Source: Gordonibacter sp. 28C (lineage in GTDB: Bacteria; Actinomycetota; Coriobacteriia; Coriobacteriales; Eggerthellaceae). Taken from it: 64,000 nucleotides of DNA. Below, in pieces: positions 1 to 64,000 of the stretch. The position numbers and the translations under genes were made by a program. Numbering within the stretch: position 1 is the stretch's first letter; the number at the start of each line of letters is the position of its first letter. The notes under the pieces were generated by a model. The model ran no database searches, was not told the DNA's origin, and saw only the letters and a program-made list of their open reading frames with translations. The stretch is taken from contig NZ_PPTR01000004.1 in NCBI RefSeq assembly GCF_003339845.1, forward strand, positions 167,719-231,718, given 5' to 3'.

Positions 1-103
1 CACGCGCGATTTCGATAACCACTGCGATGCCCTCAACGCTATCGTCGAAAAGTGCTACGGTCGCGTCGCCGCCTCCCTCGGCATCTCGGATCAGGTCGAG
101 CAT
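1..103 (-). CDS. hypothetical protein, N-terminal fragment (gene continues beyond window start)
   Basis: Minus-strand frame is open from the ATG at 103..101 to the window edge. Translation MLDLIRDAEGGGDATVALFDDSVEGIAVVIEIAR is protein-like, and there is an in-frame TAG just upstream of the ATG. The ORF track missed it because it has no stop inside the window. Confidence 0.3.
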   Translation of the reverse strand, partial: MLDLIRDAEGGGDATVALFDDSVEGIAVVIEIAR

Positions 104-339
104 GCCAGGCGCAGGCTCGCAACCGAGATATCTTCGGGATCGATTTCGTCCGCCGTGCTACCGAAAAGGACTTTGGGCCTTTCTTAAAGAGGTGACTGGG
201 GGGATTACTTTCCTGGCTCGGTTTGGGATGCAAGTCTCGCCCGGCGATCTGTCAGGAGTTCGCCTTCGTATGTGAAGCTGGCTGGGATCAATATGGGTGT
301 GGGCCCCGCCGATTTCCGGCGAGGGTTGTGATGCTGTCG

Positions 340-1575
340 CTATTTTGCCGCTTGTTCTTTACAGTAGGTCGCACGACACGAGTTGCTGCAAAATGAACGC
401 TCGCCACCCTGGGTTCCCGAGAGCACGGTCCGCATACATCTCCTGCAAGTCAGTAGGTAACGGTCGGGGTGGTTTCTGGCGAGCAGCCACATTGCTTCTA
501 GTATGTTACGCGGTTTTCGCTCGGAGGCGATCTCGGTCATCTTCACGCCGGAATATGCGATTTGCGGCTGAAAGAGCCTTCCATCAATTGCCTGTAGCAA
601 TCGGTTCGCTATCTGCATCTGATCCTTTACGGGCTTACTGTCGATGTCTGAGCTTACGGCTAGATAACACCATCTGTTCTCTTCCGGGCGGCCTTTGCGG
701 TCGATACTCCCGCCTGACAAGGTGAGGAATCTAACGAATTCGTTTCCCTCGCCTTTCAGGTGATGGCCGATGGCGACCTGATTTGACGGCTTCCCGATAT
801 CGACAAGGTTGGCGTAAAGGGGCCAGGCACTTCGGATATCGAGGGGCGCGTCGGCAATTGAGAGGATATCTGTGCGATAGAACGGGTTGTATGCCACGGG
901 GATCGCAAAGCAGGCGCCGGGGCCCATATCGAACCGGTCTTTCAGATCCGACGGCTCGACCTTGCGAAACCGGGCGGACTCCAGGATGGTCTTGGGGTCA
1001 GCTCCTGTCCTGTAAAGCCCTCCTATGCGCAGGACTATCGAAAGCAGGTTCCTTGCAAAAATCCAGTCGTGCAATGGCTCTACGACAGCTCGGAACCGTA
1101 AATCGAGGTAGGACAGGTCCTCGGCTTTCGAGAAGTCAAACCCGTCGATAAGGTCCCTCGCGGCTTTCTTTCCCGTCCTGCCGATTTCCCTATAGCCTAC
1201 TCCGTCTGTTCCAGTGGGCTCGGCATATGGATCGAAGTAGCACTCAGATAGCAGACTGCCCAGATCGGATGGGACGAGGTTCATTTCACGCACGATGCCC
1301 TGCTGAAGTTCACCGGGTATGAAGATGCGACCTGCGAGATCGTCCTTTGCGGCGAACATGGGGCCGAGACCCTGTGCCGCCAAGACCAGCGACTTCGCAT
1401 CCCTCGCCATCATGAGCTCATTGAAGGCATTGGAGTCTACCGGAGGATAATTCGCCCCTATATCGTCGATTGCCAGGATTCTGACGAGGACATGCTTACC
1501 CGACTTCCCGTCCTTCGCGATATAGATTCGATCGGTGCTCATATGGCCCCCTCTTTCAGTCAACGAAACTGGCAT
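340..1575 (-). CDS. hypothetical protein with C-terminal Cys-rich zinc-ribbon (CRRC...CSNSC...C)
   Basis: 411-aa ORF with diverse composition and a C-terminal 4-8 Cys cluster. The second Met (MSTDRIYIAKDG) is a plausible start. No family recognised by eye. Confidence 0.55.
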   Translation of the reverse strand: MPVSLTERGGHMSTDRIYIAKDGKSGKHVLVRILAIDDIGANYPPVDSNAFNELMMARDAKSLVLAAQGLGPMFAAKDDLAGRIFIPGELQQGIVREMNLVPSDLGSLLSECYFDPYAEPTGTDGVGYREIGRTGKKAARDLIDGFDFSKAEDLSYLDLRFRAVVEPLHDWIFARNLLSIVLRIGGLYRTGADPKTILESARFRKVEPSDLKDRFDMGPGACFAIPVAYNPFYRTDILSIADAPLDIRSAWPLYANLVDIGKPSNQVAIGHHLKGEGNEFVRFLTLSGGSIDRKGRPEENRWCYLAVSSDIDSKPVKDQMQIANRLLQAIDGRLFQPQIAYSGVKMTEIASERKPRNILEAMWLLARNHPDRYLLTCRRCMRTVLSGTQGGERSFCSNSCRATYCKEQAAK

Positions 1576-1584
1576 GCTTTTGCC

Positions 1585-2526
1585 TTATTTGTTCTCGGTC
1601 TGGCGGTATACGCGGAGCTCCCATTGCTTTCGCTCGACTTTCGCCACGGCGTCCAGGATGAAGCCCGTGGCGAGCGAGAGGGCGGCCATGAACATGAGTG
1701 CCGCGGCGAGGATGGCGGTCGGAAACCGCGGTACGAGGCCGGTGGCGAGGTATTCGGTCACTACCGGCATTCCAGCGAACAGGCCGCCGATGCAGAACGC
1801 CAGGGCAACCAGCGAGAAGAACTTCAACGGGCGGTAGTCTTTGAACAGGGTGCCGATCATCGCGATCACCTTCAGGCCGTCTTTCACTGTGTTCAGTTTT
1901 GAGACCGAGCCCTCGGGGCGGTCGCGGTATTCCACCGGGACGTCGGCAATGCGCCAGCGCCGGTCGACGGCGTGAATTGATAGCTCGGTCTCAATCTGGA
2001 AGCCGCAGGAAAGGACGGGAAACGTCTTGATAAAGGGTTTGGACATGGCGCGATAGCCCGTCATGACGTCGGAGTATTCGTAACCGTAAATCCATTTGAT
2101 CATGTCGCGAACCAAATCGTTTCCGAAGCCATGGAACGCCCGCCTGTTTTGCTTGGCGTACGTCCCGTTTGACAGTCTGTCGCCGACCACCATGTCGGCA
2201 TGCCCGACTAGGATCGGCTCGCATAGGCATCGCGCCGCCTCGGCAGGATAGGTATCGTCACCGTCCACCATGAGGTAACAGGCGGCATCGATATCGCGGA
2301 ACATCTGGCGGCAGACGTTTCCCTTGCCGCGGCGCGGCTCGAATCGGACGGTTGCACCGTGTTTCGCTGCAATCTCGGCGGTCGCGTCGGTCGAATCGTT
2401 GTTATAAACGTAGACCGTTGCCTCGGGCAGCTCGCGGTGGAAGTCGTCAACCACCTTGCCGATAGTCTGAGCCTCGTTATAGCAGGGAATGATTACCGCA
2501 ATCTCGTCTTGATCCACCCAGAGCAC
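1585..2526 (-). CDS. family 2 glycosyltransferase, GtrB/dolichol-phosphate-mannosyltransferase-like (bactoprenol sugar transferase)
   Basis: IAVIIPCYNE start motif, DGDD(T) and two C-terminal TM helices typical of GtrB-like GT2. The annotated 5' end overlaps the upstream ORF, so the true start is probably GTG at ~2526 or ~2517 (VLWVDQDEIAVII). Confidence 0.85.
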   Translation of the reverse strand: MLWVDQDEIAVIIPCYNEAQTIGKVVDDFHRELPEATVYVYNNDSTDATAEIAAKHGATVRFEPRRGKGNVCRQMFRDIDAACYLMVDGDDTYPAEAARCLCEPILVGHADMVVGDRLSNGTYAKQNRRAFHGFGNDLVRDMIKWIYGYEYSDVMTGYRAMSKPFIKTFPVLSCGFQIETELSIHAVDRRWRIADVPVEYRDRPEGSVSKLNTVKDGLKVIAMIGTLFKDYRPLKFFSLVALAFCIGGLFAGMPVVTEYLATGLVPRFPTAILAAALMFMAALSLATGFILDAVAKVERKQWELRVYRQTENK

Positions 2527-2533
2527 TTCCCTA

Positions 2534-2761
2534 TTAGATATCGAGATAAACGCACGGAGCGTCCTCAAAGCCGCCCTCTCGGTTCGCGAGGCGAATCTGG
2601 CCGCACTCTTCGCCAATAACCTCGGCCCTGGCTATAGAGGGCGGCAGGCGAAATAAATCCTCGTGGTCGATAAAGGCCGCGCACGTCACCCACCCGCCTT
2701 CTCGGATGATCACGAGTTCGCCCACATTGGTCTTTTCGCGGCAATACTGGATAACGGTCAT
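2534..2761 (-). CDS. hypothetical small protein (75 aa)
   Basis: ORF between a small coiled-coil ORF and the GT2 gene. Its ATG sits 4 nt after the upstream stop, so it looks operonic. No recognised motif. Confidence 0.45.
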   Translation of the reverse strand: MTVIQYCREKTNVGELVIIREGGWVTCAAFIDHEDLFRLPPSIARAEVIGEECGQIRLANREGGFEDAPCVYLDI

Positions 2762-2764
2762 CGG

Positions 2765-2914
2765 TCTACTCCTTGTCCTTATTGGATAAATTCTTTTCGA
2801 TCTGCTTCAGCAGATCGAGCTTTTGGGCCTCGATCTCGTTGCGCCTGCGCAGCTCATCGGCAACCCTCTCCAACTTGCGTTCGATGGAGTATAGGTCACT
2901 TGCATCTACAGACA
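2765..2914 (-). CDS. hypothetical small coiled-coil protein (49 aa)
   Basis: Not in the ORF track because it is under 60 aa. The RBS GGGGAAGGAG lies 7 nt before the ATG. Translation: MSVDASDLYSIERKLERVADELRRRNEIEAQKLDLLKQIEKNLSNKDKE. Confidence 0.4.
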
Positions 2915-3039
2915 TTTCGAACTCCTTCCCCTTGGATGTCGTTTCGGGTCTTCAATCGCTATGAGGGGATACGCCTCCAATGTCCAGAGTTCTACCCGCG
3001 ATGGAAAAATCTATTCGTTGAACGGGGTAAATATCGAAA

Positions 3040-3066
3040 AAGGCACCCGGTTTCCGGGTGCCTTGG
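3040..3066 (-). terminator. rho-independent terminator (9-bp stem GGCACCCGG/CCGGGTGCC, T-run on minus strand)
   Basis: Perfect hairpin followed on the minus strand by TTTTTCGATATTT, immediately 3' of the 3119..3433 gene. Confidence 0.55.
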
Positions 3067-3118
3067 CGTAGGTGTCGCGAGCATAAGAAGGCTCTATACC
3101 ATTGGCTTGTTCTGACAA

Positions 3119-3433
3119 TTATACGAACTCATGAACCCACCATCGGACGGTTGGTGGCATGCCTGTTTCTGGTCGGTTTAGGTGCTGCTCTAGGTACAAG
3201 CTCGTTCTTCGGTTTGCAATGCTTACGCGGTATTTAGCCGTGAAGAAGCCTTCGAAGCCGGGGCGGAACTCCCCCACCTCGATCACTTGCGTCACTCTAA
3301 AGGTGCGACCGTCGCGCCACGCGATGCTTAGTGGCTCCAAAAAGCCGTCGTCGCGCATGTGTGCGACGACGTCAACGTATCGCTTGTGAACGCGTCTCAT
3401 TCTGCCGTTGCCGTCTTTTATCCAATCTTCCAT
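3119..3433 (-). CDS. hypothetical protein
   Basis: 109-aa ORF (TTG) or 104 aa from the ATG (MEDWIKDG). It is followed by a terminator. No family recognised. Confidence 0.5.
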   Translation of the reverse strand: MEDWIKDGNGRMRRVHKRYVDVVAHMRDDGFLEPLSIAWRDGRTFRVTQVIEVGEFRPGFEGFFTAKYRVSIANRRTSLYLEQHLNRPETGMPPTVRWWVHEFV

Positions 3434-3885
3434 ATATCCGATTATCAAACAGGAACCCGTTATCGGGTAGCGAACAAACGATGGAGATTCACTGAGTGAG
3501 CAAGCAGATCAGTGTTCTAGCGAATGAAGCAGCTGAGAATACGTCGTGTCGGGTGGGCGGTCTTTCACCATGGCATGACTGCTGGTAACTATGATGGCGT
3601 TGAGCATTTCATTTGCCGGGTCGGCATTTTCCGCGCACGGGTTGCTGACCCAAACATAGCGGATGTAACGCCTGTATTTGGCGGTGTCGGAAACGTCTTT
3701 TACGAGACAAACGCAACTCCCTTTCAGAAGAATATCTTTTAACCAGGCGCTTGCCTCGCGGCCACCCTCGGTGTTCTAGGATTCGTCGGGGTTGACCGAT
3801 TCAGGGGCGTCAATCCCAATCAACCTAATGCGCATGTTTTCACCGTTAGTAGCAGGTTTCACGTCGACGGTGTCAAGGTGAAACG

Positions 3886-3913
3886 CCTGCGGCGGCCGTT
3901 TTGCCGCCGCAGG
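3886..3913 (-). terminator. stem-loop terminator downstream of acidic-tail gene
   Basis: 11-bp perfect stem CCTGCGGCGGC/GCCGCCGCAGG with a CGTTTT loop, 20 nt after the stop at 3932. The trailing T-tract is weak. Confidence 0.4.
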
Positions 3914-3931
3914 TATCCTTGCGGTTACTTT

Positions 3932-4924
3932 CTAGAAGAGGTCGGCGAACATCGAATCGTCCTCCTCGTAACCATCGTCGTCATCACCGCCGTCACCATC
4001 ATCGTCATCGTCGTCGGGATCATCGGTATATTCATCCGGGTCATCTTCGGAATCTGAGTCGATATCGGCCTCGGCGGGCTCGGGTTCGCTTTCGGTATCC
4101 GTTTCGTCTCCCGCGGTTTCTGCAGGGGACTCGGATGCGGCGGCGTCGGGGGTATCTTCAATTGAAACCCGATCGGAGGCGATGCCTTCGGCGGTGACTG
4201 CCGCCGTGTCGTCGGCTTCCCCGTCTCGGGACGGCTGCGGTTCGCTTTCGGTAGCGGCGTCGTCGCCGGTGGAATCGTCCGAGACGGTACCGCCGCCGCT
4301 CACCATGCCGCCCGCGGTCTTCATGGCTACGAGCGCGCCGCCAAAGGTCATGAGCTCCATGTGCGCGTACTGCTCAGGATCGACCACGACCGTGGGTTCG
4401 GGGCGGAGCTCCATGAGGTTTCGGTCGCCGCGCGTCCAGGCTCCGCGGGTCCAGGTGATGCCCGAGTCCAGGTCGCTCCAATCGATCAGGTCGTCGGCCA
4501 TGAGCATGCCGTCGCCGAACGAGAGCACGGTCGGCACGATCGTCTCGTAGCTACCGGACTCATAGTAGATGCATAGGCCCTGCCCGTGGTCGCCCATGAA
4601 GTTGCCGCTGTCGTCGAACAGCACCTCGAACACAGCCGGGGCCAAACGCGACCCGTCCTCGGTCCTCATGAGGATCGGCTTGCCATCCGCATAGACGCCA
4701 TCGATGGCGTCCAACTCATCTGGCTCGATGATCGTCACGGCGCGCTTGAGGAGCTGCATGTCATCGCTGGTGGTGATGAACACGCTGCGCTCAAGAAGCA
4801 CGCCCTGGTTCAGGTAGTCGGAAATGTCGAGGAAGTCGTCCTCGAGCATGATGCCGCTGTGCAGGTCCATGCGCGTCGTCTCGATCACGCGGGTCCTGTC
4901 GTGCATCTTCACGATGATGTTCAC
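3932..4924 (-). CDS. hypothetical protein with ~130-aa poly-acidic (D/E-rich) C-terminal tail
   Basis: 330-aa ORF whose last third is almost entirely D/E/S/T/G (…DDPDDDDDDGDGGDDDDGYEEDD…). It lies directly downstream of the relaxase in the same operon. Confidence 0.7.
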   Translation of the reverse strand: MNIIVKMHDRTRVIETTRMDLHSGIMLEDDFLDISDYLNQGVLLERSVFITTSDDMQLLKRAVTIIEPDELDAIDGVYADGKPILMRTEDGSRLAPAVFEVLFDDSGNFMGDHGQGLCIYYESGSYETIVPTVLSFGDGMLMADDLIDWSDLDSGITWTRGAWTRGDRNLMELRPEPTVVVDPEQYAHMELMTFGGALVAMKTAGGMVSGGGTVSDDSTGDDAATESEPQPSRDGEADDTAAVTAEGIASDRVSIEDTPDAAASESPAETAGDETDTESEPEPAEADIDSDSEDDPDEYTDDPDDDDDDGDGGDDDDGYEEDDSMFADLF

Positions 4925-4927
4925 CGT

Positions 4928-6988
4928 CTATCTCCTTCTCGTGTAGTTAGCCGGCGTATAGCCGTCGTCCTCGATGTCGTCTCGGGTCTGTGCGTATGTC
5001 CGCGCGTCCCTCGCGTTGTCCCCGTCCCTCTTCTCAAGCTCGAGGTTCTTGGCCTTCGGATGCGAGTTCAGGAGCGCGTTGACGTCCGCGATGGTCGGCT
5101 CGCCGCCGAGGCTGTCGATGTCGGCCTGCGCGATGACGCCGGACTCCACGAGGTCTTCGAGATATTTCATTTGCTTGTCGGTCGCGGGGCGTTGGAGGTA
5201 GGGCTTCCATCCGGGCTTCGCCCTCTTGTCCGTCTCGCCGGTTGCGGCGACCGTCACGGGAGCGTCCTGCGCCCATTCGCTTCCGGCCATGCCGTATGCC
5301 GAGCGCTCCGCGCGCAGATCCTCCTCGCGCTGCTCGCTGATGATTTTCGCCTTGGCGCGCTCGTGGTCGCGCTCGATCTGCTTGATCCTGTCCGGCGTGA
5401 GCGCGCCGGCCGCGATCGCCTCCGAATAGGCCTTGCGATAGCGGACGTACTCGCGCGTCAGCTTGGCGGTCTGCTCGGCGGTGATGACCTTGGCGGCGCG
5501 CCCGTTGCGCCCGGGGCCCTTCTGCCTCTCGCCGCGGCCCTTCACATCGGTGGGGCCGACAGGCATCTGTGATGATGCCAGGACATCGACCGCGGCGGAA
5601 AGGCGGCGCGAGCGGTTGCGGATGTCGCCTGCCGCCGAAACGAGGTTCGCGGCATCTGCCTTGACGCCGTCGCGGCGCGCGAGAAGGTCCGTATAGGTCG
5701 TATCGGTGAGCGCGATGCCGCGCTCGGCCATCCACTTGCGGATCTTTTCCATCTCGCGGAGCTCGTCGGCGTTGTCCTCGCGCCATGCCGCGAGCGCGCC
5801 GGGGCTTTCCGGGCGCACGGTCAGCTGCGCGGCGCAGGCCGTGTATACCTCGACCTGGCGGATGGCCTCGGCTGTCTGCTCGGCCTCAAGCTTGAGGGCG
5901 TCGGTCTTCGCGTCGAGCGCTTCGACCTCGGCGGCGAGGCGTCTGGCGTCGGCCGCCATGTCCGCGTAGCTGAGGTAGCCGCGCTCTCGGATGATGTTCA
6001 CGGCATCGGCCGCGGCGGCGAGGCGCGCGGCGGAGCGCTCGATCCTCTTCGACCGCTCGAGGTTGTTGGACGCGACCGCCTCGAAAGTCATGGGCGGCAG
6101 GACGACGTCCGGGACAAGGCCCTCGGCGCACATCTTCACGTTCGGGCGCTGTCCCTCGAGACGCACGGCAAGACGGTCACGCAGTCCTTCGACCGTATAG
6201 GAGTCGTCCAGCTTGTAACCCTTCACGGGATGCCCTTTGCCCTCGGGCGGGTAGAACGTCAGCACGCCGCGGCGGTTGACGTTGATGCGGTATCCCTTCT
6301 CCGCCAGACGCCCCTCGAGCGCGGGCCATGTACGGCAACCCTGTAGGGCCGACTCGATATCGTCGTGCATCGCGTCGGTCCATAGCTTCTTCCCGCTGTA
6401 CCGTGCGCGGCGCTGGGCGTCCGTCACATGCCGGCGAGCCGGGCGCGCCTCCTGCAAGACGACCTCGCGGCGACGGTCGGGGCGCGGCGTGCGCGCGTAC
6501 CAGGCACCGTCCTCGTCTCTTGAGAACCTGAAGTTGTCGAACGCCGAATAGCCGTAATCGTGGCAGATGCGCTGGAGCTCCATCGCGTCGGCCTGCACGT
6601 CATCGTCGTCGAGGTGTATCTTCCTGCCGTCCACCGGGTTGACGGAGTTGACCACGATGTGCGCGTGCGGGATGCCATTGTCGATGTGGGTCTCGATCAC
6701 CCACTGGTATCCAGTGTAGCGCTCACGCACCCAATCGTATGCCAGCGTATCGACCGCTCGGGCATCCAGGCCGTCCTCGGGGTCGGGCGAGATCACGAAA
6801 TGGTAGTACTTGCGCCCCTTGTCCTTACCGAACATCTGGCGCGTCTCGTTCATCCGCTCGTCCCAGTCGCCGTCGTCTAACTCGATTGAGCTGGAACGGA
6901 ATGTCACGGCGCGGCCGTTGCGCGCGAGGTAGTCCTTTATCTGCTTGCATCCGCCGAACTTGCGGGCGAGCGTCTTGAGCATCGCCAT
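4928..6988 (-). CDS. relaxase/mobilization nuclease (MobA/VirD2-like, MOBP-type)
   Basis: N-terminal relaxase domain with the YYHFVISPDPED and HIDNGIPHAHIVVNSV (HxDx…HxH metal-binding) motifs. Long coiled-coil, charged C-terminal region. Confidence 0.9.
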   Translation of the reverse strand: MAMLKTLARKFGGCKQIKDYLARNGRAVTFRSSSIELDDGDWDERMNETRQMFGKDKGRKYYHFVISPDPEDGLDARAVDTLAYDWVRERYTGYQWVIETHIDNGIPHAHIVVNSVNPVDGRKIHLDDDDVQADAMELQRICHDYGYSAFDNFRFSRDEDGAWYARTPRPDRRREVVLQEARPARRHVTDAQRRARYSGKKLWTDAMHDDIESALQGCRTWPALEGRLAEKGYRINVNRRGVLTFYPPEGKGHPVKGYKLDDSYTVEGLRDRLAVRLEGQRPNVKMCAEGLVPDVVLPPMTFEAVASNNLERSKRIERSAARLAAAADAVNIIRERGYLSYADMAADARRLAAEVEALDAKTDALKLEAEQTAEAIRQVEVYTACAAQLTVRPESPGALAAWREDNADELREMEKIRKWMAERGIALTDTTYTDLLARRDGVKADAANLVSAAGDIRNRSRRLSAAVDVLASSQMPVGPTDVKGRGERQKGPGRNGRAAKVITAEQTAKLTREYVRYRKAYSEAIAAGALTPDRIKQIERDHERAKAKIISEQREEDLRAERSAYGMAGSEWAQDAPVTVAATGETDKRAKPGWKPYLQRPATDKQMKYLEDLVESGVIAQADIDSLGGEPTIADVNALLNSHPKAKNLELEKRDGDNARDARTYAQTRDDIEDDGYTPANYTRRR

Positions 6989-6989
6989 G

Positions 6990-7603
6990 CTAGCGCTCCA
7001 CTTCCGACTGCCGCCTGAGCTGCATCATGAGGCCGCGCGTCTCCGCGAGCGCCTTGCAGTAGGGGTCCTTCAGGGTTGCGACGAAGTTCTCGATCTGCCC
7101 GATCAGCTCGCGTCGATGCTCCTTGCTCACGTCGGGCATGTCCTGTAGGAGGACCAGTGTGTTGGCCGCGGCGGTGAGCTGGTTCAGGTTCACGCCTTGC
7201 TTGTTGAGCTCGTAGAAGAACTTCTGAAAGAAATCGGGGTCGCCGATGTAGTACATGGGCGTATGGAGGATGCGGTCGACCATGAAGCGCGATTGCGTCA
7301 TGCCGGCCTTCTTGGCAGCGGACCGGATGAAGGTATCTTCGTAGGGCGTCACATTGAAATGCTTCTGCACCGTGCGGTGCTCGGTGTCGAGCAGTCCTTC
7401 CAGCGCCTCCTTCACGTCTACGCGCTCGCCGCCTGGAAGCTTCGATAGCGTGAATTCCTGCTTGCCGTAGATCGCCGTCTCGCGGATGAAGTCCGTGACG
7501 GTCGCACCTGCAAGGCTCGCCTTGGCCTTGAGTGTGCCGATCTCTTCCTCGGTCAACCTGATGCTGACCATCCTTGTCTGCGAGGTGGCTTTTTTTGCCA
7601 CGC
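6990..7603 (-). CDS. mobC: MobC-like relaxosome accessory protein (ribbon-helix-helix)
   Basis: MVSIRLTEEEIGTLKAKASLAGATVTDFIRETAI is a typical MobC/RHH N-terminus. The gene sits immediately upstream of the relaxase. Start is GTG at ~7603 (GGAGG RBS) or ATG at 7573. Confidence 0.8.
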
Positions 7604-7729
7604 TTCCTCCAATTTCTCGCGCACCTGTGCGCGACCCCGGTCCAAGGGCGGAGCCCTGGCAAGCGCCGGAGGCGGGCGGGTTTCCGTCGGCGGGCTGTGC
7701 CCGGTGGCGGAAACCTGACCGCCTCCGGC

Positions 7730-7830
7730 GGCATAGTTGTACATACATCCACGATGGAGGTACAACTATGCGTCTCTTGCGAAGTTTTCAGTATCCTACC
7801 CCTATTTGCCTGTGTTTAAACCGGTTTACA
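7730..7830. promoter_or_regulatory. candidate oriT / mobC-relaxase promoter region
   Basis: 10-bp perfect inverted repeat ATAGTTGTAC…GTACAACTAT at 7733-7769 next to an RP4-nic-like GTATCCTAC. A perfect palindrome AAACCGGTTT sits at ~7816. TTTAAAC-N12-GGGTAGGATACT resembles the island promoter module. Confidence 0.3.
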
Positions 7831-8351
7831 CCGGTCATCCGATGCCGTTATACCGTCCGCGTTTCGGCTGTCCCTCGTCTCTTTCGCGACGAACGGGACG
7901 CTGCTCATCTGTTGCAAGTCCGATACGGCTCGGATACCGTCACGGCCGTATAAGTTGTTTTCAGCGATGAGAAGGAGGGTCATATGGATGCTGACGATTG
8001 CGCCCGTATCATCGAGGGGGTGGCCGCCGTGCTCGATCTGCTCGCGGCCGAGGGCGATGCCGTGGACGACCCGGCGCCGATCTACGAGCTGCTTGCGGAG
8101 AGATGTCGGCATGTCCGCGTGGCACTCGAAGTTATGACGGGGTGCGGTAGCCTGCGTGCCCGATCGCGGCAGGAGTCTTGCGCGCGGGCGCGTGTCCAAC
8201 GTCTCGGTGCGCGCCGATCCGATACCTCCCGGCTCCGGCGGGCGCGCATCGAGGCGGGGCGGGGCCTGGCCGTCTGTGTCCGCCGCGAGCGTTTCCGCTC
8301 GCTTTCCATCGTTGTCCGGTCAGTGTTCCGGGCGTTGCGTCGCGACATGAA

Positions 8352-8382
8352 AAAGGCCGCCACCGTGTTCCGGTGGCGGCCT
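8352..8382 (-). terminator. rho-independent terminator (stem GGCCGCCACCG/CGGTGGCGGCC, TTTTT on minus strand)
   Basis: 11-bp stem with a 5-nt loop, followed on the minus strand by CTTTTTCAT, 30 nt after the stop of the 8413..8778 gene. Confidence 0.55.
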
Positions 8383-8412
8383 CTCGCCCGGCGACCCTCG
8401 CCAATGCGAGGT

Positions 8413-8778
8413 CTACGCCTTCTTGTCCGCGAGACGTTCGTAGTCGTCGCTCGAGAGCACCACGGCATACACGGCGCCGCCCTTCATCAGGTACGCCATG
8501 CCGTTGCGCTCGATGCGGCGCTCAATCTCGGCCTGCGGGTCGCTGACGCCGCCGAGGTCGACGCTGGACTCCATCAGGCGTCTGATGTCGTCCATCGTCA
8601 AGTTCTGCATCTGCTCGGTGAACGCTTGGCGCTTCTGGCGGGCGCGGCGCTTCTCGCGCTTCTCGGCCTCGGCCGTCTTCTTGGCAGCCTCGGCTGCGCT
8701 GTCCGCAGTCGAGGCCTTCGGCTTCTCGGTCGCGGTCGGCTCGATGTCGTACGGGACATCGCTATCGGTATCGAACAT
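8413..8778 (-). CDS. hypothetical Lys/Glu-rich protein
   Basis: 121-aa ORF with distinct composition (KPKASTADSAAEAAKKTAEAEKREKRRARQKRQ). It has a GGGAGGGAG RBS and a downstream terminator. Confidence 0.6.
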   Translation of the reverse strand: MFDTDSDVPYDIEPTATEKPKASTADSAAEAAKKTAEAEKREKRRARQKRQAFTEQMQNLTMDDIRRLMESSVDLGGVSDPQAEIERRIERNGMAYLMKGGAVYAVVLSSDDYERLADKKA

Positions 8779-8959
8779 ATTCTCCCTCCCCTCTGGTCAC
8801 GTCGCCGGCATTACCATTCGATGCTACCCAAAAGCGCCCGGTCCCAAACGCCGGCCGCCGTATCCGCAGTCCTGCAATTGCGCGGGCCGTTTCCGCCGCC
8901 TGTTTCGCGCGTTGCTCAAAAAGGATCCCCGCCATCGGTTCCGATGGCGGGGATCTGTG

Positions 8960-10780
8960 CTACTTGAAACCGCGACGGTGCGAGCCGGCGGTCTTCATGT
9001 GGCATCCGGCATGCCCTATGACTATCAGCTCGTTTTCCCGATCGATGTAGAAGTGAAGGCGGAAGGTGTTCTTCTGGCTCCTCCCCTTGATGTGGGCGGA
9101 GATGTCGACGGTTCGGCCGCCGTAGCTCCTCTCGCGCATCTTCATCAGATCGGCGCGCGCCCTGGTGGCGCTGCTCTCGCTGAAGGTGAGCTCGTAGCCC
9201 GTACGGCGCTGGAACTCGTCTGCGACCTGCCCCTCGCAACCGTCGTCCTCGAACAGGAGGCCGTAGAGCGCCGTCGCGGTGCTGCGGACGATATCCCATT
9301 CCTCGGCGAGGTTGCCGTCGTAGGACTTCGCGGAGTCCATTGCCTCGGGCAGGACGACGATACGTTCGGGCCAGATGGATCGCGCGAGCTTCAGGAGGTC
9401 CGTCAGGTCGCGCGGGATCGACTGGAGGCATTCGGCCACCCTCGCGGCACCGTCGTCGTCCGACGGTGCCGCGCACTGCGCCGCCTTGCGTTCGAGCGCG
9501 CGCTTCTCGCCTTCGAGGCGCTGGACGGTCCTCGTGAGCTCGTCCACCTTTGCCGTGGCGTCGGAATAGCTCCGCTCCTGGTCCGTCGCGATCTCCTCCC
9601 AGGCCTCGGCATCGGCACGCAGGCGCGCGTTCTCCGCGCGCAGCCCGTCGATATCGGCGACCGGCTCGGCTGCCGCCTTCGCGCGCGAGCGCAGGCGCTC
9701 GATGCGCTCGCCCTGCCGCTCGCTCTCGACTCGGCTGCGCAGCCACAGCACGTCGCCGATTCCGGCGACGTCGCCCGGTCGGGCGTCGATGCCGCGGCCG
9801 AGGCCCTGCATGAGCACGTTGATGAAACCGTCGCGCCCGCCCGCGGCATAGCGCTCGATCCTGTGGCGCGTGAAGAGCGTGCAGGCCGATAGAGATTCCT
9901 CGCCCGACAGGTCGATGCCCGGACGGTATACCATGACCGCGCTGCGCCCGATCCTGTAGCGCCCGGCCGGTGTCCGGTCGGGCAGCAGGTCGCGGAACGC
10001 CTGCACCAACGCGCCGTCGCGCATGTCGATGACGTACACGGTGGCCATGCCCACGAGCTTCGATGCGAGCTCGGTCGCATCCCATACGGGGGTCTTGCCG
10101 TCGTCGTCGGTCGTCATGAGGACGATCGGCAGGCAGCGCGCGCGATCGGTCAGGCTCGACATGAAATCGCGCTTTAGCGTGTCCGCGTCAAGGTATATCT
10201 CCTCGACGCTCACACGCGACGCGCCGATCCTCACGTCTAGCTTTCCGTTCGCAAGGATATCGCGCACGACGCGCGGCACGGACGGCAGCGGGTTGCGCTG
10301 GTATCCGAAAAAGCCGTTGACGGCGTAGTGCGATACCTGCACGTTGAGGATGCACCCGCCGTCTCCGGCGGGTGCGAGGCCGATCCTCGTGTGCCAGCGG
10401 CGGCGCGAGAACTCGCCGTCGAGCTCATCGGCCTCGACCGCCCATGCCGCGCCTTGCGCGCCGGATAGGCCGAGAAAGCGGACGGCCTTGGCGGCGTCGG
10501 GCTCGTCGGCGGCCGTCCAGCCCGCGGGCACCGCGATGTCCGCGGCGCCCTCCGGTACGTCCAGGCCCTTGGCGTGCAGCCAGCCCATGACGATCTCCTT
10601 CACGGCCTCGGCCGCGTCCGCGCCGTCGGCCGCTGCGACCTCGAAGCGCGCGCGGTAGTGCGGTGTCTCTCCCGATATGGTCCTCAGTGCGGGAGCCAGG
10701 GCGGGAGACGCGGGGCGCTGGACTGGGACGGCGGCAGGTTCGGGCAGCTGTGCGGCCTGCACTCCCCGGCCCCTCAGCAC
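8960..10780 (-). CDS. large hypothetical protein (~600 aa) with central coiled-coil and C-terminal RelE/ParE-like signature
   Basis: Protein-like throughout. Coiled-coil ERIERLRSRAK…RLEGEKRALERK. The C-terminus KNTFRLHFYIDRENELIVIGHAGCH matches the RelE/ParE-family terminal pattern (YRiiYriddE…VyIlrIgHR). Start is uncertain (GTG at 10780 or internal). Confidence 0.55.
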   Translation of the reverse strand: MLRGRGVQAAQLPEPAAVPVQRPASPALAPALRTISGETPHYRARFEVAAADGADAAEAVKEIVMGWLHAKGLDVPEGAADIAVPAGWTAADEPDAAKAVRFLGLSGAQGAAWAVEADELDGEFSRRRWHTRIGLAPAGDGGCILNVQVSHYAVNGFFGYQRNPLPSVPRVVRDILANGKLDVRIGASRVSVEEIYLDADTLKRDFMSSLTDRARCLPIVLMTTDDDGKTPVWDATELASKLVGMATVYVIDMRDGALVQAFRDLLPDRTPAGRYRIGRSAVMVYRPGIDLSGEESLSACTLFTRHRIERYAAGGRDGFINVLMQGLGRGIDARPGDVAGIGDVLWLRSRVESERQGERIERLRSRAKAAAEPVADIDGLRAENARLRADAEAWEEIATDQERSYSDATAKVDELTRTVQRLEGEKRALERKAAQCAAPSDDDGAARVAECLQSIPRDLTDLLKLARSIWPERIVVLPEAMDSAKSYDGNLAEEWDIVRSTATALYGLLFEDDGCEGQVADEFQRRTGYELTFSESSATRARADLMKMRERSYGGRTVDISAHIKGRSQKNTFRLHFYIDRENELIVIGHAGCHMKTAGSHRRGFK

Positions 10781-10783
10781 CCT

Positions 10784-11413
10784 TCAAATGGCCTCCTTGA
10801 ACGGGGCCTCCATAACGTCGTAGACGGTATCGGGCGACGTCACCTTCGCGACCTGCTCCAGGGCGCGCATCATGTCGTTCGCGTCGCCCTCGTTGCGGAA
10901 TACCATCACCGGGGCCGTCCCCAGATCGCCCGTGCACATGAGCGTGTAGCACCTGGCCGGCTCCGTCTCCGGAGCCTTTGTCCCCGCGGCCGCCGTCTTC
11001 TGCCCGTCCGTTTTCGATACCTTCTGCATTTCCGTCTCTTCCTTCCCCATATCCTGTGACTGTCGCGCGGCATCGGCCTCCGATGCCGCCTTTCGCGCCT
11101 GGCGCTTCTTTATCTTTCGGTCGCGGCGTTCCATCGCACGGCGCTCCTCGCGGTTTAACGGGCGCCTCGCAGTCCCCATACCGTCGTCGATGCTGCCCTC
11201 GCAGGCTTCCCTGGCCCCATCCTCAGCGAGGTCGAGGCCTTCCGCCTCCACCCACGAATCGAACTTCGCGACCGCCTCGCCTTGCGTACAGCGGTACGTT
11301 CTGATCATGAACTTGGCGTTGGGCATACGGACATGCCCCTCATAGCAGCTGTCCTCCAGCTTCCACAGCCCGGCGCGGTAGCGGTCGCCCTTTATCAGCT
11401 TACGAGTCGACAT
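10784..11413 (-). CDS. hypothetical protein
   Basis: 209-aa ORF overlapping the next gene by 14 nt. Charged central region. No family recognised. Confidence 0.55.
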   Translation of the reverse strand: MSTRKLIKGDRYRAGLWKLEDSCYEGHVRMPNAKFMIRTYRCTQGEAVAKFDSWVEAEGLDLAEDGAREACEGSIDDGMGTARRPLNREERRAMERRDRKIKKRQARKAASEADAARQSQDMGKEETEMQKVSKTDGQKTAAAGTKAPETEPARCYTLMCTGDLGTAPVMVFRNEGDANDMMRALEQVAKVTSPDTVYDVMEAPFKEAI

Positions 11414-11966
11414 GGATCGCCCCTTTCATCACCGGAGCGCCATGTCCTGCGGCGACCATGGGGGCGCCGCAGGACGGGCAACGCGTGCACACCGATACGG
11501 TCACGCGTGCGCCACATCGCCCGCAGGTGTAGGAATACAGGGCGCGGTCTCCGCGCTCCGTGCGCTCCGGGGACGCCATCAGCGAGACCGGGGCAATCAG
11601 GTCGGCCAGGCGCATCGCCGCGATTTGGTAGGAAGATCGATCCGACCACCCCTTGATATCCAGGGCAGCGAGGATGCGGGCGGTGAAGCTGTCGGCATCC
11701 AGCGTGTCGGTGGCGCGCGCCTGGCGGCGGAGGCCGGCGAGACAGCCTAGCTCGCCGCACGTCATCCCGTCGGCGTCCGGCATCGCCTCGCGGGCCGCCG
11801 CGAGCCTCACAACCGCGTGCAAGCAACCCAGATAGCCCAGACGTCCGGCGACGTCCACGGCATCGCACACCTCCTCGGCGAAACCCGCACAGTCCATGTG
11901 GTGGACGCGGGCCGCGACGGCCTGGAGTCGCAGGGCGGTGCGGACGCGCCCGGCATCGGCATCCAT
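11400..11966 (-). CDS. hypothetical protein with C-terminal zinc-ribbon (CGRCG…CTRCPSCG)
   Basis: 188-aa ORF. A strong AAGAAGGAGG RBS lies 5 nt before the ATG. Confidence 0.6.
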   Translation of the reverse strand: MDADAGRVRTALRLQAVAARVHHMDCAGFAEEVCDAVDVAGRLGYLGCLHAVVRLAAAREAMPDADGMTCGELGCLAGLRRQARATDTLDADSFTARILAALDIKGWSDRSSYQIAAMRLADLIAPVSLMASPERTERGDRALYSYTCGRCGARVTVSVCTRCPSCGAPMVAAGHGAPVMKGAIHVDS

Positions 11967-12082
11967 CTAGGCCTCCTTCTTGCCAAGATCCGCGATATAG
12001 GGCGCGACGCGGTAGCCCTGGGCGCTGTACTCGAATGCTGTCATTTCCGTTTTCCCTTCTATTCGATGGCGTTCCGACCGGC

Positions 12083-12382
12083 CTAGCGGTCCTTGCGCAG
12101 ATGCTCCTCGAGCAGCGAGCGCATGAGGTCGCTCGCACTGCGGTAGCCCTCGCGGCGGTGCTCCACCAGGTACTCCTTGAGCTGCCAGTAGAGGTCGTCG
12201 GGGACGATCACGCTCAGGCGGTGCGTCGGACCCTCAGAGGCCGCCGCCTTTTTCTCAGCTGCCGGCTCGGAGTCGGGGTTCACGACCTTCTCGACGATCG
12301 TCTCCTGGCGCTCGACCATCTCCTTGGAGGTGTCAGTGAAAAAGCTGTTGATGGCGGAGTCCGCCTTCTTAGTCCTCGCCAT
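12083..12382 (-). CDS. ribbon-helix-helix DNA-binding protein, ParG/CopG-like partition partner of ParA
   Basis: C-terminal RHH (HRLSVIVPDDLYWQLKEYLVEHR…SASDLMRSLLEEHL). Its ATG overlaps the parA stop (ATGA). Confidence 0.75.
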   Translation of the reverse strand: MARTKKADSAINSFFTDTSKEMVERQETIVEKVVNPDSEPAAEKKAAASEGPTHRLSVIVPDDLYWQLKEYLVEHRREGYRSASDLMRSLLEEHLRKDR

Positions 12383-12930
12383 TACAGCATCGCCTCCACC
12401 TTGTCCAGAATCCCCTCGATCGCGTCCGCCGCGCGGCCGCCCGGCTGCACCTCGGACACCGGTCGGTTGAACGACGCGCCGCGCTTGAACGCCTCGGCGG
12501 TCGGCACGCAGCCCAGGATGGGCAGGTCGTCGGCGGTGAGGAAGTCGGTAAAGCTGCGGTCGATGATTCGCTTGTCGGAATAGCGGTTCACGATCAGGCC
12601 GATCTCGAGCTCGGGGTTGACGCCCGTGATGAGCTGGATCGTGCGCTTCATCGCGCGAAGGCCGCGCTGGCTGGGCTCGACGGGGACGATCGCGATGTCG
12701 GCGACCTCCACGCAGCCGCCGAGCTTGTCGTTCAGATAGCCCGGGGTGTCGACGACGGTGACGGCCTTCTCGCCCTCGACGGTCTTCTGCTCGTGACTCG
12801 CGCCGCCCTGCGGGTCGAGGTTGATGAAGCCGACCTCACGCCCGCGGCGCTCGAGGCCCCAGGCGATCTCGTCGGCGAACGTCGTCTTGCCGACGCCGCC
12901 CTTTTGGTTGACCAAAACGATTGTCTTCAT
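12382..12930 (-). CDS. parA: ParA/Soj-family partition ATPase (small type Ib)
   Basis: Deviant Walker A VLVNQKGGVGKTT, at 182 aa like ParF/δ-type. Confidence 0.9.
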   Translation of the reverse strand: MKTIVLVNQKGGVGKTTFADEIAWGLERRGREVGFINLDPQGGASHEQKTVEGEKAVTVVDTPGYLNDKLGGCVEVADIAIVPVEPSQRGLRAMKRTIQLITGVNPELEIGLIVNRYSDKRIIDRSFTDFLTADDLPILGCVPTAEAFKRGASFNRPVSEVQPGGRAADAIEGILDKVEAML

Positions 12931-13082
12931 GTGTTTCCCTTCTACGGGTGCCGCCCGATTTCCGGGCGGCCTTCTCGGATATCTGCCGCCTGCCGGCGGC
13001 GGGCACGGGGCCGGCGAGTCGCTACCGGTCCCGCATCCGCCGACGGCAGGGCGCTAGGGCCCTGCCGCTGCCATATATGTAC

Positions 13083-13140
13083 CCAGTTATGCGGATGCGT
13101 AAACGCACATCTGCATACTTGTGCGGATGCGCGTTTACTT
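13083..13140 (-). promoter_or_regulatory. conserved island promoter/operator module, copy A (upstream of parA operon)
   Basis: TATGTACCCAGTTATGCGGATGCGTAAACGCACA… Read in the minus sense this is TGCGTTTACGCAT-N-GGGTACATATAT (-35 TTTACG, ~17-nt spacer, -10 TACATA). Confidence 0.5.
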
Positions 13141-13160
13141 ATTCTTGCCCGCCGGCGCCG

Positions 13161-13409
13161 CTATGCGCCGTATTCCGACGCCCTCGCGGCGCGATACGCG
13201 CGGCGCGTTTCGACCTTGCGGCAGCACTCCTTCCGTGCCGCCACCGTCCTCTCCGCCACGTCGTAGGCGTACGCGATGAGCGCGCCCGCCACCGGGAACA
13301 CGGCGCAGTTGATGTAGACATAGCTGTATGCGAGCATGAACCACATCCCGACGAGCCCCGCGACCAGCGCGGCGGCGGCGGCGACCTTCTCCCTTCCGCT
13401 CGGCTCCAT
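13161..13409 (-). CDS. small membrane protein (82 aa, 2 TM)
   Basis: Start MEPSGREK with an AGAGGGAAG RBS. Two hydrophobic helices. The longer ORF-track version runs into the promoter repeat. Confidence 0.5.
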   Translation of the reverse strand: MEPSGREKVAAAAALVAGLVGMWFMLAYSYVYINCAVFPVAGALIAYAYDVAERTVAARKECCRKVETRRAYRAARASEYGA

Positions 13410-13497
13410 TACTTCCCTCTTGCAACCGGCCATGACGGCCTCCTTCCGATATTCGGCGATCCCGCGCCGACGCGGTCGCGGCCTCCCTTGCCGCTGG

Positions 13498-13560
13498 TAT
13501 GTATGTACCCAGCTGCGCACATGCGTAAACGCACAAACACGTAAATGCGCACGTATGCGT
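13498..13560 (-). promoter_or_regulatory. conserved island promoter/operator module, copy B
   Basis: TATGTACCCAGCTGCGCACATGCGTAAACGCACAAACACG, ~90 nt upstream of the 13409 start. Confidence 0.5.
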
Positions 13561-13623
13561 CTGCGTAATTCGATAATTTGCCCAGCGGGCCGCCCGGACA
13601 CCGGTCGGCAGGCCCCTGGCCTG

Positions 13624-13692
13624 CGATTTCCATGGCCGGATGACCGGCGGGACCCCATCCGTCCCATAGGCAGCCGGGTGTGGGAAACGTGT
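13624..13692. repeat. ~70-bp conserved element R1 (paired with R2 at 14332-14400)
   Basis: GCGATTTCCATGGCCGGATGACCGGCGGGACCCCATCCGTCCCATAGGCAGCCGGGTGTGGGAAACG is ~90% identical to the copy 708 bp away. Confidence 0.6.
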
Positions 13693-13769
13693 GGAGACGG
13701 GCTACGGCATGAAAAAGCCCCGCCGTCTCCGGTGGGGCGATCACTTGAGTATGGGGTTGTACGGGTCGG

Positions 13770-14195
13770 CTAGAACGGGATGTCCTCGTCCGCAACCTCG
13801 ACGGCGGGAGCCTCGGGGACCGCATACTGCTGTCCACCATCAACCGCGGCAGCAGGAGACGCGGCAGGGCGGGAGTTCATGAACTCGATCTCGTCGACGA
13901 TGACCTCGAGCTTGCTGCGCTTCTGGCCGTCGCGCTCCCAGGAGCTATAGCGCAGCTTGCCCTCGATCGCGACCTTGCTCCCCTTGGAGATATAGCGGCC
14001 GACAGCCTCGGCGCGGGTGCCGAACATGGTACAGTCGATGTAATTGGGATAGTCCTCCCACTCGCCGGTCTGCGGGTTCTTTCGGCGATCGTTGACGGCG
14101 ATGCCGAACGAGAGCACCTGGGTGCCGGCCGCGGTGGCGCGGAGCTCGGGATCGCGGGTGAGGTTTCCGGTGATGTTGACTCGGTTGATGCTCAT
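13770..14195 (-). CDS. ssb: single-stranded DNA-binding protein
   Basis: OB-fold SSB signature (NRVNITGNLTRDPELR…KVAIEGKLRYSSWE) and an acidic C-terminal tip DEDIPF. Confidence 0.9.
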   Translation of the reverse strand: MSINRVNITGNLTRDPELRATAAGTQVLSFGIAVNDRRKNPQTGEWEDYPNYIDCTMFGTRAEAVGRYISKGSKVAIEGKLRYSSWERDGQKRSKLEVIVDEIEFMNSRPAASPAAAVDGGQQYAVPEAPAVEVADEDIPF

Positions 14196-14247
14196 TGGCT
14201 TCTATCCTTTCGGTTCCGACGGGGGGCCGATCCCCCCGCCTTCGTCG

Positions 14248-14310
14248 CCATGTATGTACCCAGATGCTCAGATGCGTAAGCGCATAGATGTGCGTTTGTG
14301 CGGCTATGTA
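14248..14310 (-). promoter_or_regulatory. conserved island promoter/operator module, copy C (ssb promoter)
   Basis: TATGTACCCAGATGCTCAGATGCGTAAGCGCATAGATGTGCG, 55 nt upstream of the ssb start. Confidence 0.5.
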
Positions 14311-14331
14311 TTGGGCTGGCACCGGAGCCCG

Positions 14332-14400
14332 GCGTTTTCCATGGCCGGATGACCGGAGGGACCCCATACGTCCCGTAGGCAGCCGGTTGTGGGAAACGCG
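14332..14400. repeat. ~70-bp conserved element R2
   Basis: Near-identical copy of R1. Same position relative to the promoter module (R → P → gene in the minus sense). Confidence 0.6.
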
Positions 14401-14449
14401 TAGCGATTCCTCCGGTTCGGTTCTCGCCCAGTTTGAATCACGGGGCGGT

Positions 14450-14881
14450 TCAGAAGGCGTGCGTTCGGCGCCGGTTAGGGTCCGGGGCCGGCTCTACACG
14501 TGGGACGCATATGGCGCCGCTGAAGGATGCCTCGTCGTAGGCGTCGCGCAGTGCGGCGACTAGGCATTCGCGTGTAACGTAGAAGTCCGGCTCCCATTTC
14601 TCGCCGTCGCCGCCCGTCACCCGATACCATCCCTCGCCCTGCCAGACCTTCTCGACCGCCTGATCGATCACAGAGATTTCGGCGTAGGGCAGATGGATCT
14701 CGCCGGCATCCCCGTAGGCACCGCGAAGGTCGTCGGCAAGGTCCGCTTCGGTTCCATACCATGTGGCCGGATACGATCCCATCCCGTCGGTGAAGCAGAT
14801 TCGGTACCAGCCCTCGCCCTGCCAGCATTCCTCCAGATCGGCAGCGACGGCGCGCCCGATCTCGTCATCGTCCGTATACAT
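14450..14881 (-). CDS. hypothetical protein with internal tandem ~45-aa repeat (W-Q-G-E-G-W-Y-R motif twice)
   Basis: Start MYTDDDEIG with an AAGGAG RBS. EECWQGEGWYRICFTDG… and EKVWQGEGWYRVTGGDG… are two homologous halves. Confidence 0.6.
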   Translation of the reverse strand: MYTDDDEIGRAVAADLEECWQGEGWYRICFTDGMGSYPATWYGTEADLADDLRGAYGDAGEIHLPYAEISVIDQAVEKVWQGEGWYRVTGGDGEKWEPDFYVTRECLVAALRDAYDEASFSGAICVPRVEPAPDPNRRRTHAF

Positions 14882-15071
14882 GGCTGCTCCTTGCCCAAGT
14901 CGTTCATTCGGTATTACCAGTTGATACCCCGTTCGGGCGCATCGGAAACAGCCGATTCCGATGCGGACGGGAAGATACGGACAGGCGGCCTTCCTCCCCG
15001 ATCTCAATTTAGCGGGCATGAGCGGGGGCGATTCGGGGTAAACGGCTCTCTAGGGAAGCCGTGGGAGCGGG

Positions 15072-15803
15072 ATGGAACGGAAACGGAAGGATATGGACAT
15101 GGCTACGGATCACGACACGGTGTCGCCCATCGAGCACGATGAGACGGCGAACCTGAGGCTCGCGCTGATGGAACGATGGAGGGAGTCCTGCGGGCGCGTG
15201 GCCGAGAGGTTCGGACGCCGCAGCGACATCCCCTTCTACTCGAGCGCGCTGTCGGCACTCGCCGGCGAGTGCGCCGACGACATGGGCAAGTCCGGCAGGG
15301 TTGCCGAGGCGGCCGTCGCCATGCTCGCCGACGCGCTCATGGAAAAGGACCCGCGGGGATATGCGGACAGCGCCGAGGCTGCCGCCAGGGAGCTCGAACG
15401 CCTCGTCTCGTCGATCGCATACGCGGACGCACTCGGACGCCTGCGCGCAGCAAACTCGACGTTCGAGACGCGCATCCTTGGGGAGATCGACGGAACCGAC
15501 CCGGATGCACTGCCGGCGGTGCCGGATGGCCTCGTCGGACCGTCGGATACGGCCACCTGCACGATCGATATCCTCGGCGGGTCGCAGGAGGACAACCGCG
15601 AGGTGCTGGACACCTGCGGCGCCATGATGATGAACGAGGATCCCGATATCGGAGACTTCTGCTTCATCACGTTCATGCTGCGCGACGGCTCGCCCAAGAC
15701 GGGTATCTTCTGCAAGATATGCGACTCCCGCCGCGTGCAGGACGCTTGGGAGCGGGCCTATTCCGACTACACGAACGGCAACCGCATCGGGTCGGCCGAA
15801 TAG
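15072..15803 (+). CDS. hypothetical protein
   Basis: 243-aa plus-strand ORF, protein-like and acidic. Starts ATG (MERKRKD…) or MDMATDH. No family recognised. Confidence 0.55.
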   Translation: MERKRKDMDMATDHDTVSPIEHDETANLRLALMERWRESCGRVAERFGRRSDIPFYSSALSALAGECADDMGKSGRVAEAAVAMLADALMEKDPRGYADSAEAAARELERLVSSIAYADALGRLRAANSTFETRILGEIDGTDPDALPAVPDGLVGPSDTATCTIDILGGSQEDNREVLDTCGAMMMNEDPDIGDFCFITFMLRDGSPKTGIFCKICDSRRVQDAWERAYSDYTNGNRIGSAE

Positions 15804-15963
15804 GCATGGCCATAGGCCGCCTGCTGCGCGGTGAGACCGCAGCGCGGGCGGTACCGCCCCGGATGCCCTCCCCGTTGGGATCGCAGGGCGGTATCCAGGG
15901 TGGGAGACGGCGGGGGTATCGCGCGCGTGGCGCGCGATACCGAGCGGGAGGGAGGTCCGGCAC

Positions 15964-16131
15964 GTGGGCGGATGCAGCAGGTTCGACGCCAAGGTCGTCC
16001 CCATAGCGGTCGAGACCGACCGAAAGTGCGGGCTCAACACCCCGAGGGCAATCGTGTGCGACGGGCGGCGCTTCGAGATCGCCAGGGTCGGCGCGACGCT
16101 GCCCTGCCCCAGCATGTTCGGCAAGGATTGA
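15964..16131 (+). CDS. possible small Cys-containing protein (55 aa)
   Basis: GTG start 8 nt after GGGAGGGAGG. Translation VGGCSRFDAKVVPIAVETDRKCGLNTPRAIVCDGRRFEIARVGATLPCPSMFGKD has 4 Cys. Weak support. Confidence 0.25.
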   Translation: MGGCSRFDAKVVPIAVETDRKCGLNTPRAIVCDGRRFEIARVGATLPCPSMFGKD

Positions 16132-16148
16132 GAAAGAGAGATGCCGCA

Positions 16149-16901
16149 ATGCGGAAAGACACCTACAGGATTGGCGACGGGACGTTCGCGTTCTCCCCCG
16201 CCGTGTTCGATTCGTTGCTAGGACACGGCGCCAAAGGCGCCGCCAGGATGCGGGAGCTCGCGGGCGCGATGCACGTCTCGATCTCATCGATCAAGGACTG
16301 GCGGCGCGGGACGCACGCTCCGAGCGACTTCGAGAAGGTCGAGGATATCGCCTGCTGGGCGCACATCGACGTCGCCGACCTCCTCATAGAATCAGGAGAT
16401 AGGACCATGGACGAAAAACTCACCGAAAACCAGCTGGATGTGCTCTGCGTGCTATGGAACCAGGCCTACGACTTCCTCGACCTGTGCGAGGAGACCGATC
16501 ATTTCGTCTGGCCGACTACAGACCTGCGCTGCGTGCCGGACTCGATTCTGCACGACATCAAGGTGAACCCGGAAGACGATAAGTCCCGTCCTCCCTGGGA
16601 GATCGGCACCGAGGACCTGTTCCTCCAGACGCTCGACGTGTACCTCCGCGCGTGCCGACGCGCGACCCCATATGTCGGGGAGAGCGATATCTTCGTCAGG
16701 CTCCTGGGCCTCTGCGACATCATGACCGAGACCGCCTTCGGCGAGGACGACGGCAAATGGCTGCCAGACCCGGATATGATTTTCGACCCGCATGAGGATG
16801 GATACGTCAGCCCGATGGAGGCCGCGGAGCTCAAGTGCAGGAAGCTGCTCGATGAGATCAGGAATGACCTGTTGGCGCTACGCCCGACGGCGGGTAAATA
16901 A
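16149..16901 (+). CDS. XRE-family helix-turn-helix transcriptional regulator with C-terminal domain
   Basis: MRKDTYRIGDG start. HTH LAGAMHVSISSIKDWRRG. Followed by a terminator. Confidence 0.7.
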   Translation: MRKDTYRIGDGTFAFSPAVFDSLLGHGAKGAARMRELAGAMHVSISSIKDWRRGTHAPSDFEKVEDIACWAHIDVADLLIESGDRTMDEKLTENQLDVLCVLWNQAYDFLDLCEETDHFVWPTTDLRCVPDSILHDIKVNPEDDKSRPPWEIGTEDLFLQTLDVYLRACRRATPYVGESDIFVRLLGLCDIMTETAFGEDDGKWLPDPDMIFDPHEDGYVSPMEAAELKCRKLLDEIRNDLLALRPTAGK

Positions 16902-17031
16902 GGCTAGTTCCGCCAGATAGCACGACGGCCCCGCCCTCGGAGGGACTGCGCAGCGATGATCGATTCCGAGTTCGCATATAAGCGTTCGACATGGCGATGA
17001 TTGATTGATTCCATATCCAGATTTCAAGACA

Positions 17032-17059
17032 GGGGCCGTTTTCGGCCCCGTCCTTTTCC
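17032..17059 (+). terminator. rho-independent terminator
   Basis: GGGGCCG-TTTT-CGGCCCC followed by GTCCTTTTCC. Confidence 0.55.
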
Positions 17060-17087
17060 CGAACCCGGTCCGGCGATTTTTCCGCGG

Positions 17088-17125
17088 CGTGCGTTTACGT
17101 TTCCCCTCAGGGGGTACAAGGACTA
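17088..17125 (+). promoter_or_regulatory. conserved island promoter module, plus-strand copy J
   Basis: TGCGTTTACGTTTCCCCTCAGGGGGTACAAGGA has the same TTTACG-N13-GGGTACA architecture, ~50 nt upstream of the 17173 start. Confidence 0.45.
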
Positions 17126-17172
17126 CCGAGCGGGCGGCATGGGGCCGCCCGGCGCGCATATGGGAGGACTAT

Positions 17173-17535
17173 ATGGAAACGCTCTTCGTGACGGAGTCGC
17201 GCGAGCTGCTGTTCACGGGAACCGAGGATATCGACGTGCGACCGCTCCATTCGCCGGTACTGCATTACGAGGGAGACAGCCGGGAGGTGGCACTGCGGGC
17301 GGCACACGAGGCCGCGGCGGCCTCCAGGGTCGAGGCCTGCCAGCGCGGTTTCGCCCGGTGGGTCACCACCGTGAGCGAAATCACGCTCGACGGCGAGGAG
17401 TTCACGGAAAGCGAGGAGACGGTCAACACCGTCGATCCGCTCGACCGCGTGCCCGAGCTGCGCACGCTCGCGCGCGAGGCGGCCGCGAGACACGCGGACG
17501 GGAAGATCATCCGCGATATCGCCGGGCATACGTAG
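17173..17535 (+). CDS. hypothetical protein (120 aa); frame continues in-frame past its TAG stop
   Basis: GGGAGGA RBS, start METLFVTESR. TAG at 17533-17535. Confidence 0.6.
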   Translation: METLFVTESRELLFTGTEDIDVRPLHSPVLHYEGDSREVALRAAHEAAAASRVEACQRGFARWVTTVSEITLDGEEFTESEETVNTVDPLDRVPELRTLAREAAARHADGKIIRDIAGHT

Positions 17536-17799
17536 CCGGTCGGATCCGCGCGGTGCGGCGGGGACATCTACAGCCTCTACCGCGTCGAGGGGTCGGCCTT
17601 CGGTGACTTCACGTGCTACCGGGTCGGACGCGCGCCCTACAACGGGACGCTCTACCTTCCCGCGGGGTTCCACGATTACGGCATCGCCACCCTGCGCGGG
17701 CTTTTCGCCGCGCTCGAGGGCGGACAGTGCGAATTCCTGTGCGAATACCAGGACGAGATCGATGGGGTCTATCACGGGCTCTTCGAGAAGAGGATCTAA
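17536..17799 (+). other. start-less 87-codon protein-like ORF in frame with the upstream gene (TAG-interrupted gene / possible readthrough or pseudogene)
   Basis: Frame PVGSARCGGDIYSLYRVEGSAFGDFTCYRVGRAPYNGTLYLPAGFHDYGIATLRGLFAALEGGQCEFLCEYQDEIDGVYHGLFEKRI contains no ATG/GTG/TTG codon. It has strong GC3 coding character. Confidence 0.45.
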
Positions 17800-17800
17800 G

Positions 17801-18244
17801 ATGAAGGGAACGGACATGCAGACCATCCACACCAAGGCAGGCTTCAAGGTGCTGCGCGAGAGCCTGGGGCTCTACCAGTCCGACGTCGCGCAGGCCGCGG
17901 GCGTCGACGTGAAGACCGTCAAGAACTGGGAGAGCCCGCGCCTGCCGCGGTGCCGCGCCACGGCCGAGGCATGGAAGTACCTCGAGAACCTAGCAGAAGT
18001 CCAGGACCGCGAGGTCGGGTGCTTGGTGGAGAAGATTGTCGGCGAGACGGACGTCAACCCCTACCCGCTCCCCTACTTCCGCGAGCAGGACTTAGCCGCG
18101 GAGGATGCGCGCGCGGCGCGGATCTCGAACGCCATGACCAGAAAGGTGGCCTTTGAGCTCACCAGGTTGGCCATCCCCTACGAGTTCCGCTTCGAGGAGG
18201 AGGCCGCGGACGATGAGCGGCTGAGCGAGATCCGGGATATGTAG
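17801..18244 (+). CDS. XRE-family HTH transcriptional regulator
   Basis: LGLYQSDVAQAAGVDVKTVKNWES is an HTH. AGAGGA RBS. 147 aa. Confidence 0.8.
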   Translation: MKGTDMQTIHTKAGFKVLRESLGLYQSDVAQAAGVDVKTVKNWESPRLPRCRATAEAWKYLENLAEVQDREVGCLVEKIVGETDVNPYPLPYFREQDLAAEDARAARISNAMTRKVAFELTRLAIPYEFRFEEEAADDERLSEIRDM

Positions 18245-18281
18245 GCAGTCGTTATTGAGCCGGTACCGTGGAGGTGCCGGC

Positions 18282-18804
18282 TCATATTAGAAAAGAGCTC
18301 CGGTTGCCCGAAGCCCCTGTCTCAATGATGTCGATGAGTACGTCTGGCAGGCACAGGTAACTCTCTGTCGCCACTTTGCCGCCCGGCCCGGTGAAAAGCA
18401 TGGAAGACGGGGTTTCCACCGTTTGCGTCGAACGCGCGGCCATCGGCGAGCGCGACGGAAAGCTCCTCGAGCCCGTCGATGAGATGATCGGCGTTCGCAA
18501 CGCCGCATATGTCGTAGGATGCGAGGTCGCTCCATATCTCGAAGCGCCTATACCACGACATCGACGCGATTTGACCATCGACGAGACTTGCAGCCTCCGA
18601 TGCGACCTGCTCGCCGAAATCTTCGGTGACGCAGGCAAGAAACGCGCTTCGCGTATCCGATACGAAATCCTCGGCCGTGTAGGCCGACGTCACGGTAAAG
18701 CTGGACTCCACGATGCCGGTCTCGCTATCCTTCGTCTCGGTAAGGATGCCAAAATCAAGCGCCGGGGCGGTTACACAACGAAGGCCACGACGGCGACCAC
18801 CCAT
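18282..18804 (-). CDS. hypothetical protein, possibly frameshifted near 18400
   Basis: From the ATG at 18804, MGGRRRGLRCVTAPALDFGILTETKDSETGIVESSFTV… is protein-like until ~18400. A second minus frame ending at 18282 (…ESYLCLPDVLIDIIETGASGNRSSFLI) then looks more protein-like than the first frame's tail. Strand assignment against the antisense plus ORF is uncertain. Confidence 0.3.
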
Positions 18805-19014
18805 GACTTCCTGCCGTTAGATACTCTCAGCCAGGCGCAGGTATCCGCGAAGCTCTCGCCTCGCGAAGTTCAGGCTTGAACGAAAATCACCGTTTACAAA
18901 AGGCCCGCCAATCTCACGCTCGCCGACAAATACCGTCGCCATATAGCTTTGCATACCCATATCGAGTCCCTTCTGAATATCTGCTTGTCCCTATTGATTG
19001 GATGCCAGGGCAAA

Positions 19015-19446
19015 TCACGCGGTCGGGGTGCCTAGGTCGGTTTCGGCCAGGACGTCGCGGATATCCGCCACATCCCTCACTGCCATGACGATGCACCTGA
19101 TCGATACCGCCGCCGCGACCACGGATGTCAGGAGGACTGCCACGCCGACGTCGTGGGCCCAGATGACAATCCCCACAGCCATAGTGATGGCGAGGCCAAC
19201 GATCCAGCAGATGAGCGCGTTGCGCGACTCGTCGAGATACGATCGCGCATAGACCTCCAAAATCTCGCGGTCGATGCCCATCTTGCCGAACCTGTCGATG
19301 TATCTGGACATCCTCGACGACATGCCGTGCTCGGTCCATGCAACCATTTTCAGAAAACCCATGGTCGCAATCGCCGCGTTGAATGCCATGGCCATGCAAG
19401 GAACCAGGTCGATATTTTCACTGATGAACGGCGCCATGCGGACCAT
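19015..19446 (-). CDS. hypothetical membrane protein (2-3 TM)
   Basis: Start MVRMAPF after GGGAGGGG. TM helices ICWIVGLAITMAVGIVIW and VGVAVLLTSVVAAAVSI. Confidence 0.6.
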   Translation of the reverse strand: MVRMAPFISENIDLVPCMAMAFNAAIATMGFLKMVAWTEHGMSSRMSRYIDRFGKMGIDREILEVYARSYLDESRNALICWIVGLAITMAVGIVIWAHDVGVAVLLTSVVAAAVSIRCIVMAVRDVADIRDVLAETDLGTPTA

Positions 19447-19469
19447 CCCCTCCCGTTTCGTCTCTATTC

Positions 19470-19530
19470 GATGTGAGTCTACCCATATGCGCATGTACGT
19501 AAACGCATAGACGCGCATATACATATATGT
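19470..19530 (-). promoter_or_regulatory. conserved island promoter/operator module, copy D
   Basis: GAGTCTACCCATATGCGCATGTACGTAAACGCATAGACGCGCATATAC, just upstream of the 19446 start. Confidence 0.5.
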
Positions 19531-19552
19531 GTGGACGTGCGAGCGGGGCGGC

Positions 19553-20110
19553 CTATTGCAGGCCCGGGTTCACGATGCAGTAGCATCGCTCCGACCTCGG
19601 CTCCTTCTCGCCGGGCGCCATCACCTTGACCGTGACCGGAACCGTCTCAGAATCGGGGGCGAACGCCGTGAACGACTTCAATTTCCCGCCCGGCTCGATC
19701 TGCTTCTGCGCCCGCTGGTCCTGCACCTTGTAGGACCTGTCGAGCTTGATCCCGTCCTGGTATGCGTTGATGTCGGTATAGGGTGCGACAGTGTCCGAGT
19801 CCGTGACGTTCTCGAAGGTATAGGCAACCCGGATGTAGCGGAACGGCTTGCCGTCCGGCCCCGTGCCTTCCTCGATCGTCACGCGGTCGATCGAGATGCC
19901 GTCCACGGACGCCTGGGCGGACTGCTGCGGCGCGAACGGCGACGAGGTGCCGGCATCGCCCGACTTCCCGGCGCCGCCGTCGGAGGAGCCGGCGTCCGGC
20001 GCCCCGTTCCTCACGCAGCCCGCGAGTCCGGTCTGCGCCGCCATGACCGCGAGGCCCACGAACGCTCGCCTCGTCATCGCCGTCATCGTATAGACATTCT
20101 TCCCCGTCAC
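19553..20110 (-). CDS. lipoprotein (signal peptide with lipobox LAGC)
   Basis: MTRRAFVGLAVMAAQTGLAGC…. GTG start with an AAGGAG RBS. Overlaps the upstream gene by 4 nt. Confidence 0.75.
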   Translation of the reverse strand: MTGKNVYTMTAMTRRAFVGLAVMAAQTGLAGCVRNGAPDAGSSDGGAGKSGDAGTSSPFAPQQSAQASVDGISIDRVTIEEGTGPDGKPFRYIRVAYTFENVTDSDTVAPYTDINAYQDGIKLDRSYKVQDQRAQKQIEPGGKLKSFTAFAPDSETVPVTVKVMAPGEKEPRSERCYCIVNPGLQ

Positions 20111-20931
20111 CTGTGAATCTCCTTTATGCTCTTCAAAATGGGGGCGGTGCAGACGCGGTGCCGAGTCTCACGTATCGCAGCGCGCCCGGCCTCGTCCTGC
20201 ATGAGCTTCGGTCTCCCCTCGCGAAAGGCCGCGGCCCTTCTCGCCGCCGCGGCGAATTTCCGCTCGGCCTCGTCGAAGTCGATATCGCGCCACGCGCGAT
20301 CCCCGCCCGTGCCGGATATGAAAACCGACGGCACGACATGGCTGCTGTCCGCATAGTCCGCCGGGACGGACATCTCCGCATAGCCCGACGGCTCGCTGCC
20401 GTTCGGCAGCCGGTACACGACGAGCTCCTGCTTCCTGCGTTTGCTCACACGGCGCTCGCACAGCTCGGGATGGAACGCCTCGTACGCCATGGCGCTATAT
20501 GGGGAGCAGGAGAAGCGGTACTCGAATAGGCATTCCGCTTCCCTCCGATGCCGTTCCGCCTCCTGCACCCGGGTCGCAGCCTGCGCCCGGATCCGGTCGC
20601 GCTCGGCCGCCTCCTCGGGCCCGAGCTCGCGGAACGCCCCGACCACGGCGGCCTCGTCCAGGGCGAAGAACTCCGTCTCGCGGGCGTAGGCGCCGGTGTG
20701 GTGCCAGGACGAGTAGGCGATGAACCGGTCGAAGAGCGCAGCCTTGGTCTCGGACTCGACCGCAGGGTCGTAGAGCAGGTCCATCTCATCGCAGTAGCCC
20801 CTCAAGGCGCCGAGGATCGCCGCCTTGGTCCATTTCGAGCGGGGCATCTCCCCCGCCTCGTAGGCCGCCCGCGCGTTCACGCTCATGGAAGCGCCGCTGT
20901 ATCCCTTTTGCCCGTAGGCCACCCTAGACAT
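20107..20931 (-). CDS. hypothetical protein
   Basis: 274-aa protein-like ORF. A degenerate island promoter (CAGCTGGGACGGTACACAT) lies upstream. Confidence 0.6.
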   Translation of the reverse strand: MSRVAYGQKGYSGASMSVNARAAYEAGEMPRSKWTKAAILGALRGYCDEMDLLYDPAVESETKAALFDRFIAYSSWHHTGAYARETEFFALDEAAVVGAFRELGPEEAAERDRIRAQAATRVQEAERHRREAECLFEYRFSCSPYSAMAYEAFHPELCERRVSKRRKQELVVYRLPNGSEPSGYAEMSVPADYADSSHVVPSVFISGTGGDRAWRDIDFDEAERKFAAAARRAAAFREGRPKLMQDEAGRAAIRETRHRVCTAPILKSIKEIHR

Positions 20932-21129
20932 GTCCGACCTTTCGCGCGGATGTGTACCGTCCCAGCTGTTTCTACCCCGTGCGCGGGAAGTCTTTCACTC
21001 GATTCGAGCCGGTGCGGGGGCATTTTTATCCGTCGAGTTTCGGTAGGGGCGTGTAAAGCGCGGCGGGGGCGGGTATCAAAGCTGCTGTGTATGCCAATTC
21101 CAATAAAGAGGTGGTCCATGTCCGACCCG

Positions 21130-22320
21130 ATCGCCGCGGCCGAAGCCGCCGGCAAAGCCCGCGATATCGCCAACCGCTTCGAGACCGCCGTATTCCTCAT
21201 CGCATACGGCATCGCCGAGAAGGACGGCCTCTACGAGGCCGACCCGCATAGGTATCCCTACAGCCAGGCATTCAGACACGGCATGAATATCCTCGCCGCG
21301 CTGTGCGCTGAGTGCTCCGACGATGCGGAAAAGCTGCTGCCGACGTTCAATGAGTCCGATTTCATCAGGAACAGCGCAGCGTCAGACGTGCGCGAGTGGA
21401 CGGCCCGGTGGCGCGACGAGTGCAGGAAAGCCGTCGAAGGGTGCCGGTCCATCGAGATCGGGCCCCTGGCGTCAGTAGACGGCGACTACTTCGCCGCGAC
21501 GTCGGAATGCTACGAGGTGCTGCGCTTTGCGGAAAACGACCTCTTGGGCGGCCATCAGGAACGCAGGGTGTATGAATTCCTCCGAGCCGGCACCCAGGAT
21601 CAATACGTGTACGGACGCAGGATGCTCATCCGCCACCCGCTGCTCACCTGGAACGAATACGTCAGGATCAAGACGGGGCTCGCCCTGGGCGACCCCGACC
21701 CCCTCGACCAGGGCGAAGCCGACACCATCGACCCGGTGTGGTTGCAGGAATTCGTCTCCATGGCCTACGAACCCGTCCCGGGCGCCGCAAAAGTATGCCC
21801 GAATTGCGGCTGGACGATGACCATGCGAGGCAAGCAGCCCCACTGCTCATCGGCGACGTGCGCCAAGGCCGTCACAGGCGATTTCGACAAGCTGGACAGC
21901 GTCGCGCACGACGCCTTCCGCCTATCCCGCGGCGTCATGCACTACATCTCTTCCCCCGGAAAGCTCGAGCTGGCGATCGCCGAGGCCGCAGCGGGCCTCG
22001 GTCTGAAATACGAAATGTGGCCCCTCAAGGACACCTGCGACATCCTGATCCATCTGCCGGACGGCCGACAGCTTGCCGTCGACGCCAAGGCATACGGCCG
22101 CGCCGAGCGGCTTGCCCGCGAGATAGAGGACGACACCGGCATCGCCCAGATGTGCGCGGACGAGGTGGCCTATGTCGTGCCGGACCAAGTCGAACGGGAC
22201 CATCCCGGATATCGCGCGCTATGCAATGCCGTCCTGCGCGGCAAGACCGGCTATTCATGCGAAACGCTGCGCAACTTCTCGAAACGACTCGATGCCGCCG
22301 CGAAGGGAGGCACGCGATGA
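21130..22320 (+). CDS. Zn-ribbon protein with PD-(D/E)xK-like nuclease motif; candidate pPIWI-RE-associated REase
   Basis: True start MSDPIAAAEAAG (AAAGAGGTGG RBS). CPNCGWTMTMRGKQPHCSSATC zinc ribbon. C-terminal …DTCDILIHLPDGRQLAVDAKAYGR… fits D…(D/E)xK. Its stop overlaps the next gene's start. Confidence 0.6.
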   Translation: MAAAEAAGKARDIANRFETAVFLIAYGIAEKDGLYEADPHRYPYSQAFRHGMNILAALCAECSDDAEKLLPTFNESDFIRNSAASDVREWTARWRDECRKAVEGCRSIEIGPLASVDGDYFAATSECYEVLRFAENDLLGGHQERRVYEFLRAGTQDQYVYGRRMLIRHPLLTWNEYVRIKTGLALGDPDPLDQGEADTIDPVWLQEFVSMAYEPVPGAAKVCPNCGWTMTMRGKQPHCSSATCAKAVTGDFDKLDSVAHDAFRLSRGVMHYISSPGKLELAIAEAAAGLGLKYEMWPLKDTCDILIHLPDGRQLAVDAKAYGRAERLAREIEDDTGIAQMCADEVAYVVPDQVERDHPGYRALCNAVLRGKTGYSCETLRNFSKRLDAAAKGGTR

Positions 22321-25300
22321 ACGAGCCGAATGATACAGCCCAGGAAGGCTTCGACCAGCTGAAGCGCAATCTCGAGGTGCGCTATCCCGAGGACAGCGAC
22401 CTATCCCTCGACGAGTTCCTGAATGTGGAGTCGCTGCTCGCGCTCGCGGTACGCGTATGCGGTCCCGGCGCCGATCCCCGAAAGGCCGACAGGCTCCTAT
22501 CGAACTACCAGCTCATCAGGCCCGAGACCATCGGCGCGGACGGCCACCTCATGCAGATGGCGCGCCGACACCTGTTCTCGCTGGCTTCATCCACGGCCTG
22601 GCGGCGACTGCTGGGCCTCTACGAGCGCGCGGAATATGAGCGGTACCGGTTCTTCGATATCGCCGACGGCGGAATGGCCCTGCGCGAGCACCCCCTTACC
22701 GGGATCGACCGCATGCCGATCTATATAGACCGCCTCCTCGGCGATGTCAAACTCTCCCATAAAAACGTGGTCGCGAGACCCAAAGGACGGTATTCCTACA
22801 CATGCAAGCCCGAGGCGACCGGCGATACCACGGTAACCGGATCGATCCGTTGGGTGACCATACCCGATGCCGTGCCGCCCCAAACGGGCAAGATTGACGA
22901 TATCCCCCGCAAGAGCAGGCGCCCGCCCATCGATATCACCCTCGACGAGCTCATCTCGACCGCGGACGAAGTCGGGGAGAAGACCGGAAAGACCCACTAC
23001 GCTGCCGTGCTCAGAAGGGTCAAGGACCAGGGGCTCCTCAAGCAGGCCGTCGGCGGCAGCACATCCGTCGCCGACGGCCTGCGCCTCGATGAGGTCGTGA
23101 GCCTCGTCGGCCTCGTCGGCGCCGGCAAGTCCGTCCTCGCCAACATGCTCATCGTCTGCCTCGCGAAGCGCGGCCTGCGCGCGGTATCCCTGCTCAACTC
23201 GGTATCGGACGTGATGGAAAGCGTCGTCCTGCTTCGCGAGGCGGGAATCAGCGCCTCGCCCCTGGTGTCGCGCGGCAGGCGCATCGAACGGCTCGACGAG
23301 TTCTTCGACCACGATGACTCCATGCTCCTCGGCCATTCCGCATCCAAATACCTGGAGACCGCCTGCATCATGGACGGGCTCTCCTCTTCCGATTCCGAGG
23401 CCTGCGGATACGGCAGCACGCCATGCCGCGGCCTCCGGTCCAAGAAGGGCGGCGCGAACTCATGCCCGTACTGGGACGTGTGCCCATCGCAGGCCATGGC
23501 CCGCGAGTCCCTGACATCCGACGTCGTGGTCACGACTCCCACCGGCTTCGCCACCATGATCGTCGGAAGGGAGCGCAAGGCATTCTTCGAGGAGGCCCTT
23601 CAGCAGTTCGACGTCGTCCTGTTCGATGAGGCGGACCGCGTGCAGGCGCAGCTCGACGGCTGCTTCGCCCCTAGCATGAGCTTCCAGGAGCTCATCCGCA
23701 ACGCCGCCGACCCGACAGCCGCAGCCATGAAGCGGCGCCCGGACGACAAGATGAGGGACTTCAACGAGGAGCTTTTCTACGACCTGCGCCAGAAATCCGA
23801 GCCCGTCGCGAAGGCGCTGCTCAAATCCGTCAGGGACGACCGCGTGGCGAAATGGCGCATCGTCAAGGACGAGGCGTTCACGTCACTCTCGCTTCTGAAC
23901 GACCTCCTGGAGCAGGGCCTTCCCAAACAGGTTTACGAGGATGCCGACAAACTCATCAACCCCTATAGATTCGAGATTGCCAAGAAGAGCCTCGATGGCG
24001 GCGATGCGGCCCTCAACAAGCTCTCGCAGGCGGTCGCGACCTCCTGCGAGGGCATCGACGACGACACCCACAGCTACTCGTTGAACGAATACCTCGCTGC
24101 ACGCGGATGCTCGGAGCTTCCCGACGAGCTGCGGACCAGGTTCTCCTTCGCCCTCAAGGTCATCCGGTTCGACTCGTATCTGCGCGAACTCGCCTCCGCG
24201 CAGGACCTCCTCAGCTTCAAGGACGATTCCGTCGACGAGCTGTACAACTTCCTCAAGTTCAGCTACACGCGCCAGCAGCACTATCTCCCCAACTCGCTGA
24301 TCGGCAACATCTTCGGGATGAAGCTCGACGGCAACGACCTCAGGCTTTTCCGGCAGTTCGCCTTCGGGCGGGCCTTCATGTGCTCGCTGCCCTGGCTCGA
24401 TACCGACCCCGCCGGGGCGGCGCTGGGGCCGCACGTGCTCCTGCTCTCCGGTTCGAGCTGGGAGCCCGGCTGCCTGCAATACCACGTGAACAGGCCGGTC
24501 GACTACCTCCTCGAGGCGGAGCCGTGGAAGGCGGCCAAGCTCTCCACCTCGACCGTGAGGGACCTCGGCATCGAGCAGAACGTGTCCGGCAGCGCCGCCG
24601 AGATGCGTTCCGGCAACCTCGGCATCGTCCTATCCCAGACCATGGCCACGCTGAGGGACGAACTCGACGCGGATGGCGCGGGAAAGGCCCTGGTCATCGT
24701 GAACAGCTACCGGGAGGCCGAGGACGCACGCGACCGCATCGAGCAAGAGTTCCGACGCAAGGGCCAGGCAATCAAGGTCGCGGCCCTGGTGCGCAACAAC
24801 CACGAGCACAGGGAGCACTTCGTGCCCCGGAGCGAAGTCTACAAGTTCTGCGATCATCCGGCCAAAGTGCTCGTGGCGCCGGCCATGGCCATCGAGCGCG
24901 GATTCAATATCGTCGACCGCGGCGGCCATGCCGTGTTCACGAGCCTCATCTTCTCGGTGCGCCCGATGGGCACACCGCACGACCTCGGCGGGCGATACCG
25001 CAAGCTCAACGGCCTCATCGAAAGGGAGGTCGGCGACTACCCGGCCAATCCCGGGGAGTTCGCGACCGAGGTCAGGGCCTCCGCCTGGCGCACATGGAAG
25101 ACCATGGAGCGGGACGAGAACCTTCCCATGGGCGCATGGAGGACCATGGGAAGGCAATTCCTCGTAGACGACGCGATCTCCACGCTCATGGTCACGATCA
25201 TCCAGATATTCGGGCGCCTGGCGAGGCTTGCCGATAAGGAGAGGCCCGCGCCGCATGTCTATTTCGCCGATGCGGCCTTCCGCGGCGGCGACGGGAAGCT

Positions 25301-25439
25301 CTCGTTCAGGACCCTGGAAGAGCTTGGCGCCTACATGGAACGCCTCATGCACGATAGCGACCAGCCGGAGGTCGCCAAAGCCCTTTACGGGCCGTTCTAC
25401 GAGTCATTCAGGAAAGGAATCGGAAATGTCGGACTCTAA
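22317..25439 (+). CDS. DinG/XPD-family superfamily-2 helicase with Fe-S cluster insertion
   Basis: Walker A GLVGAGKS and Cys cluster C-x13-C-x6-C-x12-C-x5-C between the motifs. VVVTTPTG, DEAD box (VLFDEADRV). 1041 aa. Start ATGA overlaps the upstream stop. Confidence 0.85.
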   Translation: MNEPNDTAQEGFDQLKRNLEVRYPEDSDLSLDEFLNVESLLALAVRVCGPGADPRKADRLLSNYQLIRPETIGADGHLMQMARRHLFSLASSTAWRRLLGLYERAEYERYRFFDIADGGMALREHPLTGIDRMPIYIDRLLGDVKLSHKNVVARPKGRYSYTCKPEATGDTTVTGSIRWVTIPDAVPPQTGKIDDIPRKSRRPPIDITLDELISTADEVGEKTGKTHYAAVLRRVKDQGLLKQAVGGSTSVADGLRLDEVVSLVGLVGAGKSVLANMLIVCLAKRGLRAVSLLNSVSDVMESVVLLREAGISASPLVSRGRRIERLDEFFDHDDSMLLGHSASKYLETACIMDGLSSSDSEACGYGSTPCRGLRSKKGGANSCPYWDVCPSQAMARESLTSDVVVTTPTGFATMIVGRERKAFFEEALQQFDVVLFDEADRVQAQLDGCFAPSMSFQELIRNAADPTAAAMKRRPDDKMRDFNEELFYDLRQKSEPVAKALLKSVRDDRVAKWRIVKDEAFTSLSLLNDLLEQGLPKQVYEDADKLINPYRFEIAKKSLDGGDAALNKLSQAVATSCEGIDDDTHSYSLNEYLAARGCSELPDELRTRFSFALKVIRFDSYLRELASAQDLLSFKDDSVDELYNFLKFSYTRQQHYLPNSLIGNIFGMKLDGNDLRLFRQFAFGRAFMCSLPWLDTDPAGAALGPHVLLLSGSSWEPGCLQYHVNRPVDYLLEAEPWKAAKLSTSTVRDLGIEQNVSGSAAEMRSGNLGIVLSQTMATLRDELDADGAGKALVIVNSYREAEDARDRIEQEFRRKGQAIKVAALVRNNHEHREHFVPRSEVYKFCDHPAKVLVAPAMAIERGFNIVDRGGHAVFTSLIFSVRPMGTPHDLGGRYRKLNGLIEREVGDYPANPGEFATEVRASAWRTWKTMERDENLPMGAWRTMGRQFLVDDAISTLMVTIIQIFGRLARLADKERPAPHVYFADAAFRGGDGKLSFRTLEELGAYMERLMHDSDQPEVAKALYGPFYESFRKGIGNVGL

Positions 25440-27951
25440 GCTGCACCTCATGTCATTCGCACCCGTCCCCGACACCAAGACGACCGTGCACGTCGTCGGC
25501 TTGCCCGACAGCCTGCGCGACGCCCTCTTCACGCTCATGCCCCCGAGGAAAGAGGGCGGCTACCTCAACACCAAAGTCCTTAAGGACGACCTGCGCTGCT
25601 GGCTCGACCGGGCCGTCGAGCTGAACCCCGTACGCCCCAACGTGCATACCGACAGCTGGCTTATCGCCCTCGCCCCCATTGATCTCGCGAAGCTATGCAA
25701 CGTCATCGCGGTCTGGATCTCCTCCCGCAAGGACATCGATACCCAATCCCCCGCCTATTGCAAGGTGATGGGGATGCTGCACCCCGAGACGTTCGAAGAG
25801 GCCGTGCATGGCGAAGAGACCTGCCTGTTCAGCGGCGACGGCCGTCCCACGGGCAGGCTCACCTTCCCCGCATTCTCCGCGCAAGTCGCCGACGCCATCG
25901 CCGACATCCCCCTCGAACTCGCCAACGGCATGGTCGAGAACTTCAGCAGAGTCTCACGCGGAAACGGAAACGTCTACGAGCTGATTTCCGATATCCACTG
26001 GCACAAGGAGGACCCGTGGGCGTTCGCCCTCAGATTCCACGTCGAGACGCTGCCGGTCGGCCGCAAGGCAAGGCTCAACATGGATGTTGCCGTCCGCCGC
26101 TTCATCGGCAAGCCATGGCAGGACGACCCGTTCCTCAAACACGATGTCAACGCCTACGTCCGCACGGAAGGCGGCACGCTCCGCGTCGTCCCCTACGGCT
26201 ACGACAAACAGAAGCGCGACTTGGCCTGGGACCCCGCGGCCCTGGCGAACTACGAGTTCGCCAGGGGGACCGGATTGCCCGCAGTCCGCGAGTATCTTGA
26301 GGACATGGGCAGGTACGCCCGCGACGGTTCGCAGCCGCAGATCCTATCCCCCTACGCGATGACCGCCTCCTGGGCATCGAAGCCCTCGGTCGCAAGCGGG
26401 GCATCCGTCATCGACAAGGCCATGTTCTTCGAGGCCGTCGCGGCTCGGCTTAAAGATATCGCGGAGCCCGTCGGTGCGCTCGACTCGCTTCAACTGACCC
26501 ATCTCAAGGCGTCCATAGAGGAGCCCAGGCAGGCGGATTGGGACAAGGACCCCGTCGGCGCACGGGCGAGACAGGAGGCCTGGGGCCGGGCCAACCGCGC
26601 CAGACTCGCCCGCTGCACCGGCAGGGACAGGGCCGTATTCCAGCTGATCGGCAACCAGGACGATGCCCGGCTCCTCGGTATGGCAAGGGCCGAGATCTCC
26701 CGCTTTCTCGGTGGGGAGGGGGCCGTCGACGGCTTCGAGGTCAAGATCGATAACATCCCGGCAAACGACCTCCTGAACCGCATGGAGAATACCGGCGACA
26801 GCCAGGCGAAGATCCGCTGGCGCAAAGTCGCCGCCGCGCTTCCCGAGGCGACCGACCCGACCGCGTGCATAGTGGTCCTGCCGGGCGCCGAGAGCTACAA
26901 GCCCAAGGGCAAAGACGACGGCGGAGACCCCAAGCGCGCCCTGCGCATCGCGTTCGCGAAAACCGGGCGCCTGACCCAATTCATCGAACCCGAGGACTCG
27001 AAGGACGGTCCCGAGATCCGCGCGCGCGTCGCCGTCCGCGACCTCATGCGCCAGCTCGGTTTCGTACCCGAACCGGCACGCAATTCGCGCGGCATCGATA
27101 CCTCGATCCCGGCGATAGGGTTGAAGGTCTACAACTCCGGCAACGGCAAGGCGCGGGCGAGCTTCCCCTATTGCGTCCGACAGGACATGAGAAGCGGTGC
27201 CGTCACCGTGTACTGCCCCCTCCTACCTGACGGAAGCCTACCGTACTGGCGCGCCCTCATCGAGTTCGCCCGGCTGAGCGGTTCCGAGGGCTTTCCGGAC
27301 TCCTGCAAGCGGGCGAACGGAATGGCCCTGAAGAGGATGCTCCACGGCATAGTCCGCGCCACCGGCGACAGGCCGGAACTCCTCCTCGTCAACTCCTACG
27401 GCCGCATCCGCCAGAGAGACTGGTGGCCCGGCATCAGCGACTCCGGCCTCGAGTCGGGACCCTTGAGCTACGGACCGACCGGTTATGAGGAGCCGCTTGA
27501 CCTCGCGGGCAGCAAGCTGCGCATCCTGCGTATACGCTCCGGTCTCAACGGCGAGGTCCCCGACTGGTTCACGGACGAGGTGGCCGCGGGCGGCGCAGAC
27601 GACGGCACCGTGCCGAACAGGCGCGACAAGCAGGGACTCTTCAAGATGGACGGCTACTTCCTCGCGTTGGCCCCGCGACCGGGCGACGCCCAGTACAAAT
27701 GGTCCGCACGCGGATCGAAGTACGATTCGCCCACCGCGGCGTTCTGCGAGAAGACGATCAACGAGTACTGCCTTCTGTCGCCCGGTGGCGAGGCCGAGGC
27801 GCTTGCCAGCGTCAAATACGCCGAGGCCCTGCGCGGCTGCATGGTGCAGCTCTACAAGAACGATATGAGGGTGAACCTTCCCGCCCCGCTCCATCTCGCC
27901 GAGCAGGTCGAGGAGTATATCTGGGACTGGGAGCTCACCGGGAGACGATAG
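25426..27951 (+). CDS. large (841 aa) protein, third gene of operon; candidate pPIWI-RE (prokaryotic PIWI-like) module protein
   Basis: AGGAAAGGAA RBS. Overlaps the helicase 3' end by 14 nt. No nucleotide-binding motifs. Size and position match the pPIWI-RE protein of the REase-DinG-pPIWI_RE operon. The assignment rests on operon architecture, not on motifs read directly. Confidence 0.55.
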   Translation: MSDSKLHLMSFAPVPDTKTTVHVVGLPDSLRDALFTLMPPRKEGGYLNTKVLKDDLRCWLDRAVELNPVRPNVHTDSWLIALAPIDLAKLCNVIAVWISSRKDIDTQSPAYCKVMGMLHPETFEEAVHGEETCLFSGDGRPTGRLTFPAFSAQVADAIADIPLELANGMVENFSRVSRGNGNVYELISDIHWHKEDPWAFALRFHVETLPVGRKARLNMDVAVRRFIGKPWQDDPFLKHDVNAYVRTEGGTLRVVPYGYDKQKRDLAWDPAALANYEFARGTGLPAVREYLEDMGRYARDGSQPQILSPYAMTASWASKPSVASGASVIDKAMFFEAVAARLKDIAEPVGALDSLQLTHLKASIEEPRQADWDKDPVGARARQEAWGRANRARLARCTGRDRAVFQLIGNQDDARLLGMARAEISRFLGGEGAVDGFEVKIDNIPANDLLNRMENTGDSQAKIRWRKVAAALPEATDPTACIVVLPGAESYKPKGKDDGGDPKRALRIAFAKTGRLTQFIEPEDSKDGPEIRARVAVRDLMRQLGFVPEPARNSRGIDTSIPAIGLKVYNSGNGKARASFPYCVRQDMRSGAVTVYCPLLPDGSLPYWRALIEFARLSGSEGFPDSCKRANGMALKRMLHGIVRATGDRPELLLVNSYGRIRQRDWWPGISDSGLESGPLSYGPTGYEEPLDLAGSKLRILRIRSGLNGEVPDWFTDEVAAGGADDGTVPNRRDKQGLFKMDGYFLALAPRPGDAQYKWSARGSKYDSPTAAFCEKTINEYCLLSPGGEAEALASVKYAEALRGCMVQLYKNDMRVNLPAPLHLAEQVEEYIWDWELTGRR

Positions 27952-27975
27952 CGATCCGCCCGCGAAAATGAAATG

Positions 27976-28000
27976 GGGAGGCCGAATCTCCCGGCCTCCC
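27976..28000. terminator. bidirectional terminator between convergent genes
   Basis: GGGAGGCCG-AATCTC-CGGCCTCCC followed by TATTTCC. Lies between the 27951 and 28009 stops. Confidence 0.6.
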
Positions 28001-28008
28001 TATTTCCG

Positions 28009-29859
28009 CTATCCCTGCCGCCAATTCGCCTTGCGGGTCTTTCGACCGGCGGCGGTGGACCCTTTCGCCACTCCCTTCCGCTTCCCAGGACGGGAGCCGG
28101 ACGAATTCGATTGACGACGGGTGGAGCCCAAGTCGAAGCCGGAGTTTTTCGCGATCCGCGCCTCGACCTCGGAACGCCGGATGCCCAGTTCCGATGCGCT
28201 GACGCGATAACCGCCCTCCTTGCGGACGACATAGAGCTCATGTGGGTCGTAGTCCCAATCGAGTACGTACCCGGCAAGGAGCATCTTGGCATCCAGATGG
28301 TCCTTGGACATCGCGCCGGAGAGCGCATCCTTGAGGGCGAAGGTGGCTCGAGTCACGATATCCGCCCGGATCTTCTCCTCGAGGGTTCTAGCCGGCCTTT
28401 CGGTCCCCGGTTCCTGGGTACCTCCCTTGCTGTTCTCCAGGGCGCCTTCCAGGGCGAGAGGCGTGGGGGCGTCGGGGCCCCTGCCGTCCATGAGGTCTCG
28501 GATGTAGGCGCGGACCCGCGACTCGTAGCGGCGCGGGCACTCGATTTGGACCGGCTCCTCCATCCTGTGCTCGAGGGAATCGTAGAACTCCACGACCTCG
28601 CGGCTGGCGATCAGGCGGTTCGGCTCGATCTTGGGGAACACGGTGAGGCCGGCGGCGGAGCGCACGCGGGACAGGCCGACGTACAGCTGGCCCTCGGCGA
28701 AGACCTTCGTGTGGACGCAGCAGGCATCGAACGTCAGGCCCTGCGACTTGTGGATGGTGATGGCGTAGGCGAGCTTGAGCGGGATCTGGGTATAGGTACC
28801 CACGACGGCGGTCTTGACCCTGTTGACGGGCCTGCCCTCCTCGTCCATCTCGACGATGGCCTCGGACTTGTTGATCTCCCATCTATGCCGCTCGATGCTG
28901 ACCTTCTCGTCCGCGCCGTCGAACTTGACCGTCACGGCGTCCGCGGACGCGTCGGTGACGGTGCCCTGCGTGCCGTTGACGTAACCCTCCTGAGGGCTGT
29001 TCACGAGCGACATCACGCGGGCGCCGCGGCACAGGACGATCCTCTCCGGCGCCATCTTGTCGCCGTTTGACACCGTGCCTGTCGCGGCGGCCGCGAACTC
29101 GACCTTCGGGGCGTCGAGCGCGTCGACGTTCTCGCGGTTGATCGAATCGGCGATGCGGTTGTTGGCACACAGCACCAGCGTGTCCTTCGGCAGGTAGGCA
29201 CGGGAGCTCTTCGAGTGCGCGTTGAAGTAATCGAGGCACGACGCGTCGCCGACGCGGGCGCGGTTCAGGTTGTCGATGAAATCGGGGTCGGATTGGCGCA
29301 CGACCGTCTTGAGGACGTGCGGCTCGAAATCGAAGCCGGTCCAGTACCTCGACTTGAAGCACCAGCCCTGGAGGTTTCCGGGATAGAACTTCATCAGCAG
29401 CGCGGAGTCGCGGTCGGTCACGACCGGCGGTAGCTGGAAGAAGTCGCCGACGAGGACCACCTGCTTCGCGCCGTTGCGCGTCATGGACTGGGAGATCATC
29501 CCCATCACGTGGTCGAACAGGTCGATGCGGCACATCGAGATCTCGTCGATGATGATTACCTTCGCGGCGTCGAGCACCTTGCGGGACCCCTTGGGGCCAT
29601 CGGGGGCGCAGACCCCCGGCGCGATTTTCAGCGTGCGGTGGATCGTCGAGCCGTCCGTGAGGTTCAGCGCGGCGATGCCGGTGGGCGCCAGGGCGAGGAA
29701 ATCGACGTTGCGCGCCTTCAGGTCCGATATGAAGGCGTTGAGCACGTAGCTCTTACCCGTGCCGGCGTTGCCCGAGAGAAACACGTTCCTCCCGTCCCTC
29801 AGCGCCCTCAGCGCCTCGGCCTGCTCCGGTGTAAATCGGTCACCGTCTGCCATTTCCAT
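28009..29859 (-). CDS. Pif1/RecD-like superfamily-1 DNA helicase (TraA/RecD2-type)
   Basis: Walker A LSGNAGTGKSYVL, Walker B VIIIDEISM, motif AITIHKSQGLTFD. Basic Ser/Arg/Lys-rich C-terminal tail. Confidence 0.9.
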   Translation of the reverse strand: MEMADGDRFTPEQAEALRALRDGRNVFLSGNAGTGKSYVLNAFISDLKARNVDFLALAPTGIAALNLTDGSTIHRTLKIAPGVCAPDGPKGSRKVLDAAKVIIIDEISMCRIDLFDHVMGMISQSMTRNGAKQVVLVGDFFQLPPVVTDRDSALLMKFYPGNLQGWCFKSRYWTGFDFEPHVLKTVVRQSDPDFIDNLNRARVGDASCLDYFNAHSKSSRAYLPKDTLVLCANNRIADSINRENVDALDAPKVEFAAAATGTVSNGDKMAPERIVLCRGARVMSLVNSPQEGYVNGTQGTVTDASADAVTVKFDGADEKVSIERHRWEINKSEAIVEMDEEGRPVNRVKTAVVGTYTQIPLKLAYAITIHKSQGLTFDACCVHTKVFAEGQLYVGLSRVRSAAGLTVFPKIEPNRLIASREVVEFYDSLEHRMEEPVQIECPRRYESRVRAYIRDLMDGRGPDAPTPLALEGALENSKGGTQEPGTERPARTLEEKIRADIVTRATFALKDALSGAMSKDHLDAKMLLAGYVLDWDYDPHELYVVRKEGGYRVSASELGIRRSEVEARIAKNSGFDLGSTRRQSNSSGSRPGKRKGVAKGSTAAGRKTRKANWRQG

Positions 29860-30164
29860 ATCCCGTCATCCGTTCGACCAGTAACGGGGAATTGATACCC
29901 GCGCAAGCGAAAAAATATACGCTGAACGGGTGTTTCGCAGAAACTATAGGAAGTTTTGGAAGGCGGCGCGGATATGCTTCCGCGCATTTCCCCGCGCGCC
30001 CGTATACCCCGATGCGCAAACGGGTACGATAGCCTCAGAATGATGTGGGTCCCGCGCAGCCGAACGGCTTGTCTTTCCCATGCGGGCATCGCGGATTTCT
30101 TTCATGGGTGGGACTTCGGTCCGAGAACAGGCCGCGATCTCGTAAGGGGTCGCGGCCTGTTCAT

Positions 30165-30300
30165 CTGTGTGTCTATGTCTTTATGCGTGCGCGCATATGT
30201 GCAATGGTGCTGGTGTGTATATATGCGTGTGCGCGTATGTGCCTCGGCGTATGTATGCCGATGTGCGGATATGCATCCGGACAGATGTGCCGGTGATTCA
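30165..30300 (-). promoter_or_regulatory. alternating purine-pyrimidine (TG/CG) tract region related to island promoter module, copy I
   Basis: GTGTGTCTATGTCTTTATGCGTGCGCGCATATGTGC…GTGTGTATATATGCGTGTGCGCGTATGTGC…TATGCCGATGTGCGGATATGCA. Preceded by a 13-bp-stem hairpin at 30121-30158. Confidence 0.4.
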
Positions 30301-30798
30301 TACGGGGAAACCGGCGCCGGTCTCGCATGAGCTCTTCCGCCTCAGCATCGCCCATATCAGCTCGATTGCCGGGGCGACGCGCACCTGCCGGAATTCGGAA
30401 GTGTCGTAGCGCTTCCGCAGGGCGCCGCGGGCGTCTGGCGAGTACACGGCCGCCCCCTTGGGCAGCATCCCTTTGGAAGCCAGCGAGTCGGCGAGCTCGA
30501 GCGGGCACACCAGCCAGTTCTCATCGCCCTCGAACGTTCTGCCGTGGCCGCTCGTGAAATCGTCCATACACGACTTGACCTCGACGAACGTGAAGGTGCC
30601 GGACTCGAGCTCGGCGGCGGTCGCATGGTTCGACGATCGGTCGCGCGGACGATGCGGCCTGTAGGCCACGAAATCGACCCGGCGGGCGTCATCGACCCAG
30701 ACCTCGCTCGCGACCAGGGCGTTCTCGCGGCACAGCCTCGCCCATACCTTCTCGGAAAGCTCGGCGGTCACCTCGCCGCGGTTTCGTTTCCCCTCCAT
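30298..30798 (-). CDS. MmcB-like PD-(D/E)xK nuclease-fold protein
   Basis: Start MEGKRNRGE with an AAGGGGAG RBS. …RRVDFVAYRP…TFTFVEVKSCMDDF… matches the D…E-V-K motif of the MmcB/DUF family. Confidence 0.6.
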   Translation of the reverse strand: MEGKRNRGEVTAELSEKVWARLCRENALVASEVWVDDARRVDFVAYRPHRPRDRSSNHATAAELESGTFTFVEVKSCMDDFTSGHGRTFEGDENWLVCPLELADSLASKGMLPKGAAVYSPDARGALRKRYDTSEFRQVRVAPAIELIWAMLRRKSSCETGAGFPV

Positions 30799-30923
30799 GG
30801 GACACACTCCCCTTCGATGTAAAAGGCCGCCCGACGGTCTGCGCGACGTGCGGGCGGCCCGCGCCGGTACTACTCCTCGGAACCCTCCGGCTTGATGGTC
30901 GACAGGTCCATATGCCTGCGAGC

Positions 30924-31301
30924 CTAGAAGAATATAAGCCAGATCGTACCCAAGAGCAGGGAGACATATCCCACAGCGGTCACGAGGAAGTCTATGAAGG
31001 CGAGGGCCGCGGCAGTATCGACCCGGATGCCACAGGGAGCCAAGTTCGATGCGAACCCATGCAGGGGATACATGGCACAGATGAGGCATATCGATTCGAG
31101 ACCTGCCGCCAACAGGGGATTCACCTCCGCCAGCTCCCTCGGATAGAACAAGCCCATCAGGACGGAATCCGCCACCAGCGCCGCCCAAATCAGGAACACG
31201 CCGACCTTAAATGCCTTGGTGTCCTCGACCCATGCCAGGGGCATCATGCAGCCGAAGAAATCGAGCAGCAAGGCCGAGGCGATCAGCGGGACGACCATCA
31301 C
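30924..31301 (-). CDS. small polytopic membrane protein
   Basis: 125 aa, 4 predicted TM helices. Overlaps the flotillin stop. Confidence 0.6.
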   Translation of the reverse strand: MMVVPLIASALLLDFFGCMMPLAWVEDTKAFKVGVFLIWAALVADSVLMGLFYPRELAEVNPLLAAGLESICLICAMYPLHGFASNLAPCGIRVDTAAALAFIDFLVTAVGYVSLLLGTIWLIFF

Positions 31302-32704
31302 TCCACCGAGTTCTCGGCGGAGTCGGCATCGATATCGGGGTTCGAGATCAGGCCGTTCAGCAGGGACGGCAGGTCGATTCCCGTGCTGTCCTTCAGGCCG
31401 GATGCGACCTGGTCGACAATCGATGTGGTCTCCTTTACGAGTTTTTGCGCGTTGCCCGATCCGTACATCTTGATGGAATCGACGGCAGTGAGGGGCTTCG
31501 CAACCTGCTCGGCTACCTTGGGCATGATGTCGATGTAGCGGTTGGCGAGCAGGTAGGGGTTATCCATGCCGTTGTACGCCTCGGCCTGGGCCTTGATGCT
31601 CGCCGCGACGCCCTCTCCGTGCGCCTTCTCGGCCGCACCCTCGGACTCGCCCTTCAGTCGCGTGGCCTCGGCCTCGGCGGTAGCCTTCGCCTTGATGCCC
31701 TCCGCGTCCTTCTGGGCGGAATACAGTTCGGCATCCGATTCGTTCTGGCGCTCGATACGGGCGGCCTCGGCCTGCTTCGTGCGCTTGTAGAGGTCGGCTT
31801 CCGCCGCCTGCTCGGCGGCATAGCGGTCGGCCTCAGCCTGCTTCTTCACGGTCGCGTTCAGCTCGCGCTCCCTCACGTCCGCCTGGCGCTCGGCGAGCTC
31901 GACCTTCTTGGTCTCCGCGGCGATCTCGGCCTCCTGCTGGGCGATGTAGAGCTCGCGCTGCTTCTCGGCCGTCACGGTGGCCTTCACCATATCGGCCTCG
32001 GCCTTCGCCTTGTCGGCCTGCTTCTTGAGGTCGGCCTGCTTCAAGTCGAGCTGGTTCTGGCGGATGGCGACCTCCTCGGCCGCCTTGATCTGCGCCAGCT
32101 CGGCCTCCTTCTTGATCTCCGCGGCCTGGTCGGCGCCCATGGAGCGGATGATGCCCTGGGAGTCGGAGAAGTCCTGGACGTTGAAGGTGCGCAGCTCGAG
32201 GCCGAGGTTGGCGAGGTCGTCCTTGGAGCCGTCGAAGACCTTGGCATTGAAGCTCTCGCGGTCGCGCATGAGCTCCTTGAGGTCCATCTGGCCGATAACC
32301 TCGCGCATCTTGCCCAGCATGACCTCGGTGACCTGTCGGGTCATCTCCTCCTTGTCCATATTCAAGTAGTTCTTGGAGGCGGTCTCGATCAGCTCGGGGG
32401 TCTGGCCGATCTGGAAGTTCGCCACGGCGCAGGCGTGGATGAGGATTGCGTCCTGCGTCGGGATATCGTTCTCGGTGGTCAGCTGCACCTGTACGGCACC
32501 CAGCGAGAGGGTGTCGACGCGCTGGAGGAGCGGGATCACGAAGGTGCCCTTGCCGGAGACGGAGCGCATCTTGCCGGCGCCGGAGACGATCATGAGCTTA
32601 TCCGGCGGGCATTTGCGCCAGCAGCTCTCGAACACCAGCACGAGAACCATGATACCGACGGCTGCGGGGAGCAGGTTGAAGATCAAAGATTCGAAAAGCA
32701 TCAT
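31298..32704 (-). CDS. flotillin-like SPFH/band-7 protein (YqiK/FloT-like)
   Basis: N-terminal TM, then an SPFH domain and a very long Ala/Glu/Lys-rich coiled-coil (EAEL…KAAEE…). GAAGGGAAGG RBS. Confidence 0.9.
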   Translation of the reverse strand: MMLFESLIFNLLPAAVGIMVLVLVFESCWRKCPPDKLMIVSGAGKMRSVSGKGTFVIPLLQRVDTLSLGAVQVQLTTENDIPTQDAILIHACAVANFQIGQTPELIETASKNYLNMDKEEMTRQVTEVMLGKMREVIGQMDLKELMRDRESFNAKVFDGSKDDLANLGLELRTFNVQDFSDSQGIIRSMGADQAAEIKKEAELAQIKAAEEVAIRQNQLDLKQADLKKQADKAKAEADMVKATVTAEKQRELYIAQQEAEIAAETKKVELAERQADVRERELNATVKKQAEADRYAAEQAAEADLYKRTKQAEAARIERQNESDAELYSAQKDAEGIKAKATAEAEATRLKGESEGAAEKAHGEGVAASIKAQAEAYNGMDNPYLLANRYIDIMPKVAEQVAKPLTAVDSIKMYGSGNAQKLVKETTSIVDQVASGLKDSTGIDLPSLLNGLISNPDIDADSAENSVE

Positions 32705-32827
32705 AGGGTTTCCTTCCCTTCAAGGGTGGCTCGGGCAGAACCGCCCGGTTATAGACAACTTCGTTGGCGGGGACGACGGGGCCGGGCTTACGGCCGCCGC
32801 GATACCGGCTCAGTCCATCCGTCGGGG

Positions 32828-33220
32828 CTAAAGACGGCGGCGATCATGGAGGTCCAGTAATTCGTTTAAGAGGAGAATCATGGCCATCGCGGAAATGAAC
32901 GGCAGGAACATGTAGTAAAACGCGGTTGTTATAATTATGACGTTGAACGTCATCAAGCCCTCGAATGCTTTCATGGTCTTGTCTGTTTCCGTGTCGGAAA
33001 CAGACTCGCCCTGACTGCCTTTCTCCGCGCCCTGCCTGTCCGAGCCGACATCAGACGCGCCTCCGTTTAGGTCGACGTCGACGACGATATGGCTGCCGTC
33101 GTCGGACACCACGGCGGCAGTCGCGTTTTCAGCGTATGCCGGGTGCGCGATACAGCCGAGCGATGCGGCGGCAATGGCCAAGGCGACGAGCGGCCTCGCC
33201 GCTCTTGCGGGTATTCCCAT
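32828..33220 (-). CDS. secreted/membrane-anchored hypothetical protein
   Basis: Start MGIPARAARPLVALAIAAASLGC (signal peptide). C-terminal TM VIIITTAFYYMFLPFISAMAMILLL. Confidence 0.55.
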   Translation of the reverse strand: MGIPARAARPLVALAIAAASLGCIAHPAYAENATAAVVSDDGSHIVVDVDLNGGASDVGSDRQGAEKGSQGESVSDTETDKTMKAFEGLMTFNVIIITTAFYYMFLPFISAMAMILLLNELLDLHDRRRL

Positions 33221-33379
33221 TTCCGTTCTCCATTCCTTCCGAAATATTCCGGGGCGCGCCCTCCCTCGGCGCTGTTCATTTCCCCTTAGGTGGTTATTCC
33301 CCGTATCTGCCGGCTTAGACACCGGATAGGGAAAACCGTTGGAAAACAGGGCGCCCACCAGGATGGGAGCCTGATGGGC

Positions 33380-33500
33380 GCGGATGCGGTCGTGCGTTTA
33401 TGTATACGTGCGTAGGTATGCCGGTGCGTATTTGTGCTGGCGCGCAGGTATGCGGGTATGCAACTGCGTATGTGTGCGGATGTGCGATCGCGGAACCTAC
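33380..33500 (-). promoter_or_regulatory. island promoter-related GC/TG alternating tract, copy G
   Basis: GCGGATGCGGTCGTGCGTTTATGTATACGTGCGTAGGTATGCC…GTATGTGTGCGGATGTGCG, upstream of the 33220 start. Confidence 0.4.
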
Positions 33501-33715
33501 AGGAGCGTGTCGAAACCGGGCCTGCCTAGATTCCGGCGAATGTTGCCGGTCGTGAGCTCGACGTGCTGGCGGCCGTCGGCGCCGAAGACGAGGTTCGTGG
33601 CGCCCGCCGCGGGGACCACCGTCTCCACCTGTCCCGTCGTGAGGTCGTACCGCATGTTGCCGACCTGCTGCTCGATATGCACCGTGCCGTCGGGCTTCAA
33701 GACGTTTCCAATCAT
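33497..33715 (-). CDS. hypothetical small protein (72 aa)
   Basis: Start MIGNVLKPDG with an AAGGGGA RBS. Gly/Thr-rich. The longer ORF-track version runs into promoter repeat H (33725-33805). Confidence 0.5.
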   Translation of the reverse strand: MIGNVLKPDGTVHIEQQVGNMRYDLTTGQVETVVPAAGATNLVFGADGRQHVELTTGNIRRNLGRPGFDTLL

Positions 33716-33836
33716 GGCACGTCCCCTTTTACGCATATATGCGGATGCGGATGTGTGGATATGTGCGGATGCGCGGTTGAGCGTTTGTGTGTGTATGCCA
33801 AAGCGCCTGCGGGCGCATCCGCACCCCCCCATGGTA

Positions 33837-34871
33837 TCAGTGTCGGGGCGCCGAGTCCTTCGAGGCCTCGCGCACCGCGGCGGCGACCTTGCCGGGGGAG
33901 GATTCCTCGGCTGCCGAGGACGCGGCGACCTTCCGGGCGCCGGCGGCGATGGAGGCCGGGGTCCTCTCCGGCTTCACCCAGCCGTAGGCCTCGGCCATCT
34001 CCTCCATGTCGACGATATCCCGATCGAGGCAAACCGGCGAGATCTCGCCGATGTAGACCCGCTCCAAGTCCTCGACGATCGCGTTCTCCGCGAGGAAGTT
34101 GTCGCTCGCCAGGCGCCAGTCGCCGCCGGTCCGCTGGAAGAGGACCGGGTCGGACCCCTCATCGGTGTAGTAGACGAGCGTCGACGCCTTCTGCCCGCCG
34201 GCGGCATCGATATCGTACGAAAACGTCTTCACCTTGAGGTCGGAGATGCGGAAGACGGCATCGCCGACACCCCAGTCCTCGACAATTGCCGCATCCACGG
34301 CATATGTGTCTGCCTGCGACCCCTCGTCCAACCCTCCCATGATGCAGTACCCGTCCACCATGCGGTATGTGCCGAGCGCGTGACGGTCCGGATCGTTGCC
34401 CTGGGCCCGGACGGAGTCCAGGGAGTCCTTCAGGCGGACGGCGGCGGGGTAGGTCGAGCACAGGTAGACCAGGCCGGAATCCGGGACGTCATCGTGGATG
34501 CCGCGATCGAACACGCAGTAGCCCCTTCGCCTCGCGCTGTCCAGGGCGGATTCCAAGGCGCCGAGCGCGGGGGCGGACTCGTCGCCCATGAACTCGTCGG
34601 CGATCGCCGAGACGAGTTCCCCGCGATAGGTGTTCTGCGGCACCTTGCCGCCGAGGGCTTTGCACGAGTCGGCAAAGCGGGCACCGTTTTCGATTTCAGG
34701 GAGAAAAACCGTCAACCCGCCATCTTCATGCCCGAAGTCGATCTCGCGCCCGAGGTCGTCGAGGATTCCCACCGTGACGACTGGAGGATGCACCCCCTCT
34801 ACCGCCCTTGCCGTGACGATACCGCGGTCGAAGGCATCGTTCAACATGATCTCGAGCTCTCGCCTGTCCAT
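33837..34871 (-). CDS. hypothetical protein
   Basis: 344-aa acidic protein-like ORF. No family recognised. Confidence 0.6.
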   Translation of the reverse strand: MDRRELEIMLNDAFDRGIVTARAVEGVHPPVVTVGILDDLGREIDFGHEDGGLTVFLPEIENGARFADSCKALGGKVPQNTYRGELVSAIADEFMGDESAPALGALESALDSARRRGYCVFDRGIHDDVPDSGLVYLCSTYPAAVRLKDSLDSVRAQGNDPDRHALGTYRMVDGYCIMGGLDEGSQADTYAVDAAIVEDWGVGDAVFRISDLKVKTFSYDIDAAGGQKASTLVYYTDEGSDPVLFQRTGGDWRLASDNFLAENAIVEDLERVYIGEISPVCLDRDIVDMEEMAEAYGWVKPERTPASIAAGARKVAASSAAEESSPGKVAAAVREASKDSAPRH

Positions 34872-34941
34872 CTTGAAACTCCATTCCGTTGTCCGGGCAC
34901 ATTCGGCCCATGCGCGTCCTTCCGCAAGATGCTAACGCCGG

Positions 34942-35286
34942 CTAGCGATGGGGCCGGCGCCGCGGGTCGGGGCTTTCCGAACGGGAAGCGACGTCGCGGC
35001 TCTGGGCGCGCAGGCGCCTCGCGATGTCGCTGATCTCGCAGCATGCGTCGAAGCGGTGAGGCATCCCCTCGCCCGCCCAGAGCATCCCGGCGCGATCGGT
35101 CGCGATTCGATCGACGCGGTCGTAGTCCAGCCCCAGCGCATCGCAGATGCCCCTCACCTCGTCATGGACCGGTGCGTACCGACACCGCATGGCCCCCTCG
35201 CCCGAAACCTCGCCGTCGAGCTCGAGGCCATACAGCTCGTCGCCGTAGAGCGCGGCGATGTGCTCCTCGGCCTCGCCGGCGGACAT
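34942..35286 (-). CDS. hypothetical protein (114 aa)
   Basis: Start MSAGEAEEH. Promoter module copy F (35340-35430: GTATGCGCATGCGTAAACGCGTAGATGTGCGG) lies upstream. Confidence 0.5.
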   Translation of the reverse strand: MSAGEAEEHIAALYGDELYGLELDGEVSGEGAMRCRYAPVHDEVRGICDALGLDYDRVDRIATDRAGMLWAGEGMPHRFDACCEISDIARRLRAQSRDVASRSESPDPRRRPHR

Positions 35287-35625
35287 GTCCTCGATCTTCT
35301 CCACGGGAAACCCCAATCCCTCAGGGAGGGCGCGCGGCCGTGCGCCCTCGTATGTGTGTATCTGTGCAGGTATGCGCATGCGTAAACGCGTAGATGTGCG
35401 GATACGTGTGTGCATACCCATGCGAACGTCAGCGAGGAAGCCCGCGGATGAGCGAGGCGAAGTCTGCATCGACGCGCGAGCGGTCCAGCTCCCAGAGGCC
35501 GGCGATGAAGTCGAGCAGGACCCTCACCGTCCCGGTGCGCTCGGGTCGCGGGAGGCGCGGCACCAGCAGGACGACGGAGTAGAGGGCCTGCTCATAGCTG
35601 CGCCCCTCCTGGGGGGCACGGCGGC

Positions 35626-36657
35626 TCATCGCCCGGCCCCCTCGGCATCGCAGGGCGCCATGCGGCGGTCCGGGCCGTCCATCTTGACGCGCTCGGTCAT
35701 CTCGGCCAGGCGCGAGACGATAGCCAGGGCGTCCTCCTTGCGGCCGTACTCCGACAGCACCGCGGCGAGGCCAGCCTGGGTGTACTGGCTTGTCACGATC
35801 GTGGCGCGCTCGGCCTCGTAGCGGCCGTTGACGATCTGGAACAGCTTCGCGAGCACCCACTGGGTCGAGGAGTCCTTGCCCAGGTCGTCGATGATCAGGA
35901 TCGGGACGTTCACGTACCTGCGGATTACGTCGGCCTCGCTGTCGCCGCCCTTGTCGAAGGTCGAGCGGAGCTCGGTCATGAGGTCCGCCGAGACGACGAA
36001 CCTGACGCCGTGCTTGGGCCTGCCCTTCGGGACGGGCCGGTACGCCCAGTTGCCGAAGCGGGGATCGAGGCGCGAGCCGGCGTAGTCGTAGGCGATACGG
36101 CACGCCATCTCGGTCTTGCCGACCCCGCGCGGACCGTAGATGTACAGCCCGCCGCCGTGCGCGAGGCGCGCGTCGTAGGCATGCTCCGGGGCGGCCACTC
36201 CCTCGGCGATGCGGCGGGCGAAGCGCGGCGGGATGCCGGTCTTGCGCACGACCGCCTCATGGAACGCGGGATCGGTCGCGGCGAGGGCGGCTACGTCCGC
36301 AATCTCGAGCGGAGGCAGGGCGCCGCCGACGGGAAGCGGCGCGGCTGTTGCAGCCGGGGCCTCGGGCACGGGCGCCGCTGGCACCGGAGTCCGAACGGGC
36401 GCCGCGGCGGGGGCCGGGTGCTCCGGCTCGAGGTAATGCGGCCCCATCTCGTGCCACGCGTCCGCCTCCGCCCTCCAATCGAGCACCGGCGTGCCGTCCG
36501 CGCGCCGCCAGGCGCGGGCATCGTGGTATGCGTAGAAGAAGTTGCCGTAGAAGGCGTTGACGGAGCCGCGGTCGTCGTAGCCCTTCCCGCGGACGTAGGC
36601 CTCGACTTCCTCGAGCGCGGGCCTTTTCGGCCTCGCCTGCGCTTGCGTGTCGTTCAT
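35626..36657 (-). CDS. DnaC/IstB-like AAA+ helicase-loader ATPase
   Basis: Walker A YIYGPRGVGKTEMA, Walker B ILIIDDLGKD. GGAGGGAG RBS. Lies 20 nt downstream of the rep gene stop. Confidence 0.85.
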   Translation of the reverse strand: MNDTQAQARPKRPALEEVEAYVRGKGYDDRGSVNAFYGNFFYAYHDARAWRRADGTPVLDWRAEADAWHEMGPHYLEPEHPAPAAAPVRTPVPAAPVPEAPAATAAPLPVGGALPPLEIADVAALAATDPAFHEAVVRKTGIPPRFARRIAEGVAAPEHAYDARLAHGGGLYIYGPRGVGKTEMACRIAYDYAGSRLDPRFGNWAYRPVPKGRPKHGVRFVVSADLMTELRSTFDKGGDSEADVIRRYVNVPILIIDDLGKDSSTQWVLAKLFQIVNGRYEAERATIVTSQYTQAGLAAVLSEYGRKEDALAIVSRLAEMTERVKMDGPDRRMAPCDAEGAGR

Positions 36658-36679
36658 CTCGGTTCTCCCTCCGTCTGAG

Positions 36680-38068
36680 CTAATCGTCGTTGAACTCGCT
36701 GAAATCGCTGTCGGCGGCCACGCGCTCGGCGACGCTCATGGCCCTCTTCGCGCCAGACGGGCCGGACTTACGGGCGGAGCGCGGCGCGGGCTTGCGGCGC
36801 CAGGTGTTCACGACGTTCTTCCATCGGACGATCGGCACGCCGCCCGCGCGGACCCAGCCGGTGGCCTCGTAGTAGTCGAAGAACTCGTCGGGGTCGATCA
36901 CGCGGTAGGCGGGATTGTCCGGGTCGGGGGCGTCATAGCCCTTCTCGTGCACGTACTTTCGGACCTGCTCGCGGGTCGGCGCCTTCGACGGGGCGGCCTT
37001 CTCCTCGGCTGCGGCCACGGCGCCGGAATCGACGAGATCGGCCCTCAGGTCGTAGAACCTCAGGCCGTTTCCGGCGGCGAGGAACTTGGGCAGCGACATG
37101 ATGTAGCGCCCGTCGGTGTGCGATGCCGCGTACTCGCGGCGGTAGGTGTCGTAGGCGCGACCGATGCGCGGAAGCGTCCAGCCGTCCGCGAGGGCGCGGG
37201 CATAAGCCTCGGCGACGTCGGCGAAGACCTCCGCCTTGCCGATGGACATGCGCATGAGGGCAAGCACCTCGGCGTTTGGGACCGGGACCTCCGTCTCGAG
37301 CCCAAGGCCGGCCTCCGATGCGACCCTCACGACCGTGACCGAGTCGCCCGCAGCCTTCGACATGACCGGGTCTTCGACAGACGGCAGCGCGCCCGCGCGC
37401 CCTCTCCCACTAACATCAATAACAACATCCTTGTTAGTGTCGCAAAAATTGGTACACGGTGAAATCGTTTCCCCAGTTGGGCCCGTGTACCAATTTTTGG
37501 TACACGGTGAATCTAGTTGCAAACTAACGTTAGTTTGGTCGCCCGTGTACCAATTTTTGGTACACGGCGAATCCTGCGGGTTGTTGATAACCTCGTTTTC
37601 AACCCCCTCCCCCGGCAAGTTTTCAACAGCGCCCGCCCCAGTCGATTTCGAGTTATCGACAGGCACGAAACGGCGCTCCTCGGGGATCTCGGCATTGACC
37701 ACGTAACGGTTCGAGAGATAGCGCCCTTGGCCCTGCGCGCGGCCCTGGTGCACGCTGATGTAGCCGCACTCGACCAGGGTTCGGCGGTGGCGGTAGTAGG
37801 TGTTGCGCGACATCGCGAGGTGGGTGCAGATCGTGTCCACGGACGGGAACAGCGAATGGGTGCCCGCGCCGGCATGGGCGCAGAAGTAGGCGTAGACGCC
37901 CTTGGCCGACGACGACAGGCGGGTGTCCTCGGTCGCCTTGGCCGAGACGATGCCGAAGCCGCGCTCCATGAGGTCGCCGCCGAAGACGACGACCGCGCCG
38001 TCGCGGTCCAGGATCTCGAACGTCTCGTCGAGCTCGTCGCGGGTGCGGCCGGCGGGCTGTGCCGCCAT
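36680..38068 (-). CDS. replication initiator protein with N-terminal winged-HTH (DnaD/RepA/phage O-like)
   Basis: ATG with an AAAGGAG RBS (MAAQPAGRTR…). wHTH KGVYAYFCAHAG…DTICTHLAMSRNTYYRHRRTLVECGYISV. The central linker is encoded by iteron DNA (SPCTKNWYTG repeats). Confidence 0.75.
   Translation of the reverse strand: MAAQPAGRTRDELDETFEILDRDGAVVVFGGDLMERGFGIVSAKATEDTRLSSSAKGVYAYFCAHAGAGTHSLFPSVDTICTHLAMSRNTYYRHRRTLVECGYISVHQGRAQGQGRYLSNRYVVNAEIPEERRFVPVDNSKSTGAGAVENLPGEGVENEVINNPQDSPCTKNWYTGDQTNVSLQLDSPCTKNWYTGPTGETISPCTNFCDTNKDVVIDVSGRGRAGALPSVEDPVMSKAAGDSVTVVRVASEAGLGLETEVPVPNAEVLALMRMSIGKAEVFADVAEAYARALADGWTLPRIGRAYDTYRREYAASHTDGRYIMSLPKFLAAGNGLRFYDLRADLVDSGAVAAAEEKAAPSKAPTREQVRKYVHEKGYDAPDPDNPAYRVIDPDEFFDYYEATGWVRAGGVPIVRWKNVVNTWRRKPAPRSARKSGPSGAKRAMSVAERVAADSDFSEFNDD
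37440..37570. repeat. iteron/palindrome cluster inside rep gene: candidate origin of replication
   Basis: Two perfect 25-bp palindromes CCGTGTACCAATTTTTGGTACACGG (37483-37507, 37543-37567) plus a half-site at 37445-37460. An 18-bp palindrome CAAACTAACGTTAGTTTG sits at 37517-37534. Further IRs (CACTAACA…TGTTAGTG) lie at 37410-37440. Confidence 0.55.
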
Positions 38069-38084
38069 GCCGCGCTCCTTTGCG

Positions 38085-38453
38085 CTACTCACGGCACTGC
38101 ACCCCCTCCCGCACGACCTCGGCGGGGATCGGGACCATGCAGAGCTCCCCGTCCCGGTCCTCGCCGTAGGGCGTCACGATGTCGACGATGTAGCCGCCGC
38201 GCTCGAGCGCGGCCAGCGCCTCGTCGTAGTCGCGGCGCGGCAGGCCGGCCTCGGCCGCCGCGATGTCGCGCGCCGGGCACTCGATCGCCACCGACATGGG
38301 ATCGCGCGCCACGATGCAGCAGAAGACCGACTTCTGCTCGAGCGTGAGGTCGCCGTCGTCGAAGATCGGGCGGATACGCCGCGCCCAGAACCTATCGCCG
38401 ACCGTCATCCTCGCCGTGCCGGCCTGATTCCCGGCGGAATCTTTCCTTCCCAT
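38085..38453 (-). CDS. hypothetical protein (122 aa)
   Basis: Start MGRKDSAGNQ after GGAGGGA. Immediately upstream of rep. Confidence 0.55.
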   Translation of the reverse strand: MGRKDSAGNQAGTARMTVGDRFWARRIRPIFDDGDLTLEQKSVFCCIVARDPMSVAIECPARDIAAAEAGLPRRDYDEALAALERGGYIVDIVTPYGEDRDGELCMVPIPAEVVREGVQCRE

Positions 38454-38499
38454 ATGCCATCCCTCCATGGTCATCCATCGCGGGCCCAGGCCCGCATCC

Positions 38500-38640
38500 T
38501 GTGTCTGTATCTACCCAAATGTGCAGATGCGCAATCGCACAAATACGTAAAAACGAAAATGTGCGGTTGCGTATATGCGCATATGCGTGCATGCGTATGT
38601 ATGCTGATGTGTGGGATGAAAAAGGCACAGGCCGTTTGGA
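38500..38640 (-). promoter_or_regulatory. conserved island promoter/operator module, copy E
   Basis: TATCTACCCAAATGTGCAGATGCGCAATCGCACAAATACGTAAAAACG…GCGTATATGCGCATATGCGTGCATGCGTATGTATGC. Confidence 0.5.
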
Positions 38641-38652
38641 CCCGTGCCTGAA

Positions 38653-38988
38653 TCAGCGCGCGTCGACCTTGAGGAAAGTCGATACCTTGATCTCGCTCTG
38701 CCCGCCGGCCTCGGCCCTCCTCGGACGGCCGTCGAGAAACGATGCCGCCCTCGCCTCGGCCAGCTCCCCCTCGAGCACCACGGCGACGCCGGGGGCGAGG
38801 GAGGCCGCCACGGCCATCGCCACCGGGCCGAACGCGACGCAGTGGAACCTGTGCTCGACGCGGCGCGAGCCCGCCGCCTTCTCCTGGGACAGGCAGAAGC
38901 GCGCGTGCGCGGGCCCCCTGTCCGGCTCCGTGAACTCCACGGGCCCGAACACGAGCCCCGACACCACGATCCTGTTGACCGTTTCCAA
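38653..38988 (-). CDS. SSB-like OB-fold protein lacking acidic C-terminal tail
   Basis: TTG start after GGAAGGAAGGAG. ETVNRIVVSGLVFGPVEF…HRFHCVAFGPVA…VVLEGELAEARAASFLDG…EIKVSTF. 111 aa. Confidence 0.65.
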   Translation of the reverse strand: METVNRIVVSGLVFGPVEFTEPDRGPAHARFCLSQEKAAGSRRVEHRFHCVAFGPVAMAVAASLAPGVAVVLEGELAEARAASFLDGRPRRAEAGGQSEIKVSTFLKVDAR

Positions 38989-39251
38989 ACCCCGACTCCT
39001 TCCTTCCCAAGCCATCCGTCTCGGAGGTTAAGCCGCCGGCTGCGGCGGCCTGGGGCTCTTTATGCCCATTGAGGGGGAGTTTCAACGCGCGGGTTGCGCG
39101 ATTTGCGGCAAACGAAGGCGCTTTTCTCCATAAACGGTCCATATGGAGAGAAAAACACAACTCGATCTGGGGCATTTTCGCGGTTCGCCCATGGGATAGG
39201 TAGGCTTTCGGTCGGATCCGGAGCCATGGGTGCGGGAGGTTTCCACGCCCT

Positions 39252-39283
39252 AAAAATGAAAAAGCCCCCTGAACAGGGGGTTT
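39252..39283 (-). terminator. rho-independent terminator (minus strand)
   Basis: CCCCCTG-AA-CAGGGGG, followed on the minus strand by CTTTTTCATTTTT. Confidence 0.5.
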
Positions 39284-39586
39284 GAAAATAGGAGGGAGCG
39301 ATAATTGCAGCCATCAAACAGCAGCAGTTTTTTGCGTTGCTTAGCACACATCTCATCGGTCCAAATCAGTCAGCGAGAACTTTGCCTCGTCGGTTGGCAG
39401 CGCCAAGCCGCCCCAGTTGGCGTAGTAAGTCAGCGAGGGCGGCCGTGGTGCCCGAGATCGTGGGGATGGCGAGGGCGAAGCGTACTTTGGTACGCGAGCT
39501 CTCGCCATCGCCGCGAGATCGGGTGCCACGGGCGGCCGCAGCGTCGGCTCGTTCCGGCGGCCGGCAGGCCGCCGGAACCCCAGAAC

Positions 39587-40333
39587 CTAATAGTTTTGGC
39601 GGAGCCACTCGTACATGCAGGCCGTGGAGGCCTGGGCGACGTTGAGGGAGGCCACCTCGCCCATCTGGGGAAGCTTCACCAGGAAGTCGCAGCTTTCCTT
39701 CACCACGCGGGACAGGCCCTCGGCCTCGTTGCCCATGACGAGCGCGATCTTGCCCTTCATGTTCGAGCGCCAGATGACGTCGTCGGCCTGCTCGCTGGCG
39801 CCCGCCACCCAGAAGCCGCGCTCCTTGAGGCGAGCCATGACCTGCACGAGGTTCGGCACCTGCGCCACGGGCATGTGCGCGATGGCGCCCGCCGAGCTCT
39901 TGTAGGTGGAGGCGTCCACCTTCGCGCTGCGCTTGTTCGGAATGACCAGGCCGCAGGCGCCCACGGCCTCGGCGCTGCGCGCGATGGCCCCCAGGTTGCC
40001 GGCGTCGGTGAGGTGGTCGAGGATGACGACGAGCGCCCGGCCGTCGTGCTCTTCGGCGTAGGTTTCCGCGGCGCGCTCGATCTCGGCGATGTCCACGTAG
40101 GCGTGCGGCTTCGTCTCCGCCATGACGCCCTGGTGGCTGCCGCGCTCGGACCTCTCGTCCAGCGTCTTGCGCGGCACCGTGACCACGGGCACGTCGAAGT
40201 GCTTCGCCTTGCGCAAGACGTCCTCTATCAGGCCGTCGCGTTTCACGTTGTCGGCGAGCAGGATGCGCTTGACGGGCACCTGCGTGCGCAGCGCCTCGAT
40301 GATGGGGCGTTTGCCCTCGATGTAATCAGCCAT
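39587..40333 (-). CDS. rlmB: 23S rRNA (guanosine-2'-O)-methyltransferase, SpoU/TrmH family
   Basis: TrmH-family motifs (LDHLTDAGNLGAIARSA, LVMGNEAEGLS). Start MADYIEGKRP. Confidence 0.85.
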   Translation of the reverse strand: MADYIEGKRPIIEALRTQVPVKRILLADNVKRDGLIEDVLRKAKHFDVPVVTVPRKTLDERSERGSHQGVMAETKPHAYVDIAEIERAAETYAEEHDGRALVVILDHLTDAGNLGAIARSAEAVGACGLVIPNKRSAKVDASTYKSSAGAIAHMPVAQVPNLVQVMARLKERGFWVAGASEQADDVIWRSNMKGKIALVMGNEAEGLSRVVKESCDFLVKLPQMGEVASLNVAQASTACMYEWLRQNY

Positions 40334-40449
40334 GGATGGTGTCGCTTTCCGCAGCCGGCCCGGCCGGCTTGTCGCGCTTAGGGTTCGATATCGAACGGAA
40401 AGTGTACCACGCCCATCCGCACGCGAGCGGGCCTTCGATAAAAACTGCG

Positions 40450-41919
40450 TCAATCGCCCAGCGAAGGAGCCGGCTTCGCCAGGCAATCGCATTCCGGATA
40501 GGCCATGCCCTCCAAATAGGGCACGGCGCAATTCTTCCCCGCGGCCTTCGCGCGGTAAAGGGCGATGTCGGCGCGACGGTACAACTCGGAGAACGGATGC
40601 GGGTCCTGCGACACCACCACGCCCACGCTGAGGCTGACGTCATGCGGAAGACCGCGATCGGCCGCCGTGCTGCGGAACGCGGCGATGAGGGCCTCGGACC
40701 GCTCCATGACGACGCGCGGGTCGTACACGTCGCGCATGAACACCATGAACTCGTCGCCTCCCAGACGCGCGACGACGTCGCTCGTGCGGAACAGCGCGCG
40801 GGCGGTGTCCACGAAAGACGTGAGCAGGTCGTCGCCGACAAGGTGGCCGAACTGGTCGTTAACCGACTTGAAGCAGTCCACGTCGGCCAGAAGGCACGCA
40901 TAGGACACGTCGGGCTGCTTGGAAGCGCAGTACTCCCGCAAGCGGCTTTGGAGGTACGAGCGGTTGTAGGCGCGCGTCAACGCGTCGGTGGAAGACTGCT
41001 CCAGCAGCTCGTATTCCCCCGAAACGTCCACGATCTTGCCCACGTACTTCACAAGCCGGCCCTCGCCGTCGTAGATGCGGCGACCCAGAACGCGCTGGTG
41101 CACGTAGGCGTCGCGCTCGCCTTTGCGGCCGTCGAAGAAGAACACGGGACGCAGGCGGTACACGTACGCGTAAGCGTCGTGCTCCGTGCCGGGTTCTGGC
41201 TTGGCCTGCGACAGCAGACGCGTATCGGCGGCGTAGCGCTCGCGGTCGTCGGGATGCACGAAGCCGCCGGGATCGAGCGTGCTCTTGCAGTGCTCCACCA
41301 CGATCTTGTTGCGCCTGATGTCCGGGTTCTCGCCGAAGCGGGTGGAGAACAGGTGCAGCGTGTCGCGCGCCACGTCGTACTCGTAGATGACGTCGTCGGA
41401 CAGCTCCGAGACGATCTCGTAGCGCTCGCGCTCGACCTTCGCCTGGGACAGCACGGCGTCGACGTCGACCGCGCCCACGTCCCGCGCGGTCAAACCGCGC
41501 GAGGCGGCCTCGCCGGCCGACGCGTCGGGGGCCGAGCTGTGCACATGGACGATGCGCCAGTCGCCCGCAACCGGCGCGTACACGAACGTGAGGCGGCGCA
41601 CGTACTCGTCGGCGGCGCACCCCTTCGTCGCGCGCGTGCGCAGGCTGGACAGCACGACGGCGCACGACTCGTTTCGGTAGGCCAGGTGGCACTCGTGGGA
41701 AACGATGCGCGACCCGATGCGGCGCGCGAACGAGCACGAGGCGTCCAGCAGTCGCGCGACGTCGTCGGCGTTGAAGGCGCTCAAGTCCGCGATGTAGCCG
41801 TAGCAGGTCGCGTGCGACGGATCGAGGTAGGCGAGCGCGGCATCGAGGTCGCCCCGTTCGTAGCAGGCCTCCACGAAACCGCGCGTTTTATCGACCAGCA
41901 AGAATGCCAGGCTCCCCAT
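40450..41919 (-). CDS. GGDEF-domain diguanylate cyclase with N-terminal sensor region
   Basis: Start MGSLAFLLV. RAYNRSY…DVDCFKSVNDQFGH…GGDEF…ADIALYRAK. Confidence 0.85.
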   Translation of the reverse strand: MGSLAFLLVDKTRGFVEACYERGDLDAALAYLDPSHATCYGYIADLSAFNADDVARLLDASCSFARRIGSRIVSHECHLAYRNESCAVVLSSLRTRATKGCAADEYVRRLTFVYAPVAGDWRIVHVHSSAPDASAGEAASRGLTARDVGAVDVDAVLSQAKVERERYEIVSELSDDVIYEYDVARDTLHLFSTRFGENPDIRRNKIVVEHCKSTLDPGGFVHPDDRERYAADTRLLSQAKPEPGTEHDAYAYVYRLRPVFFFDGRKGERDAYVHQRVLGRRIYDGEGRLVKYVGKIVDVSGEYELLEQSSTDALTRAYNRSYLQSRLREYCASKQPDVSYACLLADVDCFKSVNDQFGHLVGDDLLTSFVDTARALFRTSDVVARLGGDEFMVFMRDVYDPRVVMERSEALIAAFRSTAADRGLPHDVSLSVGVVVSQDPHPFSELYRRADIALYRAKAAGKNCAVPYLEGMAYPECDCLAKPAPSLGD

Positions 41920-42009
41920 CGTCTCAGCTTCTCTCGTACGCTTCGTCGGATCGGCGTTTTCCGCCTTAATTGAGGGCACCATGCTAGCATAATGTCAAGG
42001 CAAAAAACG

Positions 42010-42021
42010 CCCCCCCCCCCC
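42010..42021. repeat. homopolymeric poly-C(12) tract in diguanylate-cyclase promoter region
   Basis: AAAAAACG-C12-GATTTTC, ~90 nt upstream of the 41919 start codon (poly-G on the coding strand). Confidence 0.9.
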
Positions 42022-42091
42022 GATTTTCATCAGTTACCCACGAGGTTGTGGTTTCGGCGCGGTTGCCGCGCATTCCGGTCGAGCCCTGCCC

Positions 42092-42895
42092 CTATCGGCG
42101 CTCCTCGCCCTCGCGATCCCCTTTCCGCGCGCGCGAGCGCTTGCGCTGCCGTCGTGTCGAGATGCGGTCGCCGCCGTGCAGGAACACGCCGGACACGAGC
42201 CGTTTGAGCGAGCCCAGGCCGCGTGTGACGTGCGGGGTGAGGTCGGCTTCGTCGCGCGTCTTCCAATCGAAGTACACGCTCCAGTAGCGCAGGAGCACCA
42301 CGGCGAGCACGCAGGCGATGCCGGCGACGACGAGCGGGCTTCCCAAGTAGGCGAGCACGGTGAACAGCAGCGAGCCGCCCAGGCCCGCCACCGCGTAGAA
42401 GTTCGACTGCTGGAATATGCCGGGCGTCTCGCCCACGCAGATGTCGCGCACCGCGCCGCCGCCCACGGCCGTGATGGCGCCCAGGATGACGGTGAGCACG
42501 AAGCCCTCGCCGCAAGCGTAGGCTTTGGACGCGCCCGCGAGCGCGAACAGGCCCACCGACAGCGCGTCGGCGAAGAACACCGTGGCGTCAAGGTGCTTGA
42601 ACAGGCCGCGGAAGTAGAACACGAACGCGCACAGCACGATGCACAGCAGGATGAGGTCGGGGTGCGACGTGAAGTACACGCCCTTGTCCTGCAGCAGCAC
42701 GTCGCGGATGATGCCGCCGCCGTACCCGGTGAGCAGGCCCAGCACCACGGTGCCGATGATGTCGAGCTTGCGGTCGCACGCGAACAGCGCGCCCGTGAGC
42801 ACGCCCACGACGACGGAGAAGTAGTCGATGCCCCACGGCACCGTGAGCACCTGCCCGTCCGCGAACGCCGAGCCGATGAATTCCGCTATGTCCAT
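42092..42895 (-). CDS. TRIC/UPF0126 family membrane cation channel protein
   Basis: Two-repeat glycine-rich membrane topology (GYGGGIIRDVLL…GGGAVRDICV). Confidence 0.8.
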   Translation of the reverse strand: MDIAEFIGSAFADGQVLTVPWGIDYFSVVVGVLTGALFACDRKLDIIGTVVLGLLTGYGGGIIRDVLLQDKGVYFTSHPDLILLCIVLCAFVFYFRGLFKHLDATVFFADALSVGLFALAGASKAYACGEGFVLTVILGAITAVGGGAVRDICVGETPGIFQQSNFYAVAGLGGSLLFTVLAYLGSPLVVAGIACVLAVVLLRYWSVYFDWKTRDEADLTPHVTRGLGSLKRLVSGVFLHGGDRISTRRQRKRSRARKGDREGEERR

Positions 42896-42979
42896 GCGCG
42901 CCTTCCCCGCGAGCCTCCGGTAAACCTGCGGTGCCCAGTGTCGCCATTTTCGGCGGGTCGGTCAAGAGGCGGGGTTTGC

Positions 42980-43510
42980 CTACAGCGCGGTTCCCTTCGT
43001 GGGGACTTTCAGGGCGTCGACGTCGACGCCTTCCAGCCTCAGCAGGGCTATCTTCTTCTGCAGGCCGCCGGCGTAGCCGGTGAGGCTGCGGGTGGAACCC
43101 ACCACGCGGTGGCACGGCAGGATGATGGAGATGGGGTTGTGGCCCACCGCGCCGCCCACGGCGCGGGCCGAGGTGCGCGCGCCGGTCTCTTCCTCGATGC
43201 GGCGCGCCAGCTCGCCGTACGTGGTGAGCTGGCCGTAGGGGATCTCCGCGAGCATCGTCCACACGCGTTGGCGAAACGCCGTGCCGCGCGGGCTCACGGG
43301 CGGGATGGGACCGGGGTCGGCGCCTTCGAAGTAGCGGTCGAGCCAGGCGCGCGCCTCCTGGAGCACGGGCAGCTCGGGGCGCTCCTCGGTTTCGCCGAGC
43401 GTGGCCTCGAAGTACTTCTGGCCGTCGAGCCACAGGCCCACGAGGGCGTCGCCGTCGCTGGCGACGGTGAGGGGGCCGACGGGCGAATTCAGGGTGCTGA
43501 GGTAGTCCAT
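42980..43510 (-). CDS. ogt: methylated-DNA--protein-cysteine methyltransferase
   Basis: Active-site PCHRVV. 176 aa. Confidence 0.9.
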   Translation of the reverse strand: MDYLSTLNSPVGPLTVASDGDALVGLWLDGQKYFEATLGETEERPELPVLQEARAWLDRYFEGADPGPIPPVSPRGTAFRQRVWTMLAEIPYGQLTTYGELARRIEEETGARTSARAVGGAVGHNPISIILPCHRVVGSTRSLTGYAGGLQKKIALLRLEGVDVDALKVPTKGTAL

Positions 43511-43518
43511 GGTTGATC

Positions 43519-45147
43519 CTATCGTTCGGGTGACGGGTTTGCGGCGGGCCGGTCGGACGGCGGGGCCTTCGCGGACGAGGCCGGCTCGTGCGGTACCGAC
43601 CACAGCGACATGACGGCGTAGGAGCGCCAGGGGCTCCACGCCTTCGAGAGCGCCGCCAGCTCGCGCAGCTTGAGGCCGGGGAAGGCGCTCTTTACGCCCA
43701 GGTCGGTGGCCGGGAAGCCGTCGGGGTGGCCGTAGGCGCGCATGAGCAGGTACTGCACGGTCCAGTCGCCGATGCCGGGGATGGCGGCCAAGGCGCGCGC
43801 CTCGGCCTCGAGGTCGGCGCCGGGGCGCAGCGTCACCTCGCCCGCGCACACGGCCCGCGCGAGCGCGCAGATGGCGCGGGCCCGCTGCCCGATGACGCCC
43901 AACGCGCCCAGGCGGTCGGCCGCGTCGTCGGCGCAGAACACGGCGGGCGGCGGGAACGCCGTGGCGAGCGCTGCGTGCGGCGCGGCCGCCGGCGTGCCGA
44001 ACTCCCGCGCCACCCGCCCCGCCAGCGTGCCGGCCGCCTTCACGGTGATCTGCTGGCCCAGAATGGCGCGCACCGCCATCTCGAAGCCGTCGAAGCAGCA
44101 CGGCAGTCGGATGCCGGGCACGCGGTTCGCGGCGGGCACGCGCGCATGGAAATCGGCGAGGCCGGCTTCCACCACGGCGGGAAGGCAGTCGGTGTCGAAC
44201 AGGCGCCGCACGCGCGCCACCACCAGGGGCAGCTCGTCGAACAGCTCGGGCGACACGGTGAGCGCCAGACGGTTGCGCGCGGGCTCGTCGGCCACCCTGA
44301 TCCACCCCACGAGCGGTTGCGCGCCGGGCTCGTCGCGATCGAGGCGCACGGTGCGCAGGTACGCGCCGTCCTCCACCGCCTCCACGCCCTCGATGGCGCG
44401 CAGGCGCAGGAAGTCAAGCAGCAGGTCGAAGCGGTACGGCGGGCGGTATCCCATGTGCAGCACCACGGGGCCCGCGTCCGCGCGCGCAGCCCCCGCCTTC
44501 GCGCGGAAGAGGCTGGGCGGCATGCGGTACTGACGCGAAAACGCATCGTTGAAGCGGCGGACCGACGAGAAGCCGCAGGCGAACGCCACGCGCGTCACCG
44601 GAAGGTCGGTGTCGGTGAGCAGGCTTTTCGCAAGGAGCAGCCGGCAGGTGCCGCGGTACGCCGTGGGCGTGACGCCGTAGGTGCGCTCGAACAGGCGCCT
44701 CAGCTGCCGCTCGGACAGGCCCAGCCGCGTGGCCACGTCCGCGATGCGGCACGAACCCGCATGCTCGCGGATGAGTTCGGCGGCGCGCTGGACGGCCCGG
44801 TCGGTGTCCGGCGCGATGGGCGCGCCGGGAGCCAGCTCGGGACGGCACTTCAGGCAGGGACGGTACCCGGCCGCCTCGGCCTCGGCGGCGGTCCGGTAGA
44901 ACGTGCAGTTCTCGCGTTTCGGGCGCTTGGCCGGGCACACGGCACGGCAGTAGACGCCCGTGGACTTCACGCCCACGAAGAACAGCCCGTCGAAGCGCGC
45001 GTCGTGCGCGCCCAGCGCCTCCCAGCACGTGTCGCCGTCGGGCAGCACGGATCCGGCGAACGCGTCGGCGGAAAGCGCGCCGCCGCCCGTTGCGATTTCC
45101 CGGTCGTCCATGAGCGCATCCTTCCCCGACGGTTCCCTTGCGTTCAT
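43519..45147 (-). CDS. bifunctional Ada-like regulator/DNA repair protein (AdaA Zn domain + AraC HTH + AlkA glycosylase)
   Basis: CRAVCPAKRP…CTFY…CLKCRP Zn(Cys4). AraC-type HTH. C-terminal HhH-GPD (ILGQQITVKAAGTL…). Confidence 0.85.
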   Translation of the reverse strand: MNAREPSGKDALMDDREIATGGGALSADAFAGSVLPDGDTCWEALGAHDARFDGLFFVGVKSTGVYCRAVCPAKRPKRENCTFYRTAAEAEAAGYRPCLKCRPELAPGAPIAPDTDRAVQRAAELIREHAGSCRIADVATRLGLSERQLRRLFERTYGVTPTAYRGTCRLLLAKSLLTDTDLPVTRVAFACGFSSVRRFNDAFSRQYRMPPSLFRAKAGAARADAGPVVLHMGYRPPYRFDLLLDFLRLRAIEGVEAVEDGAYLRTVRLDRDEPGAQPLVGWIRVADEPARNRLALTVSPELFDELPLVVARVRRLFDTDCLPAVVEAGLADFHARVPAANRVPGIRLPCCFDGFEMAVRAILGQQITVKAAGTLAGRVAREFGTPAAAPHAALATAFPPPAVFCADDAADRLGALGVIGQRARAICALARAVCAGEVTLRPGADLEAEARALAAIPGIGDWTVQYLLMRAYGHPDGFPATDLGVKSAFPGLKLRELAALSKAWSPWRSYAVMSLWSVPHEPASSAKAPPSDRPAANPSPER

Positions 45148-45404
45148 GAAACCACACTCCGGCGGCGCGCGCTAGCCATTTTCGGACATAAAAGGCGTGA
45201 CGGCGGCTGCCTCGTCAGCGCGGAGCGTGCGGGCGGCGATTCGACGGCGCGGGACAACCGGAGCGTCGCCGTGCACGCACCGGTCATCCCGAGCGAGGCC
45301 GAAGCGGCATGCGTATTCGATGATCGGCCCACGAATACCTTGCGAACTGGTATGATACGTCTCAAACGAAAAAGGGGACCGACTTGCCCGTCTGCTCGCT
45401 TTCG

Positions 45405-46253
45405 ATGACGAAGGGGAACGCTGTGAACAAAAGGATCGTCTGCGCGGCCGCGGCCTGCGCCGTGGCTTTGTCTTTGACGCTGACCGGATGCGACTCGCAG
45501 GTCGAGGAGCCGAACGTTCCGACCGATTCCGCATCGGGTTCCGCCGGCGGCTACGGATACACGCTCACCGACGCGGAGAAGCTGAAGGCTTTGGCCGTAG
45601 GCGAGACGGCCGTATGGCGCGACTACGAGGTCACCGTGACGTCCATCGACCGCGCCGACGGCAAGCTCACCGCCCACATCGACGTGAGAAGCCACACGCT
45701 GGCGCAGTCGCTTGGCACCGAGTGCCTGCTGTCGTTCGGCATGCCGCCCGTGAGCTCGTCGTTCGAAGGCGACGTCATCGACGTGCCCGCCGGCGAGACG
45801 GTGTCGGGCACGCTCACGTTCGACGACCAGTACACCTCGCAGCGCCTCTTCTGGAACGACGGGGCCACCGAAGGCACGTGGGACCTCACGTTGCCGCCGG
45901 TGCAGCCCGAGCGGCAAGGCGCCGAGGGCGAGGGCGCCGAACCGTCCAAGACGGAGGCCGCCAAGCAGGAGGAGCCGAAGAAGGACGAGGCCGCCGAGGC
46001 GCAGAAGCAGGCCGTCGCTGCGCTCGAGGCCGAAATGCCCTCGCTGTTCGAGAACAACACGTTCTACGCGTTCCAAAGCGTCGACACGTCCACCGCCACC
46101 GTGACTCCCCAGGAAGGCGGCGGCTACGAGTACGTCAACGACGTCACCGTCACCGGTGCCGACGGGGCGCCGACCACGACGAACGTGCGCCTGATCTGCG
46201 AGGCGAACGGCAACTGCATATCGATGACCGTGGACGGCGCGTTCTTGTTCTAG
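45405..46253 (+). CDS. lipoprotein (lipobox LTGC), DUF4352-like
   Basis: Signal peptide with a Cys lipobox. The start may be GTG at 45423 (GAAGGGGAA RBS). Confidence 0.7.
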   Translation: MTKGNAVNKRIVCAAAACAVALSLTLTGCDSQVEEPNVPTDSASGSAGGYGYTLTDAEKLKALAVGETAVWRDYEVTVTSIDRADGKLTAHIDVRSHTLAQSLGTECLLSFGMPPVSSSFEGDVIDVPAGETVSGTLTFDDQYTSQRLFWNDGATEGTWDLTLPPVQPERQGAEGEGAEPSKTEAAKQEEPKKDEAAEAQKQAVAALEAEMPSLFENNTFYAFQSVDTSTATVTPQEGGGYEYVNDVTVTGADGAPTTTNVRLICEANGNCISMTVDGAFLF

Positions 46254-46446
46254 GCGGCGCGCGGCATGCATTCGCCGCGACAAGAACCGGGTTCGGAGCC
46301 ATCGAACTCGGTCGCGCCGGCGCATCGGCGCATAAGGCTCCTCGTGCCAAACATCACCGTTTGATGCCAGAACCCTGACACTTGCTTTTCGTCACGGTAT
46401 AGTTTCGCCATGCGCCATCGCGCTTCGAAACGCAAGGAGACCCGCC

Positions 46447-47556
46447 ATGATAAAGTCGCCCGTCGCGTCCCGCTTCGCGCAGCGCTCCGCCCAGAGTTGG
46501 GTAGCCGTGTTGCTCGCCGTCTGCCTGTTTGCCGCCGGAGCGGCGTTCGCCGGTTGTGCGAGCGAGCAGCCGAGCACATCCGACCCGTCGAATAGCCCGA
46601 CCATGGTTTCGGATCCCGACGACCTTTCGGCTTCCATCGAATACGAGCCCATCGACTACGCCGACCCTGCGCGCTGGATAGCGCGTCCGAGCGAGACGCC
46701 GTTGCCCGTAGACGTGTTCTACCTCTATCCCACCGCCTGGCACAAGGTGAGCGGCGGAGAATCGAACCTGTGCGCCATCGACAACGAAACCCTGCTGGAA
46801 GGGGCGCCGAAGATATTCGACGAGCAGGCCACGGCTTTCGAGACGGCGGGCAACGTGTTCGCGCCGTACTATCGCCAGGTCGACGCCGCCTACTACCTAA
46901 GTGCTTCGGAGAGCGACCAGACGAAGCTGTTGGGAGGCGTACCCGCGCTCGATGCGTACACCGCCTTGGACTACTACTTCGAGCACTGCAACGAGGGACG
47001 GCCTTTCATCTTGGCCGGGCATTCGCAAGGCTCCAACCTGCTTAAATACGTGCTGCAAGACTACATGGGCAAGCACCCGGAGCTCAAGGAGCGCATGGTT
47101 GCCGCCTACGTGATAGGCTACAAGGTGATGGGCGACGAAGGGTTCCTCGGCCCGGACGCCTTCAAGTTCGCCGAAGGCCCCGACGACACCGGCGTGGTTA
47201 TCTCATACAACACGCAAGCCCCCGAGATCGAGGGAGCCAACCCGGTGACCGAGGCCGGCGCGCTGGGCATCAATCCCATCACCTGGACGCGCACCAGCGA
47301 GACGGCTCCCGCCAGCGCGAGCAAAGGCGCGCGCATCAACGGCGTGGACGCAGGTCCCTTGGCCGACGCCACCGTCGACAGCGCGCGCGGCGCGCTGATC
47401 TGCTCGACGGTGGATCCCGACGATTTCGGCTCCGCGAGCGGCGTGTTCCCCAAGGGCGTGTACCACGGCCAGGACTACGCGTTCTACTACTACGACCTGC
47501 GCGCCAACGCCGAACTGCGCGCGGCAACGTATCTGGCGGAACACGGCGGGGCCTAA
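46447..47556 (+). CDS. lipoprotein, alpha/beta-hydrolase (DUF3089-like, GHSQG nucleophile elbow)
   Basis: Lipobox FAGC. GHSQGS motif. AAGGAG RBS. Confidence 0.75.
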   Translation: MIKSPVASRFAQRSAQSWVAVLLAVCLFAAGAAFAGCASEQPSTSDPSNSPTMVSDPDDLSASIEYEPIDYADPARWIARPSETPLPVDVFYLYPTAWHKVSGGESNLCAIDNETLLEGAPKIFDEQATAFETAGNVFAPYYRQVDAAYYLSASESDQTKLLGGVPALDAYTALDYYFEHCNEGRPFILAGHSQGSNLLKYVLQDYMGKHPELKERMVAAYVIGYKVMGDEGFLGPDAFKFAEGPDDTGVVISYNTQAPEIEGANPVTEAGALGINPITWTRTSETAPASASKGARINGVDAGPLADATVDSARGALICSTVDPDDFGSASGVFPKGVYHGQDYAFYYYDLRANAELRAATYLAEHGGA

Positions 47557-47616
47557 GCGGGAGCTGTCGAAGCGTTCGGACACGACATCCGCGTACCGAT
47601 CGGCGGCGCGCAGGAA

Positions 47617-48246
47617 CTAACGGGAGAGCTGCGCCGCTTGGGATTCGAGAACGCTCTGCGCGAGCGCGAGCAAGCCGGCGAAGTATCCGTTGGGGAACGC
47701 TTCGACCACGCGGCCGCGCAGCGACGCGATCCACGACAGAGGATGCCGCTCAATGAATGAGGCGAGAAAAGCCTCATTCGCCGCCTCGCCGGCGGCGTAT
47801 CGGCGACAGAGCTCGGACAGGTACAGCAGCTCGATGCCCATATGATCCTCGTATTGGCGATTCTCGTTGCGCAGCTCCAGCCCGGCCTCGCGCAAAAGCT
47901 CGCGCATTTCGAACGTGGCCTGGCCGAAGCCCACCGTAGCGCCCTCGCCGCGGTGCATGGTTTCCCATGGGGGCGCAGCGGGCGACGGAGGGCCCACAAA
48001 CAGGCGAGTGTATTCAACGGCTACCTGCTGGACCGCCTCGTCACGCGGCCGGGTTGCCGCCGCTTCCGCATATCGACTGCAGGCGTCGATGCACGCCCGA
48101 ATAGCCTCATCACCGAAATCGGGGAACGACTCCCAAAACGCATAGTCGATACCGACCGACGGCGTTTGCGTCATGGGCTTCAACAACGAGTTCCCCACGA
48201 ACCCGTAGACTTCGGAAAGCGCACTCCAAGGGGTGTCTGCCAACAT
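47617..48246 (-). CDS. TorD/DmsD-family redox enzyme maturation chaperone
   Basis: TorD-like helices (YTRLFVGPP…GIELLYLSELC). Last gene of the reductase operon. Confidence 0.8.
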   Translation of the reverse strand: MLADTPWSALSEVYGFVGNSLLKPMTQTPSVGIDYAFWESFPDFGDEAIRACIDACSRYAEAAATRPRDEAVQQVAVEYTRLFVGPPSPAAPPWETMHRGEGATVGFGQATFEMRELLREAGLELRNENRQYEDHMGIELLYLSELCRRYAAGEAANEAFLASFIERHPLSWIASLRGRVVEAFPNGYFAGLLALAQSVLESQAAQLSR

Positions 48247-48456
48247 GGTGGACTCCTTCGATCAGGGCGCTTAAGGCGCCGAGCGTTGCTTGCAAGGACA
48301 CCCGCATCCGCCAGCGGGAGCGGCAGGACGCGGGCAAGGGAGGGAGTGCGGCCTGCGAGCGGAACGATGCCCGAAAGGCAGGACGCGACAGCATGAGGGA
48401 GGGAGATACGGAGCCCGAACGCCAGGCATACGGACTCCGTATCGAGAACCCCCAGG

Positions 48457-49680
48457 TTAAACGGCCTTTGCGGCTATTCCGCCCTCTGCCGCCTCTCCGG
48501 CCGAAACCGACTGCGGAGCTTTCGAGAGCAGTTTCTTCGACAGCAGCATGAAGGCCAGGACGCCAAGCGAGACCACGCCGACCGCAACCGTTATCTCCAC
48601 CCAGGTGGGGGCATACGAGCTCGTGATAGCCCATACGTCCACGCCCCCAGCATGAGCAGCAGAGGACGATCCCGATATGATGCCGGGAGCCCCCGCCACA
48701 TTGGGAACGACGAACGAAGTCAGCAGAAGCCACACGCGTTTGAAGAACACGCCCACCACCACGCAGACGCTCGCCGCAGCCACCAAACCCATACGCGCAC
48801 GATTCCTCGCGAACACAAGAATGCAGAACGGAACAAGCACTCCCACGACGATTTCGAACCAGAAGAACGGGGCTGTGGCGCCCGTCGCCATGATGGCGAG
48901 CATCTCGGCGCCGGCAGCGCCCGGGTAGGCCATCGTCAGCGCCTCGCAGCCCACGAAGAACCCGTCGACGGCGATGCACGCGGCCAGCAAACCAGCCAGG
49001 TTGGAAATGAGCTTCTTCTCCACCTTGAACGTGCCGGACTTGTTGAGGCCCATGAGCGACAGCAGCAGCAACGCCAGACCGGAGTCCATGGCGGACACCA
49101 CGAACAACGGCGCCATGATAGCCGAGTACCAGCCCTCCTTCGCCATTTCCAGACCGAAGATCCATGCGGTCACGGAATGCACGAGGATCGCCACGGGCAA
49201 TGCGAAACGCGACACGATGGCGACTTTATCCTGCGCGCCCGGTTTCTTCGACTTCATGAAATACAGGTACACCACGTTGATGACCAGGTACAGCGTGATG
49301 ACGCAAATATCCCAGAACAGCGGCGACGCGGGGTTCGGCCCCGTGACGATGCGCCACACGCGCTGGATACCGCCTAAATCGATGAGCACGAACATACCGG
49401 CGCAGCAGATGCACACCGTGGACAGGATGACGGCGGGAAGCGCCACCTTCTTGTACTCGGCCACATGGAACACGCTGGCAGAGGAGGCCACGATCAAGCC
49501 ACCGGCCGAGAGGCCGACAAAGAACATGAAACAGGTGATGTACAGGCCCCACGAGGTGCCGTTGTTCATACCGGTGACACCCAAACCGTTCATCAGTTGG
49601 TAGATCCAGGCGGCGATGCCGGCCACCGTCAGCGCGCCGAGCACGCCGGCAACCGCTTTGAATTTCGTTGAGGTTCCCAT
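48457..49680 (-). CDS. NrfD/PsrC/DmsC-family membrane anchor subunit of Mo-reductase
   Basis: Start MGTSTKF (AAGAAGGGGG RBS). 8-10 TM helices with typical NrfD pattern. Confidence 0.85.
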   Translation of the reverse strand: MGTSTKFKAVAGVLGALTVAGIAAWIYQLMNGLGVTGMNNGTSWGLYITCFMFFVGLSAGGLIVASSASVFHVAEYKKVALPAVILSTVCICCAGMFVLIDLGGIQRVWRIVTGPNPASPLFWDICVITLYLVINVVYLYFMKSKKPGAQDKVAIVSRFALPVAILVHSVTAWIFGLEMAKEGWYSAIMAPLFVVSAMDSGLALLLLSLMGLNKSGTFKVEKKLISNLAGLLAACIAVDGFFVGCEALTMAYPGAAGAEMLAIMATGATAPFFWFEIVVGVLVPFCILVFARNRARMGLVAAASVCVVVGVFFKRVWLLLTSFVVPNVAGAPGIISGSSSAAHAGGVDVWAITSSYAPTWVEITVAVGVVSLGVLAFMLLSKKLLSKAPQSVSAGEAAEGGIAAKAV

Positions 49681-49696
49681 GATTCGCACCCCCTTC

Positions 49697-50323
49697 TTAG
49701 TTGAAATAGTGAACTTGCGGACGCGTGCCCTGCTCTTCAAGAAGAACGCCGGCATTGCGCTCGCGGAGCACGGTCGATATCTCGCTCTCGGGATCGTCAA
49801 GATCGCCGAAAACGCGCGCTTTGGAAAGACAGCATCTTACGCACATGGGCTCGTCGCCGCGATCGGTGCGCTCTTTGCACAACGTGCATTTCTCCGCCAC
49901 GCCCTTCGGGCGCACTGGCACGTCCTTGTCCCCATAATTGAAATCGGGATCGCGTACCGGCTCGTTCCAATTGAAAACACGGGCATTGTACGGGCACGCC
50001 GCCATGCACATGCGGCAACCGATGCACTTGTCGTAATCGATCTCCACGCGCCCTTTTTCGTCCTTGTACGTGGCACCCGTGGGGCACACGCGCATGCAGG
50101 CGGGATTCTCGCAGTGCTGGCAAGCCACGGGCAGATGCGAGCGAGAGATGTTGGGATAGACGCCCTGCACACCGACCTCGAACTCGCAATCTTCGTTGAG
50201 CACGCGGTTCCACGCCATGCCCATGGGCACGTTGTTCTGCATTTTGCACGCCATGGCGCACGTATTGCAGCCCGTGCAACGATCAAGGTTGATGGCTATG
50301 GCCAATCGAGTCATTTGAACCAC
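49697..50323 (-). CDS. 4Fe-4S ferredoxin-type electron-transfer subunit (DmsB-like)
   Basis: Four CxxCxxCxxxCP clusters. Confidence 0.9.
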   Translation of the reverse strand: MVQMTRLAIAINLDRCTGCNTCAMACKMQNNVPMGMAWNRVLNEDCEFEVGVQGVYPNISRSHLPVACQHCENPACMRVCPTGATYKDEKGRVEIDYDKCIGCRMCMAACPYNARVFNWNEPVRDPDFNYGDKDVPVRPKGVAEKCTLCKERTDRGDEPMCVRCCLSKARVFGDLDDPESEISTVLRERNAGVLLEEQGTRPQVHYFN

Positions 50324-52738
50324 CTACGCTTTCTTCACTTCGATAAGCGTGTCGTTGAAGGGAGTGACCCTACCCTTGGCAAGCGCTTTTCCACGAGGAT
50401 TCACGGCATCGTTGGTGACGTTCTGCACGTTTCCAGCGTCCATGTACTTGTCCCAGATGCCCTCGACAATGGCAGCCGTCCCAGGACGAACCGCTTCAGT
50501 GGCAACGCAGGCGCATTGGAACGAGCCCCGATCGTTGAACGCCTCGACCACGTCGCCGGACTCCAAGCCGCGAGCGGCCATGTCGGAGGGGTTCATTTCC
50601 AGCGTCGGCTCGTAATGCTGGCGCAACCATGTGGCGTCCATAAAGTTTTGATGAATGAAATATTTCGACCTTCGCTGCGTCATGACAAGGGGGTACTCGT
50701 CTCGCAGAGGGTTGTCCTCGTACGCCTCGTTCGGTGCTTCGTACTGGGGCAGCGCCTGTCCGTAGCTCACCAGATTCTCGTAATACAAGTCGATCTTTCC
50801 CGACGTCGTCTTGTATGTTTGCCCGCTGTAGCTGCGCGCGATATCCGGCTGGTTCTTGAGGGCAACCACTCCGTTGTTGGCAAGCAGGTCGTCGAGGGTG
50901 ATGCCGGCGACCGCCTTGTCAGTCGCTTTGTCCAACTGGAAGCGCGCAAGCTCCTCTTGGCTCTTCGGGAGCGCATCGCCATACCCTAAACGCTTGGCCA
51001 TTTCGCGATCGATCCAGAAGTCCGTCTTGCTCTCGAACAGAGGGTCCAGCACCTTTTGCTGCAGGAGAACGTGCCCTCGCAGAGCTCGGAGAAAGCCGAT
51101 TTCCTCGTCGACTTCGAAGTGGGAGCACACGGGCAGAACGATATCGGCCCAATCCACCGAAGGCGTATGCCAGATATCCTGAACCACTACGAAATCGAGG
51201 CTCTTTGCCCACTCGTTCGTGCGGTTTTGATTGCCTGCGATTTGCTGGAAGGCACCGTTTTGTACCCACATGAAGCGTATGCCGCTTTCTTCGTCGCGAT
51301 AGTCGACGCTCGCCTTGGGTGCCGGCGCTGTTTTGCATTCGGAAGGCAAGGGCCAGGAAGCCAGCTTGCCCGCTCCGAATATTTTCTGATACGCATTCAC
51401 GTACGCGCCCGCTCCCCAACCGGGGATATCGGTCCCAAAAGAGCCGACCAGCGTGGCGAGAAGAACCGCTGCATGACCGGCAACGTCGGCATTGTAGAAT
51501 TTCTCGCCGCCGCCAAACCCGAACGATAGGATCGAGGGCCCGTTGTTTGCGTATTTGTCAGTGATCTCGATGAGAACGCTCTCGTCGATACCGGTGGTCT
51601 CGGCGGCCCAGGAGGATGGGTACTGGCTCTGGTTCTCTTTGAGCAGCTTGAACACGGTAGCGTATTCCTCGCCGTTGATAGAAGTCTCGAAATCGAGGAC
51701 CGGATCTACGTCAGCCTCATTGTACGCAGCCAAAGCGCCAGCGCCTTCGTCCCACACCATGAAAGGATTGTCGGATCCCGCCTGCTTGACGTCGTCGACG
51801 GGACCTTTTCGCAGGAGAGACCTATCCGAGCGCTTGACCAGGAAGGGCATGCTCGTATTAGCCTTCAAATACGGAGCGTTGTACCACTCGTTGTCCAGGA
51901 TGATCGAGATCATACCGAGGTAAAGCGCCGGATCGGTGCCCGCAACCATGGGAACCCATCGCGAACTCTTCTCGGCGGTAGTGCAAAAATTCGGGTCGAG
52001 CGTGATGATCTCGGCCCCCGCCTCCTTCGCCTCAAAGAAATACCGCGCGGTCACCATGCACGTCTCCAACATGTTGCAACCCACGTTGAGGATGGTTTTG
52101 GCGTTCTTCCAATCGGTGACCTCGTTCGACGAGGCGCCCTGTTGGCCCGACTCGGCAAGCGCCGGCGAAAATCCGTTGCCCATACCTATGTCGATGCCGC
52201 GGTGGGGCTTTTCCTGACCCTTGAGCAGCTGGGGAAGAAACGTGGTGAGCGAATCGACGGCCGTCTGGATGGCTATAGCCCCGACGCCGTACTTCTCCTG
52301 CGTCTCTTTCACCTTGTCGGCGATTGTGTCGAGTGCTTCGTCCCAAGTGATTTCGACGAACTCGCCCGCCCCGCGCTCACCTACGCGTTTGAGGGGAACC
52401 TGCAAGCGCTCTTCGCTGTAAGTATGTTGTATTTCGGAAATGCCCTTCAGGCAGATGGTCTCGTTACGCTTGTCCGGCCAGTCGTTCGGCTCGATCAAAA
52501 CCATGCGCCCGTCGCGCACCGTGCACTTCAAATGGCAGTTGCACTGGCAATGACGGTAGTGGAAGGTGTAACCGCAATGCTCCTCGGGTGCGGCATGCGC
52601 CTCCGTCGGCGCAAGCCACCCGTCAGCCGTCGTCATGCCGGCAGCCCCCGCAAGGCCAAGCGCTCCCGCAGCAACGCCGACGGCCTTGATAAAGCTCCTT
52701 CGCGTAAGTCCGCTTTGCGAACCGATCGCTTCTGACAT
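50324..52738 (-). CDS. molybdopterin (bis-MGD) oxidoreductase catalytic subunit, DMSO reductase family, Tat-exported
   Basis: Start MSEAIGSQSGLTRRSFIKAVGVAAGALGLAGAAG (twin-arginine) after TAGGAGGAG. N-terminal Cys cluster CxxCxxxC…C. 804 aa. Confidence 0.9.
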   Translation of the reverse strand: MSEAIGSQSGLTRRSFIKAVGVAAGALGLAGAAGMTTADGWLAPTEAHAAPEEHCGYTFHYRHCQCNCHLKCTVRDGRMVLIEPNDWPDKRNETICLKGISEIQHTYSEERLQVPLKRVGERGAGEFVEITWDEALDTIADKVKETQEKYGVGAIAIQTAVDSLTTFLPQLLKGQEKPHRGIDIGMGNGFSPALAESGQQGASSNEVTDWKNAKTILNVGCNMLETCMVTARYFFEAKEAGAEIITLDPNFCTTAEKSSRWVPMVAGTDPALYLGMISIILDNEWYNAPYLKANTSMPFLVKRSDRSLLRKGPVDDVKQAGSDNPFMVWDEGAGALAAYNEADVDPVLDFETSINGEEYATVFKLLKENQSQYPSSWAAETTGIDESVLIEITDKYANNGPSILSFGFGGGEKFYNADVAGHAAVLLATLVGSFGTDIPGWGAGAYVNAYQKIFGAGKLASWPLPSECKTAPAPKASVDYRDEESGIRFMWVQNGAFQQIAGNQNRTNEWAKSLDFVVVQDIWHTPSVDWADIVLPVCSHFEVDEEIGFLRALRGHVLLQQKVLDPLFESKTDFWIDREMAKRLGYGDALPKSQEELARFQLDKATDKAVAGITLDDLLANNGVVALKNQPDIARSYSGQTYKTTSGKIDLYYENLVSYGQALPQYEAPNEAYEDNPLRDEYPLVMTQRRSKYFIHQNFMDATWLRQHYEPTLEMNPSDMAARGLESGDVVEAFNDRGSFQCACVATEAVRPGTAAIVEGIWDKYMDAGNVQNVTNDAVNPRGKALAKGRVTPFNDTLIEVKKA

Positions 52739-52925
52739 GTCTCCTCCTAAGATGGTATCAGGGCATTTCGCATCGTGTCTGCGAAGTTGGAACCTCGTCT
52801 GGACGGCCGTTGCGCAGTCAAGCGCACTCCCCCTGCGATCGATTCCCCCTGCGGCACGACTCGTGCGAGAATGCCTTTCTATCCCTCGTGAGAATTGGCC
52901 AAATTCTTCTTCCTGCACTATACGA

Positions 52926-52964
52926 GATTATCATATGACAATCAAGGATTGTCATATGATAATC
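52926..52964. promoter_or_regulatory. perfect 17-bp inverted repeat operator candidate (GATTATCATATGACAAT-caagg-ATTGTCATATGATAATC)
   Basis: In the 660-bp AT-rich leader of the reductase operon. Confidence 0.5.
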
Positions 52965-53138
52965 TTGGCTTGTCATTATTCTATTTTCAACATAATAGCA
53001 ATCGATGCAACTTGTTGATTCCGCAGATCAGATATACAATCGGCAAGTATTTGAATGATCGTTCAAGTTGTAGTTTTACGATCATCGGGGGAATCAATCT
53101 CCTATCACATGCCCTTTTCTCATTTGAATTACGAACAA

Positions 53139-53156
53139 ATGTTTCACGTGAAACAT
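53139..53156. promoter_or_regulatory. 18-bp perfect palindrome ATGTTTCACGTGAAACAT (regulator binding-site candidate)
   Basis: Self-complementary. CRP/FNR-like half-sites (TTTCAC/GTGAAA). Confidence 0.45.
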
Positions 53157-53233
53157 CGTTGCGAAAAGCATACGAAACCGTCGAACACGTCGAACGGCGA
53201 TTCATGGAGAAAAGCGTACTGAGTTTTCGGAAA

Positions 53234-53327
53234 CGGCACCTTCTCGCGGATTATTCAACCGCCCAACGTTTATCGCCTTGCGGCACCTTCTCGCGGATTA
53301 TTCAACCGCCCAACGTTTATCGCCTTG
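53234..53327. repeat. exact 47-bp tandem duplication in reductase operon leader
   Basis: CGGCACCTTCTCGCGGATTATTCAACCGCCCAACGTTTATCGCCTTG ×2. Confidence 0.9.
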
Positions 53328-53397
53328 CGGCGCCTTTCGCCTTTGGAAGCATCGTAACTGACGTTCCCATACTTGAACCTGCCGTTTTGCGGCAATT

Positions 53398-54795
53398 TTA
53401 GAATCCGCCGAACATCCTGCCCCGCTCGGCTGCGACGTCGTTCACCGTTGCGATTTGACGGGTGGTTTGATACTGGACGGCCTCGATGAATCTCTCGTCA
53501 AGATAGGGGTTGAGCGACAGCACCGACGCAATATCGTCTTCGAATCCCTGCAAAAGCGAGGGATCGTACCAAGAAAGGTCTTCGACCAGCGATAGCTGTT
53601 GGGACGGGTACGGCCGGAAGGGGTGCGATTCCCAAAGATAGCGCCCCACCTCCAGCTCACCGATCGTCGCTCGGCTGTAGAAACCGCAACCGTTGTCGAA
53701 CAGCGGCGCAACCCGATAGCCGTCGAGCGTTTCCACGTTGCGCATCAACCCGAAATTATAAGTATGTCGGTCAAAGTTAGCCATGAGGAAATCGACGACG
53801 ATCATCTTGTCCACCGCCTCGACGATTCCGAGAACGCCCAGCTCGCGCCCCGCTTCAAGATACCCTCGATGCGGATCCCGGCCTTCCGTGATGCCGAAGG
53901 CGGTAAGGACGTCCGCCGCCGGAATAAGCTCGGTGCCGGAAGACGCCATGGTTGGGCACGACGAATAGGCGCGGCCGCGCCATTCGATCAGGTCGTAGGA
54001 AACGAACTCGTCCTTCGCCAAGAGCCTGCCAAGCAGTTTCGTTGCGAGCAATTCGTTGTACGGCTCGCGATTCTCGTTGCTCGAGCCGCCTTTCACCAGG
54101 TAATCGACGCCGTTGCGCCTCATCCAGGTCTTGGCCAGCATGCCTGGCGTTGCCGTGTCGGGCGTATGAGCCGGCTTCGCCAAACGCTTCGCCGAAGCGC
54201 CTGCAAGCAGGGTCTCGCCCAGATCCTCTTGGTAGCCGTTTTCGAAGTAGTTCACGTCGTGCCACCGAAGGTCCGACCCAGCCGGCTTGAACCAGTACTG
54301 GTCCGACAAGTTCAATCCCCACGATGCGAACATCAGGTCGGCTGCATGCTGTGCGACCGCCTCCCGCAGCACCGGCGCCAAGTTGGGGCGAAGGTCGGGA
54401 ATCGCTCGGGCGGCTATCCAAGCCGCCAGATCGTAGCGGTTGGGATCGCGCTCTCGCAGACCGACGCCCAAGGGCTTCCAAGCGATCCCGTCCAGCGGCT
54501 CCACATCGGTGGTTTCCCGCGTGCGGCGATTGTAGGTGAAGCCGAGCACCGGATGATCGCGGTTCATGAGCGTGTACGATTCAAGATTGCCAGGGTTCTT
54601 CTCGCCCATCTTCAACCGGCCGGCCGGGCGATTGAGCGCGGCCCGCTCGGCCACCGAGCGCTCGTCCACCATCCACGCGCGACCGAACCGCTCGGCCTGC
54701 AACTCGCCCGCGTTGATGAGCGCATTCACGCGTCGGACGCTTACGCCCAGCTTCTCGGCGGTCTCCTTGGTGGTGTACACGGCGCCTCCCTGCAC
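53398..54795 (-). CDS. HipA-like Ser/Thr kinase with fused N-terminal HTH
   Basis: N-terminal HTH (TTKETAEKLGVSVRRVNALINAGEL). C-terminal HipA catalytic motif ANFDRHTYNFGL…DNGCGF. Confidence 0.8.
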   Translation of the reverse strand: MQGGAVYTTKETAEKLGVSVRRVNALINAGELQAERFGRAWMVDERSVAERAALNRPAGRLKMGEKNPGNLESYTLMNRDHPVLGFTYNRRTRETTDVEPLDGIAWKPLGVGLRERDPNRYDLAAWIAARAIPDLRPNLAPVLREAVAQHAADLMFASWGLNLSDQYWFKPAGSDLRWHDVNYFENGYQEDLGETLLAGASAKRLAKPAHTPDTATPGMLAKTWMRRNGVDYLVKGGSSNENREPYNELLATKLLGRLLAKDEFVSYDLIEWRGRAYSSCPTMASSGTELIPAADVLTAFGITEGRDPHRGYLEAGRELGVLGIVEAVDKMIVVDFLMANFDRHTYNFGLMRNVETLDGYRVAPLFDNGCGFYSRATIGELEVGRYLWESHPFRPYPSQQLSLVEDLSWYDPSLLQGFEDDIASVLSLNPYLDERFIEAVQYQTTRQIATVNDVAAERGRMFGGF

Positions 54796-55103
54796 TCGTC
54801 CGTATTTTCAGCCGCATTCAGCAACATTCTCTTCTGCCGCATCGCTTCTTCAATTATACCAAGTGTGGAATATTTAGCTTCTATAGATTACAAATTAAAT
54901 ATTCCAAATATGGAACATTTAAAAAGATAGCCATGATCCAGCACGCAAGCGGTCTCTACCCGATGCATGCCCGTGATGGCTTTCGGCTGTTTTACATCGC
55001 GTGCGTATTTTAGCCGATACCGGACAACACCCCAAAAAAGCAATGTTCAATGACCAGGCGATCGCTGCACCGTCGAAACTCCCCGCAGCTTCACGTCGCC
55101 CTG

Positions 55104-56016
55104 CTACTTCCCCGCCGTGCCGCCCAGCACGTCTTTCGCGTGGTCGCCCAGAACGTCGCCGAAGCCTTCGCTGAAGCTTGAGGGCACCACGACGGTGCCT
55201 CCCGTCTCGCGGACGCTCTCGTACAGCAGGTGCATGGCGCGCAGTCGCAGGGCGGCGTCATTTTTGGCGTAGGTGTCGCCCATGTCGTCCATCATCTCGC
55301 AGATGTCTTGCTCGGCCTCCATGAGGATGATGCGGGCCTTCTTGCGCTGCTCGGCCTGGGCTTCCAGCGACATGACCTCCTGCAACTCCTTCGGCAGCAG
55401 GATGTCGCGCACCTCCACCGAAAGCACGGTGATGCCCCAGGGCGCCACCTTCTCCTCCAGCGCGCGCTTGAGCTCGCGGTCGAGCTGCTCGCGGCGGATG
55501 GCCACCTCGGCGGCACCGGCGCGGCCGATGGCGTCGCGCAGGGCGGTCTGCGCGGCCAGCTCCACGGCGCGCGTGAAGTCGCCCACCTCGGTACAGGCGG
55601 CCTTCGCGTCCCACACGTGCCAGAACAGCACGGCGTTCACATCGAGCGGAACGAGGTCGGCCGTGAGCGTTTCCTCGGCGCCGAACGTGGTCACGCGCAC
55701 ACGGCCGTCCACGCGCATGGTGTTCTGCTCGATGACGGGAAGCGTCCAGAACAGGCCCGGGCCCGACACGCGGTTGAACTTGCCCAGGCGCAGCACGACC
55801 ACCTTCTCCCACTGCTGCGCGATGTGCACCGACATGGTGGCCAGCACCGCCAGAACGAGCGCGCAGACGATGCCCGCCACGCCGACGCCCCCGCCCAGCA
55901 CGCCCGCAACGGCGAGCACCGCGCAGAACGACACGACGAGCACGACCGCCGAGAACAGCAGCACGCCGGCGTTCGAGGCGCGTTCGCCCACGATCTCCGT
56001 GTTCGCGTCGGGCACC
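55104..56016 (-). CDS. SPFH/band-7 (stomatin/HflK-like) membrane protein; start uncertain
   Basis: N-terminal TM stretch, then an SPFH domain (VVVLRLGKFNRVSGPGLFWTLP…). The long N-terminal extension in the ORF track is implausible. Confidence 0.6.
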
Positions 56017-56122
56017 ACCTGGAAGGCCTTGCGCCTGCGCGCGGGCGCCGCCGCCTCGGCGCGGCCGAACGCCGCCGCGTTCGACGAAACGTCCTGCGCG
56101 TCGAATCTTCTACCCACGGAAA

Positions 56123-56605
56123 TCACGCTCCCGTCTGCTTCGCGCGGCCCTTTGGGCTCACGTCTATCTCCACTATGCGGCCCCTGCCGCCCGCTTCGCC
56201 ATCGGACGCCGAGCCTTCTCCGGCGTCGCGCTTCAGCTGCTTGATCTTGCGCGTCATGCAGTTTTGGATGTCGTCGAGCGTGAGGCCCAGGTCGCGGCAC
56301 GACGCCACGCAGTCGTCGAGGATGCCGTCGATCTCCTGGGCATGCTCCTCGCCCACGTCGGCGTCCAGATCGCGCACGAACACGCCGCGCCCGCGCGTCG
56401 ACTCCAAGTATCCGTCCGTCACCAGGCTCAGGTACGCTTTGTTCACCGTGTTGTAATTGATGGATATCTCCGAGGCCAGGCCGCGCACCGTGGGCAGCTG
56501 GTCGCCCGGCTTGAAGTAGCCGGAGTTTATCAGGTAGATCAGCCGTTGCCGCAGCTGCACCCAAAGGGGCACGTCGGTCGTGGTATCCACTTCGAACGGG
56601 AACAT
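56123..56605 (-). CDS. GntR-family (YtrA-like) transcriptional regulator
   Basis: Start MFPFEV after AGAGAAGGG. wHTH LPTVRGLASEISINYNTVNKAYLSLVTDGYLESTRGRGVFV. 160 aa. Confidence 0.8.
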   Translation of the reverse strand: MFPFEVDTTTDVPLWVQLRQRLIYLINSGYFKPGDQLPTVRGLASEISINYNTVNKAYLSLVTDGYLESTRGRGVFVRDLDADVGEEHAQEIDGILDDCVASCRDLGLTLDDIQNCMTRKIKQLKRDAGEGSASDGEAGGRGRIVEIDVSPKGRAKQTGA

Positions 56606-56622
56606 GAGCCTCAAACCCTTCT

Positions 56623-57612
56623 CTACCCTACCGTCATCGCGAGCAGCGGATGCATGCCCGCCTCCACCACGCAGAACCGCATGGCGAACCCGCCTATCAG
56701 AATGCACGCCGACGCCACGATCGCAAGCGGTGGGCGCTCGCTGCGGGCGCTCGCCAGAACCGCATCGAGCACGAGCGGAACGGCGAGCCCCACCAGCACG
56801 AAACCGCCCCAGAACAGCCACGCCGCCTCGCCGGCCACCAGCGCTTCGGCCGACGCCGCCAGCGCCTGTGCCGTCTGGCCTGCCACGAAGTCGCCGCCGA
56901 TGCCGGCGAGCGCAAAACCTGCGAACACGGCCGCGACCGCCGCCTCCAGCACGATGACGACCGCATCGACCGCCGCCAAGCGGGCGAGCACCGTGGAGAA
57001 CGCATGGGCCGCGCCCGTGAACTGCGCCACGACCAGCACAAGCGCCGCGCCGCATGAAAGCGACGACAGAACGAACAGCACCGGCAGCCAGGGCGAGGCC
57101 CACAGAGGCACCGCGCTCAGGCTCTGCAGGAGCAACCCCGTGTACGCCATGACCACAAGGGTCACCGCCGCGAGCACCACCTCGAGCGCGCGCACCGCCC
57201 GCAAGCTCGCACGGCGCGTGAAACCGCCCCACGCGATTGCTGCGAGCGCGGCGAGCACCGCGCATGCGGCGAGCGACCAAGCGCCCACCGCCACGAACGA
57301 CAGCGTGGGATTCGCGAGCAGCAGCAGGACCCGGTCGGCGCGCCCCACATCGGCCAGCAAAAACACCATGCCCAGCCCAAGCGCCATCAGGGCCGTCGCG
57401 TAGCCGGGAGCCAGCAGCTTGCGGTACGGCTCGGGAACGCGCAGCACCACGCGCGGAGAGGCGACTCGGCGCGAAACGCTCATCCGCGTCCCGTCGATCG
57501 CGACCGCCACGCGCTCGCGCGGAGCCAGCAGGCCCAGCATCGCCAGCACCAGGCACGCCCCCGCGCCCGCACCGCCCAGGAAAAGGTAGCACACGATCAT
57601 CGGACCGAGCAT
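56623..57612 (-). CDS. polytopic membrane protein (possibly NrfD-like)
   Basis: Start MLGPMIVCYLFLGGAG after GAAAGGGAAGGGG. ~9 TM. Upstream of the gntR gene in an operon. Confidence 0.5.
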   Translation of the reverse strand: MLGPMIVCYLFLGGAGAGACLVLAMLGLLAPRERVAVAIDGTRMSVSRRVASPRVVLRVPEPYRKLLAPGYATALMALGLGMVFLLADVGRADRVLLLLANPTLSFVAVGAWSLAACAVLAALAAIAWGGFTRRASLRAVRALEVVLAAVTLVVMAYTGLLLQSLSAVPLWASPWLPVLFVLSSLSCGAALVLVVAQFTGAAHAFSTVLARLAAVDAVVIVLEAAVAAVFAGFALAGIGGDFVAGQTAQALAASAEALVAGEAAWLFWGGFVLVGLAVPLVLDAVLASARSERPPLAIVASACILIGGFAMRFCVVEAGMHPLLAMTVG

Positions 57613-58079
57613 CGAGCCACCCCTTCCCTTTCCGACCGGCGCTTGCACATGACAGGCGGACCCTACTCGCACTCGTCACGCGCTTCGCTCCGTGCGCCGC
57701 CATCGATGGCACGCGCAAATTATCATAAGACAATCACGGGGACATTGTATGACATTTCGTCGAGCCAAGCCAGACGCTGCAGCACGCGGGTTGCGAACAC
57801 TACGCGCAAAGGCCCGCTTTCACACCTCGCCGCCGAATCTTGCCACCACGACCCCACGCTCGGCCTGGAACAGACTGTGCCAAAAGAGCCGATTTTCGTT
57901 CTTGCATGGCAAGGGCTCCGGCCTTGCTGCTCAACGGGGAGCATTCCCGCAAGTCGTCGGCAAGGGCAGAGCCCTTGCCCTACACAGAACGGCCGCTGAG
58001 AGAGCACGTTACGACAACTTTTTGGTACAGCCTATTCCAAGCCGAACCTGAGCGTCGCCCAACCGCAGATGCGTCCGAC

Positions 58080-59378
58080 TTAGCTCCCGATACAGAACGC
58101 CGCATAGAGGGGCACGCTCTTGATGCCGTTCTCGAAACCGAACTGCTTCGTCGAGACTCGCAGCACATAAGGCGGCTGATACGCCTTGCGATACGCCTCC
58201 AAACTGCGCGCCGAAACATTTCCGCCTGACTTCACCTCGACCGGCGCCACATCGCCCTCGGACATCTGAACGACAAAGTCCACTTCCGCCCTGCTCGTCG
58301 TTCCCCAGTAGAACGGCTCGATGCCGTTGGCAACCATCTGCTGCATAACGTAGTTTTCGGCTATGCCGCCCCGAAAGCACGATCCCTTATCCGCGGCGGG
58401 TTCAAGGTCGGCGGCATCGACGCCGTACCGCGCTGCGAGCAAACCGACATCGAGCAGATACAGCTTGAAGAAATCCTGCTCCACGAAAGCCTTGAGTGGC
58501 TTTCGACCCTCGCTCACCCGATAGCAGAACGACACGAGTCCGGCGGCGTTGAGCCAGTTGATAGGGGCCTCGTACTGAAACGCCCGCGCCGAGGACGAGA
58601 TCGTGGCGTACTGAAACTTGTGGTTCTCCTTCGCAAGCTGCTCCGGAACGCTTCGCCATACGTTGAGTATCTTCGCGCTATCGAGTGGACTCGCGTATTT
58701 CGTCATATCGGCGATATAAGCGTCGGTGATGCCTAACTGGATGGATTGAATCTCGCTCGGGGAAGCACTTGACGAAGCGGCGTCAACTGCCTCGGGCATG
58801 CCGCCAACCAACAGGTAGCGACGGTAATGGCCCAGCGCGTAGTCATGCAACCCCATCGGACGGTCGGCCGCGTAAGCGGCGCGAATCAAATCGGCAAGCT
58901 GCTCCTCTTGGAACGCCCAGAGGAACTCCTCGAAATCGAGCGGATGCATGGTCAACGTATCAACTTTGCCAACCGGATACGAGTATTCCTCTCGCCCAAG
59001 GGCAACCCCCAGCAAGCTCCCCGCAGCAATGACGTGGTATTCGGGGGCACGCTCGAAAAAGTACTTCAAAGAGGTGAGCGCCCGGGGGCATGCCTGCACC
59101 TCATCGAAAAACAGCAACGTGCTCTCCGGATCGACGGACGTTTTCGTTATAACCTCAAGTTGCGGCAACAGCGCTTCCGGCGTGATGTCGCCTTCGAACA
59201 ATGCACATGCGTTTTTCTGTGCCGAGAAATCGACATAGAGCAGATTGCGGTATTGTTTTTGCGCAAAATCAAGAATCGAATAGGTTTTTCCCACTTGGCG
59301 GGCGCCGTTCAGCACAAGCGGCTTGCGAACGCGCGAGTTTTTCCACACGAGAAGCGCCTCTTCGATTTTTCGCCTCAT
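58080..59378 (-). CDS. AAA-family ATPase (COG1373/DUF4143-type)
   Basis: Walker A GARQVGKT. DUF4143-like C-terminus. Confidence 0.85.
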   Translation of the reverse strand: MRRKIEEALLVWKNSRVRKPLVLNGARQVGKTYSILDFAQKQYRNLLYVDFSAQKNACALFEGDITPEALLPQLEVITKTSVDPESTLLFFDEVQACPRALTSLKYFFERAPEYHVIAAGSLLGVALGREEYSYPVGKVDTLTMHPLDFEEFLWAFQEEQLADLIRAAYAADRPMGLHDYALGHYRRYLLVGGMPEAVDAASSSASPSEIQSIQLGITDAYIADMTKYASPLDSAKILNVWRSVPEQLAKENHKFQYATISSSARAFQYEAPINWLNAAGLVSFCYRVSEGRKPLKAFVEQDFFKLYLLDVGLLAARYGVDAADLEPAADKGSCFRGGIAENYVMQQMVANGIEPFYWGTTSRAEVDFVVQMSEGDVAPVEVKSGGNVSARSLEAYRKAYQPPYVLRVSTKQFGFENGIKSVPLYAAFCIGS

Positions 59379-59411
59379 GACGGAGCCTCTTTCTGCTTTG
59401 GCTATTAAATT

Positions 59412-59473
59412 GAAATTCCGTTAAAAGTGTAACGAAATTTCAGGAAATTCCGTTAAAAGTGTAACGAAATTTC
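59412..59473. repeat. two tandem 30-bp direct repeats GAAATTCCGTTAAAAGTGTAACGAAATTTC in divergent promoter region
   Basis: Exact copies separated by AG. Each is flanked by the short IR GAAATT/AATTTC. Confidence 0.85.
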
Positions 59474-59619
59474 TATTTCAAGTAAAGCAGGCTGGCGAGA
59501 CGCATCTCATGCGGAGACCTTGCGGTGGGTGAATTGCGGGACGGTGGCGGTTTGGGCGTTTCCGGGGCGCGCACGCTACACTGGCCGGAAACCGACGAAC
59601 CCATGAGGAAGGAGGACGC

Positions 59620-60003
59620 ATGGAGTCCACCGTTTTCAGGAAGATGCGCCTGCAAGAGGGCGCGCGGGGCATCGCGTTGAACGCCCCACCCGAGTTTCAG
59701 GAAATGGCGGCGAGCCAGCGGCTGGTCGCGTTCCCCAACAGCGGGCCGTACGACTTCGCACTGGTGTTCGCCGCAAGCATCGAAGAGTACCGGTCGCGCG
59801 CCGCACAGGCGCGCGAAGCGCTTTCGCAGCAAGGAAGGCTGTGGGTCGCCTTTCCCCGGCCGCGCGGCGTGCAACCGCGCACGTTCGGCTGGCATGCGCT
59901 CTGGTTAACGGCCCGCCGCGAGGGACTCGAGGAGATGAGAGGCATCCCATTCGACGATGCGTGGGCCGTGGCCTGCTTCAGGCAGGCCACGGAGAAATGC
60001 TGA
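59620..60003 (+). CDS. hypothetical protein (127 aa)
   Basis: Excellent GAGGAAGGAGG RBS. Confidence 0.65.
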   Translation: MESTVFRKMRLQEGARGIALNAPPEFQEMAASQRLVAFPNSGPYDFALVFAASIEEYRSRAAQAREALSQQGRLWVAFPRPRGVQPRTFGWHALWLTARREGLEEMRGIPFDDAWAVACFRQATEKC

Positions 60004-60023
60004 ACCCTGGTGCTAGCGCGGCA

Positions 60024-60761
60024 TCAACTGACGAACGCCCCCAGCAGCTGCGCGGCCGCGCGGTAGAACGGCTCGCGGGACTCGGCGGCGAGGCGCTCGG
60101 CGAAGCGGGGCATCCAGGCGCGGGCGTGGTCGTCCAGGAAGGACGCGTAGGCCGCGGCCGGGGAGCCGCCGGGCAGGGCGCCGGGATCGAGGCCCCCGGG
60201 CGGCTCGGCCAGGCCCGCCTCCAGCATGGCCAGGTGCTGCAAAAGCTCGCACTCGGTGGCGGCGTGGTCCAAGGGCTCGTTCGTGCCCTCGGGGCGGCCC
60301 AGGCCGCAGGAGCGCATGAAGCGCTCCACCTCCATGGAGTGCGGGTTCACGAACAGGAGCGCCTGCACGCCGTCGTCGGCCGCGCGCCAGACCCCCTCGT
60401 AGGGGCTGCAGGCCGCGTCGGGCGCGCCCACGAACAGGCGCGTTGCCTCCGCGCGCAGCGCGTGAAGAAGCTCGTCGGCCGGGCGGTCGTCGGCGCCTCC
60501 GCGCCGCAGGGGATCCTTCGACTCCGCGCCTGCGGCGCTGCACTCAGGATGACAAGGGGCGGGCGCCTCTGCGAAATGTCCTAATTGGGGACTGTCCCCT
60601 TTTAGGACATTCGCCACCTCGGCGGCGGCGTCGGCCCACTCGCCGCCCGCCACGGCGTCGGCCAGCTCCGCGTCGGGGTAGCGCAGCGAGAACGCCAGCA
60701 GCTCCCACATGGCGGCACGGGCCTGCCATACCCCCTGCTCGTCAATCGAGTTCGTCTGCAT
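60024..60761 (-). CDS. TorD/DmsD-family chaperone (second copy)
   Basis: Start MQTNSIDEQG after AAGAAGGGAAAGGA. TorD-like (EATRLFVG…PYEGVW…ECELLQHLA). Confidence 0.75.
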   Translation of the reverse strand: MQTNSIDEQGVWQARAAMWELLAFSLRYPDAELADAVAGGEWADAAAEVANVLKGDSPQLGHFAEAPAPCHPECSAAGAESKDPLRRGGADDRPADELLHALRAEATRLFVGAPDAACSPYEGVWRAADDGVQALLFVNPHSMEVERFMRSCGLGRPEGTNEPLDHAATECELLQHLAMLEAGLAEPPGGLDPGALPGGSPAAAYASFLDDHARAWMPRFAERLAAESREPFYRAAAQLLGAFVS

Positions 60762-61203
60762 GTTCCGCGTCCTTTCCCTTCTTGGCAAACCGTATGAACC
60801 ACCGAGCGTGGACCACCACGTGCACCAGCAGCAAAGCCAGCAGCACCTTGGCCGAGATCGCATGCAACGGATCCCAGAAATAATAACCTTGCGCATAATA
60901 TCCCAAAGCGGGCAGAACCGCGCCAGACACCAGAACGCCCGACACGACGCACACCATGAAAGCCACGACGATGCATACGTCCAGCACCAGATTCCCCACG
61001 CGGCTCCACGACGGACTGCGCAACGCCGAACGCACCGTGTCGGCAACCCAGTCGACATGCGCGGCCACATGCACTAGAAACACGAGCACCAGACCAAGAC
61101 CTGCCCATTCGTGCAGCGCGACGCCCGTTATAGCAGGATTAGCCACAATCGCATACACCGCCAGCGCCACCACGTCGACGATCAGGTTCTTCTTCGGGTC
61201 CAC
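60742..61203 (-). CDS. small 4-TM membrane protein (DUF4405-like)
   Basis: 4 TM helices with conserved His. Overlaps the torD-like start. Confidence 0.6.
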   Translation of the reverse strand: MDPKKNLIVDVVALAVYAIVANPAITGVALHEWAGLGLVLVFLVHVAAHVDWVADTVRSALRSPSWSRVGNLVLDVCIVVAFMVCVVSGVLVSGAVLPALGYYAQGYYFWDPLHAISAKVLLALLLVHVVVHARWFIRFAKKGKDAEHADELD

Positions 61204-61215
61204 AGCTCCTCCCCT

Positions 61216-61581
61216 CTACATCTTCCGAACGAGCAGCACCAGGCCCACCACCAGCACGACCGGAGCGAGCACCCAGAGGTTCAGGCTGGCATCGGATGCC
61301 TGGTAGTAGCGCGTCGACAGTGTGTCCCACGCATGGCAGTCGACCGACGAGCAACTCGCCTTGGGACACGACAGCTCGTGAACGCCGTCGGGCTCGGGCA
61401 CGTTGTCGAAACCGTGGCACTCCCCCGAGGCGCACCTGACAGCCGGGCACGGGGAATCGGCGACGATTGGTTGCGGCAATCCCACCGCAGGATCGGATGC
61501 GATCCCTGCAGCGAACGTACAAGCGCCCACCAGCAGGAAGGCCGCCAGCGTTACCAGGAGTTTCCTTACCATGGTCACCAT
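61216..61581 (-). CDS. Cys-rich signal-peptide protein with C-terminal TM and two C-x4-C-H motifs (possible variant haem-c sites)
   Basis: CASGECH and CSSVDCH, plus additional Cys pairs. N-terminal signal peptide. C-terminal LWVLAPVVLVVGLVLLV. Confidence 0.5.
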   Translation of the reverse strand: MVTMVRKLLVTLAAFLLVGACTFAAGIASDPAVGLPQPIVADSPCPAVRCASGECHGFDNVPEPDGVHELSCPKASCSSVDCHAWDTLSTRYYQASDASLNLWVLAPVVLVVGLVLLVRKM

Positions 61582-61702
61582 CGCCCTTCGAGACGGGAGC
61601 GCCCGCGGTGCAAGGCCAGACGAGCGGGCAAGCGGGCGCTCCGTCGAACAACGGAGCCGCGCCGGGCGGGGAGGGGTGGCCCGGCGCGCTCCGACCGAAC
61701 GG

Positions 61703-62929
61703 TTAGCGGGACTTCTCGACCGGTTTGAGCGGCAGGAACTTCAGACCCAGCAGGAGCAGCAGGGCGCCCAGGCCGACCACGCCCAGCATCACGCCGAACT
61801 CGAGCGGCGTCGGCCAGTACACCATCCCCTGGTAGGCGCCGGCCATGCCGCCCGCCCAATTTGTCGCCAAATACTGCGTCGTCACGCCGGGGTAGTCGAT
61901 GTTCGGAATCTGGAAGCCGCCCACGAGCAGCTGCACGCGCTTGCAGAAGATACCGGCAATGGCCAGCAACGCGCCGACGACGATCAACGGGTTCGTGCGC
62001 AGCTTCGGCACGAAGCACACCACGGCGCACAGGGCGCAGCCGACGATCTCGGTCCAGAAGAACGGCGCGAGGGGCCCGGACACCAGCATGGCCACGATCT
62101 CGGCGCCGGAGGCGCCGGGGAAGCCGGCCGTGAGCAGGTCGCAGCCGAAGAAGTACAGGTCGACGAGCACGAACGCGCCCAGCATCTTCGCCATCTTGAC
62201 GACGTTGGACTGGTCGAGCTGCAGGTAGCCCGCCTTTCGCAGCGCGATCACCACCACCAGCACGAGGGCCGTGCCGCAGACGAGGGCCGAGGACACGAAC
62301 CACGGGGCCAGCAGCGCCGTGTACCACATCTCGTGCCCCTGCTGCAGGCCGAAGATCCAAGCGGTGACGGAGTGCACGAGGATCGCGCACACGAGCGCGA
62401 CGACCGAGATGACGCGCAGGGACGTCGCCGACCCCTTGCCGCCTTCGAAGCGCAACGTGGCCCACAGGTACACGATGGACAGGACGAGGTACACCGCCAG
62501 CACGACGATGTCCCACATGAGGGGCGACCCCAGGTTGGAATAGGCGAACAGCTCCCACAGGCGCAAGGGCTGCCCGAGGTCGACCACGACGAACCCGATG
62601 GCCAGCACCGTGCAGCAGATGGACGTCCACACGGCCACCTTGCTGATGCCGCCGAAGCCCTTCATCCCGAAGGCGCGCGGCACCGACGAGATGATGAGGC
62701 CGCCGGCCGACAGGCCCACCAGGAACATGAACATGGTGATGTAGAGCCCCCAGGAGTCGAGGTTGCGCATCCCGGTCTGCACCAGGCCGCCGGAGAGCTG
62801 CACGCCCCACAGGACCAGGCCGCCCACCGTCAGAACAGCCGCGACGACGATGCCGATGTTCAATCCCCTGCCCCCGAATCTGGCAGCAGGAGCCTTGGCG
62901 GGCTTGGCCGCCGAAGTAGTCTCAGTCAT
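61703..62929 (-). CDS. NrfD/PsrC-family membrane subunit (second reductase cluster)
   Basis: Paralog of 48457..49680 with the same TM pattern. Confidence 0.85.
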   Translation of the reverse strand: MTETTSAAKPAKAPAARFGGRGLNIGIVVAAVLTVGGLVLWGVQLSGGLVQTGMRNLDSWGLYITMFMFLVGLSAGGLIISSVPRAFGMKGFGGISKVAVWTSICCTVLAIGFVVVDLGQPLRLWELFAYSNLGSPLMWDIVVLAVYLVLSIVYLWATLRFEGGKGSATSLRVISVVALVCAILVHSVTAWIFGLQQGHEMWYTALLAPWFVSSALVCGTALVLVVVIALRKAGYLQLDQSNVVKMAKMLGAFVLVDLYFFGCDLLTAGFPGASGAEIVAMLVSGPLAPFFWTEIVGCALCAVVCFVPKLRTNPLIVVGALLAIAGIFCKRVQLLVGGFQIPNIDYPGVTTQYLATNWAGGMAGAYQGMVYWPTPLEFGVMLGVVGLGALLLLLGLKFLPLKPVEKSR

Positions 62930-62947
62930 TATCGTTCCCCTTTCGCC

Positions 62948-63577
62948 CTACAAGAGATAATAAACAGATGGGTTGGTTCCTCGGTCGGGAAGCAGTTGTT
63001 CGTGAGAGCGAGTTGCCAACAATTTAGAGACATCGGATGCTGGATCGTTGAGGTCACCCCAAGTGCGCGCAAATGCCGGACAAGCACTTATGCATTCAGG
63101 TTCTTCGCCTTTCGCCAGCTTATGCCAACACATCGTGCACTTCTCAACCACATGTTTCTGATGCGGTGGCACATCCGCATCGCCCACTGAGAACTCAACC
63201 GAGTATTTTGGTTCCTCCCAGTTGAATGAGCGCACTCCCGTGTAGGGGCAGGCGGCCATGCACATGCGGCAGCCGATGCACTTATCATAGTCCTGTCGAA
63301 CCACGCCGGTTTCAGGATCCTTGTAGGTAGCACCCACAGGACATACTTTGACACAGGCGGGGTTTTCGCAATGCTGGCAGGAAATGGTGTAGTACTTCTT
63401 ATGGTTGTTTGGGAATTGGCCAGAAGGAGTATCCATGTCGGTTCCACCATCGGTGACAACACGATTCCACCAAATTCCCTTTGATAGGTTGTTTTCACAC
63501 TTGCATGCCACCGCACACGTGTGGCAACCGACGCACCGCTTAGTGTCTATGACTATGCCGTACCTGATATTAGGCAT
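62948..63577 (-). CDS. 4Fe-4S ferredoxin-type subunit (second cluster)
   Basis: Four Cys clusters. Paralog of 49697..50323. Confidence 0.9.
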   Translation of the reverse strand: MPNIRYGIVIDTKRCVGCHTCAVACKCENNLSKGIWWNRVVTDGGTDMDTPSGQFPNNHKKYYTISCQHCENPACVKVCPVGATYKDPETGVVRQDYDKCIGCRMCMAACPYTGVRSFNWEEPKYSVEFSVGDADVPPHQKHVVEKCTMCWHKLAKGEEPECISACPAFARTWGDLNDPASDVSKLLATRSHEQLLPDRGTNPSVYYLL

Positions 63578-64000
63578 GATCGCTCACCTCGGTTTTCTCA
63601 ATCTCAATACGTTGCTCAGCAAACTGTTGATTCGCCGTAACAGAATTGATGTAGCGATAGGACAAAGCATTGTAATGCCCCTCGATGGTTTGATCTTTAG
63701 ACCAACCCTTGGGAATATTCGATAAACCAGCAGGCAATGAATCATCTACGACGGCTTTCAAAGTACAACTGCCGTGATCGTTGTAAGCTCGGACATAATC
63801 ACCTGTCCGTATGCCGCGCTGCTCGGAATCCAAACGAGATAGATATATCACCGGTTCAGGATCGAGTTCCCTGAGCCACTCATTCCGACCGAACGACGAG
63901 TGTACACGAAAACGACCGTGCTCGTTCATGTTCACAATGGGATATTTCGCCGCAGGCTCGCTGTCCACGCTAACTTCGGTTTGCGGACGATACCTCGGCA
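63570..64000 (-). CDS. molybdopterin oxidoreductase catalytic subunit, C-terminal part (gene continues beyond window end)
   Basis: C-terminal molybdopterin dinucleotide-binding domain sequence. Open to the window edge. Confidence 0.8.
   Translation of the reverse strand, partial: PRYRPQTEVSVDSEPAAKYPIVNMNEHGRFRVHSSFGRNEWLRELDPEPVIYLSRLDSEQRGIRTGDYVRAYNDHGSCTLKAVVDDSLPAGLSNIPKGWSKDQTIEGHYNALSYRYINSVTANQQFAEQRIEIEKTEVSDHA

Follow-up and report, generated by a model that had tools for sequence, protein, structure and literature searches.

Within the 64-kb stretch of Gordonibacter sp. 28C DNA analysed here (the window), a chromosomally embedded element of a Coriobacteriia host carries nine intergenic arrays of an 8-bp near-palindromic box, between positions 13071 and 38614. 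The repeat is real, but its unit is the box and not the ~35-bp promoter/operator module described in the initial annotation, which forms the gene-proximal end of an array. The arrays are probably binding platforms for a single ribbon-helix-helix (RHH) protein that the element itself encodes, the 99-aa product of 12083-12382 and partner of the ParA encoded beside it.

The box and its arrays

The box reads R-T-G-Y-G-Y-R-t, about ATGCGCAT, and is degenerate. Its core, TGCGCA, is a 6-bp palindrome, in which T at position 2 pairs with A/G at position 7 and C/T at position 4 with G/A at position 5. Boxes are arranged head-to-tail and in register, with 8-17 per array, ~100 in total and a single phase slip overall. 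In a self-identity scan of the window, lag-8 identity was maximal at the arrays. This lag gave 194 windows of at least 0.5, against 36 or fewer for any other lag not divisible by 3, and was the only such lag with many high windows. A position-weight model of the unit, with the maximum of 30 dinucleotide shuffles as the array cut-off, returned exactly nine arrays. The scores were bimodal, at least 17-20 bits per three to four units in the arrays and at most 11 for all else. The same model found no further comparable array in the 64 kb and none in the 25-kb chromosomal flank.

All nine arrays are assigned to the minus strand. A1 (13071-13142) has nine in-register boxes, with its module (13076-13106) at the gene-proximal end; the parA ATG (12930) follows 146 nt downstream. 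A2 (13497-13568; nine boxes, module 13502-13532) precedes a 90-aa membrane-protein ORF (13161-13433) by 69 nt, and A3 (14248-14311; eight boxes, module 14253-14283) precedes ssb (13770-14195) by 58 nt. Together these three place 26 boxes within 1.25 kb near parA. A4 (19471-19542; nine boxes) carries the GGGTAGACT variant of the module (19476-19506) and is ~39 nt from the start (about 19437) of the membrane-protein ORF that follows it. A8 (35340-35417), upstream of a 124-aa ORF that starts at about 35316, has ten boxes with one -2 phase slip; its module (CTGCACAGATA, 35359-35389) is degenerate. A9 (38503-38614; 14 boxes, module 38508-38538) follows an intrinsic-terminator-like site (38649-38623) and stands before an operon encoding a 129-aa ORF, an HTH_36 Rep-like protein and a DnaC/IstB-like protein, at a distance of 34 nt.

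The remaining three arrays lack the module. A5 (30157-30292; 17 boxes) begins where a 166-aa gene ends, directly past its stop codon, and a Pif1-like helicase gene (28009-29859) follows about 300 nt downstream. A6 (33384-33495; 14 boxes) is followed rather than preceded by a terminator-like hairpin (33381-33351), and A7 (33729-33808; ten boxes) sits right against the ribosome-binding site that serves a 72-aa ORF (33497-33715). These correspond to three of the looser module copies of the initial annotation (30165-30300, 33380-33500 and 33725-33805), which are true arrays without the GGGTACATA end. Two further looser copies, at 20940-20965 and 7790-7830, are non-members by score, and 7814-7835 holds another kind of repeat, GTTTAAACCG in 10-bp tandem. 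The promoter position is not clear-cut for A5-A7, nor for an array at 5630-5727 in the relative L081.

The promoter-like module

The 31-nt module, GCGTTTACG-N13-GGGTANAYA, forms the gene-side end of six of the nine arrays. With up to three mismatches allowed, six matches were found, all on the minus strand, against 0.17 expected from 100 shuffles, none of which reached six. The exact form GCGTTTACG-N10-16-GGGTACATA gave two matches where none was expected. The shared sequence that had been reported at 13083-13140, 13498-13560, 14248-14310, 19470-19530, 35340-35430 and 38500-38640 is thereby confirmed, although the ten or more copies claimed come down to six good modules and one variant. Also borne out are the intergenic placement of the sites, their orientation with the downstream minus-strand genes, their restriction to the element and their spacing of 30-150 nt from start codons (34-146 nt as measured). 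The variant is a stand-alone plus-strand site (17091-17121; GCGTTTACG-N12-GGGTACAAG), previously listed as a copy at 17088-17125. It retains GCGTTTACG and GGGTACA, but has a spacer of 12 and no box array, and the segment that holds it is missing from some relatives.

A sigma-70 promoter at the modules is plausible from their position and orientation and from the terminator-like site upstream of A9. The fit to consensus (TTGACA/TATAAT) is looser than had been proposed: TTTACG matches at four of six positions and TACATA at three of six, the spacer is 16 nt and not 17, the last position of the -10-like element is A and not T, and a strict sigma-70 consensus scan returned none of the modules. The near-palindrome GCGTAAACGC, formerly read as a single overlapping operator, is the junction of two neighbouring boxes (ATGCGTAA and ACGCACAT) within an array of 8-17 boxes, which spans about -90 to beyond the -10-like element. 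The ‘-35’ of array 2 reads TATACG in Eggerthella L011, where it is still a good box.

Conservation among relatives

The element, a mobile one of gut Actinobacteria, is found in Collinsella, Gordonibacter and Eggerthella, and 10 genomes of these three genera share the array positions. Two further arrays adjoin an integrase gene in L081, giving at least eleven in this fuller element. In the relatives all nine arrays retain their number of units and their score, although they are no more alike in sequence than the flanks are. The number of units hardly varies (9/9, 17/17, 14/14 and 10/10; 14 against 15 for A6 and 8 against 9 for A3). The array most diverged from L081 is A6, with 27 substitutions and two exact 8-bp indels; the box pattern is nevertheless kept, at 78 bits in the window and 86 in L081, whereas the same number of random changes to A6 gives 53 ± 7.5 bits (P ≤ 0.001). 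In Eggerthella, diverged distal boxes are replaced with other box variants. From these comparisons, selection appears to act on the box pattern rather than on the sequence.

A sister family, with a ParA 59% identical to the one described here, also carries in-register 8-bp boxes before parA and other genes. Its box core is different (kTmAYATG), as is the predicted RHH strand (VQLSVYVP, against HRLSVIVP here). This comparison (n = 2) fits a box specificity that tracks the beta-strand.

ParA and its putative partner

The parA gene (12382-12930, minus strand) encodes a small Walker-type protein of 182 aa, matching the type Ib pattern of ~200 aa without an N-terminal HTH domain. Pfam matches to CbiA (1.6e-14) and AAA_31 (4.5e-14) cover it from residue 1, and its PDB matches include Soj and ParF. 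Directly downstream in the same operon, as in type Ib systems, lies the 99-aa ORF (12083-12382, minus strand), the ATG of which overlaps the parA TAA stop (TAATG). The same arrangement is present in the 59%-identity relatives. The upstream repeats of a type Ib locus have their counterpart in A1, with A2 and A3 following within 1.25 kb.

The 99-aa protein has a basic, disordered N-terminal tail and a predicted C-terminal strand-helix-helix (residues about 53-98, pLDDT 84-89), and the C-terminus is predicted to adopt an RHH fold. Sequence searches gave no PDB match to omega, no detected similarity to ParG and no relatives outside its own family. It is the best candidate array binder among the element proteins, and the one of the three proteins previously proposed for gel-shift assays (EMSA) to which the analysis points.

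KorB, of the IncP plasmids, is a large HTH protein of the ParB family which binds single 13-bp palindromes. The initial annotation likened the island to a KorA/KorB-type regulon. The logic of that comparison, a partition protein co-repressing many operons of a mobile element, is retained in the present proposal, and the most economical reading has one element-encoded regulator controlling many operons. The anatomy differs, with arrays of 8-bp boxes and the type Ib RHH arrangement of ParG and omega in place of an HTH ParB/KorB. Among the island proteins scanned, none showed a ParB/KorB-like domain.

Comparison with known systems

The metboxes of E. coli are tandem 8-bp palindromes (AGACGTCT). 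In the MetJ structure of Somers and Phillips from 1992, one RHH dimer is said to occupy each 8-bp metbox, with dimer-dimer contacts between adjacent boxes. MetJ acts at 2-5 boxes in a chromosomal metabolic regulon, with S-adenosylmethionine as co-repressor and no ParA partner. The boxes described here share the tandem 8-bp palindromic design, but are found 8-17 to an array, on a mobile element and beside a ParA.

Binding of one dimer to each of a row of contiguous 7-9-bp repeats is documented for RHH centromere-binding proteins and repressors (PMC3130281, PMC9499535, PMC3074162). ParG of the type Ib ParF-ParG system of plasmid TP228 recognizes 8 + 12 boxes of 4 bp, set apart by 4-bp spacers and either direct or inverted. 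Its dimers coat the DNA cooperatively, one to a box, and parH-OF serves as operator and centromere alike (PMC3130281). The present locus resembles it in having a small ParA-family ATPase followed by a small protein predicted to have an RHH fold and a flexible N-terminal tail, and an 8-bp-periodic array upstream. It differs in its palindromic TGCGCA core, where ParG has ACTC and an AT-rich spacer, in having nine arrays over 25 kb in place of one locus, in the lack of detected sequence similarity and in its setting, a chromosomally embedded Coriobacteriia element and not a plasmid.

The omega protein (ParB) of the Inc18 plasmid pSM19035, which also has a ParA partner, binds 7-10 heptads over three promoters (copS, delta and omega) and needs at least four contiguous repeats (PMC9499535). 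The proposed dual role, an RHH partition protein doubling as a global repressor on contiguous short repeats, is alike. The omega heptad is a 7-bp non-palindromic WATCACW, unlike the 8-bp palindromic RTGYGYRt, and the two proteins show no sequence homology. Omega acts at three promoters (six sites), compared with nine arrays here and at least eleven in L081, of up to 17 units. These arrays stand before different operons, at putative promoters that the strict sigma-70 scan does not return. In the actinobacterium Leifsonia xyli, ParB of pCXC100 binds cooperatively to nine uninterrupted 9-bp direct repeats (AGNTGGAAA) upstream of par (PMC3074162). Uninterrupted short repeats upstream of par are thus common to both, but pCXC100 has a single centromere with no multi-operon regulon described, against the nine arrays here.

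Proposed mechanism and alternatives

In the proposed mechanism, one RHH dimer would sit on each 8-bp palindromic box (core TGCGCA), with its two-stranded beta-ribbon in the major groove. Adjacent dimers would touch, so that 8-17 dimers cooperatively coat 64-136 bp. At six arrays, TTTACG-16 nt-TACATA, the promoter-like segment, would lie under this coat, and the operon downstream of each would be silenced, namely parA-RHH, the small membrane protein, ssb, the other membrane protein, the rep operon and a 124-aa/344-aa pair. From these six modules and the operons behind them, the regulator is proposed to autoregulate and to co-regulate maintenance and replication genes. A1-A3 may double as a centromere, at which the RHH tail would activate ParA on the pattern of type Ib partition.

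It is possible, though doubtful, that the arrays are operators or centromeres for a different binder, either another element protein or a conserved Coriobacteriia host factor. The 99-aa protein is tied to the boxes by inference, the island codes for several DNA-binding proteins and many island proteins have no Pfam match, so that Xre-type HTH proteins (15831-16901 and 17603-18244), a NikA-like protein with RHH-type domains (6990-7748) or an unannotated small protein might be considered. A classical HTH dimer, however, needs two half-sites about 10 bp apart, a poor fit to 17 contiguous 8-bp palindromes, while NikA-type proteins act at oriT and the mob operon is preceded by the different repeat at 7814-7835. 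Type Ib repeat arrays stand directly upstream of parA, as A1 does. The absence of arrays from the chromosomal flank and their restriction to the element across three host genera argue for an element-encoded binder.

The original concept of a ~35-bp sigma-70 promoter with one palindromic operator for one repressor dimer, all other boxes being drifted duplicates of promoter regions, is very unlikely. Conservation of six modules over 31 nt, their orientation and distance from start codons, the terminator-like site before A9 and the stand-alone module at 17091 would agree with it. Against this, the 8-bp periodicity reaches 40-100 bp past the module, three arrays are wholly without one, indels are exact 8-bp units, the modules fail the strict promoter scan and the boxes turn over with the pattern kept, as drifted duplicates would not. 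Pattern upkeep against mutation also opposes the view of the arrays as structural DNA, either Z-DNA or supercoiling-sensing alternating tracts or neutral 8-bp minisatellites formed by slippage, which is extremely unlikely. Perfect purine/pyrimidine alternation does run for 37, 30, 23 and 22 nt inside A9 (the 37-nt run), A5 and A4, compared with a shuffle mean maximum of 16; 12 of the 17 runs of at least 14 nt in the window fall within arrays, and relatives differ by 8-bp unit indels. This alternation arises automatically because ATGCGCAT-like palindromes are juxtaposed, and many units break it at position 8. Near-constant unit numbers are unlike those of a hypervariable minisatellite, and TRF finds only fragments in the arrays, the units being degenerate and not recently expanded copies.

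Control of the kind suggested by the RHH reading is known from plasmids, and by analogy with those systems its scale here appears unusually large. A rather unlikely, wider version is that one orphan RHH protein forms polymers along ~100 boxes in nine to eleven dispersed arrays, some of them not at promoters but in 3′ regions or between convergent genes, and acts as an element-wide silencer, insulator and multi-site centromere. The integrative element would then also replicate and partition when excised, and supercoiling-dependent transitions in the 20-37-nt alternating tracts could modulate occupancy. If true, this would represent a chromatin-like layer of control over the whole element, and not ordinary operator control.

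The 8-bp box and its arrays

A promoter/operator module of about 35 bp, repeated upstream of operons, had been proposed in the initial annotation. Its core motif is present in the window: the exact pattern GCGTTTACG-N10-16-GGGTACATA gives two matches against 0 expected. A scan with GCGTTTACG-N13-GGGTANAYA, allowing up to three mismatches, gives six, all on the minus strand (13076, 13502, 14253, 19476, 35359 and 38508), against 0.17 expected, and six were reached in 0 of 100 shuffles. The repeating unit is not the one described, as the similarity extends past ~35 bp and is built of a short unit recurring every 8 bp. An unbiased lag autocorrelation returned 194 high-identity 64-nt windows at lag 8, compared with at most 36 at any other lag not divisible by 3. 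Seven of the nine peak segments at lag 8 fall inside the regions initially reported and an eighth overlaps one of them. The ninth (60468-60545) is outside the island and is apparently due to chance.

Stacked units have the profile R-T-G-Y-G-Y-R-t, approximately the palindrome ATGCGCAT, with T at position 2 in 79%, G at position 3 in 80% and a pyrimidine at position 4 in 99%. Exactly nine arrays, termed A1 to A9 (minus strand, between 13071 and 38614), exceed the highest of 30 dinucleotide-shuffle maxima when six in-register units are scanned (36-47 bits vs 16), although the arrays' own scores are circular because the unit model was trained on them. Circularity does not affect three results: that the window has no other array, the lag-8 signal, and the finding of arrays in sequences outside the training set. 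Scores are bimodal at 3-4 units, with arrays at 17-20 bits or more and all else at 11 or less. Chaining of units gives 9, 9, 8, 9, 17, 14, 10, 10 and 14 for A1 to A9, about 100 boxes, with a single phase slip (-2) in A8.

Two looser copies of the proposed module fall away in the unit scan. The one at 20940-20965 is not a member of the arrays, nor is that at 7790-7830, where a different repeat, the 10-bp tandem GTTTAAACCG (x2.2, 7814-7835), lies upstream of the NikA-like/relaxase operon. This repeat is unrelated to the 8-bp arrays and may belong to an oriT or a mob promoter region. The plus-strand copy at 17091 retains both module halves, with a spacer of 12 nt and no array. It sits inside a segment of ~1.2 kb (16126-17315) that is missing from one relative (L001); in the other relatives the junction lies at window ~16118-16126, and ~158 bp of their own sequence is added.

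Tandem Repeats Finder (TRF) recovered the arrays only in pieces, the units being too degenerate for it, and statistics on the spacing of exact k-mers and hexamers (TGYRCA, CAYRTG) were uninformative because of their strictness. The module pattern had no match in IMG/VR and three in JGI metagenomes, all by chance and none with an array. Other identities for the arrays were rejected. Rep iterons are represented by a separate 33-nt repeat (37433-37573), no FtsK/TraB-type translocase that would use 8-bp recognition sites was found in the window, and coding-sequence periodicity does not apply to intergenic arrays whose period is not a multiple of 3. In the window, Rfam returned no matches at gathering thresholds, and thus neither the arrays nor the 78-nt repeat described below coincide with a known RNA.

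Genomic setting

The mobile element extends in the window from before about 1600 to about 39323. Based on GC3-based gene calls and Pfam, it encodes a MobA/VirD2 relaxase with a NikA-like protein, an SSB and a second SSB-like protein, a Pif1-like helicase with a flotillin, a Rep-like HTH_36 protein with a DnaC/IstB-like ATPase and, on the opposite strand, two HTH proteins. A pPIWI_RE defence module is carried inside as cargo (21738-27951, plus strand), consisting of a 1233-aa domain Z protein and a 907-aa pPIWI_RE protein that has X, MID and RNase H domains. To the right of the element are chromosomal-looking genes for a SpoU methylase, GGDEF, Ada/AlkA and molybdopterin oxidoreductases. ARAGORN detected no tRNA in the window.

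Within the Rep-like HTH_36 ORF (36680-38092), the iteron-like 33-nt repeat GCCCGTGTACCAATTTTTGGTACACGGTGAATC, which has a palindromic core, occurs three times at 48/60-nt spacing, a candidate replication origin. Further repeats occur outside the element: a 47-bp tandem repeat (53234-53340, x2.3, 96% matches), a perfect 32-bp repeat (59412-59473, x1.9) and the 21-bp palindromic GATTGTCATATGACAATCAAG (52926-52976, x2.4) near a HipA-like/HTH gene.

The nine arrays all lie between genes, and each stands ahead of minus-strand genes. Six of them (A1-A4, A8 and A9) end, on the gene-proximal side, in a 31-nt promoter-like module. A GC-rich hairpin comes after the module in most of them, and then the start codon, 34-146 nt downstream. 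The GGGTACATA end is absent from A5, A6 and A7; A6 has a terminator-like hairpin after, not before, the array, and A7 adjoins a ribosome-binding site. GC-rich stem-loops of 7-12 bp lie directly downstream of arrays at 13020-13075, 14198-14253, 30105-30160, 33335-33390 and 38455-38510, putatively at the start of leaders; only those after A5 (z = -4.6) and A6 (z = -3.8) beat shuffles.

A 78-nt segment, a long imperfect inverted repeat, is found in two copies, 88% identical, just distal to A2 and A3 (13620-13697 and 14329-14406). The plus-strand fold of copy 2 reaches -45 kcal/mol (z = -4.0), that of copy 1 not being significant. The segment is kept in an Eggerthella locus (L011) in which the adjacent spacer has diverged.

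Conservation and turnover among relatives

A ParA scan of GTDB genomes located the element in Collinsella spp., Gordonibacter pamelaeae and Eggerthella sp., with ParA 96-100% identical. PLSDB plasmids had no megablast match to 13000-37900, and tblastn found no plasmid match to the ribbon-helix-helix (RHH) protein discussed below. A1-A4 occupy the same positions in 10 of the 11 loci of this first group, the eleventh ending before them. A5-A9 are carried by a metagenomic contig, L081, whose homology with the window ends at window 39323. Past this point it holds an integrase gene, a T4SS coupling protein and, next to the integrase gene, two further arrays (5630-5727 and 6571-6676), one of which sits between convergent gene calls, not a promoter position.

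Identity among relatives is no higher in the arrays (0.69-1.00) than in their flanks (0.82-1.00), and unit number and chain score are kept in every array compared. Between the window (33384-33495) and L081 (14996-15107), A6 differs by 27 substitutions (21 transitions, 6 transversions) and by two indels, each exactly 8 bp long, with one unit lost and another gained elsewhere. The two versions score 78 and 86 bits, respectively, against 53 +/- 7.5 for random substitutions matched to them in number and kind. From the window to L081, a direction that does not depend on the training set, 0 of 2000 simulations reached the observed score. In L011, the diverged spacer upstream of ssb has ATTGCGTA for GCCGCACA and TTACGCAT for CTGAGCAT, the changed positions being alternative box variants. 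The A6 simulation, the retained unit number and score, and the L011 variants argue for selection acting on the 8-bp code rather than on a specific sequence. They speak as well against a duplicated promoter undergoing drift and against a neutral minisatellite.

A putative promoter at the modules

A sigma-70-type promoter is inferred at the modules. TTTACG matches the consensus hexamer at four of six positions and TACATA at three of six, and the two are 16 nt apart; the last position of the -10 hexamer is A, and a strict sigma-70 consensus scan returned no modules. A promoter is likely because of the invariant CTGGGTA, the co-orientation of the modules, the terminator-like site directly before A9 and the downstream hairpin-plus-RBS arrangement. 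Two boxes also meet at TTTACG, which in L011 is changed to TATACG, still a good box. The apparent ‘-35’ conservation may therefore be due in part to the box code.

A candidate binding protein

The small ParA (12382-12930, minus strand) has 182 aa and is without an HTH domain. A1 lies 146 nt upstream of parA, the TAA stop of which overlaps the ATG of a 99-aa ORF (12083-12382, minus strand). The 99-aa protein has a basic N-terminus (MARTKK) and a low-complexity linker, followed by HRLSVIVPDDLYWQLKEYLVEHRREGYRSASDLMRSLLEEHL, which reads as a textbook strand-helix-loop-helix pattern. AlphaFold2 predicts an extended segment and then two helices (pLDDT 84-89), and the best Foldseek match is NikR. 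The sole PDB sequence match is a CopG-family RHH protein (E 0.2), and the best two Pfam matches of the domain are RHH_5 (E 0.0056) and RHH_1 (E 0.018). Each of these indications of an RHH fold is sub-threshold, yet all agree. HMMER searches of 1.84 billion representative proteins gave seven matches to the domain at E <= 0.001, comprising only its own family and one spurious repetitive protein. There is thus no route to a characterised homologue, and by these searches the domain is a sequence orphan.

A sister family with a different box

A second group, with ParA 58-59% identical, is found on high-coverage Collinsella aerofaciens contigs of about 20-37 kb, which are probably plasmids. Here too lag 8 is strongest upstream of parA and two other genes. 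The boxes follow kTmAYATG (e.g. GTCATATG) in runs of 4-7 units that end at a TTTAC(A) hexamer. Sites lie ahead of parA and other genes in L015 (8295-8366, 8676-8731 and 9867-9978) and in other loci of the group (L012-L080); weaker sites outside the training set also score above the shuffle maximum. These contigs also carry four TCTAGA palindromes with 11-bp spacing (16530-16570) and 22-bp AACCCATAG iterons (11520-12030).

Word-index and profile searches returned only two strand types in the RHH family, HRLSVIVP in the window and VQLSVYVP in the second group, with the N-terminal tail conserved between them. The architecture is common to both families and, in what is a single comparison, the box core (TGCGCA vs CAYATG) differs together with the predicted groove-facing residues (Arg/Ile vs Gln/Tyr), which is suggestive of a box-strand correspondence. 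One database protein (P0025, locus L089) joins the N-terminal tail of the second group to the C-terminal RHH domain of the window protein. The protein may have arisen by exchange of modules or as a chimera of the assembly; its contig begins at the gene.

Proposed mechanism and alternatives

The arrays are, with good confidence, protein-binding platforms, and the 99-aa RHH protein is the probable binder, in operator and centromere roles, a point held with rather less assurance. Each array would be coated cooperatively by RHH dimers. At the six module-bearing arrays the coat would occlude RNA polymerase, so that parA-RHH would be auto-repressed and the ssb, rep operon and membrane-protein genes co-repressed. 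The A1-A3 cluster (26 boxes) would serve as a type Ib centromere, with the N-tail activating ParA. A5-A7 and the L081 array at 5630-5727 could be extra centromere sites, roadblocks or unrecognised promoters.

Binding by another protein is unlikely, as HTH geometry is a poor fit to the arrays, and their restriction to the element argues against a host factor. The single-operator promoter of the initial annotation is quite improbable given that the 8-bp periodicity continues past the module, that arrays without a module exist and that boxes turn over with the pattern preserved. Perfect alternating purine-pyrimidine runs of 37, 30, 23 and 22 nt (38568-38604, 30213-30242, 19511-19533 and 30182-30203, inside A9, A5 and A4) could form Z-DNA; in shuffles the longest run averages 16 nt and is never above 22. 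They arise automatically from juxtaposed palindromes, however, and the nearly constant unit numbers among relatives tell against a neutral minisatellite, so that a structural or neutral origin of the arrays is very hard to credit.

Relation to known systems and significance

Contiguous 7-9-bp repeats, each bound by one dimer, are a hallmark of RHH proteins. MetJ binds 8-bp palindromic metboxes; the box here is alike, in a partition context. ParG boxes are 5'-ACTC-3' with 4-bp spacers, eight in OF and 12 in parH (PMC3130281), omega uses 7-10 heptads overlapping three promoters (PMC9499535) and pCXC100 ParB binds nine 9-bp repeats (PMC3074162). All three systems have a small ParA, an RHH gene directly downstream and an array upstream of parA, the same layout as that of the small ParA, the stop-overlapping ORF and A1. 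An RHH centromere-binding protein doubling as a repressor on tandem short repeats is of an already known kind. The present case differs in its 8-bp palindromic box, in its nine arrays (at least 11 in the fuller element) of up to 17 boxes each, in the orphan sequence of its RHH protein and in its setting, an integrated, inter-genus element of gut Coriobacteriia. A limited literature search on Coriobacteriia mobile elements found no description of these arrays; an E. lenta plasmid preprint does not clearly describe the element and does not mention the arrays.

The Coriobacteriia (Eggerthella, Gordonibacter, Collinsella) are medically relevant gut bacteria for which, to our knowledge, there are almost no genetic tools, and we know of nothing on the regulation of their mobile elements. 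This element moves among three genera with its pPIWI_RE defence cargo. Were the proposed mechanism not true, the arrays would still be an unexplained, strongly maintained 8-bp periodic DNA feature. If true, it would offer a compact, portable repressor/operator and partition cassette for vectors in Coriobacteriia, and the box code and β-strand could be compared across the sister families (TGCGCA with HRLSVIV, CAYATG with VQLSVYV). The regulon would be the largest of the omega/ParG style so far, with one small RHH protein acting through a simple 8-bp code on operons that include ssb and those for replication and partition.

Follow-up and report, generated by a model that had tools for sequence, protein, structure and literature searches.

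Three overlapping plus-strand genes in Gordonibacter sp. 28C raise the question of whether they form a pPIWI-RE system, one of the five groups recognised among prokaryotic Argonaute systems, and, if so, how such a system would act and for whose benefit. A first-pass annotation of the window (the whole analysed stretch of 64,000 nucleotides) had proposed this identity partly from gene context. We find that the triad, spanning window positions 21118-27951 (+) with three translationally coupled genes of 400, 1040 and 841 amino acids (aa), is with near certainty an intact, canonical pPIWI-RE three-gene system, motifs and profiles agreeing far beyond chance with profile E-values down to about 1e-143. 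As the whole explanation we favour, at a probability of roughly 0.6, a pPIWI-RE cargo system with guided, DdmDE-like interference divided over the three genes.

The class was defined in 2013 by Burroughs, Iyer & Aravind, who predicted an RNA-dependent restriction system (PMC3702460); it appears in PADLOC as 'argonaute type III' (PMC11333966) and in Pfam as the models PF18154/PF18156/PF18155/PF13111/PF18157/PF13032. Given this record and the biochemical characterisation of one PIWI-RE protein, the earlier description of a predicted, almost uncharacterised system was overstated; what stands is that the mechanism of the class is a prediction, while the class itself is known. Our literature searches found no experiments on any complete pPIWI-RE triad, the window copy included, and, with structure libraries added, neither a solved pPIWI-RE structure nor a demonstration of defence in vivo. 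Because the class is established in the literature, Pfam and PADLOC, the find is routine annotation and not discovery: the triad is a further copy of a catalogued class, which a standard search with Pfam or PADLOC would annotate.

Operon layout and coupling

The operon and its flanking signals are arranged as follows:

21105-21114, plus strand: ribosome-binding site AAAGAGGTGG, read from the sequence, 3 nt 5′ of the gene 1 ATG
21118-22320, plus strand: gene 1, pPIWI-RE-associated restriction-type nuclease, 400 aa, with domain Y, Zn ribbon and PD-(D/E)xK REase
22317-25439, plus strand: gene 2, DinG/XPD-type SF2 helicase with N-terminal Z domain, 1040 aa
25426-27951, plus strand: gene 3, pPIWI-RE Argonaute-like protein, 841 aa
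27976-28000, unstranded: GC-rich hairpin, likely bidirectional terminator, separating the convergent gene 3 and Pif1/Dda-like helicase gene

None of the three reading frames is broken, and no catalytic motif is missing. The tight coupling read from the sequence at first pass is borne out by the gene coordinates: the TGA of gene 1 and the ATG of gene 2 overlap as ATGA, genes 2 and 3 overlap by 14 nt, and the order runs REase, DinG, PIWI-RE. Two details needed correction. Position 21130, given as the start of gene 1, is an in-frame ATC codon; the true start is the ATG at 21118, preceded by the purine-rich AAAGAGGTGG, and a length of 400 aa also emerges from independent gene calling on many contigs. 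Nor is this the only plus-strand unit of the island, small plus-strand genes being called at about 16.0-18.2 kb.

Domains and catalytic motifs of the three proteins

Within the three proteins we placed these features:

21796-21861, plus strand: Zn ribbon of gene 1, C227/C230/C243/C248, four Cys invariant in the alignment
21958-22311, plus strand: REase domain of gene 1, aa 281-398, by Pfam match and invariant columns
22395-22877, plus strand: Z domain of gene 2, aa 27-187, by Pfam profile
23109-23132, plus strand: Walker A GLVGAGKS of gene 2, aa 265-272, with G265, G268, G270 and K271 invariant
23364-23483, plus strand: Cys-rich insert of gene 2, C350/C363/C370/C383/C389, between Walker A and Walker B
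23625-23636, plus strand: Walker B DEAD of gene 2, aa 437-440, with D437, E438 and D440 invariant
25203-25226, plus strand: motif VI QIFGRLAR of gene 2, aa 963-970, with Q963, G966, R967 and R970 invariant
25453-26622, plus strand: domain X of gene 3, the N-terminal lobe, aa 10-399, by Pfam profile
26812-27075, plus strand: MID domain of gene 3, aa 463-550, by Pfam profile and family conservation
27115-27927, plus strand: PIWI/RNase H domain of gene 3, aa 564-834, with D587/E613/D672/H823, R702/R704 and E780

The profile and PADLOC searches suggested at first pass support the family assignment in each protein, the Pfam REase, Z, X, MID and RNaseH models all scoring above their curated cut-offs. 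Gene 1 matches pPIWI_RE_REase at 8.9e-28 and PADLOC PprRE at 2.5e-24, and combines domain Y, the Zn ribbon and an REase fold, in which E284/E289, D308 and D322-A-K324 are invariant. The previously noted Zn ribbon and D...D-A-K motif are present, and they are invariant in relatives at 47-77% identity. Of the X, Y and Z domains, X and Z are recovered, but Y stays below the Pfam cut-off in the window protein (pPIWI_RE_Y, E 0.0057, 17.5 bits against 26.7 bits); in relatives of gene 1 it reaches 3.6e-08.

Gene 2 matches pPIWI_RE_Z at 1.1e-34 and PADLOC PprDinG at 2.6e-95, with typeIV_DinG following at 1e-08. The Walker A, five Cys and DEAD box reported earlier all recur, invariant in the relatives at 47-77% identity. 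The Cys-rich insert occupies the place of the XPD/DinG 4Fe-4S domain, and across 21 sequences, with identities as low as 34%, C350, C370, C383 and C389 never vary; from this conservation and their position in the first RecA domain insert, the four are putative 4Fe-4S ligands. The AF2 model (pLDDT 80.2 overall) is of low confidence in the Cys-rich insert (pLDDT 53-62 for aa 321-370) and almost all-helical over about aa 456-654, a large helical insert. Its best 39 Foldseek matches are XPD, DinG, CasDinG or DdmD (E 4e-11 to 5.6e-06), CasDinG structures matching at about 1e-09, which places the DinG-type SF2 helicase structurally within the XPD/DinG clade, as first proposed.

For gene 3, the PIWI identity had been read from context. 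The protein matches pPIWI_RE_X at 3.6e-66, MID_pPIWI_RE at 2.2e-18 and RNaseH_pPIWI_RE at 6.8e-44, and PADLOC PprPIWI at 3.1e-143 over aa 1-840. Its structure model, of very high confidence, shows a full-length Argonaute fold with an RNase H-like PIWI domain, and whole-protein structural alignments with long Argonautes extend over >900 columns. The conserved R and E of the family are in place: among 112 diverse members, R702 and R704 are each kept in 109 and E780 in 111, and gene 3 has all three. In the MID domain, D501-P-K503, R507, R515, Q518, F519, D539 and R542-Q543 are near-invariant family-wide.

D587, E613, D672 and H823 probably form a D-E-D-H catalytic set, and gene 3 is by the same residues a probable slicer. 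The assignment is indirect: it rests on family conservation and on a spacing identical to that of the catalytic Asp residues in the characterised PsPIWI-RE, not on residue-level superposition. Conservation in the 112 members is uneven (D587 column, 50 D, 17 E and 15 N; E613, 51 E; D672, 66 D and 45 N; H823, 98 H), and D672 lies 16 residues after strand 651-656 and not at the classical end-of-strand position.

Relation to known guided systems and a proposed mechanism

The triad has every defining feature of the pPIWI-RE class and no architectural difference from it, sharing the Y-ZnR-REase, the Z-DinG helicase with Cys-rich and helical inserts, the X-MID-PIWI protein with its R and E, and the absence of a methylase partner (no methyltransferase domain was found in any called neighbour within +/-10 kb). 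Particular to this copy are the probable complete D-E-D-H set, kept by only a subset of the family, the sub-threshold domain Y and residence on a mobilisable element among gut Coriobacteriia.

PsPIWI-RE of Pseudomonas stutzeri, a proteobacterial protein of the same family as gene 3, is also encoded beside DinG helicase and nuclease genes and was studied as the PIWI-RE protein alone (PMC10991935). Guided by RNA it cleaves DNA, and guided by DNA it cleaves RNA; either substitution, D525A or D610A, abolishes cleavage (PMC10991935). [quoted passage not shown] Roles in replication or chromosome processing have been suggested for PsPIWI-RE and some pAgos.

Gene 3 resembles classical Argonautes in structure only. 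It matches the bilobed fold with MID and PIWI of the long-A pAgos (CpAgo, MjAgo, TtAgo, KmAgo) at 8-13% sequence identity; neither its sequence nor a 100-sequence profile found any PDB Argonaute, and with no Pfam Piwi or PAZ match at E <= 1 we rejected it as a classical pAgo by sequence. What sets pPIWI-RE proteins apart from the long-A pAgos is their own type of N-terminal domain, X, an obligate partnership with a helicase and a nuclease, and an additional helix following the first beta-meander (helix 607-618 in the gene 3 model; PMC3702460).

Two helicase-bearing systems invite closer comparison. DdmDE of Vibrio cholerae consists of two genes, a helicase with a C-terminal PD-(D/E)xK fusion and a long-C pAgo without the DEDX tetrad; the guide-loaded pAgo loads the DinG-like helicase-nuclease onto the non-target strand, where the helicase travels 5′→3′ (10.1101/2024.05.10.593530). 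The triad is not DdmDE proper: its nuclease is a separate first gene, and gene 3 matches the pPIWI-RE profiles, probably keeps D-E-D-H and resembles DdmE less closely in structure than it does long-A Argonautes. Type IV-A CRISPR-Cas likewise couples a DinG-type effector helicase, CasDinG (Csf4), to nucleic-acid-guided surveillance, with a Cascade-like complex as guide binder where pPIWI-RE has an Argonaute-like protein. We rejected this identity too, finding no CRISPR repeat array in 3-41 kb of the window and no Csf/Cas genes or Cas domains among the neighbours.

By analogy, we infer at about even odds a nucleic-acid-guided interference that would amount to a three-gene version of DdmDE; the use and kind of guide, the target, the sequence of steps and the assembly of a physical complex all belong to this inference. 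The MID pocket of gene 3 would hold a short guide by its 5′ end, and gene 3 would base-pair that guide to the invader's DNA or to a transcript of it, an RNA/DNA hybrid being preferred. Target binding would recruit the putatively Fe-S helicase of gene 2 and load it onto the displaced strand, along which it would move 5′→3′ and feed DNA to the PD-(D/E)xK nuclease of gene 1, which would nick or cut the invader. Gene 3 may itself slice the paired strand, since it keeps the probable D-E-D-H set.

The same parts could work without a pre-loaded specific guide. PIWI-RE would then sense RNA-DNA hybrids or R-loops arising as invaders transcribe or replicate, the DinG helicase would unwind or translocate the R-loop and the REase would cut the exposed DNA. 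This accords with the original 2013 proposal and the action of DinG helicases on RNA-DNA duplexes and R-loops (PMC3702460), with the restriction of PsPIWI-RE to RNA/DNA hybrid combinations (PMC10991935), and with our finding of no guide-generating locus, array or RNA family near the triad. We nevertheless consider it unlikely: D501, K503, R507, R515, Q518, R542 and Q543 of the MID domain, which would anchor a guide 5′ end, form the most strongly conserved portion of the family, guides of 21 nt programme cleavage by PsPIWI-RE, with >=10 nt required (PMC10991935), and the structurally related DdmE uses guides (10.1101/2024.05.10.593530).

The carrier element and the possible role of the triad

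The triad is, with near certainty, cargo of a relaxase-bearing mobile element of self-replicating type in gut Coriobacteriia. Copies of the element in Gordonibacter, Eggerthella and Collinsella, whose carrier species are human-gut bacteria, share 94-99% identity. The element encodes a MobA/VirD2 relaxase, NikA, ParA, SSB, an HTH_36 protein resembling replication initiators, a DnaC/IstB-like ATPase and a Dda/Pif1-like helicase. The triad accompanies the exact Pif1 protein in all eight of its contexts. In relatives at 64%, 48% and 42% identity, gene order and abutting or overlapping gene ends are kept beside other neighbours (HipA-coupling/WCX genes; type I HsdR and a transposase; AbiEi/AbiEii). 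This context, with a mobile element around the window copy and toxin-antitoxin, AbiE and type I restriction-modification genes beside the relatives, suggests a defence role.

Whom that role would serve is a separate matter. The triad could benefit the element and not the cell, removing rival plasmids or integrative elements or stabilising its carrier, with phage defence secondary or absent. Its place within the relaxase/NikA/ParA/SSB/replication-type gene set, its constant association with the exact Pif1 protein and the removal of plasmids by DdmDE, the closest mechanistic analogue (10.1101/2024.05.10.593530), speak for this. More distant triads, however, lie in unrelated chromosomal neighbourhoods without the Coriobacteriia element, and no relative was found on any of 72,556 PLSDB plasmids, so that we judge it improbable as a rival; being mostly about target, it is compatible with the DdmDE-like mechanism.

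Many deletion, fusion and frameshift alleles circulate among 97-99% identical copies, and the helicase is frameshifted in about 2/9 genome copies. On this evidence, which weighs against the favoured explanation, the system can be dispensed with and may carry a cost. These alleles, together with substitutions in gene 1 too few to demonstrate constraint, could also mark a decaying, non-functional relic carried as a passive passenger. Such decay is extremely unlikely in view of the intact frames and motifs of the window copy, of the dN/dS of 0.20-0.34 for genes 2 and 3, which indicates purifying selection, and of cluster sizes at 90% identity: the full-length clusters comprise 4671 sequences for gene 3 and 4135 for gene 2, most variant clusters 1-3.

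We find it very doubtful that the triad does housekeeping work in replication or chromosome processing, such as resolving replication intermediates or tolerating topoisomerase poisons. Only one in vivo phenotype has been reported for any PIWI-RE protein, and it concerns ciprofloxacin, not defence: the P. stutzeri piwi-re deletion is ~15-fold more sensitive to the drug and filaments (PMC10991935). Helicases of the DinG family take part in replication and repair, and gene 2 matches YoaA weakly (4.5e-06). Yet the family is rare and patchy (298 of 1.84 billion clusters at 50% identity), the triad rides on an element that spreads horizontally and is itself repeatedly lost or inactivated in near-identical copies, and its relatives neighbour defence or toxin-antitoxin genes.

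For study of the family, we regard the window copy as a good experimental entry point, with intact genes and motifs, a probable catalytic set and an Argonaute-like model of very high confidence; it is also abundant in metagenome assemblies, with 90%-identity clusters of about 4,100-4,700 sequences. The modelled structural links of gene 2 to DdmD and gene 3 to DdmE suggest a concrete, testable handover model. Tentatively, and with considerable doubt, the triad may be a split, putatively Fe-S, slicer-competent counterpart of DdmDE, used by a mobilisable element against rival plasmids and elements in gut Coriobacteriia; if so, its deletion and frameshift alleles would reflect autoimmunity or fitness cost.

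Operon architecture and protein identities

The triad consists of three tightly packed genes encoding an REase-type nuclease, a DinG/XPD-type helicase and a pPIWI-RE Argonaute-like protein, followed by a hairpin:

21118–22320, plus strand: gene 1, nuclease, 400 aa
22317–25439, plus strand: gene 2, helicase, 1040 aa; start codon overlapping the gene 1 stop codon (ATGA)
25426–27951, plus strand: gene 3, Argonaute-like protein, 841 aa; 14-nt overlap with gene 2
27976–28000: GC-rich hairpin between gene 3 and the convergent helicase gene

Both overlaps are present, in agreement with the same-strand coupling described in the first-pass annotation, and the same protein sizes were called on dozens of independent contigs. 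Two details of that annotation need correction: gene 1 starts not at 21130 but at an ATG 12 nt upstream, at 21118, directly after AAAGAGGTGG, and the claim that the island has no other plus-strand operon is inexact, as small plus-strand genes are called at ~16.0–18.2 kb. A sigma-70 consensus scan returned no promoter upstream of gene 1. Within gene 1, a 24-nt tandem repeat (21679–21733; 2.3 copies, 80% match) occupies the linker before the Zn ribbon. Divergent from gene 1 lies a three-gene minus-strand unit (19015–20931; 169 aa, 185 aa with DUF5067, and 274 aa), present with the triad on all contigs of the element and absent from distant triads; it is probably unrelated cargo.

Profile searches assign all three proteins to the pPIWI-RE class. 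Gene 1 matches Pfam pPIWI_RE_REase (8.9e-28) and PADLOC PprRE (2.5e-24), with a weak pPIWI_RE_Y match (17.5 bits against a cut-off of 26.7) that reaches 3.6e-08 in relatives. Gene 2 matches pPIWI_RE_Z (1.1e-34), PprDinG (2.6e-95) and typeIV_DinG (1e-08); in NCBIfam, which holds no model specific to the pPIWI-RE family, its sole match is a weak one to YoaA (4.5e-06). Gene 3 matches pPIWI_RE_X (3.6e-66), MID_pPIWI_RE (2.2e-18), RNaseH_pPIWI_RE (6.8e-44) and PprPIWI (3.1e-143).

The motifs originally read in genes 1 and 2 were checked in alignments with relatives at 34–77% identity. These bear out the gene 1 Zn ribbon (C227/C230/C243/C248) and nuclease motif (D308...D322-A-K324, with E284 and E289), as well as the gene 2 Walker A (G265..G270-K271) and DEAD box (Walker B, D437-E-x-D440), and reveal a motif VI (Q963..G966-R967..R970). 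The five-cysteine insertion of gene 2 holds in part: the cysteines at 350, 370, 383 and 389 are invariant between Walker A and B, and C363 is kept in closer relatives.

Searches of the PDB by sequence and by profile, including a 100-sequence family profile, returned no relative of any of the three proteins; the link to known structures is visible through fold comparison only. A gene 3 model built on a 100-sequence alignment (pLDDT 94.7, pTM 0.93) has full-length Argonaute or PIWI proteins as all of its best 50 Foldseek matches (E 2e-15 to 1.6e-11, 8–13% identity), and the gene 2 model (pLDDT 80.2, pTM 0.83) has XPD, bacterial DinG, CRISPR-associated DinG and DdmD as its best 39 (E 3.8e-11 to 5.6e-06). 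Gene 3, whose PIWI identity had been proposed from context, thus has both pPIWI_RE profile matches and an Argonaute-type fold, and the helicase falls structurally in the XPD/DinG clade; neither outcome named as refuting the first-pass annotation occurred.

Conservation of the triad and the probable gene 3 active site

The same gene order, with ends closely abutting or overlapping, recurs in relatives at 64%, 48% and 42% identity, whose neighbourhoods are unrelated to that in the window; among the genes found there are a HipA-coupling protein with a WCX-domain protein, a type I HsdR with transposase fragments, and AbiEi/AbiEii. Among 1.84 billion cluster representatives, gene 3 has only 298 relatives at E ≤ 0.001 (165 at E ≤ 1e-10); the family is rare. 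At 90% identity, the full-length gene 3 protein falls in a cluster of 4671 sequences and the gene 2 protein in one of 4135. One rival explanation is that the operon is a decaying relic. Comparison with the copies found in other genomes gives dN/dS values of 0.20–0.29 for gene 2 and 0.25–0.34 for gene 3, with too few changes between copies of gene 1 for a verdict, and the gene 2 copy in the window is intact.

When 112 diverse full-length family members are aligned, the gene 3 MID pocket is near-invariant (D501-P-K503, R507, R515, Q518, F519, D539, R542-Q543), as are R702, R704, E710, E780 (111/112), H823 (98/112) and E830. Positions 587 (Asp in 50, Glu in 17, Asn in 15) and 672 (Asp in 66, Asn in 45) are instead kept only in a subset, as expected of catalytic residues, and the gene 3 set D587, E613, D672 and H823 is the commonest single pattern (17/112). 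The spacings of D587-D672-R702-E780 (85, 30, 78) closely parallel those of D525-D610-R639-E718 in the Pseudomonas stutzeri protein PsPIWI-RE (85, 29, 79), in which cleavage is abolished by D525A and D610A and not by R639A or E718A (PMC10991935). This subset pattern and spacing favour D587 and D672 over our first guess, K567 on strand 563–570, a column in which no family member has an acidic residue. From conservation and spacing rather than superposition, gene 3 is probably slicer-competent. PsPIWI-RE, sought by residue numbering, was not among the retrieved proteins.

A recently spread mobile element and its circulating copies

The triad sits in a block (window ~4000–39300) that contains two SSB-like genes in all and resembles an integrated mobilisable element equipped with a replication module of plasmid type:

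4928–6988, minus strand: MobA/VirD2 relaxase
6990–7748, minus strand: NikA-like protein
13770–14195, minus strand: SSB
28009–29859, minus strand: Dda/Pif1-like helicase
31298–32704, minus strand: flotillin
35626–36657, minus strand: IstB/DnaC-like ATPase
36680–38092, minus strand: replication-initiator-like HTH_36 protein
In related loci: ParA

Over 22 kb of sequence surrounding the operon is shared at 94–99% identity with Gordonibacter pamelaeae, Eggerthella sp., Collinsella aerofaciens and several Collinsella MAGs, which marks the block as a mobile element that has spread recently. The triad accompanies the exact Pif1-like protein in 8/8 contexts; loci centred on the relaxase end short of the operon. 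The exact relaxase, Pif1-like protein and gene 3 are indexed in 396, 122 and 51 data blocks, respectively. The right edge appears, from one locus, to lie near 39.3 kb; no left edge, integrase, tRNA, or attachment sites or repeats were found, and none of the 72,556 plasmids in PLSDB matched the operon (megablast) or gene 3 (tblastn). Beyond the right edge, minus-strand genes (40450–41982, 43519–45147, 48457–52918, 53398–54795 and 58080–59378) encode a GGDEF cyclase, an Ada/AlkA fusion, NrfD and molybdopterin oxidoreductase subunits, an HTH/HipA-like protein and an AAA_14/DUF4143 ATPase; a gene content this rich in oxidoreductases is characteristic of Eggerthellaceae. A role in competition between mobile elements is a further possible reading of the triad, one compatible with the mechanism proposed below.

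Between element copies, dS is much lower for gene 1 (0–0.011) than for genes 2 and 3 (~0.02–0.027) or the upstream 274-aa gene (0.01–0.04), all from small counts; gene 1 may have undergone recent recombination or a sweep. Gene 3 also exists, among copies that are 97–99% identical, in many different alleles with in-frame deletions (of residues 339–432, 347–413, 170–244, 273–374, 350–467 and 470–533). The 745-aa protein P0007 carries a 96-codon deletion and occurs on 19 contigs read for it, with genes 1 and 2 intact; loci L016–L018 each come from a different sample. Its junction (~26433 / ~26721) lies in the 8-nt direct repeat GGCCGTCG, which suggests microhomology-mediated deletion. Other alleles (P0030, P0035, P0036, P0040, P0068, P0250, P0251, P0201–P0205, P0214, P0216–P0225 and P0241) comprise large deletions that leave an N-terminal piece of gene 2 fused to a C-terminal piece of gene 3, deletions inside gene 2 that take out either Walker A together with the Cys insert (e.g. 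aa 257–361/365) or aa 626–781, and a recurrent form whose sequence departs from that of gene 1 beyond residue 317 and continues into gene 2, the resulting 1440-aa product lacking D322-A-K324. Part of these fusion, internal-deletion and readthrough alleles may be assembly artefacts. The helicase gene is also frameshifted in two of the nine species-representative genomes with the operon (near aa 190 in L001, G. pamelaeae CCUG 55131, and near aa 512 in L008) and split into 79 + 960 aa on a metagenome contig (L014/L033).

A proposed DdmDE-like working model

The 2013 paper that defined the pPIWI-RE family and its arrangement of three genes hypothesised R-loop-directed restriction (PMC3702460), and PADLOC catalogues PIWI-RE systems as 'argonaute type III' (PMC11333966), alongside long-A, long-B, short and SiAgo-like pAgos (PMC11333966). 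[quoted passage not shown] A role in replication or repair is among the rival explanations. A whole-word literature search from 2019 onward returned no study of a complete triad.

The closest mechanistic analogue is DdmDE, the plasmid-elimination system of Vibrio cholerae, in which the guide-loaded Argonaute DdmE binds plasmid DNA and a DinG/XPD-like helicase is then loaded on the non-target strand; this helicase moves 5'→3' and carries a C-terminal PD-(D/E)xK nuclease (10.1101/2024.05.10.593530). The triad distributes these three modules over three polypeptides, and differs in that its helicase retains the presumed Fe-S cysteines and its Argonaute-like protein probably retains the catalytic set. 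Taken with these modules, the triad data lead us to propose an order of recognition, loading and cleavage: guide-dependent recognition, probably via an RNA/DNA hybrid, would be followed by helicase loading and then by REase cleavage, with optional slicing by gene 3 itself. An Rfam scan of 15–40 kb returned no RNA families and a tandem-repeat scan no arrays, and neither identified a guide-source locus; the triad might alternatively act as a guide-independent R-loop sensor. The DdmDE-like model is the best-supported mechanism. What the analysis shows is confined to the components of the triad, their folds and motifs, the gene coupling and the context, whereas guide use, targets and the order of events are inferred.

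The finding of the first-pass annotation is thus real and its interpretation correct: the triad belongs, as a canonical example, to a system class already catalogued, and standard tools would label the operon. What makes it valuable is that it is a clean, abundant and intact representative of an Argonaute group whose mechanism is unsolved, and that it supports a DdmDE-like working model.
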